From positions 49,168,001 to 49,232,000 of the forward strand of contig CM059432.1 of NCBI GenBank assembly GCA_030390025.1: 64,000 nucleotides of DNA, given 5' to 3'. Shown in pieces: positions 1-64,000 of the stretch. The first letter of the stretch is position 1. Each line of letters starts with the position of its first letter. The position numbers were made by a program, and so were the translations under genes. This DNA is from Squalus acanthias (Eukaryota). The notes beneath the pieces are model-generated. The model did not search any database and was not told where the DNA came from. It saw only the letters and a program-made list of their open reading frames with translations.

Positions 1-843
1 AAGTGGAGAGTATTCCATCACACTCTTGACTTGTGCCTTGTAGGTGGTGTAAAGGCTTTGAGGAGTCAGGAGGTGAGCCACTCGCCACAGAATACCGAGC
101 CTCTGACCTGCTCTTGTCACCACAGTATTTATGTGGCTGGTCCGGTTAAGTTTCTGGTCAATGGTGGCCCCCCCAGGATGTTGATGGTGTGGGATTCGAT
201 GATGGTAATGCCATTGAATGTCAAGGGAAGGTGGTTACACTCTCTCTTGCTGGGAGATGGTCTTTGCCTGGCATTTGTGTGGTGCGAATGTTACTTGCCA
301 CGTCATTATCTGAACACTGTGCAATCATCATTTCTGACCTTATGATGGAGGGAACTTCATTAGTGAAGCAGCTGAAGATGGTTGGGCCTAGGACACTGCC
401 CTGAGGAACTCCTGCAGCGATGTCCTGGGGCTGAGATAATGGGCCTCCAACAACCACAACCATCTTCCTTTGAGCTAGGTATGACTCCAGCCAGTGGAGA
501 GCTTTCCCCGTAATTCCCATTGACTTCAATTTTACCAGGGCTCCTTGGTGCCACACTCGGTCAAATGTAGCCTTGATGACAAGGGTAGTCACCCTCAACT
601 CACCACTGGAATTCAGCTCTTTTGTCCTGGCTGAAGATGGTTGTGAACACTTCAGCCTTGTCTTTTGCACTCGCGTGATGGGCTGCACCATTGTTGGGGA
701 TGGGGATGTTCATGGAGCCTCCTCCTGCTGTTAGTTGTTTATTTGTCCAACAACATTCACGACTGGATGTGACAGGACTTCAGAGCTTTGATCTGATCCG
801 ATGGTTGTGGGATCACTTAGCCCTGTCTATAGCATGCTGCTTT
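1..843 (-). mobile_element. Decayed non-LTR retrotransposon RT fragment (CR1/L2-group family, same family as 40290-41732 and 54625-55680)
   Basis: ORF 221..691(-) contains KATFDRVWHQGALVKL and AGVPQGSVLGPTIF RT motifs; near-collinear with 40582-41403. Confidence 0.9.
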
Positions 844-1914
844 TGCAGAATTCAAATAGCTTCTGTATTATTTTCATGTAAATAGACTTTATTCAATTAA
901 ACATTTTTAAGACTTCTTCGTCAGATAGCCTATTTCCTATGTATGTTACATGCTTCCAATATACAGTATTATATAATAAATGTAATACAGTCTCGCAGAT
1001 ATTTTAGCTCATTTACCATTTCTTGTATGTTTTGGATATTTGGTAGATGACTGTATCTGACCGCAACTACTCCCATCTTTTACCAGCAGCCAGGCTTTGT
1101 GTTTCTGCTAAGGTATATTGCACAAAGCCGTTTCAGATGATATTATACTTTCAAATTAAAACCTTCAAAAGGAATTTAACCTCTAACCCTTTCAACTGCA
1201 AGCTTACAAAGCTATTTTTCTAGTCACTGGACCGTGCTGCCAGTTGCATTTTCTTATTATCAAATTTGAGAAATCTTTCATTTCTATTTAAACATGAGTG
1301 CTATAGGTTGTTGTGATATGGAAAATTTATTTTGTGCTTCAGAAACTCCACCAACTCCCCATGAATCAGCCAGTGCCACAGCCTGACTAAAGCCATCTAA
1401 TTTGCTCCGAGTGAAAGTATCTGAGTTGATGTGTAAGCGTGAAAAAGCAAGCTATGCAAGGGGATGAGATCGTGAGGTTTGTGCCACGTAAACACAAGGT
1501 CGGATGTTGCTTCTGTGGTCCTTTCCTCAGCTTTCTGCTTCTGATCATGAAAAACTCAATCTTGCAAAATGTTCATCTGCTGCTCCTCCAGCCTGCTACT
1601 GCAATCTTCAGCCATTCTAGGCTTTGCGAAGACCGTGCCTGCAATTTCCATTCCTTCCAGCATAGTATTTCCATGTTACACAGGAGTTGTGCTCAGCCGT
1701 CACTGCTTATTCAAATTAGCTGACCCCATGATTTTCTGCGGTGTCAGCGCTGGAGAGGGTCATCATATGGTCAGGAATTTCCTCAGGGCTGCTCCTGCTC
1801 TGCCACTGTAACTTCACCATAAGTGCAGCGGAAACCCCATTTACGCATACAATAGGTATTTCCGCTACACCTACCTATCTGCCTCCCACACTTACAGTGG
1901 CAAACGGCAGCACA

Positions 1915-3450
1915 TATACCTAGAAATTCGACATCAGTAAACACCTGCCGATGCCACCATGGCCTGGTATTAATGGCCGCCAGAAATAATTGTACTGGCA
2001 GGACCAGTAAATTGGCGCTGGTGGCTAATTAACATTACTCCAGTGCTAAACTTAGCGTGCAATGCTGTTCTGGTGGCGTTAGTCCCGGCAGGAGGCCCCA
2101 ATGTAGCGCGGCCGTAGCGTCATTGCAACAAGAACAGCCTTCTCTTAAAGCAAGGCTGTCATTTTCAAAAGCAGTTGGTCCCTTTAAGTGGAACTGCATT
2201 CTGAAATGAAAAAATTAAAATCATGTAAATATATGCAGCTTTTAGCCCTTACAGCTAAACTGCGTTCTGAAAAAAAAATTCACCTTAAAAAGAATTCCCA
2301 AACTAACCCAAATGGCTCAGCAAGCCAGGGGAGGGGCACCAAGGTTCTCGCAGGCAGCACTCCAGCTTTGTGCAGGGGGTCAACAGTGCAAGAGAGGTCT
2401 TCTACCCACAGGGGCCAGGAGGCCCTCCAGAAAGAAGGAATTGGGACCAGATCACTGAGGCTGTCGCTGCCAGTAGTGTTGCCCCCAGTGCCCAAAGAAG
2501 CTTCATGATGTCAGACCACTGGTGAAGGTCAGTGAATGCATCTTCAAGAGCCGTCTCCAACCAAATGCACCACTAGCCTCAAACACTGCTCAATACACGA
2601 CTGCGCCCACGCACCCCCCCCCCCCCCAATCACTCACCTACCAACAATCTGTTCCAAACATGAGGCACACCTCCCATTCCTAGCTTCACCTCACCCCCTT
2701 GGAGGAGATGGTGCTGGCCATTCTTTTGGCTGAGCCCTTGGCCAGCGGCAAGGCTGAAAGGATACAAGATGCTGGTATCCTCATACGTTATCCTCTCGCA
2801 TGCACCTCTAGCTTTCCTGCCCTCCCCTCACCACAACTCCACCTTTGTGGCTTTCTCATTTCACACACCCAAGAAGGCAGCCCGCCCAGCCAGTGGGTGA
2901 CCAAAAAGAGGGAGAGGAGAGTAAAGAAGAGAAGCAACACTGTCACTCGATTTGACACTCCCAGCCACCAGCTCCTCAAGGTCAACGAGCAAGGCCATTT
3001 GCAGTGTCCCCCACTGAAAGTCAGCAGCCTTCCACCAGCCATGCTGCAGCCACTGGGGTAGCACTGTGTGACATCACTAGGATAGGCAAAGGCACACACA
3101 AGACAGTCACTAAGCGAATTCATAAGGGTGATGAGTTGATTTCTTGATGTCATATTGGTTAGATAGATGTATAAAGTTGGTTTGGAATGTTTGCTTTGTG
3201 GTGGCTTTTATTTCAGCATTGTGGCCAAGAGGATGCTGTGATGGTCAGTGACAGAGGGAAGGTAAGGTGTGGACAAATGTTGAAAGGGAAATTGGGGTTA
3301 TGGTCACTGGTACCACAGATGGATGATTCCATCCCGGATATCCCGGCCAGAAAGGGGCTGTCTGGGTTGCATCTTTCCTTCTGCTTTCTCCTCTTCTGCT
3401 TCCTCCTCATCTGCTTTCTCCTCTTCGTCTTCCTCTTCCCTCTGCGAGTG
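1915..3450. mobile_element. Decayed PIF/Harbinger transposon remnant (Myb-like gene pieces on +, transposase 3' end on -)
   Basis: QCPKKLHDVRPLVK followed by a GT donor near 2528; C-terminal QQPSTSHAAATG motif at 3022 shared with other Harbingers; acidic transposase-like tail at 3316-3440(-); ends approximate. Confidence 0.6.
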
Positions 3451-3459
3451 GATGCTGTA

Positions 3460-3590
3460 AATCTAAAATAAAAGCATAAATTGCTGGAAATACTCAGGTC
3501 AAGCGGCATCTCGACCTGAGATGTGAACTCTGTTTCTCTCTTCACCGATGCTGCCTGACCTGCTGAGTATTTCCAGCATTTTCTGTCTTC
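3460..3590. mobile_element. Inverted pair of Penelope-associated terminal repeat fragments (family B, hammerhead decayed)
   Basis: 3466-3510 is the imperfect reverse complement of 3547-3589; same sequence as 53550-53615. Confidence 0.7.
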
Positions 3591-3593
3591 TCA

Positions 3594-4190
3594 GAGGCCT
3601 TCCTACAACGTATGAACGGACACCGCGCAACAATCGCCAGGCAGGATTGTTGCCTCCCAGTCGGGGAACACTTCAGCAGTCAAGGGCATTCAGCCTCGGA
3701 TCTGCGGGTGAGCGTTCTCCAAGGCGGCCTTCGAGACACACGACAACGCAAAATCATCAAGCAGAAACTGATAGCCAAGTTCCGCACTCATGAGGACGGC
3801 CTCAATAGGGATATCGGGTTCATGTCACGCTACAGAACGTGACTTGACATCGTTGTCTGTCTTTCCAGTTTTTAAAAAACAAACACAAAAAACCCCCCAA
3901 AAAACAAACCCAAAAAAACAAAAAAGCACTGCAGACAGCAGGATTTGACACGTTGGACCCCCTGTGACACATCTCATTGTCTTGGCTGTGCTCTTGGTGT
4001 GTCTTTGATGTAAGGACACCTTCCCTGAAAGATTGCATCTCTGCAGTTTCTGTGTTTATATTCTGTGAACTTTTGTAGATTCACTCATTGTAACTTTACC
4101 TGAGGAAGGGGCGATAGCTCCGAAAGCTTATAATTTTAAATAAATCTGTTGGACTATAACTTGGTGTTGTGCGATTTCTCATTTTTTTCC
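3594..4190 (+). mobile_element. Penelope-like retroelement 3' end: GIY-YIG endonuclease C-terminus plus 3' pseudo-LTR with hammerhead motif (family A)
   Basis: ORF 3612..3842 MNGHR..LPVGEHFSSQGHS..KLIAKFRTHEDGLNRD resembles PLE GIY-YIG C-termini; downstream UTR matches 43364-43716. Confidence 0.88.
4096..4133 (+). ncRNA. Minimal type-I hammerhead ribozyme-like motif (stem I mismatch)
   Basis: ttac-CTGAGGA-A-GGGGC-gata-GCTCC-GAAA-GCTT-ataa. Confidence 0.6.
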
Positions 4191-4228
4191 ATCTGAGGCC
4201 TTGCAAGCGACAAGCAGCACTCCCTGCA

Positions 4229-4640
4229 CTCCCACTCCAGGGACTTGAGCACATAATAAAGCTAGGCTGACACTCCAGTGCAGTGCTGAGGGAGTGCTGC
4301 ACTGTTGGAGGTGCCATCTTTCAGATGAGACGTTAAACCGAGGCCCCATCTGCTCTCTCAGGTGGACGTAAAAGATCCCATGGCACTATTTCAAAGAAGA
4401 GCAGGGGAGCTATCCCTGGTGTCTTGGCCAATATTTATCCCTCAACCAACATAACAAAAAAACAGATTATCAGGTTATTATCACATTGCTGTTTGTGAGA
4501 GCTTGCTGTGCGCAGATTGGCTGCCGCGTTTCCCACATTACAACAGTGACTACACTTCAAAAATACTTCATTGGCTGTAAAGCGCTTTGAGACGTCCGGT
4601 GGTCATGAAAGGCGCTATATAAATACAAGTCTTTCTTTCA
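4229..4640 (+). mobile_element. DeuSINE (SacSINE1-like), 5'-truncated
   Basis: Deu-domain gatgagacgttaaaccgaggcccc...aaaagatcccatggcactattt; L2-like tail gcgctatataaatacaagt. Confidence 0.85.
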
Positions 4641-4734
4641 TTTAAAAACTTTTAACATTTATTGCACCAAGCCACTACTTCGATAAAATAAAAAAAATCC
4701 AGTCCAATAGCTTAAATGCAAACATACCTGAAAG

Positions 4735-5053
4735 ATGTCTGTGTCCCTTTAAGAAGTGCTGACAGCATCTCTGTCAGTCAGCTTTTCAGAGTGAGCTTAG
4801 GACCTAGCACTAAACTCAACGCTAAGGTCGAAGTTTGAAGAGCATGACGTTAAGTCGATGTTGCACACCGACTGACGTCACGCTCTCAATATTTGCATCT
4901 TCAGGGCCAGCGCTGCTATCGGCAGCTCTAAGGCCCTCACCAAAATGGCAGCCACCGAGTCCCACACCAGAGAAGTGCGTTAGAATGGCAGCCGCCATTA
5001 TTTGCCAGGATTGCGGCGCTAACTCGTGGCGATAAGATAGGGAATTTCTGGGC
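4735..5053. mobile_element. Partial GC-rich Harbinger-type MITE end
   Basis: GCGCTA/TAGCGC motifs and TIR-like end gggaatttctgggcc. Confidence 0.45.
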
Positions 5054-5099
5054 CATTCACTTTGTGGAGGATAGTTAGCAAGTTGCAGGAGGGAATACC

Positions 5100-7400
5100 T
5101 GGTCTAGCACAGAGCATGAGATAGCAGTATCAAGTGCTGGTGGAGTTAGAGAAGCTGCAGCATTTTGGCTGCAGGGCCATCTCAATTGCTGAGCTCTGAG
5201 ATTCAGATCTCACAGAACCTGCCTACAAATATAGCATCAGCAGTTCAAGTGGTCCTTCAAAAATGTGCCAAGTAATCTGCACAGTCTGGGAACCTCTTCA
5301 GAGCAGGCCACAACCTGCATCTGACCATGCTGCAGACCACCATGGAAAGCATTTCTACTCCATGCAGTTAGCTAAAGTCCAAAGTTCAGGCATAGCAACC
5401 ATAACAAATGGTCTGACTGAGGTAGAACTTAGGCTGCAAACCAAAGCAGCCCATCTTGTTTGGATTCACCTAACTATGCCAGGCAGCATACAGGCCCAGG
5501 CAGGCACTGCGGCAACACCTATGGTGCCTCTAGTTGCAAAGCTATCTACTGATCCAGCACAAGGAGGTACTGATACTAACTACAGGAAAACATTAGCATG
5601 GGACAGCCAACCAACTAACTTATTTCTCTAACTGGGGAAACATTCAGAAGAACCATCCCATGCACTGTCACAGAGGGGAAGCACAAGGGGAAAACATATT
5701 AAACAGATCTGCACTGTTCATTGTTAGTATGAATAAAACTTGATTCAACTGGTACTCTAATGTGTTGTGACAGGACTTGGGATGATGGAGATAATATAGT
5801 TGTTGGGAAATCCTACGTTATTTATTGGGTCTTCTTGACTAAGGCTTATGGCAATGGTAGGGATCCTGTTTTTTGCCAGGGCATTGGGCAAATGTACACT
5901 TGACTGTTGTGCATTGTATGGCACAGCACCTAAGATGTTGTTTATTGCAGCCTGCCTTAAGACTTCTTCTAAATGAATAACTGGCCTTCAGACATCTCTT
6001 CTGGTTTCTGATCAGGGTGCGTTTCTACCATTGGTTGAAGGTGATCCATTTCTACTCTATGATTTGTTGGGCAAAGTTGGATAAGGTGCAGCAGACAATA
6101 ATAATGTGGAATTCCTTGGTCTTATGTACAGGAAGGTTCTTCCTTGGGTTGAGGCATCTGAACCTTTGTTTCAGATTCTGACAGTCTAATGTAGCAAGAC
6201 CCTGATAGCTGTGTATGTCTCAATAGATCTTTCTTCAAATCTAGTCCGTGGATATGTGAAAGGGCTCATTTGCCAGAGCTCCAGTGTATAAGAACATAAG
6301 AAATCAGAGCAGGAGTAGGCCATACGGCCCCTCGAGCCTGCTCCGCTATTCAATAAGATCATGGTTGATTTTCTACATTTCTACATTAACTCCAATTTCC
6401 TGCCCTATCCCCATATCCCCCAAATCTATCAATCTCAATCTTGAATATACTCATCAACTGAGCATCCACAGCCCTCTGGGGTAGAGATTTCCAAAGATTC
6501 ACAACCCTCTGAGTGAAGAAATTTCTCCTCATCTCAGTCCTAAATGGCTGACCCCAAATCGTGAGACTATGACCCTTAGTTCTAGACTCAACAGCCATGG
6601 GAAACATCCTCCCTGCATCTACCCTATCAAGTCCTCTAAGAACTGTATACATTTCAATGAGATCAGGCCTCATTCTTCTAAACTCCAGATAATATAGGCC
6701 CATTCTACTCAATCTCTCCTCATTGGACAACCCTCTCATCCCAGGAATCAGTCTTAGTCCCCTGGCAACAATCCATTGGGAAAGCAATTAGGTTCCTGAC
6801 CTAAGTCAACAATGCATGTGTCACCTACATGATACAACAATGCACTGAAGGTTGGGAAATTCGTCTGATATCTCCTGCCATTGCTTGGAATGATCCAGTG
6901 GCATAAAGAATTCACATTTGTATTCATTTTCTCAGCCACTGACAGAACCGTTCCTGTCCCTAAATTGCATTTAAGATCTGGCTGCAGGAGACCATCTAAT
7001 CTTGTCACAGCCTTGCTGGTGAATCATTGTCTGCATATGCAGATCTCTTTATTGCATTGGCCTATATATACCGGTGGTGGCATATGGGCAGCTCCTTCTT
7101 GAACACCTTTACGTGACTCAATTGATCCTCCTCCTTCTCTGCCAGAGATAGAAAGATGCCCAGTGGGATATGCGTAGGTGCTTTGTAGACCCTGTATAAT
7201 TACGTTCCCTTTAATAGGACACGCACCTCGTCAACATATTTTTTGCCACTAAATGAAGCTAGAGCGTGCCTGATGTACAAGCCTTCAGTGCTAGAAGCTT
7301 TTCCACACCATATTATAGGACATTATGTACATAAGGTGCACAGCGGGTCTCAGCACCCGATAATACTGGTCACCACTACAGGTGGAAGGTGTTGCACTAC
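5100..7400 (-). pseudogene. Heavily decayed Harbinger element (transposase remnant ~5900-7110 on -, split by a CR1)
   Basis: Minus strand reads LLQPDL..LSVAEK, then after a frameshift FYATGSFQAMAGDIRRISQPSVHCCI, homologous to the transposase at 32148-33312. Confidence 0.7.
6286..6752 (-). mobile_element. CR1 LINE 3' fragment
   Basis: ORF 6386..6787 RLIPGMRGLSNEERL..RRNFFTQRVVNLW; CR1 3' tail ttcttatgttctta. Confidence 0.92.
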
Positions 7401-7432
7401 TGACCCCATAGTCAACATAGGTTCAGCTCACA

Positions 7433-8510
7433 CAACAACAACAACTTACATTTATATAGCACCTTTAATGTAGTAAAATGTCCCAAGGCACTTCACAGGA
7501 GCTTTATCAAACAAAATTTGACATTGAGCCACATACGAAGATATTAGGACAGATGACCAAAAGCTTGGTCAAAGAGGTAGGTTTTAAGGAGGATCTTAAA
7601 GGAGGAGAGAGATAGAGAGGCAGAAAGGTTTAGGGAGGGAATTCCAATGCTTAGGGCCCAGGCAGCTGAAGGATCAGCTGCCAATGGTGGAGTGATTAAA
7701 ATCGTGGATGCGCAAGAGGCCAGAACTGGAGGACACACAGACCACGGAGGGTTGTAGGCATTGTTCCCTCTAAATTTTTTTGGTGCCACGTCCGCGCATG
7801 AGCAGTATCTTAGAGGGAACAGCTTGTGAGCGGCCTGTGCACTAACTTCCTGATTGCTGCGCAGCTTAGAGGGAATATTGGTTGTAGGGCTGGAGGAGAT
7901 TACAGAGATAGGGAGGGGCGAGGCCATGGAGGGTTTTGAAAACAAGGATATAAATTTGAAAACTGAGGCGTTACTAGACTGGGAGCCAATGTAGGTCAGC
8001 GAGCAACAGGGGTGATGGGTGAACAGGACTTGGTGCGAGTTAGGATAAGGGCAGCAGAGTTTGGATGAGCTCAAGTTTATATAAGGTGGAAGCTCATCTC
8101 GGGGTCAAATACGACACCAAAGTTGCGAATGGTCTGGTTCAGCCTCAGACAGTTGCCAGTGAGAGGGATGGAGTCGGTGGCTAGGGAACGGAGAATGTGG
8201 CGGGGACAAAAGACAATGGCTTCGGTCTTCCCTAAATTTAGTTGGAGGAAATTTCTGCTCATTCAGTACTGGATGTCAGACAAGCAGTGTGACAAATCAG
8301 AGATAGTGGCGTGGTCGAGAGAGGTTGTGGTGAGGTAGAGCTGGGTGTCGTCAGCGTACATGTGGAACCTGACAATGTGTTTTCGGATGATGTTGCCCAG
8401 GGGCAGCATGTAGATGAGAAATAGGACTCCAGAGGGAATGGTGCGGGAGTGGGACGAGAAGCCATTGCAGGTGATTCACTGGCTATGACTGGATAGATAA
8501 GAATGGAACA
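7433..8510 (-). mobile_element. L2 LINE 3' fragment
   Basis: MSRNFLQLNLGKTE, FKILLKTYLFDQAF; tail gctatataaatgtaagttgttgttg. Confidence 0.9.
7759..7880. mobile_element. hAT-like MITE (122 bp) inserted in L2
   Basis: TIRs CATTGTTCCCTCTAA / CAATATTCCCTCTAA; 8-bp TSD GTTGTAGG at 7751-7758 and 7881-7888. Confidence 0.85.
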
Positions 8511-9286
8511 TTCATAAACACAAGTGTGAAGAAAGTGCAACATGGCTACATTTAATTTGATCTTCTCATCAATAAATAGGCTTAACTGCTGCTTCCCTGC
8601 AAATGCTGGAAGCCCAATGCCGAAGTTTTAAACCTATATCAGAAATTGGGAGCCTCTGTCTCTACCAAACAACTGTTTTGTGGTGCATTACTTTTTTTTT
8701 TCTCTATTTATTCTAAGGATGTGGACAGGGCTGGAAAAGTTGCATTTATTGCTTATTCCTAGTTGCTCCTGAGAAAGTGGTGATGGACCTTCTGTAATTG
8801 TTGCTTTTAGAACTGAGCAGCACTTTAGAGGGCATTAAGAGTCAACCATATAGTGTGGGACTGTTGTCAAATGTAGGCAAAACCAGGTAGAGGGGGTAGG
8901 CTCTCCTTCCTGAAGGACAGTGAACCAGTAAGATTTTTAAAGCAATCTGGCAACTTACATGATTTTTTTTTCTGGTGCCACCCCCCGAAATACCAGATTG
9001 AAAAATATATTAAATTTCACAGCTTGCAATGGTGGGAGTTGAACTCATGACCTGGGTTGTTTCCGGATATCGTTAGCGGACTGTGAAAGTTATTAACATC
9101 CATAAATTCCTGCCCTCCATTAAATGGTTAACCATTGTCAATAATAATCATCTGTAATAATGGTTTGACATAGATATGTTCTTGGCAAGTTTAGGACTGG
9201 TCAACTGAAGCACGAGGCCCAAAAATGCTTTTAGATTTTAACATTTTAGTCTATTTTTTGATGTTTTGTCAATTGTATCTCACAAA

Positions 9287-9830
9287 TACTGGCTGGCCTC
9301 CCACATTCCACCCTACGTAAACTTGAGGTCATCCAAAAACTCGCACCAAGTCCCGTTCGCCCATCACCCCTGTGCTCGCTGACCTACATTGGCTCCCGGT
9401 TAAGCCGCGCCTCGTTTTCAAAATTCTCATCCTTGTTTTCAAATCCCTCCATGGCCTCGCCCCTTCCTATCTCTGTAATCTCCTTCAGCCCCACAACCCC
9501 CCAAGATATCTGCACTCCTCTAACACTGCCCTCTTGAGCATCCCTGATTATGATCGCTCAACCTTTGGTGGCCGTGCTTTCTGTTGCCTAGGCCCTAAGC
9601 TCTGGAAATCCCTGCTTAAACCTCTCTGCCTCGCTACCTCTCTTTCCTCCTTTAAGACGCTCCTTAAAACCTACCTCTTTGACCAAGCTTTTGGTCACCT
9701 GCCCTAATTTATCCTTCTGTGGCTTGGTGTCAAATTTTTTTGTCTTAAAATACTCCTGTGCAGTGCCTTGGGACGTTTTACTATGTTAAAGGTGCTATAT
9801 AAATATAAATACAACTTGTTGTTGTTGTTA
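9287..9830 (+). mobile_element. L2 LINE 3' fragment
   Basis: ORF 9372..9707 LADLHWLPV..FKTLLKTYLF; (gtt)n tail. Confidence 0.92.
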
Positions 9831-9861
9831 TTATATAAAGCCTTCCCTCCTTGTCCCCTCA

Positions 9862-11460
9862 CCCATCTTCTTCTTAGGCAGTCCCTCAGAACCGAGGATG
9901 ACTTGCTTCCACACTAAAAATGAGTTCTGTGTGCTGTGAGGAGGATGCAGAGAAACTCCAGTATGATTTGGAAAGGTTGGGTGATTGGGCAGATGCAGTA
10001 TAATGTGGATAAATGCGAGGTTATCCACTTTGGTGGCAAAAACAGGAAGACAGATTATTATCTGAACAGCAATAGATTGGGAAAAGGGGAAGTGCAACGA
10101 GATCTGGGAGTCCTTGTGCACCAGTCGCTGAAGGTAAGCATGCAGGTGCAGCAGGCGGTTAAGAAGGCAAATGGTATGTTGGCCTTCATAGCGAGAGGAT
10201 TCGAGTACAGGAGCAAGGATGTTTTGTTGCAGTTGTACAAGGCCTTGGTGAGACCACACCTTGAGTATTGTGTGCAGTTTTGGTCGCCTTATCTGAGGAA
10301 GGATGTTCTTGCCATGGAGGGAGTGCAGCGAAGATTTACCAGACTGATACCTGAGATGGCAGGAATGATGTATGAAGAGAGATTGGGTCGAGTAGGCTTA
10401 TATTCGCTAGAGTTTAGAAGAATGAGAGGGGATCTCATTGAAACTTATAAAATTCTAACAGGACTAGACAGACTAGATGCAGGAAGGATGTTCCCGATGG
10501 CGGGGGAGTCCAGAACCAGAGGTCACAGTCTAAGGATAAGGGGTAAGCCATTTAGGACTGAGATGAGGAGGAATTTCTTCACCCAGAGAGTGGTGAACCT
10601 GTGGAATTCTCTACCACAGAAGGCAGTTGAGGCCAATTCATTAAATATATTCAAGAAGGAGATAGATATATTTCTTAAGGCTAAAGGGATCAAGGGATAT
10701 AGGGAGAAAGCAGAGACAGGGTACTGAATTTGGATGATCATCCATGATCTCATTAAATGGCGGAGCAGGCTCGAGGGGCTGAATGGCCTACTCCTGCTCC
10801 TATCTTCTATGCTTCTCAGGTGACTGATGAGTCCAATGCGGGACCTACAGTCTCTGTCACAGGTGGGGCCGACGGTGGTTGAAGGGGTGCTTGGGTTGAT
10901 GTGCGCTCCTTCCGCTGTTTGCGCTTGGCTTCCGCTTGCTCCCGGCGAAGAGACTCGAGGTGTTCGGCGTCTTCCCGGATGCTTCTCCTCCAGTGCGGTC
11001 TTGGGCCAGGGATTCCCAGGTGTCGGTGGGGATGTTGTACTTTTTCAAGGAGGCTTTGAGGGTGTCCTTGAAGCGTTTCCTCTGCCCACCTGGGGCTCTC
11101 TTGCCGTGTCGGAGGTCCGAGTAGAGCGCTTGTTTTGGGAGTCTCGTATCGGGCATGCGGACGATGTGGCCCGTCCATCGGAGCTGATTGAGCGTGGTCA
11201 AAGCTTCGATGCTGGGGATGTTGGCCTGAGCGAGAACACTGATGTTGGTGCGCCTATCCTGCCAATGGATTTGCAGGATCTTGCGGAGACAGCATTGGTG
11301 GTACCTCTCCAGTACTTTAAGGTGCCTGCTGTACATGGTCCATGTCTCTGAAGCATACAGGAGGGCGGGTATCACTACTGCTCTGTAGACCATGAGCTTG
11401 GTGCTGCGTTTGAGGTCCTGGTCTTCAAACACTCTCTTCCTCAGGCGACCGAAGGCTGCA
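9862..11460 (-). mobile_element. RTE-clade LINE 3' fragment, interrupted by CR1 at 9928-10816
   Basis: ORF 10857..11492 AAFGRL..LLYASETW..LRWTGHIVRMPDTRLPK..GGQRKRFKDTLK; 3' end with (aag)n tail at 9862-9927. Confidence 0.88.
9928..10816 (+). mobile_element. Young 5'-truncated CR1 LINE
   Basis: ORF 9936..10727 is a CR1 ORF2 C-terminus; nearly identical to 59574-60473. Confidence 0.95.
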
Positions 11461-12514
11461 TACTGCATACAAAGCTGAATACCGGAGATCATTTCTCCTA
11501 TGTATCTTCAAATTTGTCAAAAGATATAATTTCAGTAAATCAGCCTTCAATATTCAAATAAGGACTGATTAAATTGTTGTCATGACGGAATGATTGTGAA
11601 ATAAATTTTAAATGTCAGCTTGTGGAATCCTGCCCCCAAGCTGTGAGTCATCATATAGATATAATTGATTTAAAGGGTTAATAAAAGAAGAGAAATTAAT
11701 ATTTTAAAATCACAGATATCAAGAACCTTTGCAATGGAAACACTGCTATGAACTGTAACCATAAATTTCTAAACTAATTATCCAGCAGCAGACACAGCTG
11801 AATCATTCAAAGGGGTAATTAGCAATCAGAGATAATGAATAGTGCAACCATTCATTGTCATACAGTATTTAGCCTGGAGCAGCCTAAGGGAACCGAATCA
11901 TTTCCTATTCCTTTCTCCAGGCTTTGTTGGTACATTGAGCGCATCAGTCCGTTTTATTATTCCCCACAGTTTAATCCATCTACGGGTTGCCACACAATTT
12001 TGATCCCGTCTGTCAAGCTCATTTAGAACATTCACGGGCCATTTTCTAGTGCAAGTTGCTATACTGGCATTTAATTAAATAAAAATATGCATTTTTGTCC
12101 TTAGATTTATCCTGAATAATATTTGACTGCTGGGTAATGAAGAAAATGATCAGAATGGTTCCGAGTTTATTTTTGTAGCCTGTCAAGTTTCCGAAATTTT
12201 ATCTGGAAAATTCTGCTGAATGCAATGGGATTATAAAAATGTACTGGAGATATTTTTTTGTGACTGTGAGTGACAATCCTGGCAATCTTTGCATCTGTGA
12301 TCGTACTGGCTTACAACTTCTATTTGCCAATGGATAGTCCATCACCAGAGCACACATGGATAAGCGGGATAACAGTGGTTCATTGATTTTATATGTTCAG
12401 TTAATCCAATCCTCTTTGCTTACATGAAGAAAACCTTATGATCCCTTAGTTTAGGTTGATTATGAAAGCCATTATTCTCATGGATTTTTAAATACAATAT
12501 AAAATGAAACTTTC

Positions 12515-12858
12515 TAGATGCAGAGAGGATGTTACCCCTCATGGGGGAATCAAGAACTAGGGAGCATAATTTCAGAATAAGGGGGCACCCATTTAAAATG
12601 GAAATGAGGAGGAATTTCTTCTCTCAGAGGGTCGTGAATCTTTGGAATTCTCTTCCCGAGAGCTGTGGAGGCTGGGTCATTGAATATATTTAAGGTGAAG
12701 AAAGACAGATTTTTGAATGGTAAGGGAGTCAAGGGTTATGGGGAGCGGGCAGGGAAGTGGAGTTGAGGCTGAGATCAGATCAGCCATCATCTTATTGAAT
12801 GGCGGAGCAGGCTCGAGGGGCCAAATGACCTACTCCTGCTCCTACGTCTTATGTTCTT
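12515..12858 (+). mobile_element. CR1 LINE 3' fragment
   Basis: gaaatgaggaggaatttcttctctcagagg; tail cttatgttcttat. Confidence 0.88.
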
Positions 12859-15505
12859 ATGTTTCTTGATCAGTATGTTTCTGGCCCAACGAGGAAGGAG
12901 GCATTGCTGGATCTGGTTCTGGGGAATGAGGTAGGTCAAGTGGAGAAAGTGTCAGTAGGTGAGCATTTAGGGAACAGTGATCATGGTATCATAAGGTTTA
13001 GATTAGCTATGGAAAACGACAGGGAGCAATCTAGAGTAAAAATACTTAATTGGAGCGAGGCCAATTTCAGTGGGATGAGAACGGATCTGGCCCGGGTAAA
13101 TTAGAATCAAAGATTGGTAGGCAAAACTGTAATGAAACAATGGGCTGCCTTTAAAGAGGAAATAGTTCAGGTACAGTCGAGGTACATTCCCACAAGGGGG
13201 AAAGGTAGGGCAACTAAAGTCAGAGCTCATTGGATGACGAAAGAGAGCATGTAAGATGAAGCAGAAAAAAAGCACATATGACAGATCAAAAACACATCTG
13301 AGAATCAGGCTAAATATAGAAAGTTCAGAGGAAAAGTGAAAAAGAAAATAAGAGGGGCAAGGAGAGGGTATGAGAACAGAGTGGCAGCTAACATAAAAGG
13401 TAATCCAAAAGTCTTCTATAGGCATATAAATAGTAAACGGGTAGTAAGAGGAGGGGTGGGGCCGATTAAGGACCAAAAAGGAGACCTATGCATAGAGGCA
13501 GAGGGTATGGCTGAGGTGCTAAATGAGTACTTTGCATCTGTCTTCACCAGGGAAGAAGATGCTGCCATTGACATAGTGAAGGACGAGGTAGAGGAGATAC
13601 TAGATGGGATAAAATTGATAAAGAGGAGGTACTAAAAAGGCTGGCTGTAATTAAAGTACAAAAATGTGCGGGTTAGGTTGATTTGGCTATGATAAATTGA
13701 CCCTTAGTGTTAGGGGGGGATTAAATATGTGGGGTTATGGGGATAGGATAGGATGGGATATGTTAGGGGGAATTAAATACGTGGGGTTACAGGGGTCGGG
13801 TGGGATATGTGTACTGTGGGGATTAAAGCAGGGACAGGGTACTGGATTTGACTGATCAGCCATGATCGTATTGAATGGTGGAGCAGGCTCGACGGGCCGA
13901 ATGGCCTACTCCTGCTCCTAGATTCTATGTTTCTATAAGTCACCAGGACCAGATGGGATGCATCCTTGGACGCTGAGGGAAGTGAAGGAAGAAATCGTGG
14001 AGGTACTGGTCATAATTTTCCAATCCTCCTTAGAAATGTGGATGGTGCCAGAGGACTGGAGAATTGCAAATGTTACACCCTTGTTCAAAAAAGGGTGTAA
14101 AGATAAACCCAGCAACTACAGGCCAGTCAGTTTAACCTCGGTAGTGGGGAAGATTTTAGAAACAATAGTCAGGGACAAAATTAACAGTCACTTGGACAAG
14201 TGTGGATTAATTAAGCAAAGCCAGCATGGATTTGTTAAAGGTAAATCGTGTTTAACCAACTTGATCGAGTTTTTTGATGAGGTAAAAGAAAGGTTGATGA
14301 GGGCAATGCGGTTGACGTGGTGTACATGGATTTCCAAAAGGCGTTTAACAAAGTGCCATATAATAGGCTTGCCAGCAAAGCTGAAGCCCTTGGAATAAAA
14401 GGGACAGTGGCAACATGGATACGAAATTGGCTAAGTGACAGGAAACAGAGAGTAGTGGTGAACGGTTGTTTTTTGGACTGGAGGAAGGTATGCAGTGGTG
14501 TTCCCCAGGGATCGGTTCTAGGACCACTGCTTTTCTTGATATATATTAATGACTTGGATGTGGGTGTACAGGGCACAATTTCAAAATTTGCAGATGACAC
14601 AAAACTTGGAAGTATAGTGAACAGTGAGGAAGATAGTGATAGACTTCAAGAGGACACAGACAGGCTGGTGGAATGGGCAGACACGTGGCAGATGAAATTT
14701 AGCGCAGAAAAGTGCAAAGTGATACATTTTGGTAGAAAGAATGAAGAGAGGAAATGTAAATTAAAGGGTACAATCCTAAAGGGGGTGCATGAACAGAGAG
14801 ACCTAGGGGTATATGTGCACAAATCGTTGAAGGTGGCAGGGCAGGTTGAGAAAGCAGTTAAAAAAGCTTACGAGATCCTGGGCTTCATGAATAGAGGCAT
14901 AGAGTACAAAAGCGTAGAAATTATGATGAACCTGTATAAAACACTGGTTCGGCCTCAACTGGAGTATTGTGTCCAATTCTGGGCACCGCACTTTAGGAAT
15001 GATGTGAAGGTCTTTGAGAGGATGCAGAAAAGATTTACGAAAATGATTCCAGGGATGAGGACTTCAGTTACATGGACAGACTGGAAAAGCTGAGGTTGTT
15101 CTCCTTAGAGCAGAGAAGATTGAGAGGAGATTTGATAGAGGTATTCAAAATCTTGAGGGGTCTGGACAGAATAGATAGAGAGAAACTGTTCCAATTGGCA
15201 GAAGGGTTGAGAACCAGATGACACAGATTTAAGGTGATTGGCAGAAGAACCAAAGGCGACATGAGGAGAAACTCTTTTACTCAGCGAGTGGTTAGGATCT
15301 AGAATGCACTGCCTGAAAGGGTGGTGGAGGCAGACTCAATCACCGCTTTCAAAAGGGAATTGGATAAGTACCTGAAGGAAAAAAATTGCAGGGCTATGGG
15401 GAAAGGGCAGGGGAGTGGGACTAGCTTAAGTGCACTTGCAGAGAGCAGGCATGGGCTCGACGGGCCGAATGGCCTTCTTCTGTGCTGTAACCATTCTATC
15501 ATTCT
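12859..15505 (+). mobile_element. Long degenerate CR1 ORF2 (endonuclease C-terminus to RT and 3' UTR)
   Basis: LDLVLGNE..HLGNSDH, NYRPVSLTS, GVPQGSVLGP, KFADDTKL across frameshifted ORFs 12859-15093. Confidence 0.95.
13659..13935 (+). mobile_element. 5'-truncated HE1-type V-SINE nested in CR1
   Basis: Reverse complement of 36550-36835; splits the CR1 KV/KSPGPDG codons. Confidence 0.85.
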
Positions 15506-15544
15506 ATTATTATATATCCTTAGTAAACAGGCCATCTGAGAGAA

Positions 15545-15985
15545 AGAACTTGCATTGACATAGCACCATATCATGTTCTTAGTTTGTCCCAAATCATTTT
15601 ACATCCAATTATATTTTTTCGGCATAATCACTATTATTATGTAAGCAAATTTGCATATAACGGGGACCCACAAACTGCAACTGAGGTGAATGACCAATTA
15701 AGCTATTCTTAGTGATGTTGGATGAGGGAGGATTGTTAGCCAGGTCACTGGGAGAACTCCCTGCTGTTCTTTGAAGAAAACTTTGGAATCCTTATGCCCA
15801 CCTGAATAAACAGGCGGGTGCCTCGGTTTAACATCTCATCCAGAAATGGCAACCAATAGTGTAGCACTCATTCCGCATTGAAGTGTCAACCTGAATTATG
15901 TACTCAGGTTCTGGAGTAGGGCATAAATCCATGACCTTCTGATTCTGAGGGGAGTGTGCTAACAACTGAGCCAAGCTAACGCTTC
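15545..15985 (-). mobile_element. Old decayed DeuSINE
   Basis: cctcggtttaacatctcatcc core and decayed tRNA-like head. Confidence 0.6.
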
Positions 15986-16029
15986 TCCCCAGTTAACTCC
16001 TCAATAATAAGGCTTTGATTTGGTTAAAA

Positions 16030-17260
16030 CTGGGCAATGATGGTGCAAAAAAGATTGACTAGGATGATACCAGAACTGAGAGGTTATACCTATCAGGAAG
16101 GATTGAACAGGCTGGGGCACTTTTCTCTTAAAAAAAGATTAAGGGGTGACCTGATAGAGAGGTCTTTAGAGGGTTTGAAAGGGTAGAGAAGGTGGGCTGA
16201 ATTTTGAAGTTTCTGTCCAGGCTGGAGCGGGCGGAGGGGTGCGGTAAACCGCAGGAAACCCGGAAGTCCAGGATTCCCCGTACGTTAATTCCACAGCGTG
16301 TGTGTGAAGTCATGGGCAGGTTTCTGGCCGGAAGCCTGCCTGATTGACAGGCTGGCTTGGAGTCGGGCGGGGAACGCTGGACAGGACACCGCAACAAATA
16401 GGTAGGTGCGGGGTCCGGAGGTGGGGGTGTGGTTTCCAAGCTGTGGGGGGCGGGGGGGGGGTCTGATCTCCAACCCCGGGCGCGGGGGAGTTCGATCCCG
16501 ACCCCAGGGAGTACGATCCCCGGGGGGAAGTCGATAGAGTTCGATCTCCGGGGGTTGGGGGCGGGGGGGGTCTGATCCCTGACCCCGAGGGGGGGAGTTT
16601 GATCCCCGACCCTGGGGGTGGGGGGTGTTTGTACAGGGCGGGCTGCTGGTGGGTGAGCTTGGGGGGCCGGGAGGAAGCACTCCTGCTCATCCCAGCCCAC
16701 AAGGATTGCTCCCCGAGGCTGTGCTCGCCTCGTTGCAGCTACCAGGAATCCCCTGCCGGCCGCAGTAAAACCTGCACATCAGGTTAAAACAGAGGCTTCA
16801 GGGCCTCATGGCAGTGGGTTGGCTGCCTGCGCTCCGTCCCGCCTGAGAAAAAGGTGAAAATGGGCAGGTTGGGGTCGGGTTTTAGATTTTTAAAACTTTA
16901 ACTTCCCCCCCCACCCCCAACCCACCCTTTTTTCATGTTAAATTTCTTCCGATGTTTCTACTTGTGGGGAAGACCAGAACTAGGGGCCATAATATAAGAT
17001 AGTCACTAATAAACCCAATAGGAAATTCAGATAAACTTCTTTACCCAGGGAGTGGTTAGAATGTGGAACTTGCTACCACAAATAGTAGTTGAGGTGGATC
17101 GCATAGATGCATTTAAGGGGAAGCTAGATAAGCACATGAGGGAGAAAGAAATAGAAGGATATGCTGAAGAAGGGTGGGAGGAGGCTCGTGTGGAGAATAA
17201 AGACCGGCATGGACCAGTTGGGCTGAATGGCCTGTTTCTGAACTGTAAATTCTACGTAAT
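16030..17260 (+). mobile_element. CR1 3' fragment interrupted by a GC-rich MITE
   Basis: aagattgactaggatgataccagaactg before the MITE; VVRMWNLLPQ..DAFKGKLD after 16950. Confidence 0.8.
16194..16950. mobile_element. GC-rich Harbinger-type MITE
   Basis: Ends gggctgaatttt / aaatttcttcc; 16250-16410 homologous (inverted) to 39075-39240. Confidence 0.7.
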
Positions 17261-17869
17261 CATGGAATTCTTTTGTGTCTTCCTGCACTCAAAACGTGAG
17301 AAAGTATTGTGGTTTTTTTCTGTAGCAGTTGTAGTATAGCTTGTACTTGTGCATTTTCAGAAAGTACGAGAGAAATTGAGTACTCAAAGGGTTAAACAGT
17401 AAACTTCACATCAAGGAAATTTCTTCTGTGTTATGTGCACAAATCATAAACATATGCTTGATAAGTATATTCATAAATTTGCTACATATACTGCACAGAA
17501 TGAATCTTCCCCTATGTGTCCACTGTCTCTGCAATATTTAAATAGGTTAATAATTTCAGTGGTAGGAAACTGTCCCTAGAATCTATCAGCTGTGAAGGGA
17601 GAACTTCTAAAATACTAATAGTTATTATACTTGAGTATATTACTTCAAATGTAATAAAACAGCTGGAATAATCAACACAACTGTTAACATACACATTGGT
17701 CTTTCCTTCCTCCCTGTTCTTCCTTTCTGAAGGTGTTGTGGTGCATTTCTAGTTTCTAGTGCCTAACTCAAGTAACCATTCTTCAAGTGAAAGCCTAGAT
17801 AATGAGGCATCTTATTTCACTACTATGTCCTGTGGCTTTGCCCACAGTGATTCAGACATTTTGAGGCCC

Positions 17870-18240
17870 TCACCACAAATTTCGTACACTTGCCATTGAT
17901 TCTATGCCCCTCTCCGGCCACTGTCTCAGGCAGAGGTTTGCAAATTTGGCCTCCTATTCAATCCCCAGTTTGCAACTTTGACCTCCTATTCAACTCCCAG
18001 CTGAGCTTCCAACACCATATTCTCATCATCACAACGACCGTTTACTTCCTCCCTAACATCACCCACCTTCGCCCTTACCTCAGCCCTCATCCCTGCCTTT
18101 GTCACCTATAGACTCGACTATTCCAATGTTCTCCTGGCCACCTTCCCATTCTCCATCCTCCGTAAACTTCAGCTCATCCAAAACTCTGTTGCCAGTATCC
18201 TGCACCAAGTCCCACTCACCCATCACTCCTGTCCAGACTC
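17870..18240 (+). mobile_element. Decayed L2 fragment
   Basis: ctatagactcgactattccaatg...cgtaaacttcagctcatccaaaactc matches the L2 at 24440-25190. Confidence 0.7.
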
Positions 18241-18269
18241 CCGGTCCCCATGAAAATCTGTGTTTTTCA

Positions 18270-18500
18270 GGTGTTGGTTAAAGGATAAATATTGGCCAAG
18301 GCACCAGGGAGAAATCCCCTGCCCTTCTTTGAATAGTGGCATGGGATCTTTTACATCCACATGAGAGGCGAGACGAGGCCTCGGTTTAACGTCTCATCTG
18401 AAAGATGGCACCTCCAACAGTACTGCACTGGAGTGTCAGCCTTGATTTTGTGCTCAAGTCCCTGGAGTGGGACTTGAACCCACAACCTTACTTTAAGACT
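18270..18500 (-). mobile_element. DeuSINE fragment
   Basis: gggatcttttacatccac..ggcctcggtttaacgtctcatc..gggacttgaaccc (B box). Confidence 0.8.
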
Positions 18501-19574
18501 TCCGAATTGTACTGCAGTGTTAAGGTAGATACAGTAAATTAAATAATACACATACTGTCAATAATAAAACTATTAAAGGCTAAGTACTTATTTGATCATT
18601 TAGAAAATTGCAAAGTCTACAAAGGTAATGATATTTCACACATATAACACCCTCTAATCCCAATATGTCTGACCTTCCTCAAAATTTCTTCTCTTGCATC
18701 ACAGGATTTCTGGGTAACTTCAGCCATGTCACTAAATGGCAACTACTTCAATTGCAAATAGTCATTTGATAGTTCCCAGTAAATCAGGAGTTCTGCCCTA
18801 CAAACAGGATTTCCAGATTACATTAGAAAAAGATCCAATGTAACACTACGATCAATAAAATAATACAGATACAGACAATGAGCGCATGGAAGTTTTGGAA
18901 TAAAGAAATTAGTGCGAATGTCTCTCACTGGTATTAAACCTATTTTCTCATAAAGTAAATAGCAACCGTTAATTGGTCTCTGTTTAAATTTGAAGATTCT
19001 GTAATGGAGTTTTTCATTTGCAGACAGCAGAGACAGTCATTAACAATAACAAACATGACATTTGCAAACATGCTATACTTATAGTAATAGGTCAAAGTAA
19101 AAAGAATGCCTGTGGCTACAGTAAAAGATATGAGGAACTCAGACAATAGAAGCAAAATGTGAAAACGTTTGGATTTACGTTAGAGACAATTCATACAGCG
19201 CTTACAGCAAATGATCTTTAACGTTGTATACACGTCAGTTATTTTGTACAGTCATTTATTTATTATGTATACAGTTAATACGTATCTTGAAAAAATATTC
19301 TGGATATCAAAGAAAAAATATTACAAACTACATTATGAACCACAAGTGGGAGATAAATTTTCGTCATCAGTCTTCCCAAGGAGCACACTTTAGGAATTTG
19401 GGTGTGTGGAAAATACTGGAAGGGGAGACAGGGTATGTAAATTCCCAATATGCTTTCCCGCAGTGCTGAAGATGAATATTTAGCCATTTTTTTGGTGTGG
19501 TGTTTCTCCTCACTTCCCCCGTCCTCCTTGCCTGAAGTCTCTGGGCTGATTTTTTCTCTGCTATTCGGCCTCAA

Positions 19575-19758
19575 TTTTTTTTTTTCGTTCACGGAATGTG
19601 GGTATCGCTGGCAAGGCCAGCATTTATTGTCCATCCCTAATTGCCCTCGAGAGGGTGGTGGTGAGCCGCCTTCTTGAACCGCCATAGTCCATGTGGTGAA
19701 GGTACTCCCACAGTGCTGTTAGGGAAGGAGTTCCAGGATTTTGACCCAGCGACGATGA
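19575..19758 (-). mobile_element. 3' end of the CR1/L2-group LINE family (as 40290-41732)
   Basis: Matches 40300-40470; poly-T (A tail on -). Confidence 0.85.
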
Positions 19759-20487
19759 AGGTAGGGTTCAGTATCCAGGACCTCTTGGTGAAAGGTGGCG
19801 GTAATGGCCCTGATGTTTGCAAATGGAGGGAGAGATGCTGGTTGAGGCCTCCTCGTTCGTCATTTCCACACCCTCAAAGCATTTCTCCTTCTCCTCTTTG
19901 GGGCTCTCCAACCCCTTTAAATTCCTGGTTGCCTCTTCTGGTGTTGCACTGAGATTTCCCACCCTCGCAGCGGTGGGCTTCTTCTTCATGGCAGGATTTC
20001 ACCAGGATCCTACCCGAATGGCCAATAACCCCCAACCTAGGAAAGTTCATTGAGGATGCTGCAGGTTCGAAAGTCCAGTCCACTAGCAGGAAAATCCAGC
20101 CCCAGGTCTCATGTTGAGTATGGTTCCACAGATACCAGTTACATTCTAATACCATGTCCAGTGGGTACCTCACACGAATGGCCAATACTTTGTGTCATGC
20201 TGAATAGTGAGTTAGAATCTATTGGGCATTAAATTCAGCCTGGTGCTGTTCTCACCTGTTATATCTACACTTTCACTTTCCAGCAGGGAGCACTGGATTG
20301 TGATCAGAAATAGAAGCCCTGACTGATTTTCTCCTCCCTAATCCATGGACAGTGAGGATGGCACCAGTCTGCTCTGCGAAGATCAGGAATTGAACCAAAG
20401 ACCTTCTGTTCTGTATGATCAAGCAGTTGGTTTTTGCCAACACAGCCATCAGAGGAGCTGTGCATTTCCGTTTACATTAACAGCTTA

Positions 20488-20907
20488 CAGTGTCAGCTGT
20501 GGCTCAGTTGGTAGCACTCTTGCCTCAGAGTCAGAAGGTGGTGGGTTCAAGTCCCACTCCAGAGACTTGAGCACAAAAATCTAGGCTGACACTCCAATGC
20601 AGGACTGACAGAGTGCTGCACTGGCAGCGATGCCGTCTTTCGGATGAGACATTAAACCGAGGCCCCGTCTGCTCTCTCAGGTGGACATAAAAGATCCTAT
20701 AGCATTATTTCGAAGGAGAGCGGGAGAGTTATCCCCAGTGTCTTGGCCAATATTTATCCCTCAATCAACATAACAAAAACAGATTATCTGGTCATTATCA
20801 CACTGCTGTTTGTGGGAGCTTGCTGTGCGCAAATTGGCTACCATGTTTCCTACATTACAACAGTGACTACACTTCAAAAAGTACTTCATTGGCTGTAAAG
20901 CACTTTT
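20488..20907 (+). mobile_element. Near full-length SacSINE1-like DeuSINE
   Basis: A box TGGCTCAGTTGG, B box GGTTCAAGTCC, Deu-domain, L2-like tail. Confidence 0.9.
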
Positions 20908-21161
20908 TTTTGGATCAAGATTTTACTCTACAAACACTCAACAGTTGCCATGGTTCCTCCTGGAAACCTGCTAAGTTATTTCAGCCAGTTGAAAAAACAA
21001 TAAGCTTTGTATACATCTTTATACGATACAATAATGTCAGTACAATACGTTGCCACAGAATTAATTGAATAAAAGAAAAATCAATGCTGTGTGGGGAAGA
21101 ACATATACACATAGGAATTAGTGATTAGAGAGCTATATCATGACTGCTCTTACAACCTATA

Positions 21162-21826
21162 GGGGCAGAAATTCAGCATCGCCCCGTTTGGGGTGCTAAC
21201 TTTTGAAAGCTGGGAAACTTAGCACCAGGCGCTAATGATTCCTAGCTTTTTCAAAATTCGGTGTTTGCGCTCAGGAAGGAAGTGGAGAGCTTGATTTAGC
21301 GCTAAAGGACGTAGGCGGGGCAGTAGTGGTGCAGCGCTGCACAATGTCCCATGCAGCGCTGCCGCGATCCTAGGCCCCTTCCCTCCCTTAAAGGGAAGGG
21401 CCATCACTGCAGGCTCTGCATTGGGACCAGCTAGTTGGTCCCCGACGGCATCTGTGATCCGGCCTAATCAGCCCCATGCACTCCAGCAGAGTGCCGGGCT
21501 GATCGATCGCGGCCATGGGGCAATCGAAAAAAATCACTTGTAGCGTTATTAACATTTTTCTCCTACTCCTTTTGTTTGAGCCTCTGAAGCTCCCAATCTC
21601 CCGAACAACGCCTCCTGCAGCTGCCGGTGTTTTCGCCCGGCGATGCTGCAGGGGGTGGACGTCACGATCTCCGGGCGCAGGATATCGTGGCGCAAAGTGT
21701 TACCGTTGCCGCAAACCTCTCAGCCAAGTTAGCGGGAGTCTTTCATCTCGCCGCGCCCGTTCGGTAAGTCGTTATCGCCCCCTGGAGGCGATAATGGGAG
21801 ACGCTAACCAACCGAATTTCTCCCCC
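21162..21826. mobile_element. Harbinger MITE (family I)
   Basis: TIRs GGGGCAGAAATTC / GGGGGAGAAATTC; flanks ATA/ACA; ends homologous to 29226-33792. Confidence 0.85.
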
Positions 21827-24439
21827 ACAGACTTTTGATTTTCATGCCAGACCAGTTTTCGGTGGGTAGACTTTGTTATCAGTTCAAAGCTCACGCACTG
21901 CAGTCAAAAACAGGCCCAGGTTATTTTAACTTCCGGGCCTCATAAGGTTTCCCACTCGATTCGCTGACCAGCCAGAGCGCAATTTCCGGTGAGTCAGTCA
22001 GAAGCCTATTTAAAATGCAAAAGCACCTCTTAAAGTGAGGTTGCATTCCCTTCTGCAAGATTTCGATGTTGGAGTGGTGCAGCAAGAATTTGAGTCAGCA
22101 TAAGCCACAGGCATGGCCCCAGGTTCTCTGAGGCCTCCCTGGAGGTCCCAGCTAGTGCCAGGAAGAGCCCCAAAAGCCATCCACTAGGCATGGAGAACGA
22201 TTGTTGAGGTTGCCACCTCCAGGTACATTCAGCCCCAGGACCTAGATCCAGTGCAGGAAGCACTTCAATAACCTCACAAGACTAGCAAGAGTGAATACAG
22301 CTCTTAATTTCTCACAGCTATTTCAAGTACACTTGGCACCAGTCCTTTCCCCCCACCCCTCTCAACAATTCACTGCCCTCCACCATATCTTTCATCGCCC
22401 AACATAAGGTTACACTATTCCACTTCTCATTCCCTTTACAATTACACACTCATCACTTCCTTGCTCCTTTCACAGCAGCCAATAAAGGAATGTTTTGTTT
22501 TTATATGTTTGTACATTGCCCTCTCTCAGGATGTCAGCATGTCTGATTCCTCGCCACCCCCTCAACCAATACCAACCACGGTGACAGCAATCTAGCTGGG
22601 CCAAACTGCTTCAGTAGTAGCCAAAGTGGTCCAGCTCCCACAGCCACAAACATCTCAAGTGTCCCCACATGAGCAATAGCAGCCTTCCACCAACTCTGCT
22701 GAAGCCACTGAGGGAGCACCTCATAGGTGTAGCAGTGAGTAAATCTTTTTTAAATAAAGCACCATGGATTGATCACTTGGGTGACAAAATAATTCACTAC
22801 ACTATTGTGTTTGGAATTAAGATCAACACATTTATACATTTTCAGTTTTGGTCTATAGTTTCTTCTCATTACAGCTTCTTAGTCTGCACTGTCAGAATTT
22901 CATTGACATAGAGGTTGGCTGAATGGTTTCAATGTCGTTCAATTCAGAATCAAGGGAAAGGTGAAGGGGTAATAATCACTGTTAATACTTTTTCTGACAT
23001 TTTTGGTAAGGCGACTGAGGAGGTCACTGAGAGTGCTGCTCTATCAACTTCTCCCTGGCTTGTCTAGCTGCAAATTGTTCTGCTGTCCCGCCTTCTTATG
23101 GTTCTCCCTCGCCTTCATCCAATTCTTCCTTTTCTAACAATGCATCTTTTTGTTGCTGTGCCTTTTCCAACTTCAATCCTCTTTGCATTGTCAGGTTGTG
23201 GCGAATGCAGCAAACTACAATGATGTAACCTGCTTTTCTGGGCCATGTTGTAGGGAGCCCCCAGAGCGATCAAGGCACCTGAAACTTTGCTTCAGAATGC
23301 CATGGTATGCTCCACGATGTTCCTGGTGGTCCCATGGCTTTCACTGCACCTGTGTTGCTTAGGCAGAGAGGTATCATCAGCCGGATGTGGAGGAGGTATC
23401 CCTTGTCTCCTAGCAGCCATCTTCTGACATCTGGATGGATCGAAAAATGGGCTGATGGATGAGAGTCGCATAATGAAGGCATCATGGCAGCTGCCAGCGT
23501 AACTTCCGCAGACCTGCATTCTTCTTCTGCAGTGATCATACATCAGTTGAACATTGATGGAATGGAAGCCCTCCATAGTCATATAACTGTGGGCTCCTTT
23601 TCTGGTGCCTTGAAAGCTACATGAGTGCCATCTATTATGCACAGGACACAAGAGAAGCCGACCACTGCTGAAAATCCAAGAGCTTTCTCATTCTTGATGT
23701 TGGCGTCCATTGTAAAGGTAATGTACTGATTTACTCTGGCAAAGAGGGCATTGGTGACCTGTTTAATACAGCTGTGCACTGCAGAGTGGACAATGTACCC
23801 TATAGCAGCCTGGAAGGAGGCTGTAGCAAAAAAAAATTAAGAGTCGTGGTGCCTTTGAGAGCCACTGGCAAAGCATGGGCCCCTGGTCCAGCACGCAGTA
23901 GGTCCTGCTGAAACAGGCTGCATAGGTCAGCAGCAGCTTGCCTGGTGAAGGACAGATTCCTGCTGCACTGCTCCTCAGAAATATCTAAGTAAGTAACTCT
24001 CGGCCTATAGATTCTGTGGGCTGGGTAAGGTCTTCTACAAGCAGCTCCCCCTTCTCACCTGCTGTCTTCTAACAAGTCCAGCTGCTGCTTGTCCTGGTTC
24101 TTCAGGCTGCTGCTGTTCCTCTTCCTCCAACTGTTCATCCATGCAAAGGAGTGAAGCAAAAGCAGCACCTGTGAGAAGCAGTGGTGCTTGATGAGGGTAG
24201 GTAAGGGCAAAATAAATTATAAACAAGCAAACTGGAGGCACAGAACTGCTCTGTAAATGCACATCATTTAGTGGCGTTTAGATCCTAATGACCATAGTGC
24301 CCGGTGGGTGCCTCTTTAAATTCAGCTTCTAGTTATGTCAGTTTATGAAGCCAATGCCACTAAGCTTTACTCAGCAGGTTTGCCATCAGGCAGGACTTCT
24401 GACCCACCTAGTTAAAATCGCATTGGGTTGATATAATGG

Positions 24440-26050
24440 CATCAGGCCTCTATTTCTCATCAACATGCTGCCTCTCAGTGACATCATCCGAAAACACAGC
24501 GTCAGTTTCCACATATACGCTGACAACACCCAGCTGTGCCTCACCACCACTTCTCTTGACCACTGTTGCTAAATTGTCAGACTGCTTGTCCGACATCCAG
24601 TTCTGGATGAGCAGAAATTTCCTCCAACTAAACATTGGGAAGACCGAAGCCATTGTCTTCGGTCCCCGCCACAAACTCCGTTCCCTAGCCACCGACTCTC
24701 CATCCCTCTCCCTAGCATCTGTCTGAGGTTGAACCACACTGTTCGCAACCTTGGTGCCATATTTGACCGTGAAATAAGCTTCCGACCACATATGCACACC
24801 GTAACTAAGACCGCCTATTTCCACCTCCGTAACATCGCCCGACTCCGCCCCTGCCTCAGCTCATCTGCTGCTGAAACCCTCATCCAGGCCTTTGTTACCT
24901 CTAGGCTTGACTATTCCATCGCACCCCTGGCTTGACTATTCCATCGCACCCCTGGCTTGCCTCCCATGTTCTACCCTACGTAAACTTGAGGTCATCTAAA
25001 ACTCGGCTGCCCGTGTCCTAACTCGCACCAAGTCTCGTTCGCCCATCACCCCTGTGCTCGCTGACCTACATTGGCTCCCGGTTAAGCAACGGCTCGATTT
25101 TAAAATTCTCATCCTTCTTTTCAAATCCCTCCATGGCCTGGCCCCTCCCTATCCCTGTAATCTCCTTCAGCCACACAGCCCCCCCGAGATACACGGGATA
25201 CTTTCCTTTATTAGCTGAGGCATAGAATATAAGAGCAGGGAGGTTATGCTTGAACTGTATAAAACACTAGTTAGGCCGCAGCTAGAGCACTACATATAGT
25301 TCTGGTCACCACATTACAGGAAAGATGTGATTGCACTAGAGAGGGTACAGAGGAGATTTACGAGGATGTTGCCAGGACTGGAGAATTTTAGCTATGAGGA
25401 AAGATTGGATAGGCTGGGGTTGTTTTCTTTGGAACAGATGAGGCTGAGGGGAGACTTAATTGAGATGTATAAAATTATGAGGGGCCTGGATAGAGTGGAT
25501 AGAGCAGAGAGATCAATAACTAGGGGGCATAGATTTAAAGTAATTGGTAGAAGGATCAGAGGGGAGTTGAGGAGAACTTTCTTCCCCCAGAGGGTGGTGG
25601 GGGTCTGGAACTCACTGGTAGAGGCAGAAGCCCTCATCACATTTAAAAAGTACTTGGATATGCCCTTGAAGTGCTGTAACCTACAGGGCTATGGACCATG
25701 AGCTGGAAAGTGGGATTAGGCTGGATAGCTCTTTTTCCGCCGGTTCAGACACGATGGGCCGAATGGTCTCCTTCTGCGCCGTAAATTTCTATGATTCTCT
25801 ATTTGCGCTCCTCTAATTCTGGCCTCTTGAGCATCCCTGATTTTAAGCTTGGAATTCCCTGCCTAAACCTTTCCGCCTCTCTACCTCTCTTTCCTCCTTT
25901 AAGACGCTCCTTAAAACCAACCTCTTTGTCATCTGCCCTAATTTCTCTTTATGTGGCTCGGTGTCAAATTTTGTTTTATAACGCTCCTGTGAAGCGCCTT
26001 GGGATGTTTTGCTACATTAAAGGCGCTATATAAATACAAGTTGTTGTTGT
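24440..26050 (+). mobile_element. L2 LINE 3' part, interrupted by CR1 at ~25191-25795
   Basis: WMSRNFLQLNIGKTE, RNLGAIFD, AFVTSRLDY; tail gcgctatataaatacaagttgttgttg. Confidence 0.92.
25191..25795 (+). mobile_element. CR1 3' fragment nested in L2
   Basis: ORF 25327..25701 LERVQRRFTRMLPG..FFPQRVVGVWNSL. Confidence 0.9.
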
Positions 26051-26955
26051 ATCTACGAGGCACCTGCCACTTTCTGGTGGCTGTGTTTGCGACTTCCGTC
26101 AGCTGCACGTAAAAATGGCGGCCAGCGAGTTTTCAGTGGGAACACAGTGAGAAATCGATTTTCCCAATTTAACCGCTCATCCACCCCATTCCTGTCATGC
26201 GGGTTGCATTAAAATCGGGGTCCTCGTGTAATGCACGGTTTTCATCCAAAATTACTTCTCAAAATATCTTGTTTTTATGTAAGTGTCTGGTATAAACAAA
26301 AAATTACAGATGTCAGTGGAACACCTCTTCCATTCCTCTCTTAACTGTAAACCATAACAATCCACTTGTCAATGAGTTATGAAATCTTGCTCACTCATGT
26401 GACAAATGTGAAGTCCCACTGTCAATCATTCTTCTCTTGCGCACACCAGGATAACCAATGGATACATCTCAGTTCTATGGAGTTTCAAAACAAATTGGTT
26501 AATGATAGTTTAGATACAAATGTGAAAGGATGTGAATTGCAGTATCTTTGGATACTAGATATAGACTAATTTACAGTTCATACACTCTAATAACTGTCTA
26601 CTTCAGGATAACAAATAGCACTGATCCAAGAAACTCAGCAGCCCTGGAGCACTGACAGCTTGTATCCTTCATCAAAAACTTACATGCAAGTCAAGCCTTT
26701 ACATGTTTTTCCCTTTGGAAAAATCTATGCAGTTAGCAGTTCTTGGTGCATCTAATTTTTGGTACAAAAGCTGTCGAATCAATCTATTAGCCCCAAGTCA
26801 GTATCCATGTTGAATAATTCAACATTTTACCAGATGCTGTCCATAGTACAGCTAAGAGAAGCTTTAATCAAGATAAAAAATACTAGTAAGTGATTGCACA
26901 CACCCCAAATAACAAGGAGGCCAAGATGAACAGGTTAAAGAGATTTTTCACTTAC

Positions 26956-27024
26956 CCGGAGATTGTTTCTAAAGTTCTCTTCGCTCCTAATCCATAAATC
27001 TTCACCATGGGGTTAGTCTGGCAC
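26956..27024 (-). other. Candidate host exon (69 nt; open frame CQTNPMVKIYGLGAKRTLETISG)
   Basis: ttgtag| acceptor and CGG|gtaagt donor in non-repetitive DNA; product not recognised. Confidence 0.45.
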
Positions 27025-29562
27025 CTACAAGATATAGGAGGCTGTGACATCACAAAGAATAAGGATCCCAATCAGATCTATAAAGGCAGCCATCCCTCAT
27101 CTTCCTAAGTGGTAACAAGGAAAGATTAGAATCACATTTGAAAATTCCAACATGAATTTATTGAGGAAAAATATGATCCAGCTTGAAGATAACTTAGCAA
27201 AGCTGGACAGATTCTAAACATGGAAGAAAATATTTAATTGAATTGAACATTCTAAGTCAGGTCTGGGTATCAGTAGGAAGCAAAAACCCAAACGTGCAGG
27301 TCAGAATTATCTAGGTTAGCCTAAGAGAAAGATAAAAGCCAGTGAACTAGAAACAGAAGATGAGATAAAATAACTAAGCTGCTGATGTACAACTACAGTG
27401 CTCATTCCCTCCTGACACCCTCATGCATTATCCAAGATGTATAGAAATAACAGTAGATTTCTGAGGAAAGAAAACCAGCAGAGAGGCAAGAAGAGTGGAA
27501 CGCTCATTTTATTTTTCCATTTTTCTCCCAGATAAATTAAAATTCCCTTTTTTAATTCTCTTTCAAGTCATTTTTACCACAGGAAGCAGAGAACAATGCC
27601 CAAAAGAACTGATGGTGTTAAACACACCTAACATAAACAACTATCAGTAATGCTGCCAGCTAATCTCAGCCTCAGCAAAGGCCAAAAGTAATTTATAATG
27701 CTTTGGAAAAGAGTAGACAAAAAATCTTATTGCCACATGACAGATATCCACCCACGAAGCCTCCAACTACTCTATAATGGAAAACATAATGTCTCTAGCA
27801 ATCAAATGATCCTCAATTCAGTCAGGCTTATGATGTCCATTTTCATCATACCCAAATATCAGTGTCTCCTGGATGCCTAAATATAAGTGCTCTTTCAACA
27901 TCTGCTGAAATTTACAGTCTAAACCTTTCAGATTAGGATGTATCACAACCTCATTAATATGACATGGCAAGGTTACTTTGGATAAAAACTCCAAAGTGGG
28001 CCCCAAAAGTACAATAACCCTGAAAATTAAAAGTACAGTGCATTCACTCTAATAGTCTTTAGCTCCATAATACATTTAGCTAATGTAGATACAGGAGATA
28101 CATATATGAGGTTGAGCCTTTCAGGGGTGGGGTAGGGTGGTGGGGAGTGGGGGGCGGGTGGCAGAATCCAATGGTTCAAAAGAAGTACCTACAAGGACTC
28201 AACACAAATGGAGTGTAAATCTCGGTTATAAACTGTCTTTATCTAAGTTATCTCGAGTGAGAATGCGGGAAAAAATGAGGACAGACTAATGGCTCCCGAC
28301 TGTATGACCACATGCCTCTCTTTGAATACCCTCATAGATGAGGGTGAGGCCTGATCCTTGTAGGTTAGCTCCTTAAGATGGCAGGAAAATTTCAAAAGTA
28401 TAGAATCTTGCCCAATGAGAATTGCAATGCCATTGTGTGCACTATTTATCAAAATAGTTCTAAATGTTTCTAATAAAACCTGAATGGCTGTCTATTAAGT
28501 GAACGGACTGTATTGTACTCTCACGACCCTAGCCTGTCTTTCCTCTTCATTAGCCAGGTAAATTAGCTGCATTTAGTGGGAGTTTTGAAAAAAAAATACT
28601 GATCACTTTTGTAAGGGAGGTCAGACCAGACAGAAGCATAAAGTTAAATGATCCGCTTTCTCACTTCAGTAAATCAGTCTCGTAACCTGTCCAATATTAT
28701 CAACAAATATGTCAGGCAAAATAGAAGATGCATTTGATTTTTGTTTCAGGTGACCCACAAAACAACCATTGGTCCAACTCTCCAAAAAGCTGCGGTGAAG
28801 TTGTTATTTCACTTTCCTGAACAAACCACAATATGTCAGAAAGTACTCCCCTTGTCTGGGACAAAATTCCGTTGCGGTGAAAGGAGAAGTACCCTCTTCC
28901 ACAACAGAACAGTAGAAGTTTGGAAGGCTTGATGAACATGTTTGAATCCTGAAGAAAAAGCCTTTACTACAAAACATAATTATTTCTGCAGCTGCCACTT
29001 AGTTTTCCTCTTCCCTGGTGGCTTATATTAGCCAATTATTTGACAGCAATATATATGGAAGCCCTACCTGGATGACCAGACAGCAGCCACCAGTCCACTG
29101 ATGCCAGGTCAGATACAAGATTCTCTGCAACTTAAATGACAGGTCCACCCAATTTTCATTTTGGGCCTGGAATTTCAGGCACATTGCTTCAAACAAACTG
29201 TGAAACAGGGAACACTAAACTCTTTGGGGGAGAAATTGGGTATCGCCCATTTTGGGGCGCTAATAGCGCCTGAAGCTAATTATCGCCTCCGACTGCAAAA
29301 TTTGCCTCTATCCCCCCTGGAGGTGATTTGAGCGGTAAATCAAGCGCTACACACATCTCTTAAGGCACGAACGTCGGGGAGCGAGGCACTACCTCAAAAC
29401 GTTACCAGACCTCAGGCGATGTCAATTAGCATGGAACCCAGACAGACTGGCGCCGGCTAGTTCTTAAAGGGAAGAGTCCATCTTGCTAGCCAGCCACACC
29501 CTTCTCATTGCAGCGTTGACTCTGGTGCTGGAAAGACCTACCACCATTGTGCTGAGAGGAGT

Positions 29563-31730
29563 GATGGATAGGCCAGGGAGAGAGCTCGTCGCTTTAGCGA
29601 CCAGGCCTTGGTGACTCGGGTTGGCGCTGTTGAGCGGCGACGGGCAGTGCTGTACCCAGAGAATGGCAGGAGGCCATTGCCCCGGGAGTACCGAAGAGTC
29701 TGGAGGGAGGTGGCTCAGCACATCTCCTCAAGGAGCCTGGTGCCGAGGAGTCACACTCAGTGTAGGAAGAAGTTCAACGACCTCACTCGGGTGGTCAGGG
29801 TGAGCGGCTGCTTTTCAATACCTCTACATCCCTCCATCTTAACTTCACTCTGTGCCCAGAGGGTTTAAAAACCCAAATGCCCAGCACTCATCCAAGACCT
29901 ATGGCCATCTTATAAAAGCCACATGCACATTCCACACCTTGCACACAGTAAGGGCTTTTCAACTATGGGAGGCACATCAGGCAAACACAAGGCTGCACAC
30001 ATGAAGGGCTATTCAACTATGGGAGGCGCATCAAGCAAACACAAGGCTGCACACATGAAGGGTTATTCAACTATGGGAGGCGGTTCAGGCAAACACAAGG
30101 CTGCACACATGAAGGGCTATTCAACTATGGGAGGCGGTTCAGGCAAACAAATGATTGTACACATTAAGGGTTAGTCAACTATGGGAGGCACATCAGGCAA
30201 ACACATGGCTGCATACATTAAGGACTATTCAACTATGGGAGGCATATCAGGCAAACACATGGCTGCACAGTCACTCAGCCGCTGGCCTTTTTCTTGCAGG
30301 CCAAGCTTTCTCATAACAGGCGGGAGCAGCAATGCACAGGAGGAAGACTGACTGACCTACAGCCCCTGACCGATTTGGAGGTGAGAGTACACAGGATCGT
30401 TGCCAGCCAGGTCATAGGTGCTGTGGCCGCTGGAGAGGTCGACCTCCTTGGGGACTGCAATGGTATGTTCATCAGCTTTCTCTCCTCTCTCATACCACTT
30501 GCCCCTCACAACACCAGCCTTTTACACTTTCAATCCAACTAACTGTCTCCAGTCCTTGCTCCCTTCCTGCCCCCCTGCCCTCACGCTAAAGCCACTCTTG
30601 TACCTTCCTGCTTTCAGATAGTGAACCACCAGCTGACCAGCCTGTTCCTCAACCTACCAGTGGCAGCGACGTCCCAGGCGAGGAGGAAGAGGAAGCCGGA
30701 GCCTCACCGCCTGCGTCTCCCGAGGGTGACAATTCAGACACTGGGGCTACGCCTTCCCTGGAGGGGAGCAGGGGGGTCGGGTCTGATGAGGGCGAAGCTC
30801 CTGGACCCAGCGGCTGCAGCAAAGCCATGGGGGTAGGGAAGCTCAGGGGCCATCTCCCTGGAGGGTGAGTAGGCAAGCGAGTTCTGCTGCACAGGACTCG
30901 GATGAGGACCTCGACATCGCGGCCATGAATAGCCAGGCCTTGAGCATGCACACTGAGCTCATGGGTTCAATGGCAAGGGTGCCCGAAAGCATGGATGGAC
31001 TGACTAGGAGTGTGGAGGAGTCCGCCGCTAGCACAGCTGCAATCTGTGTGTAAACCCTTGAACCCATCCTTGTCTCATTGCAGAGGATGGTGGAATTCCA
31101 GGGAGACCATGGTGAACCAGAGCCCATGCCACGTGTAATGGGTGAGGTGGCAGGATCCATTGCAGCACAGGCTGACGCAACGCAACGGCTTAGTGCTGCA
31201 ATTGAGTCATTGGCTGGTGCCATCAAGTCTCAGACTGCTCTCATGCAGTCTTAGATTGATGTCACGCAAGCACTGACTGCTGCCATCCTCACTGGTTCGC
31301 CCACAGGGGATCTGACGGTACCGCAGCAGGCCAGCAATCTGTGCTTGAGCAGATTGCTCCGGATGCTAAGGTGCTGCCCCGTGGGAGTGGCAGTGTGTTG
31401 GTCGAGCAGGAAGGTGCTGTCATCTCTCAGGATGACAGCATTCCTGCTCCCACCACTGCCATTTCCCTATTGCACTTGGCACGGCCTGCAACACAGCCAG
31501 CCCAGACTGCTGCCGCCCATGCAGAGTTGGTGCAGTCTGCAGCCGATCCCTCCAGGCCCAGAGCTGGTCGAGGGCGTCCTTCAAGGTCATCAACAGGCTC
31601 TGGATCCAGCATTCAGCAGCCTTTCGCCAGCCTTGATGCAGCCACTGGGGCTACATTACGGAGGAGCAGTAGGGTGGGAAGGGGGGAAGTGCGCAGAGGA
31701 TGGGGATCACCCTCGAAGGCCCAACAGTAG
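29563..31730 (+). pseudogene. Harbinger Myb/SANT-like DNA-binding protein gene, 3 exons (~29563-29799, 30300-30462, 30619-31730), disrupted
   Basis: RRAVLYP..WREVAQHISSRSLVPRSHTQCRKKFNDL; GT-AG sites AGG|gtgag, ttgcag|GCC, ATG|gtatg, tttcag|ATA; frameshifts and stops. Confidence 0.85.
29941..30270. repeat. 54-bp minisatellite, six units, in intron 1 of the Myb-like gene
   Basis: Unit starts at 29941, 29995, 30049, 30103, 30157, 30211 (and partial at 30265). Confidence 0.95.
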
Positions 31731-31889
31731 GATGTGTAAATAAATGGGGGGGATGTTTGTGGGAAAGTTCAAGGTTCTTGTTATTATATTTGTTTAGTGT
31801 TTTGCCGTTTATCTCCATGTTGTGAGAACGAGTTTTGTTAGTTCATGATTTGTTGTGTTGGTTTCTAATTGTTTGTCCTGAATAAATGA

Positions 31890-31991
31890 AAATGAGAAGT
31901 CGCACAACACCAGGTTATAGTCCAACAGATTTATTTAATTTTATAAGCTTTCGGAGCTGTCGCTCCTTCCTCAGGTAAGTTAGCAGTGAGA
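31890..31991 (-). mobile_element. 102-bp Penelope family-A terminal fragment with hammerhead motif (31941-31978)
   Basis: Matches 4096-4186; 10-bp direct repeat GAATAAATGA at 31880-31889 and 31992-32001. Confidence 0.85.
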
Positions 31992-32147
31992 GAATAAATG
32001 ACACAGAGTTTGTAATATAAATATATTTTTTTATTCTAACTTTACATATTTGGTCATTTGACTCATTGCAGCTTTGCCCGGTAATAAGGGGTGCGGGATG
32101 CTTTCCATGTGCTTCTTCATCCCAGAAGCCATCTTCTCAGTAAGGGC

Positions 32148-33312
32148 TTAGAATCGGTGTCTTATGAGCCGTTCACGGACGGCCCTTGCAGTGGCAACAT
32201 TGTGCGCCTCCCTCCCACATTGGTGCGGCTGATCCTCCTCTTTATCCTCCTCCTCCTCCTCCTCTCCCTCTTCCTCCTCCTCAGGTGGTGCACCAATCCT
32301 TGGTGGCAATGGCTGGGTCCTCATAATTGCAATGTTATGTACCATGCAGCACACAACAATGAAAAGGGAGACTCGCTCGGGAGAGCACTGCAGGGCTCCT
32401 CCTGAGTGGTCAAGACACCGGAACCGTTGCTTCAAGACGCCGATCGTCTGCTCAATCAGGTTCCTGGTGGCGCTATGGCTCTCATTATACTACAGCTCGG
32501 CAGGGGTGTTGGGGTTACAGAGCAGTGTCATCAGCCAGGTGCAGAGTGGATAACCCTTGTCCCCTAGGAGCCATCCACTTGGCTGATACGGTGCCTGGAA
32601 AAGGTCTGCCACACCAGTCTGGCGCAGGATGAAAACATCGTGGCTGCTGCCAGGATAGCGGGCATTGACGGCGAGTATGAGCTGTCTGTGGTCACAGACC
32701 AACTGGACATTTAAAGAGTGGAAGCCCTTGCAGTTTCAGAAGATCTCTGTATTTTCATGCGGTACCCGCAATGCCACATGCATGCAGTCAATGGCGCCCT
32801 GAACCACAGGGAAGCCCGCTATCCTCGCAAAGCCATAGGCGTGTTCGCGCTGTTTGTCCTGGGTCATGGGGAAAGAGATGTACAGGCGTCTACTCTTATA
32901 CAGAGCAATTGTCACCTCCCGGATGCAACAATGGACAGCGAACTGCGAGATATTCGCTATGTCCCCAGTAGAAGCTTGAAAGGAGTCGCTGGCATAAAAA
33001 TTCAGAGCCACCGTCACCTTCACTGCCACCGACAGACATCGTGGCCCTGAGCTGAGGCTGCAGATCTGGTTGCAGGAGGTGGTAGAGCTCTGTGATCACC
33101 TCCTTGCTGAAGCGCAGCCTTTGGAAACACTGCTCCTCGGACAAATGAATGTATGAGAATTGCTCCCGGAATATCCTGGGTGGGTAAGGTCTCCTGTGCA
33201 GAGGCCTGTTGGCCCTCCTCCCTCTGGCTACGTTTGCCACTCTCTCTCTATGCCTCTGCTGCCTCCGATTGTGCAGCAGGACGATGACGCCCCGAGTTAG
33301 TGCAGCCCCCAT
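32148..33312 (-). pseudogene. Harbinger DDE transposase (HARBI1-like family), frameshifted
   Basis: [26 protein letters not shown] and RNLIEQTIG motifs split over four ORFs. Confidence 0.93.
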
Positions 33313-34964
33313 AGAAGCTTCTAAATATCGTTAGAAGGAAGGTAAAACAAAAATTAACCTCCAAAATGATTCTCAGAACCCAAAACTCCTTCGGACGGCA
33401 TTGAATCTCTGCAGACGTCTCTCTCCCTCTCAACCTGCGTGTTCCAAAAATTTCGCCGACAAGAAAAGGCAGGAAGCGGCCTCCTTTAAATAGCGCTCCC
33501 TTCAGACCCTTCCCGAGTTGAAAACGTTCCCCTCTACCTGTCGTTCCTAGCGGCAGGCGGAAAGGCAGGGGGCGCAACTCAATATCCTGTCCGGGGTACT
33601 ACTGAGGCGTTGCACCCTCGACTGACGTCACGATCTGTGGGCGCAGGAGATCGTGGCGGTAGTGTTTAGCGCTGCCGCAAAACGACTGGTCAATTTCGCG
33701 AGCGGCGCTAAAATCGACGTGCTCGGGCGCTAAGTTCCTAGCGGCCCCCGGAGGCAATAACGGGAGGCGCTAACCAACCAAATTTTCCCCCCCTTAAGCC
33801 TTACATCTCTATTACTGTAACACATATATAATACAACTAAAAATGCACATCTCCAACAGGATTATTCTGGAGAAACATGACTGTCTCATCCTTGCAACTA
33901 GCCAGCACACATTAGCCTCTTCTTAGCACTTTATTAGTTTGTTGTTTACTAATTAAGATCATGTCCACTGCTCTTGCTCTTTCTAGTCAGAACAAATAAT
34001 TAAGGACACACTTTCCTTAATAATGAAAAATACTTAAATCATGTGCCCCTTCGCCCTTGCTAATGAGAGTAGGCCTGGACTAAATGAAGTCTGTTCATAC
34101 CACAACAATTTAAGACAACATGCATCAATATGCCTCCTGGCTGATGTACCTCAGTCCTCGAAGCTTTTTTTTGTGTTATTTTTTTACTCAAGGTGAGGGA
34201 TGTTAGTGCCCTGTGAATGGAACACTTTCATATTTTAGGCTCCCGGTGTCAAAATCAAACTGTCCCAGTTAACTGCAGATTCAAACTCTCCTGACAACAG
34301 AAAATCACTCAACTGCACCAGTATGATATTTAGGGCAGTTTTGTGCTGCAGGTGCATATCCACCAGAAACTGCATTGAAACTACTTTGCAACTAGCTGGC
34401 AAAGGAAACTTTCATCTCAGCAGTCTGGGCTAGATTTGAAGGCAGGTCCTACAGGTAATGTCTAACCTTCAACACCACCTCATCATCCTCTATTCCTTTA
34501 GAATTTACTGTACTTATTTCCCAATGTAATACAGCAAGATACATTAGACATTGTAGGATGAACACTTCAAATATCTGGTGATGCAACACTTCATTCTTTC
34601 TGCATTATTTATGGCTGCTTTGTGCTGTGGTACTATTTCAAGGAATCTTCCATTATAGACTTGTTACCTTGTGCTACTTTCAAGGCATTCGTTTTTCTTT
34701 TCATATTTTTATATCTTTTCAGACCTATGGACATTATTTTGCATTTATCAACACTGAATGTTATTGGAAAATTATTGGTTTGTGGGATAATTTTCTTTAC
34801 ATTTCTTTGAATAGGATCTACTTTCACCATAGATACTGCTTTCTCACACAAATTTTGCAGCCAAATTTACTTATAGTCCCTTCAAGGTCATTTACGATGA
34901 TTATGCACTACCAACCGGTAAGGATTGTGGAACGTTGTTCATTACACATTTTTATAATCACTTT

Positions 34965-35618
34965 GGAGTAAAAATTGGGTAGCGCCCCGTTTGAGCGCCC
35001 TGAAAAAGTTAGCGCCCCCGCGGCCGATTTTCCCAGGTAGCGCCCCGAGAGGGAGGAGGGGCGCTACTGGAAGCACCCCGCATCCCTCTTGGGGCTCTGC
35101 GAGGGAATATCGCGACGCTACGGCACATCGCGCCGTGGTACTACAGGCCTTCCTCCCCTTATTAAAGGGGAGGGGCCTGGCGCAGCGCGTCCCGGCGCCC
35201 AGCTGGCCCACCAGGGATCGAGAGTGCCTGCAAATGAACCCGGCACTCAAGAGGAGTGCCGGGCTCACGGAGAGCAGCCGGCACCCCGCGGGGAGGCTTC
35301 AAGGGGGCCGGGGACAGCAACGGGGGCAGGTGCTGGCAGGCGGTCAGCAACAAAAATGGCCGCCCGCCACCTCCCCTTTAACTAACGCCACAGGTAGGCC
35401 CCCCTGATCCCAGCGGACGTAGCGTCCGGCGGTAAGTCGGGGAGGCGCCACCCAAAATTACAGCCGGGGTGCGAGCGGGGTGCTGCGCACGGCGATGGCG
35501 TCATTGCCGGCGGCGCAGCACCACGCAGTGCTAACGGTTACCGCCACCGCTAACCTCCCGCTTAATTTCGCCTCTTAGGGCACTAACGGGAGGCGCAAAT
35601 CAACCAAATTTAGCCCCC
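34965..35618. mobile_element. Harbinger MITE (family I)
   Basis: TIRs GGAGTAAAAATTGGGT / GGGGGCTAAATTTGGT; TSD TTT. Confidence 0.85.
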
Positions 35619-36353
35619 TTTATGTTTTTTGTTATGCAGCCAAAATTCAATACATTGTTATTTTGTACTTCGGCATACAGGCCCAAAATTCACGGCCCTA
35701 CTGGTGCAGTCCTGCCATAACTCACGGGAGCACCAGAAATTAGGCCAGGACCCGGCAACGCTGACTCCTGGCCTTCTCTGCTAGTTTACACCCCCAAATT
35801 GGTCCCCCCGTGTCCAGGGGAACATGACCAGGGGTGGAAGGAAGAATTCCTTCACCCCCGGCCTGGCATAAAAGTGACAGGCTGGTATTCTGAATGAGAG
35901 TATGCTGCCAGCTAGTGGAAGTGAAGCCCATCTGGGGCTCCAGGCCTGAATTGTGGTTTAGATTGTAAAAGATCTTAAGAACTTGAGCACAATATTTGGG
36001 GCCAATGGGCACATAAGCCATCTTTCCGAGGTAGCACTGGTTTCTACCCCCGTCATATTTTGTATCCTCTCCCTTTGCCAGGCACCCAAGATGACCACCG
36101 AGTGACATAGGAACACACCCAGTTTATTTAATTGAGGTGGCCTCCCCCCACCCTGCAAAACTTTGGCAGGTTCAGCACTGATGGTCACCAGTGGGAGGTG
36201 CATCCTGGCACTTACGCTGTGATGCACGGCTGATAGATTTCTGGGATCATATTTGTTATAAGTCTTTGTAAACAAATATATATTGCTCTACACTAAAGTT
36301 CAAGAATCCCAATAAATTTATGATACACAACCTCACTTTCCTTAATCTATACT

Positions 36354-37527
36354 GGCCCGGAGTTTGTGGTGGAAATGACAGCTTATCCCTCTGAAACTGA
36401 TCTTAACTTCAGGATTTAGCATATGCACAGCTAAACACAGAAATTCTGAAGTTGCGGCCTGTCATTCACAGCTCCGACACAGGCTGCAATGTAGACCGCC
36501 ACCCCCACCCCCCAACCCCAGCCAGCAATCATTGAAATAGAAACATAGAAACATAGAAACTAGGAGCAGGAGTAGGCCATTCGGCCCGTCGAGCCTGCTC
36601 CACCATTCAATACGATCATGGCTGATCATCCAAATCCATTACCCTGTCCCTGCTTTCCCACACAGAATCCCCATCGAGCCTGCACCGACACATATCCCAC
36701 CCTATCCCCGTAACCCCACGTATTTAATTCCCCCTAACATATCCCATCCTATCCCCGTAACCCCACATATTTAATCCCCCCCTAACACTAAGGGTCAATT
36801 TATCATAGCCAAATCAACCTAACCCGCACATTTTTGGACTGTGGGAGGAAACCGGAGCACCCGGAGGAAACCCACGCAGACACGGGGAGAATGTGCAAAC
36901 TCCACACAGACAGTCACCCGAGGTCAGATTCGAACCCGGGTCCCTGGCGCTGTGAGGCACCAGTGCTAACCACTATGCCACTGAAGAAAACTTAAGCTTT
37001 TCTACGCTATTATCACTGTTAAACACCCCATTAAATGTTAAGCCTTGTTGTAATAGGTGTAACTGGGGTTTTAACAGCGTATTGACTGCTAAACAACCGT
37101 TCTGGCCCTAAAAAGCTAATTTTTATATTAGTGGAATGTCAAATTTTTCCATTGTGATAAAAACTATTAGATTTGAAAAATATATATTTTTTAAAGTTTG
37201 TTCATATTTCAGCTTCTCCCTTAACCCCATGTGTATGTCCCAATCTTTATTTCGCTCTTGGTAACATTTTTAAAAAGGGCAGATAATCAGTGCTTTTTAT
37301 TTCCTGGTTTGCTCTCTGTGAGAATTCTTCAATGTGATTGGCTGCTTAGACAGCTTGATGACATTACTGCTGCCCTGTGCTGGAGTTCCCCTTTTAACAG
37401 CACTACAATCAACTTCACGTCGAGGAAGTTAAAGTTCTCACCAGAGTTCATGAGATCTCTGTGGGCAGCTTTCTTCAAGGTCAGTGGCGATTGCCGTTGT
37501 TTCGCCGCTGACCATAATTTACGGGCC
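36354..37527. mobile_element. MITE-like element with nested HE1 SINE
   Basis: Ends GGCCCGGAGTTT / GGCCCGTAAATT; no clean TSD. Confidence 0.55.
36538..36982 (-). mobile_element. Full-length HE1-type V-SINE (tRNA head, V-domain, CR1-derived tail)
   Basis: A box TGGCATAGTGG, B box GGTTCGAATC, V-domain ctgtgtggagtttgcacattctccccgtgtctgcgtgggtttcctccggg, tail (tttctatg)n shared with CR1 3' ends. Confidence 0.92.
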
Positions 37528-37690
37528 ATCATCATTATCATATCCAACCTGAACAGTTTATCAAGAACAGTGCTAAAATATTCCATGGCCTCCTTTTGAC
37601 CGTGGAGATATATGTTTACTATTGGTAAGAGTGCTCATTTCACTTCACAATCCAGAGAATCTCTTGTTAAACTGATAAATTGGACTTTAC

Positions 37691-37764
37691 CTGGTTACGA
37701 CAGTCCTCTGCTGCACTAACATCACCCTAGCAATGACCAACCAAGGGTTTACATGATCACTATA
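37691..37764 (-). other. Candidate host exon (74 nt; open frame YSDHVNPWLVIARVMLVQQRTVVT)
   Basis: tcctacag| acceptor and CAG|gtaaag donor; phase-compatible with 26956-27024. Confidence 0.45.
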
Positions 37765-38804
37765 CTGTAGGATAATCTAGACTACCATAAGATCTGTCTA
37801 AACTTTGCAAAAATGGAATTGCTGCCATGTACAAGTGCACAAAACAAACCATAATACTCACCACATTTATCTTAGAAAAGAGTTGTTATATCAGATCATG
37901 TCAAAAGATATAAATCACGTAGGCTGCGCTTGCCATTATTGTACATTTTTAATTTGATCATTGTTTGTACTTCTCAAAGTATGCTCCAATTATAAAATGC
38001 TCAGTCTTTTAGATCAAGTAAAATATGTGCACCAGCCTGCATCAATCATATCCAAACAGCTGTGTAGGCTGCAAACAGCAAAGGATAAAAATTGGGACTG
38101 TGGTGGAGAATTAACCAAAAGCAACATTCCTCACTAACACTTCAATATACATTTTGATAAAAGAGAAGCATCAGACAGGTTTAGATGCTGTTGAAGTTTG
38201 TCAGAATTAATTGCTGCTATGTTTAAACACAGCCTTGAGCCCCAATTTTCTACCGACTGTAATTTCAAATGCTACACCTGCAATAATAACCCCTTTATGT
38301 GTGCAGCATGTGAAGCCATGAGGGAAACAGAATTTTGCAACATAATTTCGCATAAAAATAAAAGGCTACTATGAAAAAAAGCAATTGCAAAGACAGTACT
38401 CAATAGTTAGCAAATGGCTCCCCGATGGTTGCTTCTTCCCGCACATAATGTCCTGTTTCTGTTGGGGCAATTTGCAATGGGGTTGGAAATTGCAAGTACA
38501 TAGGTTAAAAGCAGACAGCATTTGCATGTTGTGACAAACATAGCCTTGCAATGTAAATACTATTGCCAGTGTATTGATAATCTATAAATCACAGTGTTAG
38601 GTGTGGCTCAGTTGGTAGCACTCTCGCCTCTGAGTCAGAAGAGCATGGGTTCAAGTTTCACTCCAGAGACTTGAGCACAAAATCTAGGTTGACACTCCAG
38701 TGCAGGACTGAGGAAACACAAAATCGGAGGTGCCGTCTTTCGGATGAGACGTTAAGCGAAGGCTCGTCTGCCTTCTCAGGTGAACATAAAAGATCTCGAG
38801 ACAT

Positions 38805-40153
38805 GGGGGCAATTTTAACCCAAAAAACGGGTGGGTTGGGGTTGGGAATTTTCACAGGAAAAAATGGGTGGGTTGGAGGTGGGGGTAAAGTAAAAGTTGG
38901 AAAAATCTAATCCTCTCCAGGGGATCGCGACTCAGACCCCCATATCCCCTCTCCCAGGGATCGATCTCATCCCACCGGGGTTGGGGATCGGACCCCTCCC
39001 CAGACTTTCCCCTCCATGGGCTGAGACTCCCCCCGGACTTGGAAAACCCCCCCCCCCCCGATCACCTGGACCCAGCACTTACCTGTTGCTGCGGTGTCCA
39101 GTCTGCGTTTCCCGCCCGTCTGGAAGCCAGCCTGTCAATCAGGCTGAATTCTAGGCGCCTAACCCGCCCATTACATCACACGCACGCTGTGGAGTTAACC
39201 ATGTGGGGAAAACCAGATCCGGGTTTCCAACCATCTGCCGCATCCCCCCATACCGTTCGGGTGGGAAACGGGAAAATCGGGGCCTGTTTAAAGTCTGAAT
39301 CCCAATCCCAACCCGCCTCCATCCTGTCCACTTCCAGTTTAACAGAGGCGGGACGGGGGAGGGGCGGGCAGCCAACCCGCTCCCAGGAGGCCGGTTGCCT
39401 TCTTAAATATTATAATGAGGCTGCCATGCCTCTGATTTAACCACCATTTTAAATTTAACTGTAGCTGGTTGAGTTTTGCAGGCCTCGTGAAACCCACCAG
39501 CTAAAGTAAGGTGAGGACTGCTGGATCCAGGAGGTAAGAGCCTTTACACTTACCTCCTGGATCCAGTGTCCCTGCCTAATCCCTGCGAGGCGTCCAAGGG
39601 TTCCCCCCCAACCCCATGCTCCTCCGGCCCCCCAATCATGCTGCTCTGGCCACCCGATGATCACCTGGCCTCCCAATCAGTCGCTCCCGGTCCTCCGATG
39701 CTCACCAAGCAGCCCACCCCCCGCACCTACAATGCTCATGCGCATCCACCCAGCCCCCTCCCCCACTCCTCTGCCCCTCCCACAGTCACGAACAACCCCC
39801 ACCCCCCCCATAGCTCCTCCAATCAGCTGCTCCTGCCCCCGATTGGTCCCGACCCCCCCACCTCGCTCCGCTGGTCCTCCCTGTGCTCCTATGGACCACT
39901 CCCCCTCCCCCCACAACTGACAACCCACTCTGGCCCCCAAGCGATCCCTCCCTCCCTCCTCTCTGTGGCCTAGTGCCTTAGGCCTACCCACCTGCAGCCA
40001 GCCAGCTTCTCAATCTGGCTGCAGGTGGGAAACAGTGGTTTCCAATGCAAATCAGGCCCAGCCATTAAATTCGGCCGGGCCTGTGGAAAAAAATGTTCTC
40101 CTGAGCCCCCCCTCCACCGCTCGCAATCCACCTCCCGATTAAAATGCAGGCCA
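38805..40153. mobile_element. Two adjacent GC-rich Harbinger-type MITEs (family II)
   Basis: Start gggggcaattttaacc, internal end aaaatcggggcc (~39283), end ttaaaatgcaggcc. Confidence 0.7.
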
Positions 40154-40289
40154 TTATTTTGAAGAAGAACTGGGGAATATTCCCTGGTGTTGTGGCCAAT
40201 ATTTATCTCTCAGCCCAACATCATTAAAAAACAGATTATCTGATCATTATCACATTGTTGTTCGTGGGAGTCTGCTGTGCGAAAAATGT

Positions 40290-41732
40290 TTTTTTTATTA
40301 ATTCATGGGATGTGGGTGTCGCTGGCAAGGCCAGCATTTATTGCCCATCCCTAGTTGCCCTTGAGAAGGTGGTGGTGAGCCGCCTTCTTGACCAGTTGCA
40401 GTCCGTGTGGTGAAGGTACTCCCACAGTGCTGTTAGGGAGAGAGTTCCAGGATTTTGACCCAACGACGATGATGGAACGGCGATATACTTCCAAGTCAGG
40501 ATGGTGTGTGACTTGGAGGGGAAGTTGGAGGTGATGGTGTTCCCATGCGCCTGCTGCCCTTGTCCTTCTAGGTGGAAGGGGTCACGGGTTTGGGAGGTGC
40601 TGCCGAAGAAACCTTGGTGAGTTGCTGCAGTGCATCTTGTAGATGGTACACACTGCAGTCATGGTACGCCGGTGGTGGAGGGAGTGAATGTTTAAGGTGG
40701 TAGATGGGGTGCCAATCAAGCGGGCTGCTTTGTCTTGGATGGTGTTGAGCTTCTTGAGTGTTGTTGGAGCTGCACTCATCCAGGCAAGTGAAGAGTATTC
40801 CATCACACTCCTTACTTGTGCCTTGTAGATGGTGGAAAGGCTTTGGGGAGTCAGGAAGTGAGACACTCGCCGCAGAATACCTAGCCTCTGACCTGCTCTT
40901 GTTGCCACAGTATTTATGTGGCTGGTCCAGTTAAGTTTCTGGTCAATGGTGACCCCCAGGATATTGATGGTGGGAAATTCGGCGATGGTAATGCCGTTGA
41001 ATGTCAAGGGGCGGTGGTTAGATGCTCGCTTGTTGGAGATAGTCATTGCCTGGCACTTGTGTGGTGCGAATGTTACCTGCCACTTATCAGCCCAAGCCTG
41101 AATGTCGTCCAGGTCTTGCTGTATGCGGGCATGGACTGCGTCATTATCTGAGGAGTTGCAAATAGCACTGAACACTGTGCAGTCATCAGCGAACATCCCC
41201 ACTTCTGACCTTATTATGGAGGGAAGGTCATTGATGAAGCAGCTGAAGATGGTTGGGCCTAGGACACTGCCCTGAGGAACTCCTGCAGCGATGCCCTGGG
41301 GCTGTGATGATTGACCTCCAACCACCACAACCATCTTCCTTTGTGCTAGGTATGACTCCCGATTCCCATTGACCTCAGTTTTACTAGGGCTCCTTGATGC
41401 CACACTCGATCAAATGCTACCTTGATGTCAAGGGCAGTCACTCTCACATCACCTCTGGAATTCAGCTCTTTCGTCCATGTTTGGACCAAGGCTGTAATGA
41501 GGTCTGGAGCCGAGTGGTCCTGGCGGAACCTAAACTGGGCATCAGTGAACAGGTTAATGGTGAGTAAGTGCTGCTTGATAGCACTGTCAAAAACACCTTT
41601 CATCACTTTGCTGATGATTGAGAGTAGACTGATGGGGCTGTAATTGGCCGGGTTGGATTTGTCATGCTTTTTGTGAACAGCACATACCTGGGCAGCTTTC
41701 CACATTGTCGGATAGATGCCAGTGTTGTAGCC
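40290..41732 (-). mobile_element. Non-LTR retrotransposon RT and 3' end (CR1/L2-group family)
   Basis: ORFs 41346..41705 and 40582..41403: NYSPISLLS, LDIKVAFDRVWH, GVPQGSVLGP, MFADD. Confidence 0.93.
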
Positions 41733-41969
41733 GCGTTAACTACATTACAACAGCGGCTACACTTCAAAAGTATTTCATTGGCTGTAACGTGCTTTGGGAT
41801 GTCCTGATGTCATAAAAGGTGGCATATAAATGCAAGCTTTTTCTTAAATAACTTAGTAAAAATCTCAACAAATGCAAGTGGCAAAAAATGGGCATTCCTG
41901 AAGTGTTGGTGTATCAGAAACATCAGTGTTTATATTCAAGTTTAGCATGTAATGAAAAAAAAACGAATA

Positions 41970-42451
41970 GGGGGAAAAATTGGGTTGGTTTGCGCCTCGT
42001 TAGCGCCCCAAATTCCCTAGCGCCCGGTCGCGGCTAATGCCTCCCATGAAATTCAGCGGGAGGTTATCAGCAGCGGTAGCCGGTAGCGCCCAGCGCCCCA
42101 CCCGCAAACTTCCCTTGCACCCCCTGACCTATCGCCGCATGATATGTGCGACAGGATCAGGGGGCGGTTTGGCAGCGGTGGCGGCGCAAGTTACTTTAAT
42201 CAGGGGAGGAGGCCTGCAATGTCGCGGCATTACGTGCCACCACGCGTGGCGCAGCTGCACATAGCGCCGCAAAATTCACTAATAGCACCCCAAGCAGGAG
42301 ATGGAGCGCTTTCCCGTAGCGCCCCACCCCCTGCTCGGGGTGCTACTACACAATTTACAGCGGCGGGGGGCGGGGGGGGGGGCGGGTGGTACTAGAATTA
42401 GCGCCCCAGCGACGGTAGCGTCCCAAAATGGCGCCACCCAATTTTTCCCCC
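41970..42451. mobile_element. Harbinger MITE (family I), 482 bp
   Basis: Perfect 16-bp TIR GGGGGAAAAATTGGGT; TSD ATA at 41967-41969 and 42452-42454. Confidence 0.93.
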
Positions 42452-43225
42452 ATAGTCTTCTCACTCTGTTATGTGCCAAAGTGAAGCAATAGGATCAACA
42501 ACAGTAATTAAAATTGTCGCTGTTTTAATAAGCCTTCAGCAGATCATTTAAAAGCAATTTGTAAAGAAATATCTCAAGATCAGATACAAAGAAGTATTAT
42601 ATCTGTGAAAATTAATTATTACATACTGTCTGTAATTAATTGCTACATATTGCATGAACTGACAAGTTACGTTTACCTACTTTTCTACATAAAATTACCT
42701 ATTTATCTGCAATGCTACACTTTATCTTCCTATTTCCAGCTGCTTGAGAGGCATAAGTGTTTTTTTTTCCAAAAGAAATAAATATAGCAACCATATCGAA
42801 GACAAATTTACCATTCTGACCGCACAAAGGATCGTTCATAAGTATTTATAACAGTTGTAGAAATGATTAAATCACTAAAATATGATTTGAGTGGTTGGAA
42901 AGACTTACAGGCTACTAACTGACGATGACTTACTCCTTTAAAAAAAAACCTGTATTAGTATCTGTTTGCTCGTGAGATTGGTAGTATAGCGACAGGTATA
43001 AACTGAGATGGTCAAGTACTTCACAAGGCTAAACTGTTCCTGTATCGTGGGGCAGAGCAGACTCGCCTGGAGGGCAACAGGGCAAAGCTGAACAGTGGCG
43101 ATGTGAGCACATATGAGTATGTTTGGGTGTCATTTTGATTTTGGCCAATAAATAGTGTAAAACCGGCAAGAGCAAATCGGTAGCTCGTTTTACATCTCTC
43201 CTAATTTGCATTTGCATTGAAAAAT

Positions 43226-44236
43226 GGGGGTAAATTATAACCCCTCCCCTGACCCCCCCCCCCCCCCCAAGCGTGAATGGTGCAATGGGAGGGGTTAAGA
43301 TCAGGCCAAGTCCATTTACGCACAGTTCTCGCCCGGCAACATCTTATCTTCACCGACTTTGAAGTCACGCTACAGAACGTGACTCAACATCGTTGTCTGT
43401 CTTTCCAGTTTTTAAAAGAAAAACACACACCAAAAAAAAAGTTAAAAGCTCAACTGCAGACAGCAGGATTTGACACGTTGGACCCCCTGTGACCCATCTC
43501 ATTGTCTTGGCTGTGCTCTGGTGTGTCTTTGATGTAAGGCCTCCCTGAAAGATTGTATCTCTGCAGACAAATTGCTTTCGGTGTTTATATACTGTGAAAT
43601 ATTGTAGATTCCCTCATTGTAACTCTACCTGACGAAGGGGCAACAGCTCCGAAAGCTTGTAATTTTAAATAAATCTGTTGGACTATAACCTGGTGTTGTG
43701 CGACTTCTCATTTTTGTCCACCCCAGTCCAACACCGGCATCTCCCCATCATGACTTTGAAGTCGTCCAAGGCTCCCGCTGCAGGCGAGCCAGGGACTAAT
43801 TAAAATTTAAAAGCCATCATCAGTGCTGCAACGTGATTTGTATGATGACGCGGGGAGGCCTGCCTGGTGTCAAACCCGCCAGAGGCCAAGCTAAGTAAGA
43901 TATTTTATTCTTCGGGAAGAAATCCTCAGGCCTCTCTTGCCCGGGCGTCCCCCACCCTCTCCACATCGGCATTTGTTTGGGGAGAAAGAACCCCCTACCC
44001 CTTAACTTATGCCGGGGTCCGTTCCCAAATGTCCTCACCGGAGGACGGCTCCCGCCCGCTGGCCTTAACGTCATGCCCGCCAGCTTCCTGCTGGACACTG
44101 GTTTTAAACATGGCCCTTCTGTGAAAATCAGCCAGTTCTCCACTCCCCGGGTTTTGTCGCCCGCTTCGGGGCTCGTGTGCACTGTACTCGATTTCCCTCC
44201 CCCCCCCCCCGCCCCACCCCAATTAAAATTGGGGCC
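43226..44236. mobile_element. Harbinger-type MITE (family II) hosting a Penelope pLTR
   Basis: Ends gggggtaaattataac / ttaaaattggggcc. Confidence 0.65.
43364..43751 (+). mobile_element. Solo Penelope pseudo-LTR with tail and hammerhead motif (43626-43661)
   Basis: Homologous to 3824-4186; 12-bp duplication GACTTTGAAGTC at 43355-43366 and 43752-43763. Confidence 0.9.
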
Positions 44237-44307
44237 TTTGTGTTCATTTTTGTTTCAGGTTCAGAACTGAGAATTGATAAATTTATATGACAGGCTTTCT
44301 ACAATGG

Positions 44308-45811
44308 TGACAAATGCCAGCTGTAATAACATTCTCTCCGGTCCTGAGGGTTTCTACTGGCTCAAGAATGGGGCCTTGGTGCCAAAGAGCAAACCTCCTT
44401 CAGTTACTTTCTTCTGCTAACCTCACTCTTTAAAGAGGTTACCTTTTGCCATTGGTGTTTAGCTCCTTTAATGCCTAAAATAAATATCTCTGCAAAAAGA
44501 GAAGAAATGTGGACCAGATGAAAATTTTTTTAAAAATATTTTCATGCAACTTCCTCCCTTGCATCATTTCTACATAAAACATAGTGGATTTTTGTCCCTC
44601 TGAGAGCCCATATTTAATAAGGGTAGTTTTTGTAACCATTTCAACACCCATTATGAAAAGAGACAAATTGAAAGCAGGCAGCAACTTCACTCCCCTGCTA
44701 CAAGCCTTTTTTTAAATCACCATAGTGGGTAAACCAATGCCATCTTTGTGGCAAACAACTTCAAAGTGTTTTTATTTGATGGATACCAGGCAAAACCATT
44801 CTAAAATAATGCATCTGCCATACCGGGGAGACAGGAAAATGCTGACACAGAAGTGCAGACGTGGGGTAATCAAGGTTCATACAGATCACATTTAGTCAAC
44901 CAAAGGCATAAGTTTTCAAGCAACATTTTGAGTGAAAAATAACATTGCAATAATTAAAATTGTTTTTTACATTTAGAAACAAGAGGGAAGTTAGAGCTCC
45001 TAAAATGGCAATTTCTTCTCAAGGGCAATTAGGGATGGGCAATAAATGCTGGCCTTGTCAGTGACGCCCACATCCCATAAACGAATACATTTTAAAAAAT
45101 GACATCTAACTGTGGCATGTAAATATTTTTACTGAAATCCCTGAATGCAAGTCTTTTTTCTAGCTGGAGGACCAGACATACATAGTATTAATGTACAGAA
45201 CTGGATCCATCAAATAATTAAAATCCATGTGCACTCGCAGAATAATACTTACATCACACATTGGAGTGTAATGCAATCAAACTGCATTACTACCACATAC
45301 ATAGCCTTTTGTATCAGTAAAATGTAATCAAAAGTTCTAAATATGTATCTTTCAGAAAATAACATTTTGGGATACAGTATATGAGTCATTTGAGACATGA
45401 AATGTGGTGAGTGTAGCATGCTTGAAGGAACGGACGACTTTGGACCTACGGTTCCCAAAGCTCTGCACCACTGGAGTATTCCTCGCGTCCTGGGTCTGTT
45501 GTAGACTAATTGAAAGAGATTGATTGCTATGATTAGTGAACAACTCCATTATCATTATCAACTCCATCTAGTTTGCCTTCTACCATCCTGGTGGTCGTAT
45601 GATATAATGACAAATGTCAGCTGTAATAATATTCTCTCTGGTCCTGAGGGTTTCTACTGGCTCAAGAATGGGGTCTTGATACCAGAGAACAAACCTCCTC
45701 CAGTTACTTTCTTCTGCTAACCTCACTATTTAAAGAGGTTACCTTTTGCCACTGGTGCTCAGCTCTTTTAAAGTCTGAAGTAAATACCTCTGCAAAAAAG
45801 AGAAATGTGGA
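44308..45811. repeat. Local duplication of a ~205-bp unique segment (44308-44513 and 45608-45811)
   Basis: Direct alignment, roughly 90% identical by eye. Confidence 0.93.
45015..45090 (+). mobile_element. 3' tail of the CR1/L2-group LINE family
   Basis: ctcaagggcaattagggatgggcaataaatgctggcc..cccacatccc. Confidence 0.75.
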
Positions 45812-46347
45812 TTAAAAAGAGATTGATTGCTATGATTAGTGAACAACTCCATTATCGTTGCATCATGTGACTACCAAGATGGTGGAAGGCGAACTAGATA
45901 GACTTTGGTCTTTACCATCTAGTAATTCCGATATTCCGATGTATCTACCTAGAGTTAAAGATTCTAATAAGTCGAATGATGGCCTAATATAAAATGAAGG
46001 CAACAAATAGCCTGACATCACCTTCATCCTGACACAGGATTATAGAGTACAAGCTGTTATAAAACTATACGGTGACTAGGCTTGGTTTTAATTTTATTTC
46101 TATGCATTAACATAAAGAAGTGAACAACAGTTAGGGCCCACTAATAAAGCAGAGGCAGGATCTGAGCAGGTGTGGGGGTTGATAGCGACGACTAACTCGC
46201 AACCTCGTGGGACATGTGGGAATGTCCGATTTCAACAGCATTGCCTCAATTTCATTTTATTTCTGGGATTCGCATCTCCACTGCATGTGAGCGGGCGTGA
46301 TGCCTGTGAGCGGGCTCAATTTGTTCTGTGAATTACAAGTTGAGAGA

Positions 46348-49320
46348 TGGAATCAAGGAGGGAAAAGGTTGCACCCAGATTCAATGACGTTTCCCTGGAC
46401 TTACTGCCTATGCAGTAAGGGCGAGGAAGGAGGTCTTTTTCCCAAGCAATGGGGAAATAAAACCTACTGCCACAACAAAGAAGATGTGGTCGGATGTGGC
46501 CCAAGAGGTCAACAGCAGGAGTGTGATCATGAGGACTTGGAGGCAGTGCAGGAAACATTTTAATGACCTAACCCGGTCAGGAAAGGTAAGCTAAGTTGAA
46601 AGTTCACCTACATCCTGTAGCACATTGCCCCTTCTCACTCTGTCTTGTCAAACATACTCCATTCACATCTCTCCTCACACCTACTTAAGTTTCAGCAGCA
46701 TCCATCGTCCCTTTCTATGCACTTCCTCACCTCCCCCTTCCTCCATCCACTACTGGCACTCACCCCAATCCTTATGTAATGTGATATCACCTCAGTTAGC
46801 TCCCACTATTCTCAGCGCACATTCTCAAATGCATGCCAGTGCCACTTGTGATGCATCTGCCTAATAGTCACCCTCGGCGAATGCACTGCGACCATCAGAT
46901 GCACATGTGCCTTACAGCCACTCATAGGTCTGCTGTGCCTTCTTGCAGAAGAGAGTGCAAAATACAAGGGAGAGGGAAAGGACCAGAGGCGACCCCCCAG
47001 ATTGTGGAGCTCACAAATGCCAAACAGGAGGCTTTGGACATAAGTAGCATATCAGCGTCCCTGACCATCAGAGATGGAGAGATTGGGGGGGCAAAAATTC
47101 GGTACAGCTCCATTTGGAGCGCTAAAACTTTAAGGGCTAGAAATGCGGTGCAATTGCGCCTCTCGATAGCGCAAACGACTTTTCGCCCGGGCGCAGCACT
47201 GCTAACGACTCCCACTAATTCAGCGGGAATTTAGCGGTGGAGGTAACCGGTAGCGCCCTGCTCCACTGGCGATAACGACATCATCACCGTGCGCAGCACC
47301 CCGTTTCCGCCCCACCTGCAAAATTGGCCCGCGTCCCCTGAATCTGCGCCGGGCAATGACAGCGACCGATTCAGGGTGCGGGAACGGAGCAGCAGGAGGC
47401 TTGCGGGGCGATAAGTAAAGGGAAAGTGGCGGGCGGGAAAAAAAAATTGGTCGACTTACTTGTCGCGGCCCGTTGCCTCTTTGAACGCGGGGTCCATGCC
47501 ACGATCTGGCAGCCCGGCACTCCTCTTGTGTGCCAGGCTGCTGGCACGGCACCCCACTCCCCGGTGGTCCAGGTAGGGCCCCGCAGAGTTGTGGGATTGG
47601 GCCCTCCCCTTTAATGAGGGGAAGAGCCCTTCCTTGCGGCAGTGCTACGTAGCCCAGTGTGTAGCGCTGTAGAACACACCGCCCCGATATTTGGGGTTAG
47701 TGCTCTAAGAAGGAAGTGGAGCGCTTGAATTAGTGCTCCACCTCCCTCTTGGGGCGCTAGAACTGAAGTTACCAATCGCTGGCACTATTTTTTGCCTGGC
47801 GCTGAATTTAGCGCCCAGGCGATGTTAGCGACCCAAAATGGTCGCTAATGAATTTCCCCCCCTAAAAGTTGAAGAATTAGCGTCAGGCGCTAATCATTGT
47901 CGACTTCCGCAAAATTCATTGTTAGCGCTCCAAGAGGGAAGTGGAGCGCTAAATCAAGCGCTACACTCCTAACTTAGGGCCATAACCTCTGAGAGTGGGG
48001 CGCTACCAGCAGAGCGATAAAGAAGGTCATGCGCAGTCCAAACGGCACTCTTTAATCACACAGGCTGCATCCATCTCTTAAAGGGAAGGGCCAATCACAC
48101 TGTATAACCTCAGTCATCAGTGGTGTTTTTCAACGCGATCTGGGCGACTGCCATTGCAGCCCCCAGCACTTTCAGAAAGTGCAGCGTTTGGAGATGTTTG
48201 AGGAAAAGGTGTAAAAACATTTGCGCAGGCAGCAGACTGGTGCAAGTAATAAATAGTGCGATCAATGAAAGCGCCTTTTTCGCGATGTTCAAGCGACACG
48301 GAAGCATTCCCTTTAATTACCGCTCCTGCAGTGCACTTCCGAGTGCACAAATCCTCCTCTTACTGGCGTTGTCGGCGCGAGGCACTAAAGCAGGGGCGAA
48401 AGGCAATTTTGCATCGGGGCCGTTAACGGGGCATTGCACACGCATTGACGTCACCATGTGAGAGGCATTAGAGGCCTAGGCACTAACAGTTAGCGCCAGT
48501 GCTAATTCACCACTGAAGGTCGCGTGCAGCATTGGATTCGCCGCGGCCAGGCGCTAACCCCTTCGCGCCCCCGCCAGGCGCTAACATGAGGCGCTAACCT
48601 ACCGAATATTGCGGCCTGGGACTTTGTTGCTGCAGGGTGACAGAATTAACCTCTCCGACCCACATCTCCTACAAGACTAAGTCACCTTGACTTGAATTAA
48701 GCATTGAGTGAAATATCATCTTAAACATGTGGAGTTGCAATATTTTTGCATTCTCATGACTAAATCATATCCGTCTCTTCTCTCCTCAGAGCCATCACGC
48801 GAAGAACAGCAGTCTTCACCCAGAGATGACGAGGATTCCTCAGAGGAGCTCATTCCTTCTGAGGGTGCACTGTCACAGGATACATGCCAGCCAGGCGCCA
48901 GGGCTAATACAAGCACTTCGGTGGGTCCTCTTGGACAGTTAGGTGGGTTCTCACCTGGTGACTCACAGTTCACAAGCGAGCACGAGCAGAGAGTGGTGGT
49001 AGGGACAGCTGTGGAAAGTCCATGTCGGAGGGCGCACTCCTCTACAAGCTCTGCTCAGCTGGGCATAGAAACTGAATCCCAGGGGCCATGAATGAAAAGG
49101 AGAGTGGTAGAGGGTCAGCAGAAAATTTGCGAGGTACTAGCAGATGTGTCAGGCACACTGTCCACAACAGCACAGAGGATGGAGGAGTCCAGCTGAAGTA
49201 TTTGTGAATGGATGTCACAGGCCATTGCGAGGACGTTTTCCATGGATAGTCTGGCCTCACCTGTGGAACTTCAATTGCATAACTCTAATCAGTCCATGCA
49301 GGCCCTGACCACAGCCGTGC
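46348..49320 (+). pseudogene. Harbinger Myb/SANT-like gene, spliced, disrupted
   Basis: MESRREKVAPRFND..WSDVAQEVNSRSVIMRTWRQCRKHFNDLTRSGK|gtaag; exon 2 (from ~46949) split by MITEs; exon 3 from ~48791. Confidence 0.82.
47087..48616. mobile_element. Harbinger family-I MITE in Myb exon 2, containing a second MITE at 47134-47862
   Basis: Outer TSD TGG, inner TSD TAA; removing both restores exon peptide TIRDGEIGTLLLQ. Confidence 0.85.
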
Positions 49321-49329
49321 AAACTGTTG

Positions 49330-49664
49330 CAGCAGCCAATTTGCGCACCAGCTCCCAAACAGCGATGTGATAATGACCAGATAATCGTTTTTTAGTGATG
49401 TTGATTAAGGGATAAATATTGGCCAGGACACCGGGAATAAGTCCCCTGCTCTTCTTCAATATAGTGCAATGGGATCTTTTACGTCCACCTGAGAGAGCAG
49501 ACGGGGCCTCGGTTTAACATCTCATCTGAAAAACGGCACCTCCCTCAGTACTGCACTGGACTGGTTGCTGAGATTTTTGTGCTCAAGTCTCTGGAGTGGA
49601 ACTTGAAGCACACGACCTTCTGATTCAGATGCGAGGGTGCTACCCACTGAGCCACGGCTGACAC
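49330..49664 (-). mobile_element. DeuSINE inside Harbinger
   Basis: Reverse complement of 20488-20840. Confidence 0.88.
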
Positions 49665-49989
49665 GAGGTAGGGAAAGGAAGAAAAAATCTTTGTAGTTTA
49701 CCGAGGGTATGCACATGGGTGTTTATGAAAATGTTGTTATTATGTTTCATTTATTTATTTATTCACATAAAATTTATTAATTTGCATTACTTTCCCGTGT
49801 TCACCATTCTTGCTTGCCAAGTGGCAACTCAGGTTTTCAGTAGCTTGGTGATGAATGTGAAGACGTAAATTGATTGAGACCAATTGGTGTATGTGCAATG
49901 GGTGGATGGTTGCTTACAGGACTGTTTTGTCTCAGTGAGGGAGGCGGGGGGATGTGATAGTTACTTTGGTTCAGTGTGAGTGACTAACT

Positions 49990-51190
49990 GAACCTTCGAG
50001 CTATTAGGGCAATGTGATCGGCTCGTTGGGGATTCAATCTTCATCTTCATCCTCTTCATTGGATTCCTCATCAGATGAAGAGTGCTGAGCGGCTTGTTGC
50101 TCCTTCACCTCTAGTACTCGCTGCTGCACGATGTTGTGCAGAATGCAGCACATCACGATTATCCTAGAGATTCTCACTGACGAGTATTGAAGTGCGCCTC
50201 CAGACCTATCCAGGCACCTGAAGCGCATCTTGAGCATGCCAATGGCTTGCTCGATGACATAGCTGGTTGTCATATGGCTGGCACTGTAGCGCTCTTGAGG
50301 TTCATTGGAGGATTCGCTCAGAGGTATCATCAGCCAGGTTTGAAGGGGGTATCCTTTGTCACCTTGCAGCCACCCCGTAAGGGTGGTTTCACGTACGAAC
50401 AGGTCGGGGATATTGGATTGCCGCAGTATGAAAGCAAAATGACAGCTCCCAGGGAATCTGGTGTTGCACACCAACTGAACATTGATGAAATGAAATCCCT
50501 TACGGTTGACAAATGCTCCTGGTTGATCTGGTGGTGCTCGGATTGCCACGTGTATGCAATCAATGACACCCTGTTCTTGTGGAAAGTCAGCCTGGCTATT
50601 TTCATTACTGGGGAAGTTTACAAAACATCCCAGCCAATGTTCCCTTTAAGCTGCGTGACTGGCAGACCGGCCTTTAAATGGAAAACGTGCAAAGCGTGGA
50701 ATTTTGAATGGGTCACGCTGCCCCTTATGGGGCCATACGGCCCAAAAACAATTAGAGGGATCATTGCTCCCTAGCAAACAATCCATCAGTCACCTGCTGT
50801 ATGCATTTATGTGCAGCGGACTGTGAGACCCTCGATATGTCTCCAGTAGCGCTCTGGAAGGAACCAGAGGCAAATAAATTGAGTGCGGGGTGACTTTCAA
50901 AGCCACTGGTAATGTGTGTCCGCCAGGTCCAGCAGGTAGCAGGTCTTCTTCTAAGATGCTGCAAATGCCTGCTATCACCTGACGTGACAATCTCAGCCTC
51001 TGGAAGCATTGCTCTTCCGAGAGGTCAAGGAAGCTGAGCCTCTGTCTGTACATGCTGATATGTGGGTAGTGCCTCCTGTGAACTCGACCCCTCTGTTGCT
51101 CCCCTCTCTGTTGTCCACCTGCAGCTCCCTTCACAGCACTGTTTGTCTTCGTTGTCTGAAGTCCAATTTCGAGCAGCCCTGATGCCATCC
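49990..51190 (-). pseudogene. Harbinger DDE transposase, disrupted
   Basis: LNLFASGSFQ, NRKGFHFINVQLVC, WLQGDKGYP, VIEQAIGMLKMRFRCLD. Confidence 0.92.
50635..50766. mobile_element. hAT-like MITE in the transposase gene
   Basis: TIRs CAATGTTCCCTTTAA / CAATGATCCCTCTAA, same type as 7759-7880; TSD degenerate. Confidence 0.75.
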
Positions 51191-51654
51191 ATCCTCTCAC
51201 GTGTACTCTCACCAAACCTTTACCCAGAGGGAGCTGAGAAAGCAGTTGTGAACACTGAGCCTTTGTTCATATTGGGACACCTGACCTTTAACCAACCCCA
51301 TGAAGTGCCCCTCAATCTTGCCTTCATTTCTGTGCTGTAAATACTACGTAATATGATGTAAAACCTGTGCAGGAGGCGTTAATTTCAAATCGCTGCCAAA
51401 ATCTCAATAAAAGACCCTCATTATAATCACTGACCCGCCTCTCCAGAATGAGTTACTCGGATGCACCCAAACCCGCCGCGGTTAAATGGGAAGTAGGCAC
51501 GTTTGCAGTGGGTTGGGGTCAGGGTGTAGATTTTTGCCAATTTAACGCCCCCCCCGCCCCACCCCCGACCCTCTCCGGGGAGGTTAAAATTCCCCCCTTA
51601 GTTTCAATTTTAGAGTGGTGTGGAAATTCCCTTAGACCCATTATCAGGCCATGA

Positions 51655-51800
51655 AATGGGCGCCATGCATGCCCCGCCTGGGAGCTGCCGGCACCTGTCG
51701 CGCCTCTCCCATTTTACAAAGATCAATGTTGAGCCGCTTGTGTCGCCGGCAACGGCACAATGGTAAGTCCCAGGACGGGGGAAGAGCGGGAGTGCTGTAG
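51655..51800 (+). promoter_or_regulatory. CpG-rich promoter-like patch with RFX X-box-like motif and ATG|GTAAGT
   Basis: GTCGCCGGCAAC at 51742-51753; ATG 51760-51762 followed by consensus donor. Confidence 0.35.
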
Positions 51801-51894
51801 TCCTACAGTGGGGCTTGAACTCACAGCTTTCTGCCTCAGAAGCAAAAGTTACAAACTGAGCCAGGATGACACCTTGTACAACATTGTTCAGCAA

Positions 51895-52290
51895 ATCATA
51901 GAATCTTACAACACAGAAGGAGGCCATTCGGCCCATTGGGCTTGTGTCGGCTCTTTGAATTCCAATTTAGTCCCACATCCCAGCCTTTTCCCCAAATTAG
52001 TCCTCATCAAGTACAGGTCCAATTGCCTTTTGAAAGTTCCTATGGAATCTGCTTCCACCACCCTTCAGGCAGTGCATTCCAGATCGTAACAACCCTTTGT
52101 GTAAAAAAGTTTCTTCTCATTTCCTCTCTACTTCTGCCAATTATTTTATATCTATGGCCTCTGATTACCAACCCACTTGCCAGAGGAAACAGTTTCCCCC
52201 TACCTGCTCTAAACGCCTCACAATTTTGAATACTTCTATTAGGTCTTCCCATAACTTTCTCTGCTTCTCCAATCTCTCCACATAACTAAA
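51895..52290 (-). mobile_element. CR1 3' fragment
   Basis: RGHRYKIIG..MRRNFFTQRVVTIWNALP. Confidence 0.88.
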
Positions 52291-53417
52291 GATGTCTTCA
52301 TTGTTTCAAATATACTGTATATTAAGTTGCATGTAGAATATTTGTTATGTTTGCATGTTATGCAGTTATCCAATTCTATGAAAATAAAAAAAGCCAGCTT
52401 GTAAATTTTGATGACTATAAGGCTGGTGATGAAAATAATCAAAATAGAAATAAAGGAAAAAATAAGTTTGGGGGCAAGATTGGACTAGGGGAGTGAATTG
52501 TAACATGTATTTTTTTGCAATCCACAATGTGAATTAAAAAAACATTCACACTGTGTAACTACAAAAACAAAACCCTTTGATCGAGAAATTCTCCGCACTG
52601 CAAAATTAGCCAGATACTTGTAGTTTATGTTAATTTGGAATCATTATGAGAATGCACTAAATTTAATCTTTAAAAATTCAAATGTAAAATTTATGTAAAT
52701 TTAATTTGTCTTTCAATCAATGGTGTGTAAAATAGTCAGCTAGTTGTAAAATTGGAAATGCTGATTAGAATATTAAACCTTGGAAATGGTTTTACAGCTT
52801 GTTCATTTTGTTGCTGAATCAGCAAATTGTCAGAACTGTTGCAATTAGGCTAAATACAAAGTATCATAACACTACACTATGTTCACTTGTAACATACCTA
52901 TTAAACTACCTTTTCTAGTGGCCAAACATGCAAAAGCAAGGAGGCAAAGCAAGGAGGCAAATGTTTCACAGGCAGTCCTGATTTTCTTTGTTGACTGAGA
53001 TATCTTGAAGCTGAACATGATTGTTGCCCTTGTATTCTGCCCCCTCCTCTCCGAAAGGAACTAACTTGTTTTGGAGTGCAGTTGCACAGGCTGCTGACCA
53101 TTTAGACAGCACGCTTCAACTGTTGGGTTGAATACACAACTGAGTCTGGTCCTGTTCTCACCCAATGTTCACATTTTCCAAAACGGATCACTGGTTTGAA
53201 ATCAAGTGCAGGAACTTTGGCTGATTTTCGCTCCCTAGCCCAGTGACACCAAGATCAACTGCAGCATCCCTATTTCCCAAGAGGAAAGGCAGAAGAAAAA
53301 GATAGCTACGTTAATCTATCGTTCCCTTTCAGATGGTGACTGACCTCCTGGGAATGTTCAGCATTTCCTGTTTTTAAAAAAAATATTAGGGAATATCATA
53401 TTATCTTTATTATATAG

Positions 53418-53720
53418 TATTTACAGCACAGAAACAGGCCATTCAGCCCAATAGGTCCATGCCGATGTTCATGCTCCACATGAGCCTCCTCCCACTGTTC
53501 TTCATCAAACCCCAGTTCTGACGAAGGGTCATCAACCTGAAACGTCTACTCTGTTTCTCTCTCTGCAGATGCTGCTTGACCTGCTGAGTATTTCCAGCAT
53601 TTTCTGGTTTTATTTCCCATCAACATATCCTCTATTCCTTTCTTCCTCATGTGCTTATCTAGCTTCACCTTAAATGCTATTCGCATCAACTACTCCTTGT
53701 GGTATCGAGTTCCACATTTT
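53418..53720 (-). mobile_element. CR1 3' fragment containing a Penelope family-B insert
   Basis: acagcacagaaacaggccattc..cttatctagcttc..ttaaatgc; homologous to 17060-17250. Confidence 0.75.
53514..53615 (+). mobile_element. Penelope-associated family-B terminal fragment with GUC-type hammerhead motif (53514-53550)
   Basis: agtt-CTGACGA-AGGGTcatcaACCT-GAAA-CGTC-tact; downstream part shared with 3520-3590. Confidence 0.75.
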
Positions 53721-53885
53721 TCTTCATTCTGCTTTTCGCTCTGATTTTTTTCTATATACCTTTATATGAATATATGAATAAACAAATTAATACAAAAGCA
53801 GACTCTTCTCTTGTATTAGAAAAATAAAAATATAGCACAACTGTTCTTAAGCTGGAACTTGCATTTCTGAAGTGTATTGGAAACA

Positions 53886-54409
53886 TGGGGGGAATTTTAA
53901 GCTCCATCCAGTTTCAACCAGGCAGGGCAGCAGTTAAAATGCAGCGGGTGAAATATGAACTATGTTTACACTTGGTTCCGATTTAAAAATGTCTGACTTT
54001 TCAGGAATATGAGGCGAAGGCCTCAGTCAGTCCGGAGCCCCACACAGGTATCCAAATCAGGGTGCTATTGCTAACAATACTATCTTAACCTGGAAGAGGG
54101 CAGTGGCCACTTCAGCAGCTATAACCAGGTCTGAAGATCGAACACGCTTTTCCAGGCAAGTTTAAAATGTTCTCTTATGGAGCCAGGAGGAGCAGGAGTG
54201 CTCCGCCGGGCCCCATAAGGGAAGTGCAGGCCACCCTCTCCTCCCAAACCGCTGACCACCCCAGAACACCCATCGCCGCATTTACCATCTTGGTCGGGAA
54301 GTCAGCTAGCGGCATGTTAATGAGTCCTGGCCGTCAAAATTTGCTGGACATCCCGCTGTCGCTCCCGGACGGGTTGTCCACTTCAGACCAAGAGTTTAAA
54401 TCCACCCCT
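53886..54409. mobile_element. Harbinger-type MITE (family II), decayed
   Basis: Ends gggggaattttaa / tttaaatccacccc. Confidence 0.55.
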
Positions 54410-54624
54410 CTTTCCCCCCTTCATGGTATTCCTAGATGAAATTAGCTTCACTGATTTGGCAAATGTCAATTCCACAAGGAACAGTCCGAGCAGTTGATTA
54501 ATCATGTTATTAATCATTAACACAAAGACTTCACAAACTTCTTTTCCCCATTTGTTTGGAAAAGCAGACTTCCAAAATTTGTATTAACACAAGCAAAATG
54601 CTGTTCAATCTTCGCTGAAAATCT

Positions 54625-55680
54625 TTGATGCGGCACTTGGAGTCATACCTAGCACAAAAGAAGATGGTTGTGGTGGTTGGAGGTCAATCATCACAGCCCC
54701 AGGATATCGCTGCAGGAGTTCCTCAGGGCAGTGTCCTAGGTCCAACCATCTTCAGCTGCTTCATCAATGACCTGCCCTCCATCATAAGGTCAGAAGTGGG
54801 AATGTTCGCTGATGATTGCACAGTGTTCAGTTCCATTCGCAACTCCTCAGATAATGAAGCAGTCAATGCCCGCATGCAGCAAGACCTGGGCGACATTCAG
54901 GCTTGGGCTGATAAATGGCAAGTAGCATTCGCGCCACACAAGTGCCAGGCAATGACTATCTCCAACAAACGAGAGTCTAACTTTGACATTCCATGGCATT
55001 ACCATCGCCGAATCCCCCACCATCAACATCTTGGGGGTAACCATTGACCAGAAACTTAACTGGACCGGCCACATAAATACTGTGGCAACAAGAGCAGGTC
55101 AGAGGCTGGGTATTCTGCAGCGAGTGTCTCACCTCCTGACTCCCCAAAGCCTTTCCACCATCTACAAGGCACAAATCAGGAGTGTGATGGAATACTCTCC
55201 ACTTGCCTGGATGAGTGCAGCTCCCACAACACTCAAGAAGCTCGACACCATCCAAGACAAAGCAGCCCGCTTGATTGGCACCCCATCCACCACCTTAAAC
55301 ATTCACTCCCTCCCCCACTGGCACACCGTGGCTACAGTGTGTACCATCTACAAGATGCACTGCAGCAACTCGCCAAGGCTTCTTCGGCAGCACCTCCCAA
55401 ACCCTCTACCACCTGGAAGGACAAGGGCAGCAAGCACATAGGAACACCACCACCTCCAAGTTCCCCTTCATGTTACACACCATCCTGACTTGGAAATATA
55501 TCGTCGTTCCTTCATCATCGCTGGATCAAAATCCTGGAACTCCCTCCCTAACAGCACTGTGGGAGTACCTTCACCATAAAAACTGCAGCGGTTCAAGGCG
55601 GCTCACCACCACCTTCTCAAGGGCAATAAATGCTGGCATTGCCAGCGATGCCCACATCCCATGAACGATTATAAAAAAAA
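54625..55680 (+). mobile_element. Non-LTR retrotransposon RT C-terminal half and 3' end (CR1/L2-group family)
   Basis: ORFs 54625..55047 and 54983..55441; highly similar to 40290-41355; A-tail. Confidence 0.93.
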
Positions 55681-57134
55681 GCTTGGATCTCAGATGTTTA
55701 ACTTGTAACTGGTGTTGTTGATGCCTATTCGAATATCAGATGCTTCAAATATGATAGATTCTTCTCTGACACCCCAGATTTCTGTCATAGTTTACCTCTG
55801 GTGGAGCTGATGCAGATGTATCCAATTAAAGAATGTAAGCGTCAGCACAAAGGCAACCTAAACCAGGTCCCCTGCTGAATTCTGCACTTGCAATACATAT
55901 TCAGAGATAAGATCTATAAACAAGGCTTCTAAAAATGATTACTTTTGTACTTCTAAATACTTACAAGCTGGAGTATATGTACTCGTTTAATGAGAAAATC
56001 TCCACAAAGTAAGGATTCATGCTAATTAAGTTATATGCTTTGCTTGCAACACATTATACCTTGCATTGATGCTAACCACGCGTTAGATCAAATTTTAAAA
56101 GAATCCTGGCTGAGCATGAGCGAAACTGGTACAGAGAAGTGTAGAGCACAGATGAATATACTACCTCTTTCTGGAACATGCACCCCACTGTTAACACTAA
56201 CAGCCATTTTTTGCAAGCAACAGTCTGGGTAGCTACTAATCATCATTAAATATCCATTCTCTGTCAAGCATTTTAAGGAAAATAAAAAACATATCTATTG
56301 TATAAGAAGCATTTAAAAGTGTCATTAGGTATATAATACAAGATGATAACGTCTTTGCTGATGAGGTTTCTCAATTTGAAGTAAAAATCAATTCAGGTGA
56401 CCAACGTAATTTAATTTGGTTTTTTCTCCCACATCCTCTGCTCATGAAGGCACTGATTCATGATGGGTTTTTTTGCACACTGACGCCAATAGTGCTCTTT
56501 GATCTCGGTCTAGTGGCCACTTTTCATGTGTAAGCCTTGATAGTGATTGTCAACTGGCTATTTAACCATGAATGGCCAGGCTGATGGTGTCTGTATCCAA
56601 TATCAACAGATAGGCATTTTCCAGCAGTGGTTAGAATCAGAAACTCTGGCTGATTTTTCCTCCCTGGTCCAGGATTGCAGATGCCATTTATAGTGTTTCT
56701 ACCACTGCCCTCACTGAGAGCAGCTAATTCAGCAGACCAGAGAAATAGTTTAGGACCTGCCTGGTCTGTGTGGCTCAGTACCACAACAATTAAATACATT
56801 AGTGCACAGTTACTAGTAATTGTTCCTGTCCTAGTGTAATCTTAATCAGATGTTAATATAGCTTGTGTTTCAGGAGCTAAAACATCGAATTGTGCACGTT
56901 ATATATATGAATAGCTAGCAAGTTAAAAGTTAGCTTCAGAAAAGTATGCAACATTTTTAACTGATTGAAAGCCCAAGTGTATTCATATCTTCTGGCTGTT
57001 ACACATGTATGGTGACATTTCATTATAATTGTGCACTTTAGCAGAAGTAAGCTCAGCCTTTTTTGGTTTTCCCTTCTTCTAAGAGCAACATTCATGACCA
57101 CTGTAAAGGCTATTCACTTCTATCTGTCTTTCAG

Positions 57135-57220
57135 ATGCTACATGAAGACCGAGGAAAAGGCCATAGTTTATCCTGCAAAGGAAGTCTGCTTAGAAGGATT
57201 GAATCAGTTTTTTCCCCAAG
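57135..57220 (+). other. Candidate plus-strand exon (86 nt)
   Basis: ttcacttctatctgtctttcag| acceptor and AAG|gtgaga donor; two frames open; product unrecognised. Confidence 0.4.
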
Positions 57221-57725
57221 GTGAGAAAGGAATTAATGTTTTAACAAAATGGTGCAGTGGCATCGATGATATCAATGACTTTTCAATGTGGAGCCCTGCC
57301 TGCTTGGGCCGGACGCCCCCTCCCCCGCCTGTTTTGAGGTGAGTTAAGATGGTGAGGCGCGAACCCACCCACACCGTTAACGAATGATTGGGGGGGGGAC
57401 TTAAAATCAATCCCACAGTACCAGTCAGGTCTCACTAAATATACTCATGACATTTTAGAGTATTTTCTCTTCACATGAAGATCTTCATTAAAATAAAATT
57501 CATTTAATTAGGTCTATTCAAATCAAAAATAGCATGTTCAACATTTCAAATTTGTATCAACATAGTACTTGTATTTCTCACTGATTAAAAAGCAGTTTTC
57601 CCTTTCAACAGTTTCATAGCAAGTTGTGTGAACAGGCTTTGACCCTTATTGGATTTTTTGACCATTTTTCCAAATAAAAGATTTGTAAAAAAAATTACTT
57701 TTAATGCTGGAGTTTCAAAAGTATT

Positions 57726-58468
57726 GGGCCGAAAATTGATCCCGGGACGCGAGAGTACGCACTGCGTACTCTCGCGTATTCCCACTCCAATTGCCGGTTT
57801 TCTGCATGCCCTGCGCATGCGCTGAAAACCGGCAATTGCTCTTCTGAAAAGGGGGCGGGTCCTGGGTGCATCGCGTGCGCGCTACAGGCTGCGCGCACGC
57901 TGTGCACTTCATGCTTTGGACGCGCAGGTAAGTAGGGAAGATTTTGGAAATGTAAAAAGGAGGAGTAAGACCCGCTTTTAAGAAGGTAAGTAGTGAATTA
58001 AGTATTTTTTTGAATTTTTTTTACAGGTATATCTTTTTTAGAGACTTTAAAGACAGGTAAGTTTATTTTTATAACTTTTTAAAAGATTTTAAATTTTTTC
58101 AAAAATTTAATTTTTTATTTAAAATGGTTAATTTAATTAACTATACTTATTTTATTAATGTGATGGTTTTTTTTTTAAATTTAATTGAGGTTTAGCTGTT
58201 ATTTTGGGGGGGTGTAAGATTCATAGATTTCACAGCAGGTCTGTGAAACTTATGAATGGAAGATGGTGTGCTGCCATTGGCTCTAACTGAGTCACGTGAT
58301 CCCACAGCTCGCACGAATTCACTACGCCGGTGGAATACGCAAGCCCAGCACAGCAGCTGTCCAGAACATCAAGTTCGTGCGAGCTGGATCTGAAAAAGCA
58401 CAAGCGAGGTGAGACATCGCGGGGAAGGCTTACCCTCGCGGGAACAGAGCGAGATCAATTTCTGGGCC
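57726..58468. mobile_element. MITE with internal perfect hairpins and splice donors
   Basis: TIRs GGGCCGAAAATTGATCCCG / GGCCCAGAAATTGATCTCG; CpG-rich ends and T-rich core. Confidence 0.75.
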
Positions 58469-58519
58469 AATGTTTTCTCCCATGAGTTTAAAAAACAAGA
58501 GGCAACCAGACAAATGATG

Positions 58520-60765
58520 ATTACAAAAACAATTTGCATTTATATACCATCTTTAATGTAGAAAAATGTTCCAAGGTACTACACAGGGGCATAATCAGAC
58601 AAAATTTGATACCGAGCCACATAAGGAGATAGATATGTGAAGAGAAAAAGATTGGTGAAGTCAAGCGTAGGTCCCTTGCAGTCAGAATCAGGGGAATTTA
58701 TAATGGGAAACAAAGAAATGGCAGACCAATTAAATACATACATACATACTTTGGTTCTGTCTTCACAAAGGAGGACACAAATAAACTCCCAGAGATGTCG
58801 GGAAACATAGGGTCTAATGAGAGGGAGGAATTGAATGAAATCAGTATTTGTAGGGAAATGGTGTTAGGGAAATTGACGGGATTGAAGGTCGATAAATCCC
58901 CAGGGCCTGATATTCTACATTCTAGGGTACTTAAGGAAGTGGCCCTAGAAATAGTAGATGCATTGCTGGTCATCTTGCAAAATTCTATAGACTCTGGAAC
59001 AGTTCCCATGGATTGGAGGGTAGCTAATGTAACCCCACTATTTAAAAAAGGTGGTCGAGAAAAAACGGGGAATTATTGACCGGTAAGCCTGACATCGGTA
59101 GTGGGCAAAATGCTAGAGTCCATTATAAAAGATGTAATAGCAGAGCACTTGGAAAACAGTGACAGGATCAGACAAAGTCAACATGGATTTACAAAAGGTA
59201 AATCACGCCTGACTAATCTACTGGAATTTTTTGAGGATGTAACTGGTAGAATAAATAAGGGAGAACCAGTGGATGTGGTGTATTTAGACTTTCAGAAGGC
59301 TTTCGATAAGGTCCCGCATAAGAGATTAGCGTGCAAAGTTAAAGCACATGGGATTGGGGGTAAGGTACTGATTTGGATAGAGAACTGGTTGGCAGACAGG
59401 AAGCAAAGAGTTGGAATAAACGGGTCTTTTTCTGAGTGGCAGGCAGTGACTAGTGGGGTACCGCAAGGATCGGTGCTAGGACCCCAGCTATTCACAATAT
59501 ATATTAATGATCTAGACGAGGGAACTAGATGTAATATCTCTAAGTTTGCAGACGACACAAAGCTGGGTGGGCGTGTGTGCTGTGAGGAGGATGCAGAGAA
59601 ACTCCAGTATGATTTGGACAGGTTGGGTGATTGGGTAGATGCATGGCAAATGCAGTATAATGTGGATAAATGCGAGGTTATCCACTTTGGTGGCAAAAAC
59701 AGGAAGACAGATTATTATCTGGACGGCAATAGATTGGGAAAAGGGGAAGTGCAACGAGATCTGGGAGTCCTTGTGCACCAGTCGCTGAAGGTAAGCAAGC
59801 AGGTGCAGCAGGCGATTAAGAAGGCAATTGGTATGTTGGCCTTCATAGCGAGAGGATTCGAGTACAGGAGCAAGGATGTCTTGCTGCAGTTGTACAAGGC
59901 CTTGGTGAGACCACACCTTGACTATTGTGTGCAGTTTTGGTCACCTTATCTGAGGAAGGATGTTCTTGCCATGGAGGGAGTGCAGCGAAGATTTACCAGA
60001 CTGATACCTGGGATGGCAGGAATGACGTATGAAGAGAGATTGGGTCGATTAGGCTTATATTCGCTAGAGTTTAGAAGAATGAGAGGGGATCTCATTGAAA
60101 CTTATAAAATTCTAACAGGACTAGACAGACTAGATGCAGGAAGGATGTTCCCGATGGTGGGGGAATCCAGAACCAGAGGTCACAGTCTAAGGATAAGGGG
60201 TAAGCCATTTAGGACTGAGATGTGGAGGAATTTCTTCACCCAGAGAGTTTTGCACCTGTGGAATTCTCTACCACAGAAGGCAGTTGAGGCCAATTCATTA
60301 AATATATTCAAGAAGGAGATAGATATATTTCTTAAGTCTAAAGGGATCAAGGGATATGGGGAGAAAGCAGGGATAGGGTACTGAATTTGGATGATCATCC
60401 ATGATCTCATTAAATGGCGGAGCAGGCTCGAGGGGCCGAATGGCCTACTCCTGCTCCTATCTTCTCTGCTTCTATATCTGGACCGGTGACCAAAACCTTG
60501 GTCAAAGAGGTAGGTTCTAAGGAGCATCTTAAAGAAGGAGAGAGAGGTAGAGAGGCGCAGAGGTTTAGGGAGGGAATTCCAGAGCTTAGGGCCCAGGAAG
60601 CTGAAGACACGACCATCAATGGTGCAGCAATTAAAATTAGGGATACGCTAGAGGCCAGAATTGGAGGAGCACAGAGATCTCGGAGGGCTGGAGGAGGTTA
60701 CAGAGATAAGGAGGGACGAGGCTATGGAAGGATTTAAAAATAAGGTTGAGAATTTTAAAATAGAG
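58520..60765 (-). mobile_element. L2 3' fragment split by CR1 (58520-58629 and 60476-60765)
   Basis: Collinear with 7440-7980 on both sides of the CR1. Confidence 0.85.
58630..60475 (+). mobile_element. Young 5'-truncated CR1 LINE with near-intact RT (ORF 59101..60384)
   Basis: YLDFQKAFDKVPH, GVPQGSVLGP, KFADDTKL; in-frame TGA at 59077-59079; CR1 3' tail. Confidence 0.97.
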
Positions 60766-60899
60766 CCTTACCTAGTTAAAGGGGAAGGAAGTGTAAGGGA
60801 GTACTTCAAAATATTCCTCTCCTGACAGAATTAACATAAACTTAATTTATTGGAAATGACTAAGCCTGAATGGAGGCCCACAAGTCGGATTTCCTTCCC

Positions 60900-61180
60900 T
60901 CCTAGATTGCTTTAGCTCTGTCGATAGCCTGCTGCTTTTGATGTTTAGCATGCAAGTAGCTCTGTGTTGTAGCTTTAGTAGGCTGATGCCTCATTCTATA
61001 AGGTATGCCTGGTGCTGTTCCTGGCATGCCCTTCTACATTCTAGATTGAACCAGGTTTGTCCTGACTTGATGGAGATGGAAAGACAAAGAGAGTACTGGA
61101 CCAAAAGGTTACAGATTGTGATGATATACAATTATGCTGCTGATGAGGGCCCACAGTGCCTCATGCATGCCAAGTTTTAG
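60900..61180 (-). mobile_element. Old decayed LINE fragment
   Basis: ctttagctctgtcgatagcctgctgctt matches 815-843. Confidence 0.5.
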
Positions 61181-62803
61181 CACAATTTCAAATTTAATTT
61201 CACAATTTGTCATGGTGGGACTCACAAACTCTGGGTTGATAAACCAGTACCATAGCTATTACCCTACCGTACCCATAGTAGTAAAAAAAGAACTCCATAA
61301 TAAAGCATAAATTAGTGTATAATCTAAAGATTTTTAAGTGCAGTCGCGATTTCAGATATTTTTTAGTGAAAATGTATGAACTTCCAAAAACAGACTCAGC
61401 AAACTATCAGTGAGATTTGGAATAACTGCTTCAGATGCAGAAATAAAATTAAACATTTACTGGTTTATAGTTGTTTGATACATCATTGATTGATAGCATA
61501 TCTGTAATTCAAAGATCATGCAGGCACTCTATTGACTGTAAATGGCAGGGAGGAAATTCATTCATTTCCCCACGTTTGTCGATGCTGATTTGTCTGACAG
61601 TGGGCCTGAAAAGTGCAGTGTGATCGACAGGTGAATTTGATGGCCTGCTACTTTGTTCATTTAACAAACTCAGTCAGCAGTATTTCAACTGGGTACAAAA
61701 GGGATTTCTTGCTGTTCTCAGCTACTCTATCAAGCTGTTTCAGGACAACCTGTCCTGCACAATAGAGCTCCTGCGAACTGCGAGTGTTCTGATTGACCGC
61801 AACACAAGAAGGGGGCAGCTAACAATATCTGGCGTTGATCTGAGATTAGATCTGTTTTTTTTAAATCACTCCAAAATAATACAGAGGAGGGCTCACATTC
61901 CGCCTGGGGTCCACCAGTCTCCTGCCATAATTCTGGCACCGAATTTCAGCTCCAGGTAATTTTATGGTGTGTCCTTATGCCAGGTTTTGGGTCAGACATT
62001 GTGCCATCTGTGGGTGTCAGTTTGGAAGCAGACTGCCAGTAATTATTTTGATATTGTTCTGTGTTTAATTGAGAAATGATCTGCAGTTGATTTCTGGAAA
62101 ATTCTATGGCAACATTCTTAAAGTAAATTGATCTATACACTGTTAATCCGGTCTTCACACTGTTTGCAACATGTTGACTAACTCTATTCCACTTTTCTCC
62201 CTCCATCTCCTGAAGGGTTTGACTCAAGCCGGTGCATGGTACCATAAGCAATGGCCACCCTTGGTTACCTTGTTCAAGTGTTCATTGTTCATGGTGCTGA
62301 TAAGCTATTTGTTTATGGTGGCCACTGCAGTTGAGTTAGATCCTGCTTTCACCCAGCATCTGCGCACGGGCGCGGGGTGGCGGGGGGGATAATTTTGACT
62401 TCAATGGAAATAAACATTGGGAGAGATTGTAGTCCCCACATCCCCCTTTGGTTGAGATCAGCTATCTCAGCATAAACTGATGATCATACCCAGGACTGTA
62501 CTATTTTGTATAGCTCAATTCCACAATGACTTTCCCAACTGATCCATTGGGGAAGCCAGAAGAATTGAACTACGTGTGATTGGTGACGAACAATGCAAAC
62601 ATTCCCTATGTTTTACTAACATGAAATAGGTTTTGGGAATTAGTGCTCCTGGAGCAGGGTTTCACGCAACAGGAGTGCATATCTGGAATTCAGATGTGGA
62701 GGTCAACATGCCATTCGGAATGAACCCCACGCATGTAGGGAGTGTATTATAGGAAATCTCAGGTGCACAGCCTGTAATCATTTAAATGACTGGAAAATGA
62801 TCA

Positions 62804-63050
62804 TGATGCGGAGATGCCGGTTTGGACTGGGGTGGACAAAAATGAGAAGTCGTACAACACCAGGTTATAGTCCAACAGTTTTATTTAAAATTACGAGCTT
62901 TCGGAGCGTTGCTCCTTCTTCAGGTACAAGTACAGTGAGTACTTGTACAAGTACTGTACTTGTACCTGAAGAAGGAGCAGCGCTCCGAAAGCTCGTAATT
63001 TTAAATAAAACTGTTGGACTATAACCTGGTGTTGTGCGACTTCTCATTTT
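62804..63050. mobile_element. Inverted Penelope family-A pLTR pair (palindrome) with tail and two hammerhead motifs
   Basis: Arms 62837-62936 / 62953-63052 with 2 mismatches; 13-bp duplication TGGAAAATGATCA at 62791-62803 and 63051-63063. Confidence 0.92.
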
Positions 63051-63124
63051 TGGAAAATGATCAGCTGTGCACCTGTGATGCACCCCGTTGCAAGCACAGG
63101 ATTGCGGGATTGGCCAATAGAAGA

Positions 63125-63245
63125 AGAAAGAATGCACTTGCATTTATATAGCGCCTTATCAAATCTTTGGAATGTCCCAAAATGCTTTACAACCAATGGA
63201 CTACTTTTGAAGTGCAGTCACTCGTGTTACGTGGGCAAACAGATA
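63125..63245 (-). mobile_element. DeuSINE 3' tail
   Basis: cttgcatttatatagcgcctt..tacttttgaagtgcagtcac. Confidence 0.75.
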
Positions 63246-63463
63246 TAAGGAAAGGGGCAAGTGGATATAAGGGAAGGATTACATTTCAAAACTAAATATA
63301 TATATTGATGAAATTCATTTAATTGTATTAAAAGCAAATGCTTTAAGCACATGACAGTAAAATCTAAGTAGTCAGTAAAATTACAGTAGTTTTTAAACAA
63401 TTACCTGAATTTAAAAAAAAGCTAAAATGTAACAAAAGTACAAATTACATTGTAAAATACCAA

Positions 63464-64000
63464 GGGGGCGATTTTCCCCGGATACTTTAGGCAGTATAGA
63501 GCCTCCGAGGTGACCAAGGTGGGGGTCTTGAGCTGCAACGCAAGTTTAGCCCGCCTTTAGCGCAAGACGCCATCTTTGTAAGGAAGTTGAAGCGCGCGCG
63601 AGGAACGGCCGCCCCGAGGATTATTAAGACTCTGATTGACAATTAAATTGCCTGCTAGCACTCAGTAAAGAGGCTGCATTCCATTTTGCTGGCTAGCGCT
63701 TCAATTAACGACCTTTCCTAACTGCAACCAGCTGAACAGGAGTAAAGAAGTTGTTGCCGAGGATTTCGAGCACTACTTAAAGGCACGCTCAGCTTTCACT
63801 GATCACTTTCCGCTGGAGGTTAAAAGAGGACTTTTGAGACACATCGGGAGACTTTCTGGGACACTTTGTCAAGACGTCACCAAAACTCTATCAACATTTT
63901 CCCGGAAATTCTCTGAGGACTTCACCTAAAGAGAGTGAGTGCTGAGCTACTCTACCTTATTGGAGACCTAATCGGAGTCACCAGGAGAACGGGAGTGCTT
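63464..64000. mobile_element. Left end of a probable Harbinger-type DNA element running off the window
   Basis: TIR-like gggggcgattttcc and CpG-rich subterminal motifs. Confidence 0.45.

Follow-up and report, generated by a model that had tools for sequence, protein, structure and literature searches.

Minimal hammerhead motifs in the terminal repeats of truncated Penelope-like insertions in Squalus acanthias

The window analyzed here is a 64,000-nt stretch of the Squalus acanthias genome (GCA_030390025.1, CM059432.1:49168001-49232000), in which an initial annotation, made from the sequence alone, listed five copies of a hammerhead-like motif and read their variation as a sign of selection on ribozyme structure. 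What kind of element carries these motifs, and for what is their fold kept?

Five motifs in four insertions of one repeat family

All five motifs were recovered at their listed positions on re-scan (Table 1). Within CTGA-N-GA only N7 varied (G, G, C, A and A in copies 1-5), stem II was GGGGC or GGAGC with GCTCC, loop II read GATA, GACA, AACA, AAC and AGC, and the cleavage base H17 was T, T, T, C and C, all as first described. The description of a module dispersed five times holds for the motifs but not for the insertions: target duplications of 8, 10, 12 and 13 bp indicate four insertions, and the motifs at 62892 and 62963 form one inverted pair.

Table 1. Insertions and hammerhead motifs in the window (positions counted from its first letter)
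Feature	Position	Strand	Remarks
Insertion 1, 5'-truncated Penelope-like element	3602..4186	+	endonuclease C-terminal remnant to 3839, 3' UTR, hammerhead, tailless 3' end
Hammerhead copy 1	4097..4132	+	C3 4100, H17 4129; stem I closing pair broken, G1.1>A at 4130
Insertion 2, 107-nt 3' stub	31889..31995	-	begins about 17-21 nt before hammerhead
Hammerhead copy 2	31942..31977	-	C3 31974, H17 31945; G1.1>A at 31944
Insertion 3	43364..43752	+	last ORF codons, 3' UTR, hammerhead, tail
Hammerhead copy 3, intact	43626..43661	+	C3 43629, H17 43658
Second-family minimal hammerhead, partly decayed	53515..53549	+	GUC triplet; motif at 53518(+)
Insertion 4, head-to-head inverted stub pair	62804..63050		tail only on minus arm
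Hammerhead copy 4	62892..62926	-	C3 62923, H17 62895
Hammerhead copy 5	62963..62997	+	C3 62966, H17 62994

The first insertion, flanked by what is likely a target duplication of 8 bp (3594 and 4195), was 93.7% identical over 584 nt to the near-full-length copy L100. The frame upstream of its hammerhead had been taken for a GIY-YIG ORF; only a 78-aa C-terminal remnant is present there, with neither a start codon nor the GIY-YIG motif, and in the 84-aa frame at 3588-3839, 77 of 78 amino acids were identical to residues 814-891 of the full-length 891-aa ORF. An inverted, hammerhead-less remnant of a second family's 3' end (3466-3590) abuts the 5' end of this insertion. Insertion 2 (97% identity to L061) carries a 10-bp duplication at 31880 and 31992, and insertion 3 a 12-bp duplication at 43355 and 43752; the tail of the latter stops at the ORF start codon (43750-43752, the positions of tail and ATG being read from full-length copies). 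Insertion 4 is flanked by a 13-bp duplication (62791 and 63051). Its arms are 100 nt long and 98% complementary, the arm of copy 5 begins 13 nt 5' of C3 at an initiator-like A, and the RNA of either strand is predicted to form a fold-back hairpin of ~100 bp (-190 kcal/mol).

A tight motif pattern had 49,742 exact matches in the 3.7-Gb genome, compared with 0 for a reversed control, so that the motif is not a product of chance; a 20-nt anchor just downstream of the hammerhead had 101,697 matches. The five motifs belong to one repeat family, with about 100,000 ends in the genome. In its full-length copies L061 and L099, an intact 891-aa ORF lies between two hammerhead-bearing repeats ~3,040 nt apart, and the hammerhead stands ~125 nt before the start codon (repeat-ORF-repeat). 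The ORF contains an RVT_1 reverse transcriptase domain (E 2e-8), and its C-terminal region was nearest to GIY-YIG clusters (score 0.96, with the family on 31-34% of members); a search for GIY-YIG in the ORF gave no match in Pfam or NCBIfam and only E 0.07 in PHROGs. A CxxxxCxxC linker motif precedes the endonuclease in the L099 translation. Using the downstream anchor, we collected 101 copies within the initial 3.05 Mb of contig C1, representing 66 insertions; 31 of these contained a head-to-head inverted pair, and all 29 simple pairs had a tail on exactly one arm. The single ORF with reverse transcriptase and C-terminal GIY-YIG endonuclease, together with 5' truncation, an inverted partner, a tail on one end and a target duplication, is characteristic of EN+ Penelope-like elements. 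From the linker, which is also found in Nematis, and from Neptune-like C-terminal motifs of the ORF, the element appears to be of the Neptune type. The anatomy of truncation, inverted pairs and tails is the published anatomy of Penelope-like elements (PMC8557442, PMC3846280). A conserved segment on the 3' side of the hammerhead (L061:4485-4570, minus strand) could base-pair with the tail into a stem-loop that spans both alternative 3' ends, with a weak z-score of -1.2.

The variation had also been called structure-preserving, which fits the loop, N7 and H17 but fails at copies 1 and 2, where G1.1>A turns the stem I pair adjoining the cleavage site into a C-A mismatch. In genome-wide pattern counts this allele had 40 copies compared with 16,720 for the wild type, which points to decay after insertion; a lineage of its own was rejected, the allele being private. 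Its occurrence twice within 28 kb, in different sublineages, is probably chance seen after the fact, ~0.03 such pairs being expected by rough estimate. CpG decay was rejected as the source of the five-copy variation at most sites, given that the N7, loop and H17 alleles are common to lineages; it does fit G12>A and the cases in which arms differ by N7=T. Monomer folding z-scores were weak in four copies (-0.1 to -1.1), and the value of -2.9 for copy 2 belongs to a non-hammerhead fold; these scores were set aside. An Rfam scan of the window gave no hammerhead family at E<=1; its weak microRNA matches, on the fold-back, were accounted for by the inverted pair.

The 15 runs examined consisted of assembled contigs, and 8 of these runs were only guessed to be RNA; the motif was present in contigs of several related organisms, which show neither ends nor strand. 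Four contig sets contained no GT-AG joint, and a location of the hammerhead inside an intron was rejected. In two further organisms, 2-12% of the contig depth carried U16.1>C and N1.2 U>C (L061:4585, 4588), possibly another core-variant lineage. Occurrence in presumed RNA runs would accord with host-used ribozymes that cut host transcripts, but we consider this extremely unlikely for the window copies, which are young insertions with target duplications, two with a broken stem I, two locked in a hairpin and none with a tandem partner. Whether solitary or folded back, they are predicted to be inert, and the motif probably works for the element and not for its host.

A sixth hammerhead in the window, at 53518(+), was absent from the earlier list. 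It belongs to the second family, which has a GUC/GUU triplet and different stems and gave 61,665 pattern matches compared with 508 for a control. Second-family hammerheads recur on the same strand ~1.6-1.7 kb apart (contig C1 6988692-6992103 and 7055873-7059142), possibly as a tandem array. Elsewhere in the window, a 54-nt tandem repeat (29886-30317) has an open frame of His/Lys/Gly-rich units. Fragments at 32148-33330, 50034-51266 and 23292-23687 (all minus strand) resemble a Harbinger-type transposase, the first of them adjoining insertion 2, and the long open frames at 59080-60384 (+), 9924-10727, 14281-15093 and 40582-41409 resemble reverse transcriptase fragments of CR1/L2-type LINEs.

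Conservation of the fold across source lineages

The proposed selection on ribozyme structure in source elements draws nothing from the five copies themselves, in which there are only a one-sided A-U/G-U change and two stem-breaking mutations, with no double-sided change; it does find support in the genome-wide sample. We parsed 86 of the 101 anchor-sampled copies (the 15 unparsed look truncated by eye), with a limit of 2+1 substitutions for the core boxes, which introduces a small bias toward conservation. In this sample, one of the 11 core sites had a shared allele, as had 17 of the 36 flanking sites (P = 0.03), the difference being not significant when the core was set against the 28 linker and downstream sites (P = 0.23); loop II had 19 sequences of 3-9 nt, N7 had four alleles and H17 was only T or C. 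Across 232 parsed copies H17 was never G, A9.1 was present without exception, and G10.1-C11.1 was found in 230.

Among the 32 haplotypes each seen at least twice, stem cells were paired in 288 of 288 cases, compared with only 21-46% in slid-register controls. These haplotypes contained two double-sided compensatory pairs, each accompanied by a G-U form: stem I pair 3 (U-A/U-G/C-G) and stem II pair 5 (C-G/U-G/U-A). Both probably arose once each, and the double-sided-pair measure was matched by 125 of 500 shuffles, in a test that related sequences inflate.

The check set in advance was whether the core mutates as often as the loop across lineages, and it does not: a tree built from 52 long copies placed two steps on the 11 core sites, both G12>A at CpG, compared with nine at N7 and means of 0.94 at third codon positions and 1.12 in the UTR (Poisson P = 0.002 and 0.0004, respectively). 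The 35 nt downstream of the hammerhead took only 8 steps on the same tree; their conservation equals that of the core, and they too must be under constraint. Some private changes fall on G8, on G12 and in the stems. The tree has 8-9 changes at N7 and at position 2.4 of stem I, compared with no more than 5 at any third codon position, and G, C and A all recur on otherwise identical backgrounds (L070-L114); hypermutation or fine-scale template switching is a candidate explanation of this excess. The fold is kept across element lineages, in that changes shared by a lineage leave stem pairing intact and hardly ever touch the core, and selection on the hammerhead structure in source elements appears supported by these comparisons.

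One core change, U4C, had 3,791 pattern matches, mostly on a few linked loop types. U4C copies are nearly identical, with their own ORF end variant and open frames of up to 697 aa; they include at least four loop types (L145, L185, L188, L195, L251-L270), and the stem II compensatory change falls within this group. Of 50 loci inspected, none held a U4C copy of full length. To judge from these sequences, the U4C lineage is young; with it counted, the core is not fully invariant.

A structure that is now non-catalytic, either protein-binding or promoter-proximal, and conserved together with the downstream initiation region, would account for the equal conservation of the 35 downstream nt, the amplification of the U4C lineage to thousands and templates that appear uncut. 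Such a structure is nevertheless improbable in our view, given that the catalytic bases are fixed while the variation at N7, H17 and loop II stays within what hammerhead chemistry permits, and that the second family has the same core boxes on different stems (although it was selected by pattern). We have considerable confidence that the motifs are minimal type I hammerheads in the terminal repeats of four 5'-truncated Penelope-like insertions, and that the fold is kept most likely for weak, dimer- or protein-dependent self-cleavage in the copying cycle of intact sources. A dimer fold is possible, at -13.5 kcal/mol compared with -21.7 kcal/mol for the predicted minimum.

Copy 5' ends and the template RNA

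The 5' ends of 32 of the 101 sampled copies mapped between -21 and 0 from C3 (~3 are alignment artefacts by eye), with a peak of nine at -7, one of them an artefact. Genome patterns of equal capture gave 2,375 ends at -7 compared with 388 at the cleavage site. The neighboring positions -8 and -6 gave 1,619 and 1,443, and ~40-45% of each of these lists were, by eye, lineage variants or opposite-strand readings of the -7 junction. Among the matches listed, a G preceded the -7 base in 73 of 100, compared with 43 of 100 at the cleavage site. Twenty cleavage-site ends were inspected and comprised 13 inverted junctions, many of which sit where stem I offers 4 nt of complementarity, 5 single copies and 2 intact motifs bearing small indels; an origin of these ends as cleavage products was rejected because 15 of the 20 were inverted junctions or indels.

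In the lineages with ends at -7, that base is an initiator-like A, and a TATA-like box lies 30-33 nt above it. A rotifer pLTR is described as having a similar pair (PMC3846280), and Drosophila Penelope has a TATA-less internal promoter. Forty-five of 61 ends at -7 were inverted, and the commonest junction is palindromic about a single central base. Two cDNA ends with a cap-templated base each would fit this junction, and a blunt join would fit it too. An untemplated G marks capped LINE-1 templates (PMC4859970); seven single copies with a duplication beside the -7 end showed one clean extra G, one case of two extra bases, four of none and one that was ambiguous. Because the ends pile up at -7 and not at the cleavage site, the templates would seem to be capped and uncut, which suggests that the RNA is mostly copied uncut, with an in vitro parallel in the anole element discussed below, whose hammerhead requires protein in order to cut. 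Literature searches found no published 5'-end analysis of this kind for Penelope hammerheads.

The same observations bear on the possibility that the hammerhead is an attenuator at the mRNA 5' end, whose occasional cleavage decaps the RNA and limits protein, with no part in template making. A start 7 nt before C3, copies that seldom begin at the cleavage site, the tolerated U4C change and the lack of effect of anole catalytic mutants on in vitro insertion (PMC11167929) all agree with this; but attenuation requires cleavage by a single motif, and min-HHR monomers are reported as inactive in vitro (PMC4209133), so that we rate it as rather unlikely.

It is fairly probable that, in the largest lineages, transcription starts 7 nt 5' of C3, ~31 nt below the TATA-like box; reverse transcription would then initiate internally, using either of two sites that lie 3' of the hammerhead, and would often traverse the uncut hammerhead to the capped 5' end, leaving stubs of ~100-250 nt and inverted pairs. 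An RNA that starts below its promoter cannot transmit it, so the template must exceed one unit. With a chance that we place slightly under even, cleavage would matter for the rarer event that yields a promoter-bearing source: cuts at both repeats would release a unit to be joined into a circle and copied more than once round, an over-unit template by which the promoter is regained. Read-through of tandems could provide such a template as well. More tentatively still, the copies may be read as a record of an RNA life cycle, in which transcription starts just before the hammerhead, capped uncut RNA is copied including the cap, paired cDNA ends give inverted stubs, cleavage serves only promoter-bearing sources, and a lineage weakened by U4C spread while repairing stem II. 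The family is a natural test set, having many young lineages with different stems, one of them with a core change, and intact ORFs. Its 5' ends, which can be mapped in their thousands, are relevant to the question of whether the template is cut or uncut RNA.

Comparison with known hammerheads and Penelope-like elements

The motif resembles the min-HHR of Cervera and De la Pena (2014, PMC4209133) in its type I topology, 3-bp stem I and lack of helix III, as well as in being present in each of the two terminal repeats and in having numerous truncated copies that stand alone or pair on opposite strands. The consensus given there has an extra base after A9 (between 9 and 10.1), a G10.1-C11.1 pair, a palindromic 15.2-16.2 and an NUH triplet (PMC4209133). 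All five window motifs contain CUGANGA(H) and GAAA, followed by a palindromic 15.2-16.2, U16.1 and H17; the sampled copies of the family also have the unpaired base 9/10.1, G10.1-C11.1 and short stems I and II with covariation, the stem I closing pair being broken in window copies 1 and 2, and the motif lies in both pLTRs of the full-length element (L061, L099). Accordingly, the extra A and the CUH triplet, which had been called non-canonical, both appear in the published alignment, and 4 of its 56 rows (rotifers, Schistosoma and turtle) share the GC-U-C/U core (Fig. S3, PMC4209133). The suggestion of a shark-specific non-canonical variant could appeal to the absence of a shark row among these 56 motifs, to the silence of Rfam and to literature searches, which found no description of a Penelope ribozyme in a shark; every feature fits the min-HHR consensus, however, and the turtle row has the same core and triplet (PMC4209133), so that we regard the suggestion as very improbable and as refuted at the sequence level. 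Two other classes were rejected: the canonical Rfam hammerhead, which has a stable helix III and loop-loop tertiary contacts, given the lack of helix III and of any Rfam match at E<=1, and the non-LTR retrozyme, whose non-coding units lie in head-to-tail tandem, the window copies being dispersed or inverted ends of a coding element. A 2026 preprint includes one chondrichthyan, but its subject is tandem retrozymes.

In copy number, ~50,000 exact matches to one pattern and ~61,000 for the second family surpass the 4,000-9,000 given for coelacanth and Xenopus (PMC4209133). The 56-motif alignment shows U3-A8, and the U4C lineage is not among what that survey's alignment describes (PMC4209133). U4C is known from a viroid hammerhead (Perreault et al. 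2011, PMC3088659), where it lowers in vitro activity yet permits infection, so that the same core change is tolerated in a replicating RNA; unlike the viroid case, the shark U4C belongs to a minimal motif that lacks tertiary contacts, and copying has spread it to thousands of places in the genome.

With respect to function, min-HHRs are reported to have low, dimer-dependent activity, and a circle model was proposed (PMC4209133). The function of Penelope hammerheads is elsewhere called unclear (PMC8557442). The Poseidon element PAc of Anolis carolinensis (Frangieh et al. 2024, PMC11167929) is described as having protein-assisted cleavage, internal initiation at two sites and uncut RNA as main substrate, in vitro insertion being unaffected by catalytic mutants. 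The shark element resembles PAc in a hammerhead at the repeat/ORF junction, a tail between two alternative 3' ends and uncut RNA as the apparent template. In PAc, however, the ORF begins inside stem II and initiation occurs 111-118 nt into it (PMC11167929), whereas the shark start codon lies ~125 nt past C3 and both ends are at or before it; unlike PAc, moreover, the shark ORF has the Cys linker before the endonuclease, a trait of Neptune and Nematis, to which a Cys-rich linker is common (PMC8557442). The shark element is like the Neptune clade in its single ORF with reverse transcriptase and C-terminal GIY-YIG, Cys-rich linker and partial tandems, and in an inverted 5'-truncated copy with a 30-40-bp tail on one end (PMC8557442). 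Motif and host element are thus of a known kind, and what is added here is the U4C lineage and the record of 5' ends.

Follow-up and report, generated by a model that had tools for sequence, protein, structure and literature searches.

What is a palindrome that carries a hammerhead ribozyme motif on either strand, how did it come to lie where it does, and do its ribozymes work? These questions are raised by a locus at positions 62791–63063 of the 64 000 nt stretch of Squalus acanthias DNA analysed here (the window, to which all such positions refer). A sequence-only reading had taken it for a young, ORF-less Penelope-like insertion with twin hammerheads. We arrive, with a probability of roughly 0.8, at the view that the unit is a short head-to-head insertion of an element leader, in which both ends of a staggered 13 bp cut likely primed the copying of leader RNA, and that its hammerheads would be inert.

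The palindrome consists of two inverted arms of 100 nt (62837–62936 and 62953–63052) that are 98% complementary and separated by 16 nt. We recovered them at the coordinates first proposed and located their two mismatches at 62853 and 62909; both are single changes, and neither falls on a CpG. (One of them is also found in single arms of other copies.) The tail-bearing arm continues past 62936 to 62939 and thus occupies 62801–62939 on the minus strand, corresponding to −136 to +4 of the element, counted from the ATG. The tail-less inverted arm (62953–63052, plus strand) corresponds to −133 to −34 and starts at the A of an initiator-like TCACT. The one-sided tail (62804–62836, minus strand; 33 nt) is leader sequence directly 5′ of the ATG of the element's ORF, and the match to 43717–43751 claimed for it holds except for one substitution and a 1 nt deletion, the deletion also setting it apart from the family. 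The base lost, at 62821, may reflect a polymorphism or an assembly error; the contig of a second sample has one gap there. A 13 nt direct repeat (62791–62803 and 63051–63063, plus strand) bounds the unit, in keeping with the flanking duplication noted earlier. It overlaps the element by 3 nt on the left, which also fit the start-codon region, and by 2 nt on the right, where the arm's final 2 nt also serve as the start of the repeat. Around the insertion lies a further inverted repeat of 16 nt (94%; 62756–62771 and 63064–63079), so that the empty site is itself a small hairpin, with a 32 nt loop containing the target 13-mer.

The palindrome is a real and recent insertion. Single contigs of two related organisms join 62790 straight to 63051 and hold the 13-mer once; the orthologous site is therefore empty there, and 260 nt were inserted. 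The proposed youth of the insertion is borne out by these contigs, whose left flanks differ from the window at 18/391 and 20/470 letters, plus gaps. A search of the S. acanthias genome with the flanks found no paralogous empty site. It is extremely improbable that an assembly or library artefact produced the palindrome. None of the contigs listed spans its centre, and across the right junction there are just three insertion letters, in one run, so that centre and right junction rest on the assembly; however, a second sample of this organism has a contig that reaches 32 nt across the left junction, the duplication agrees with the single copy at the relatives' empty site, the two arms differ from one another at two positions, and the ends are asymmetric in just the way that is the rule for the family.

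The family was traced by genome-wide match counts (genome size 3.7 Gb). The right arm has 100% matches at no fewer than 40 places (the best 40 of 590 candidates scored), and reverse transcriptase (RT) and GIY-YIG-like frames lie upstream of many such arms. A 429 aa piece gave at least 98 matches at ≥ 95% identity among 65 730 candidates. Exact matches in the genome numbered 947 for the hammerhead 24-mer, 4353 for the 26-mer after the cut and 10 922 for a 43-mer of a sister subfamily. One locus, L102 (G000:C1:138006500–138015500), holds an 891 aa open frame whose ATG is the point at which the tail ends, and the frame matches Pfam RVT_1 (E 5.6e-9). Its C-terminal 160 aa gave no Pfam match to a GIY-YIG domain, even at E 10; from a VY...YIG motif with conserved R, E and N we take this part to be the endonuclease. 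A hammerhead motif lies directly 5′ of the ATG and again 3′ of the ORF, as in the pseudo-LTRs (pLTRs) of endonuclease-bearing (EN+) Penelope-like elements (PLEs), and L102 has the single ORF with RT and C-terminal endonuclease (the latter by motif) of that class, whereas the window copy has no ORF. The inverted, 5′-truncated copy with a 30–40 bp tail at one end, likewise typical of EN+ PLEs, is seen in the window copy and in 32 of 58 sampled insertions. The translated frames of the family, L102 included, share a CX4CX2C linker; such a zinc-finger-like linker (CX2-5CxxC) between RT and EN is described for Neptune and Nematis (PMC8557442), and the family therefore has the linker of the Neptune clade, a feature common to Nematis too. 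In L102 the 5′ pLTR has its first base in common with the hammerhead core, and the 3′ UTR is broken by about 800 nt of other sequence.

From the continuity of ATG and tail in L102, together with the family matches, it follows that the arms correspond to the element's leader (pLTR). Judged from these comparisons of sequence, the window locus is a copy of the leader of a young, very common PLE family encoding RT and GIY-YIG. The proposed Penelope-like origin is thus upheld by the family matches, the RT frames and L102, as is the lack of an ORF, the insertion consisting of leader copies only. We hold this identity, jointly with the passenger status of the ribozymes discussed below, with high confidence. 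Older copies of the same family, 83–87% identical to a young copy, lie in the window at 3605–4191 (plus strand), 31889–31996 (minus) and 43364–43751 (plus); all three have a hammerhead, one has the tail and two the tail-less end.

The layout of the window copy proved to be that of its family. We examined 58 distinct insertions, a non-random set drawn from the top-scoring matches after two duplicates had been dropped. An inverted arm lies adjacent in 36 of them; 32 of these 36 are simple two-arm units, two are complex, and in two the inverted arm ends far short. Throughout the 32 units the outer end of the inverted arm falls at −29 to −40 and the end of the tail arm at +1 to +5, and 22 have a duplication of 12–13 bp. 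The −29 to −40 end also terminates tail-less single copies. Head-to-head arms with one tail are hence the commonest product of the family in this sample (32/58), and the window locus is probably one of thousands of such stumps. Among the first 100 listed matches to the 26-mer there were 29 head-to-head pairs, with cuts spaced 62–86 nt apart in 15, less in 3 and > 200 nt in 11; in the window the spacing is 100 nt. The inverted pseudo-LTRs with a one-sided tail to which the earlier reading drew attention are therefore present and at the same time nothing special, the arrangement of inverted pLTRs, one-sided tail and target-site duplication (TSD) having been described (PMC3846280, PMC8557442), and hammerhead pairs on opposite strands having been noted as well (PMC4209133).

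Where the arms end bears on how they were made. We took 91 arms at loci on the 26-mer match list, picked regardless of upstream sequence, and scored how far their match to long copies continues past the cut: none stopped within 0–4 nt, 5 at 5–14 nt, 12 at 15–29 nt, 39 at 30–46 nt, 5 at 47–63 nt and 9 at 64–80 nt, while 21 went further. No arm starts at the cut (0/91), nor does any of 32 short palindromes have both arms starting there; stumps that begin at the ribozyme cut were accordingly rejected. Most long copies have the A of an initiator-like TCACT 42 nt upstream of the cut, 17–23 nt after TATATA, and the window arms extend 42 and 45 nt upstream of it. A rotifer pLTR has the same layout of TATA and TCACT (PMC3846280). 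The pile-up of arm ends at the initiator-like site suggests twin priming on short leader RNAs, and the stumps would then be run-off copies of such an RNA. On balance we regard the transcription start as the probable stopping point of copying. The pile-up also coincides with short GTAC palindromes, and these alone could make a joining hotspot, counter to the reading as a transcription start.

The centre of the window palindrome (62937–62954) contains no plain spacer and consists of two templated 10-mers. Specifically, the path runs antisense to 62939, sense over 62939–62948, antisense over 62945–62954 and from there sense; neighbouring segments overlap by 1, 4 and 2 nt. Such overlapping templated junctions are a signature of microhomology joining with templated fill-in. 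At another locus, L047, a centre of 68 nt matches sequence near the start of the element ORF and represents a piece captured from elsewhere in the RNA.

What is observed directly comprises the identity of the family, the duplicated target, the empty site in the relatives, the ends of the arms and the templated centre; the course of events that we propose from these observations is as follows. An element protein, supplied in trans, would nick both target strands with a 13 bp stagger. Priming from one target 3′ end would take place at the start codon (+1 to +5) and from the other some 34 nt farther upstream, leaving a tail on one side only. Each cDNA would be extended as far as the 5′ end of an RNA template that had not been cut and that begins at the initiator-like site (−133), and microhomology, together with templated fill-in, would then join the two ends. 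A Poseidon PLE protein has been shown in vitro to nick both strands of the target and to extend them, with two adjacent start sites on an uncut RNA bounding the tail (PMC11167929); that study concerns another clade, in which the tail lies inside the ORF. The two end classes of the present family (+1 to +5 and −29 to −40) fit this two-start-site scheme.

Two other routes to a palindrome have to be set against this one. A single cDNA from one nick might have folded back at its 3′ end and primed itself, the second arm then being joined to the target at about −34. Self-priming of this sort has been proposed (PMC3846280), and it would sit well with the correlated inner ends of the two arms (Spearman 0.88; within 25 nt in 18/32 units as against 4.0 by permutation, some exact ties being alignment-end artefacts, with centre loops of 39–68 nt in L001, L044 and L047), with the single subfamily haplotype usually shared by both arms, long palindromes included, and with the perfect centres of many units: 15 of 32 very short palindromes (G000) are centred exactly on the AGCT of the helix III remnant, 4–5 nt upstream of the cut, and 25 loci share one identical, perfect GTAC centre. 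Yet a cDNA primed at the tail should give a longer tail arm, whereas in 14 of the 32 units it is the inverted arm that is longer; the fixed end at −29 to −40, found on tail-less single copies too, is left unexplained; and in two long single insertions (L103 and L105) the arms differ at 2 and 4 diagnostic sites. We lean towards twin priming, because either arm may be the longer (inverted arm in 14, tail arm in 13, ties in 5), and consider fold-back possible though rather improbable.

The common GTAC centre could also be read, along with the modal size of stumps (62–86 nt between cuts in 15/29 of the pairs among the first 100 listed matches), as the mark of a non-autonomous mini-element copied whole, in the manner of a SINE or retrozyme. 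This is very unlikely. The 25-mer at the window centre has a single match in 3.7 Gb, which argues against dispersal of the whole unit, centres are diverse across loci, and the shared ones coincide with natural GTAC palindromes, at which unconnected joining events would arise repeatedly.

It remains to ask what the ribozymes do. Each arm contains CTGAAGA-A-GGAGC-3 nt-GCTCC-GAAA-GCTC between TAC and GTA, that is, a 5 bp stem II, a 3 bp stem I, AGCT and a CUC triplet. The motifs lie at 62963–62997 on the plus strand (loop II AGC; core from 62966; predicted cut after C62994) and at 62892–62926 on the minus strand (loop II AAC; core from 62923; predicted cut after C62895). The sequence thus confirms the hammerhead core and the CUC triplet put forward for it and gives the same predicted cut, after C62994, and the core is that of a minimal type I hammerhead (CUGANGA, GAAA, UH). 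A covariance-model search had been suggested as a further check; Rfam returned no hammerhead for the whole window (E ≤ 1) or for one arm (E ≤ 10), only chance matches to microRNA hairpins below their cut-offs. Stems I and II are nevertheless backed by covariation. In 27 distinct natural variants 99.5% of cells were paired and 7/8 pairs showed two-sided changes, a level that 0/500 shuffles reached, with the proviso that stem II is biased because the filter for collecting variants demanded four of its five pairs, stem I alone being unbiased. Stem I occurs as TAC/GTA (275), CAC/GTG (49) and GTT/AAC (12). This comparative evidence indicates that selection acts on the motif in the lineages of the element; it does not show the same for the window copy.

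Predicted folding speaks against an active ribozyme at this locus. The palindrome folds at −196.5 kcal/mol (z −31; 0/200 shuffles as good), and in a read-through RNA the forced hammerhead fold costs 65.8 (plus strand) or 61.6 (minus strand) kcal/mol; the cost falls below 10 kcal/mol only for RNAs that start within about 40 nt of the core. In the isolated arm the probability of stem II is 0.04, and with the tail 0.4. Either strand places its ribozyme downstream of its own antisense arm; read-through RNA would make that arm first, so the ribozyme would pair as it emerges. The suggestion that a read-through hairpin sequesters the ribozyme is therefore supported, by a fold penalty of about 60 kcal/mol in the predicted RNA. 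In contrast, the label 'twin hammerhead' overstated the case: the motifs are on opposite strands, so that each transcript holds one ribozyme and no dimer in cis is possible. Minimal PLE hammerheads are inactive as monomers and weak as dimers (PMC4209133), and PLE hammerheads are protein-assisted (PMC11167929). The window ribozymes are probably passengers, and both are predicted to be inert at this locus.

That the locus is instead a working RNA element, be it a ribozyme under regulation or a locus whose siRNAs help to keep the family silent, we regard as most unlikely, although its cores are intact, its stems covary across subfamilies and siRNAs do arise from Penelope inverted repeats in transgenic Drosophila (PMC3681739). 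The covariation reflects element lineages and not this copy, the insertion is missing from two close relatives, the hammerhead fold is predicted to be blocked in read-through RNA, and the published behaviour of minimal PLE hammerheads, inactive as monomers, weak as dimers and protein-assisted, speaks against activity here (PMC4209133, PMC11167929). In a Pfam scan of 220 stop-free stretches of ≥ 48 aa, drawn from the window outside its repeats and from roughly 7 kb past its limits, no host exon was found near the insertion; short exons escape a scan of this kind, and the locus may still be intronic. The single match above cut-off was a Myb/SANT-like, transposon-type domain at 46388–46591 (plus strand), presumably from a Harbinger-type DNA transposon. 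Elsewhere in the window, 53515–53555 (plus strand) holds a hammerhead of a different family, with stem II GGGTC/AACCT and ACGT instead of AGCT, and related motifs occur at other loci. A hairpin at 31374–31475 (plus strand) has a miR-34/449-like 5′ arm and scored 24.6 bits against a cut-off of 60.4 for Rfam mir-449 (E 0.5); it is probably due to chance or a repeat.

Other stumps of the family display a feature that is absent from both arms of the window copy. Among head-to-head pairs with both cores intact (pairs lacking a full core in one arm were excluded), the arms differed at two or more subfamily-diagnostic sites in 13/38 stumps (spacing ≤ 120 nt) as against 3/39 longer pairs (Fisher p 0.005), a count inflated by the 6 of these 13 stumps that had been sampled for one particular core type; in an unselected sample the figures were 7/17 and 0/4. 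Of the 13 discordant stumps, 12 have one tail and a TSD, and no TSD turned up for the thirteenth. Among the three long discordant cases, one is probably two separate insertions. The discordance is mostly a short patch whose flanks are like the partner arm. Patched stumps include L208, L211, L218, L222, L225, L244, L251 and L270–L299, with a hammerhead patch of another subfamily in one arm. A 40-mer that joins the core of the abundant subfamily to the flanks of the window subfamily has 154 matches, with one pair among the first 100 listed, and 12 of 16 sampled stumps containing it have a partner arm with differences at two or more sites.

Copying from two whole templates of different subfamilies is weakened as an explanation of the discordance, because the difference is confined to the patch while the flanks fit the partner arm. 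Cutting and re-ligation with the abundant subfamily is unsupported as well, the base at the cut being of the partner type in 4/4 unselected cases. The simplest cause is later gene conversion near a fragile palindrome centre. A more far-reaching view, which we think unlikely, is that the stumps form a genome-wide record of PLE insertion, with both strands primed on an uncut 133 nt leader RNA, and that the frequent one-arm patches of 10–30 nt, which replace the hammerhead region next to the centre and are mostly of the most abundant subfamily, arose during insertion, by template exchange between RNAs that would have been brought together at the hammerhead. If the patches did come from insertion and not from conversion, they would point, for the first time from genomic data, to what the PLE hammerhead does in vivo.

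How far, then, does the family resemble known systems? Pen2a_Av, an EN+ PLE of Adineta vaga (PMC3846280; scheme in PMC8557442), is like the window unit in its head-to-head inverted pLTRs, tail at one end (30–40 bp in the Pen2a_Av type), TSD, palindrome at the inverted junction and, in its pLTR, TATATATA followed by TCACT (PMC3846280). It differs in that the window copy has no ORF between its repeats, arms of leader only, and a tail that ends at the start codon and not inside the ORF. PAc, a Poseidon PLE of Anolis carolinensis, is similar in having two initiation sites that bound the tail, and there the hammerhead is unnecessary for insertion, the template being uncut RNA (PMC11167929). However, PAc belongs to the Penelope/Poseidon clade and starts about 111–118 nt inside the ORF, whereas the window family has the CX4CX2C linker, and its start sites are +1 to +5 and −29 to −40; moreover, short target overlaps are found at both ends here, while priming of PAc was reported to occur without homology (PMC11167929). 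Stem II is 5 bp in the window motif as against 7–8 bp in the PLE hammerheads of Schistosoma (PMC4209133), and the motif is absent from the results and discussion of that paper. The Drosophila Penelope copies that give siRNA are rearranged and form inverted repeats, as the window palindrome does; theirs are long and were shown to be transcribed (PMC3681739).

As a single locus, the insertion carries little weight and may serve as a lineage marker at most. Its layout is known in print, and the mosaic one-arm patches were not found there; nor did our search, with subscription journals and Repbase outside it, turn up a paper that deals with such stumps in these animals, with PLE twin priming or with mosaic arms. 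The pattern across the family matters more, since the steps of PLE integration that follow priming are still unproven. Collectively, the two fixed start sites, the halt of copying at a putative transcription start, the lack of ends at the cut and the mosaic arms yield predictions that can be tested in the existing in vitro system.
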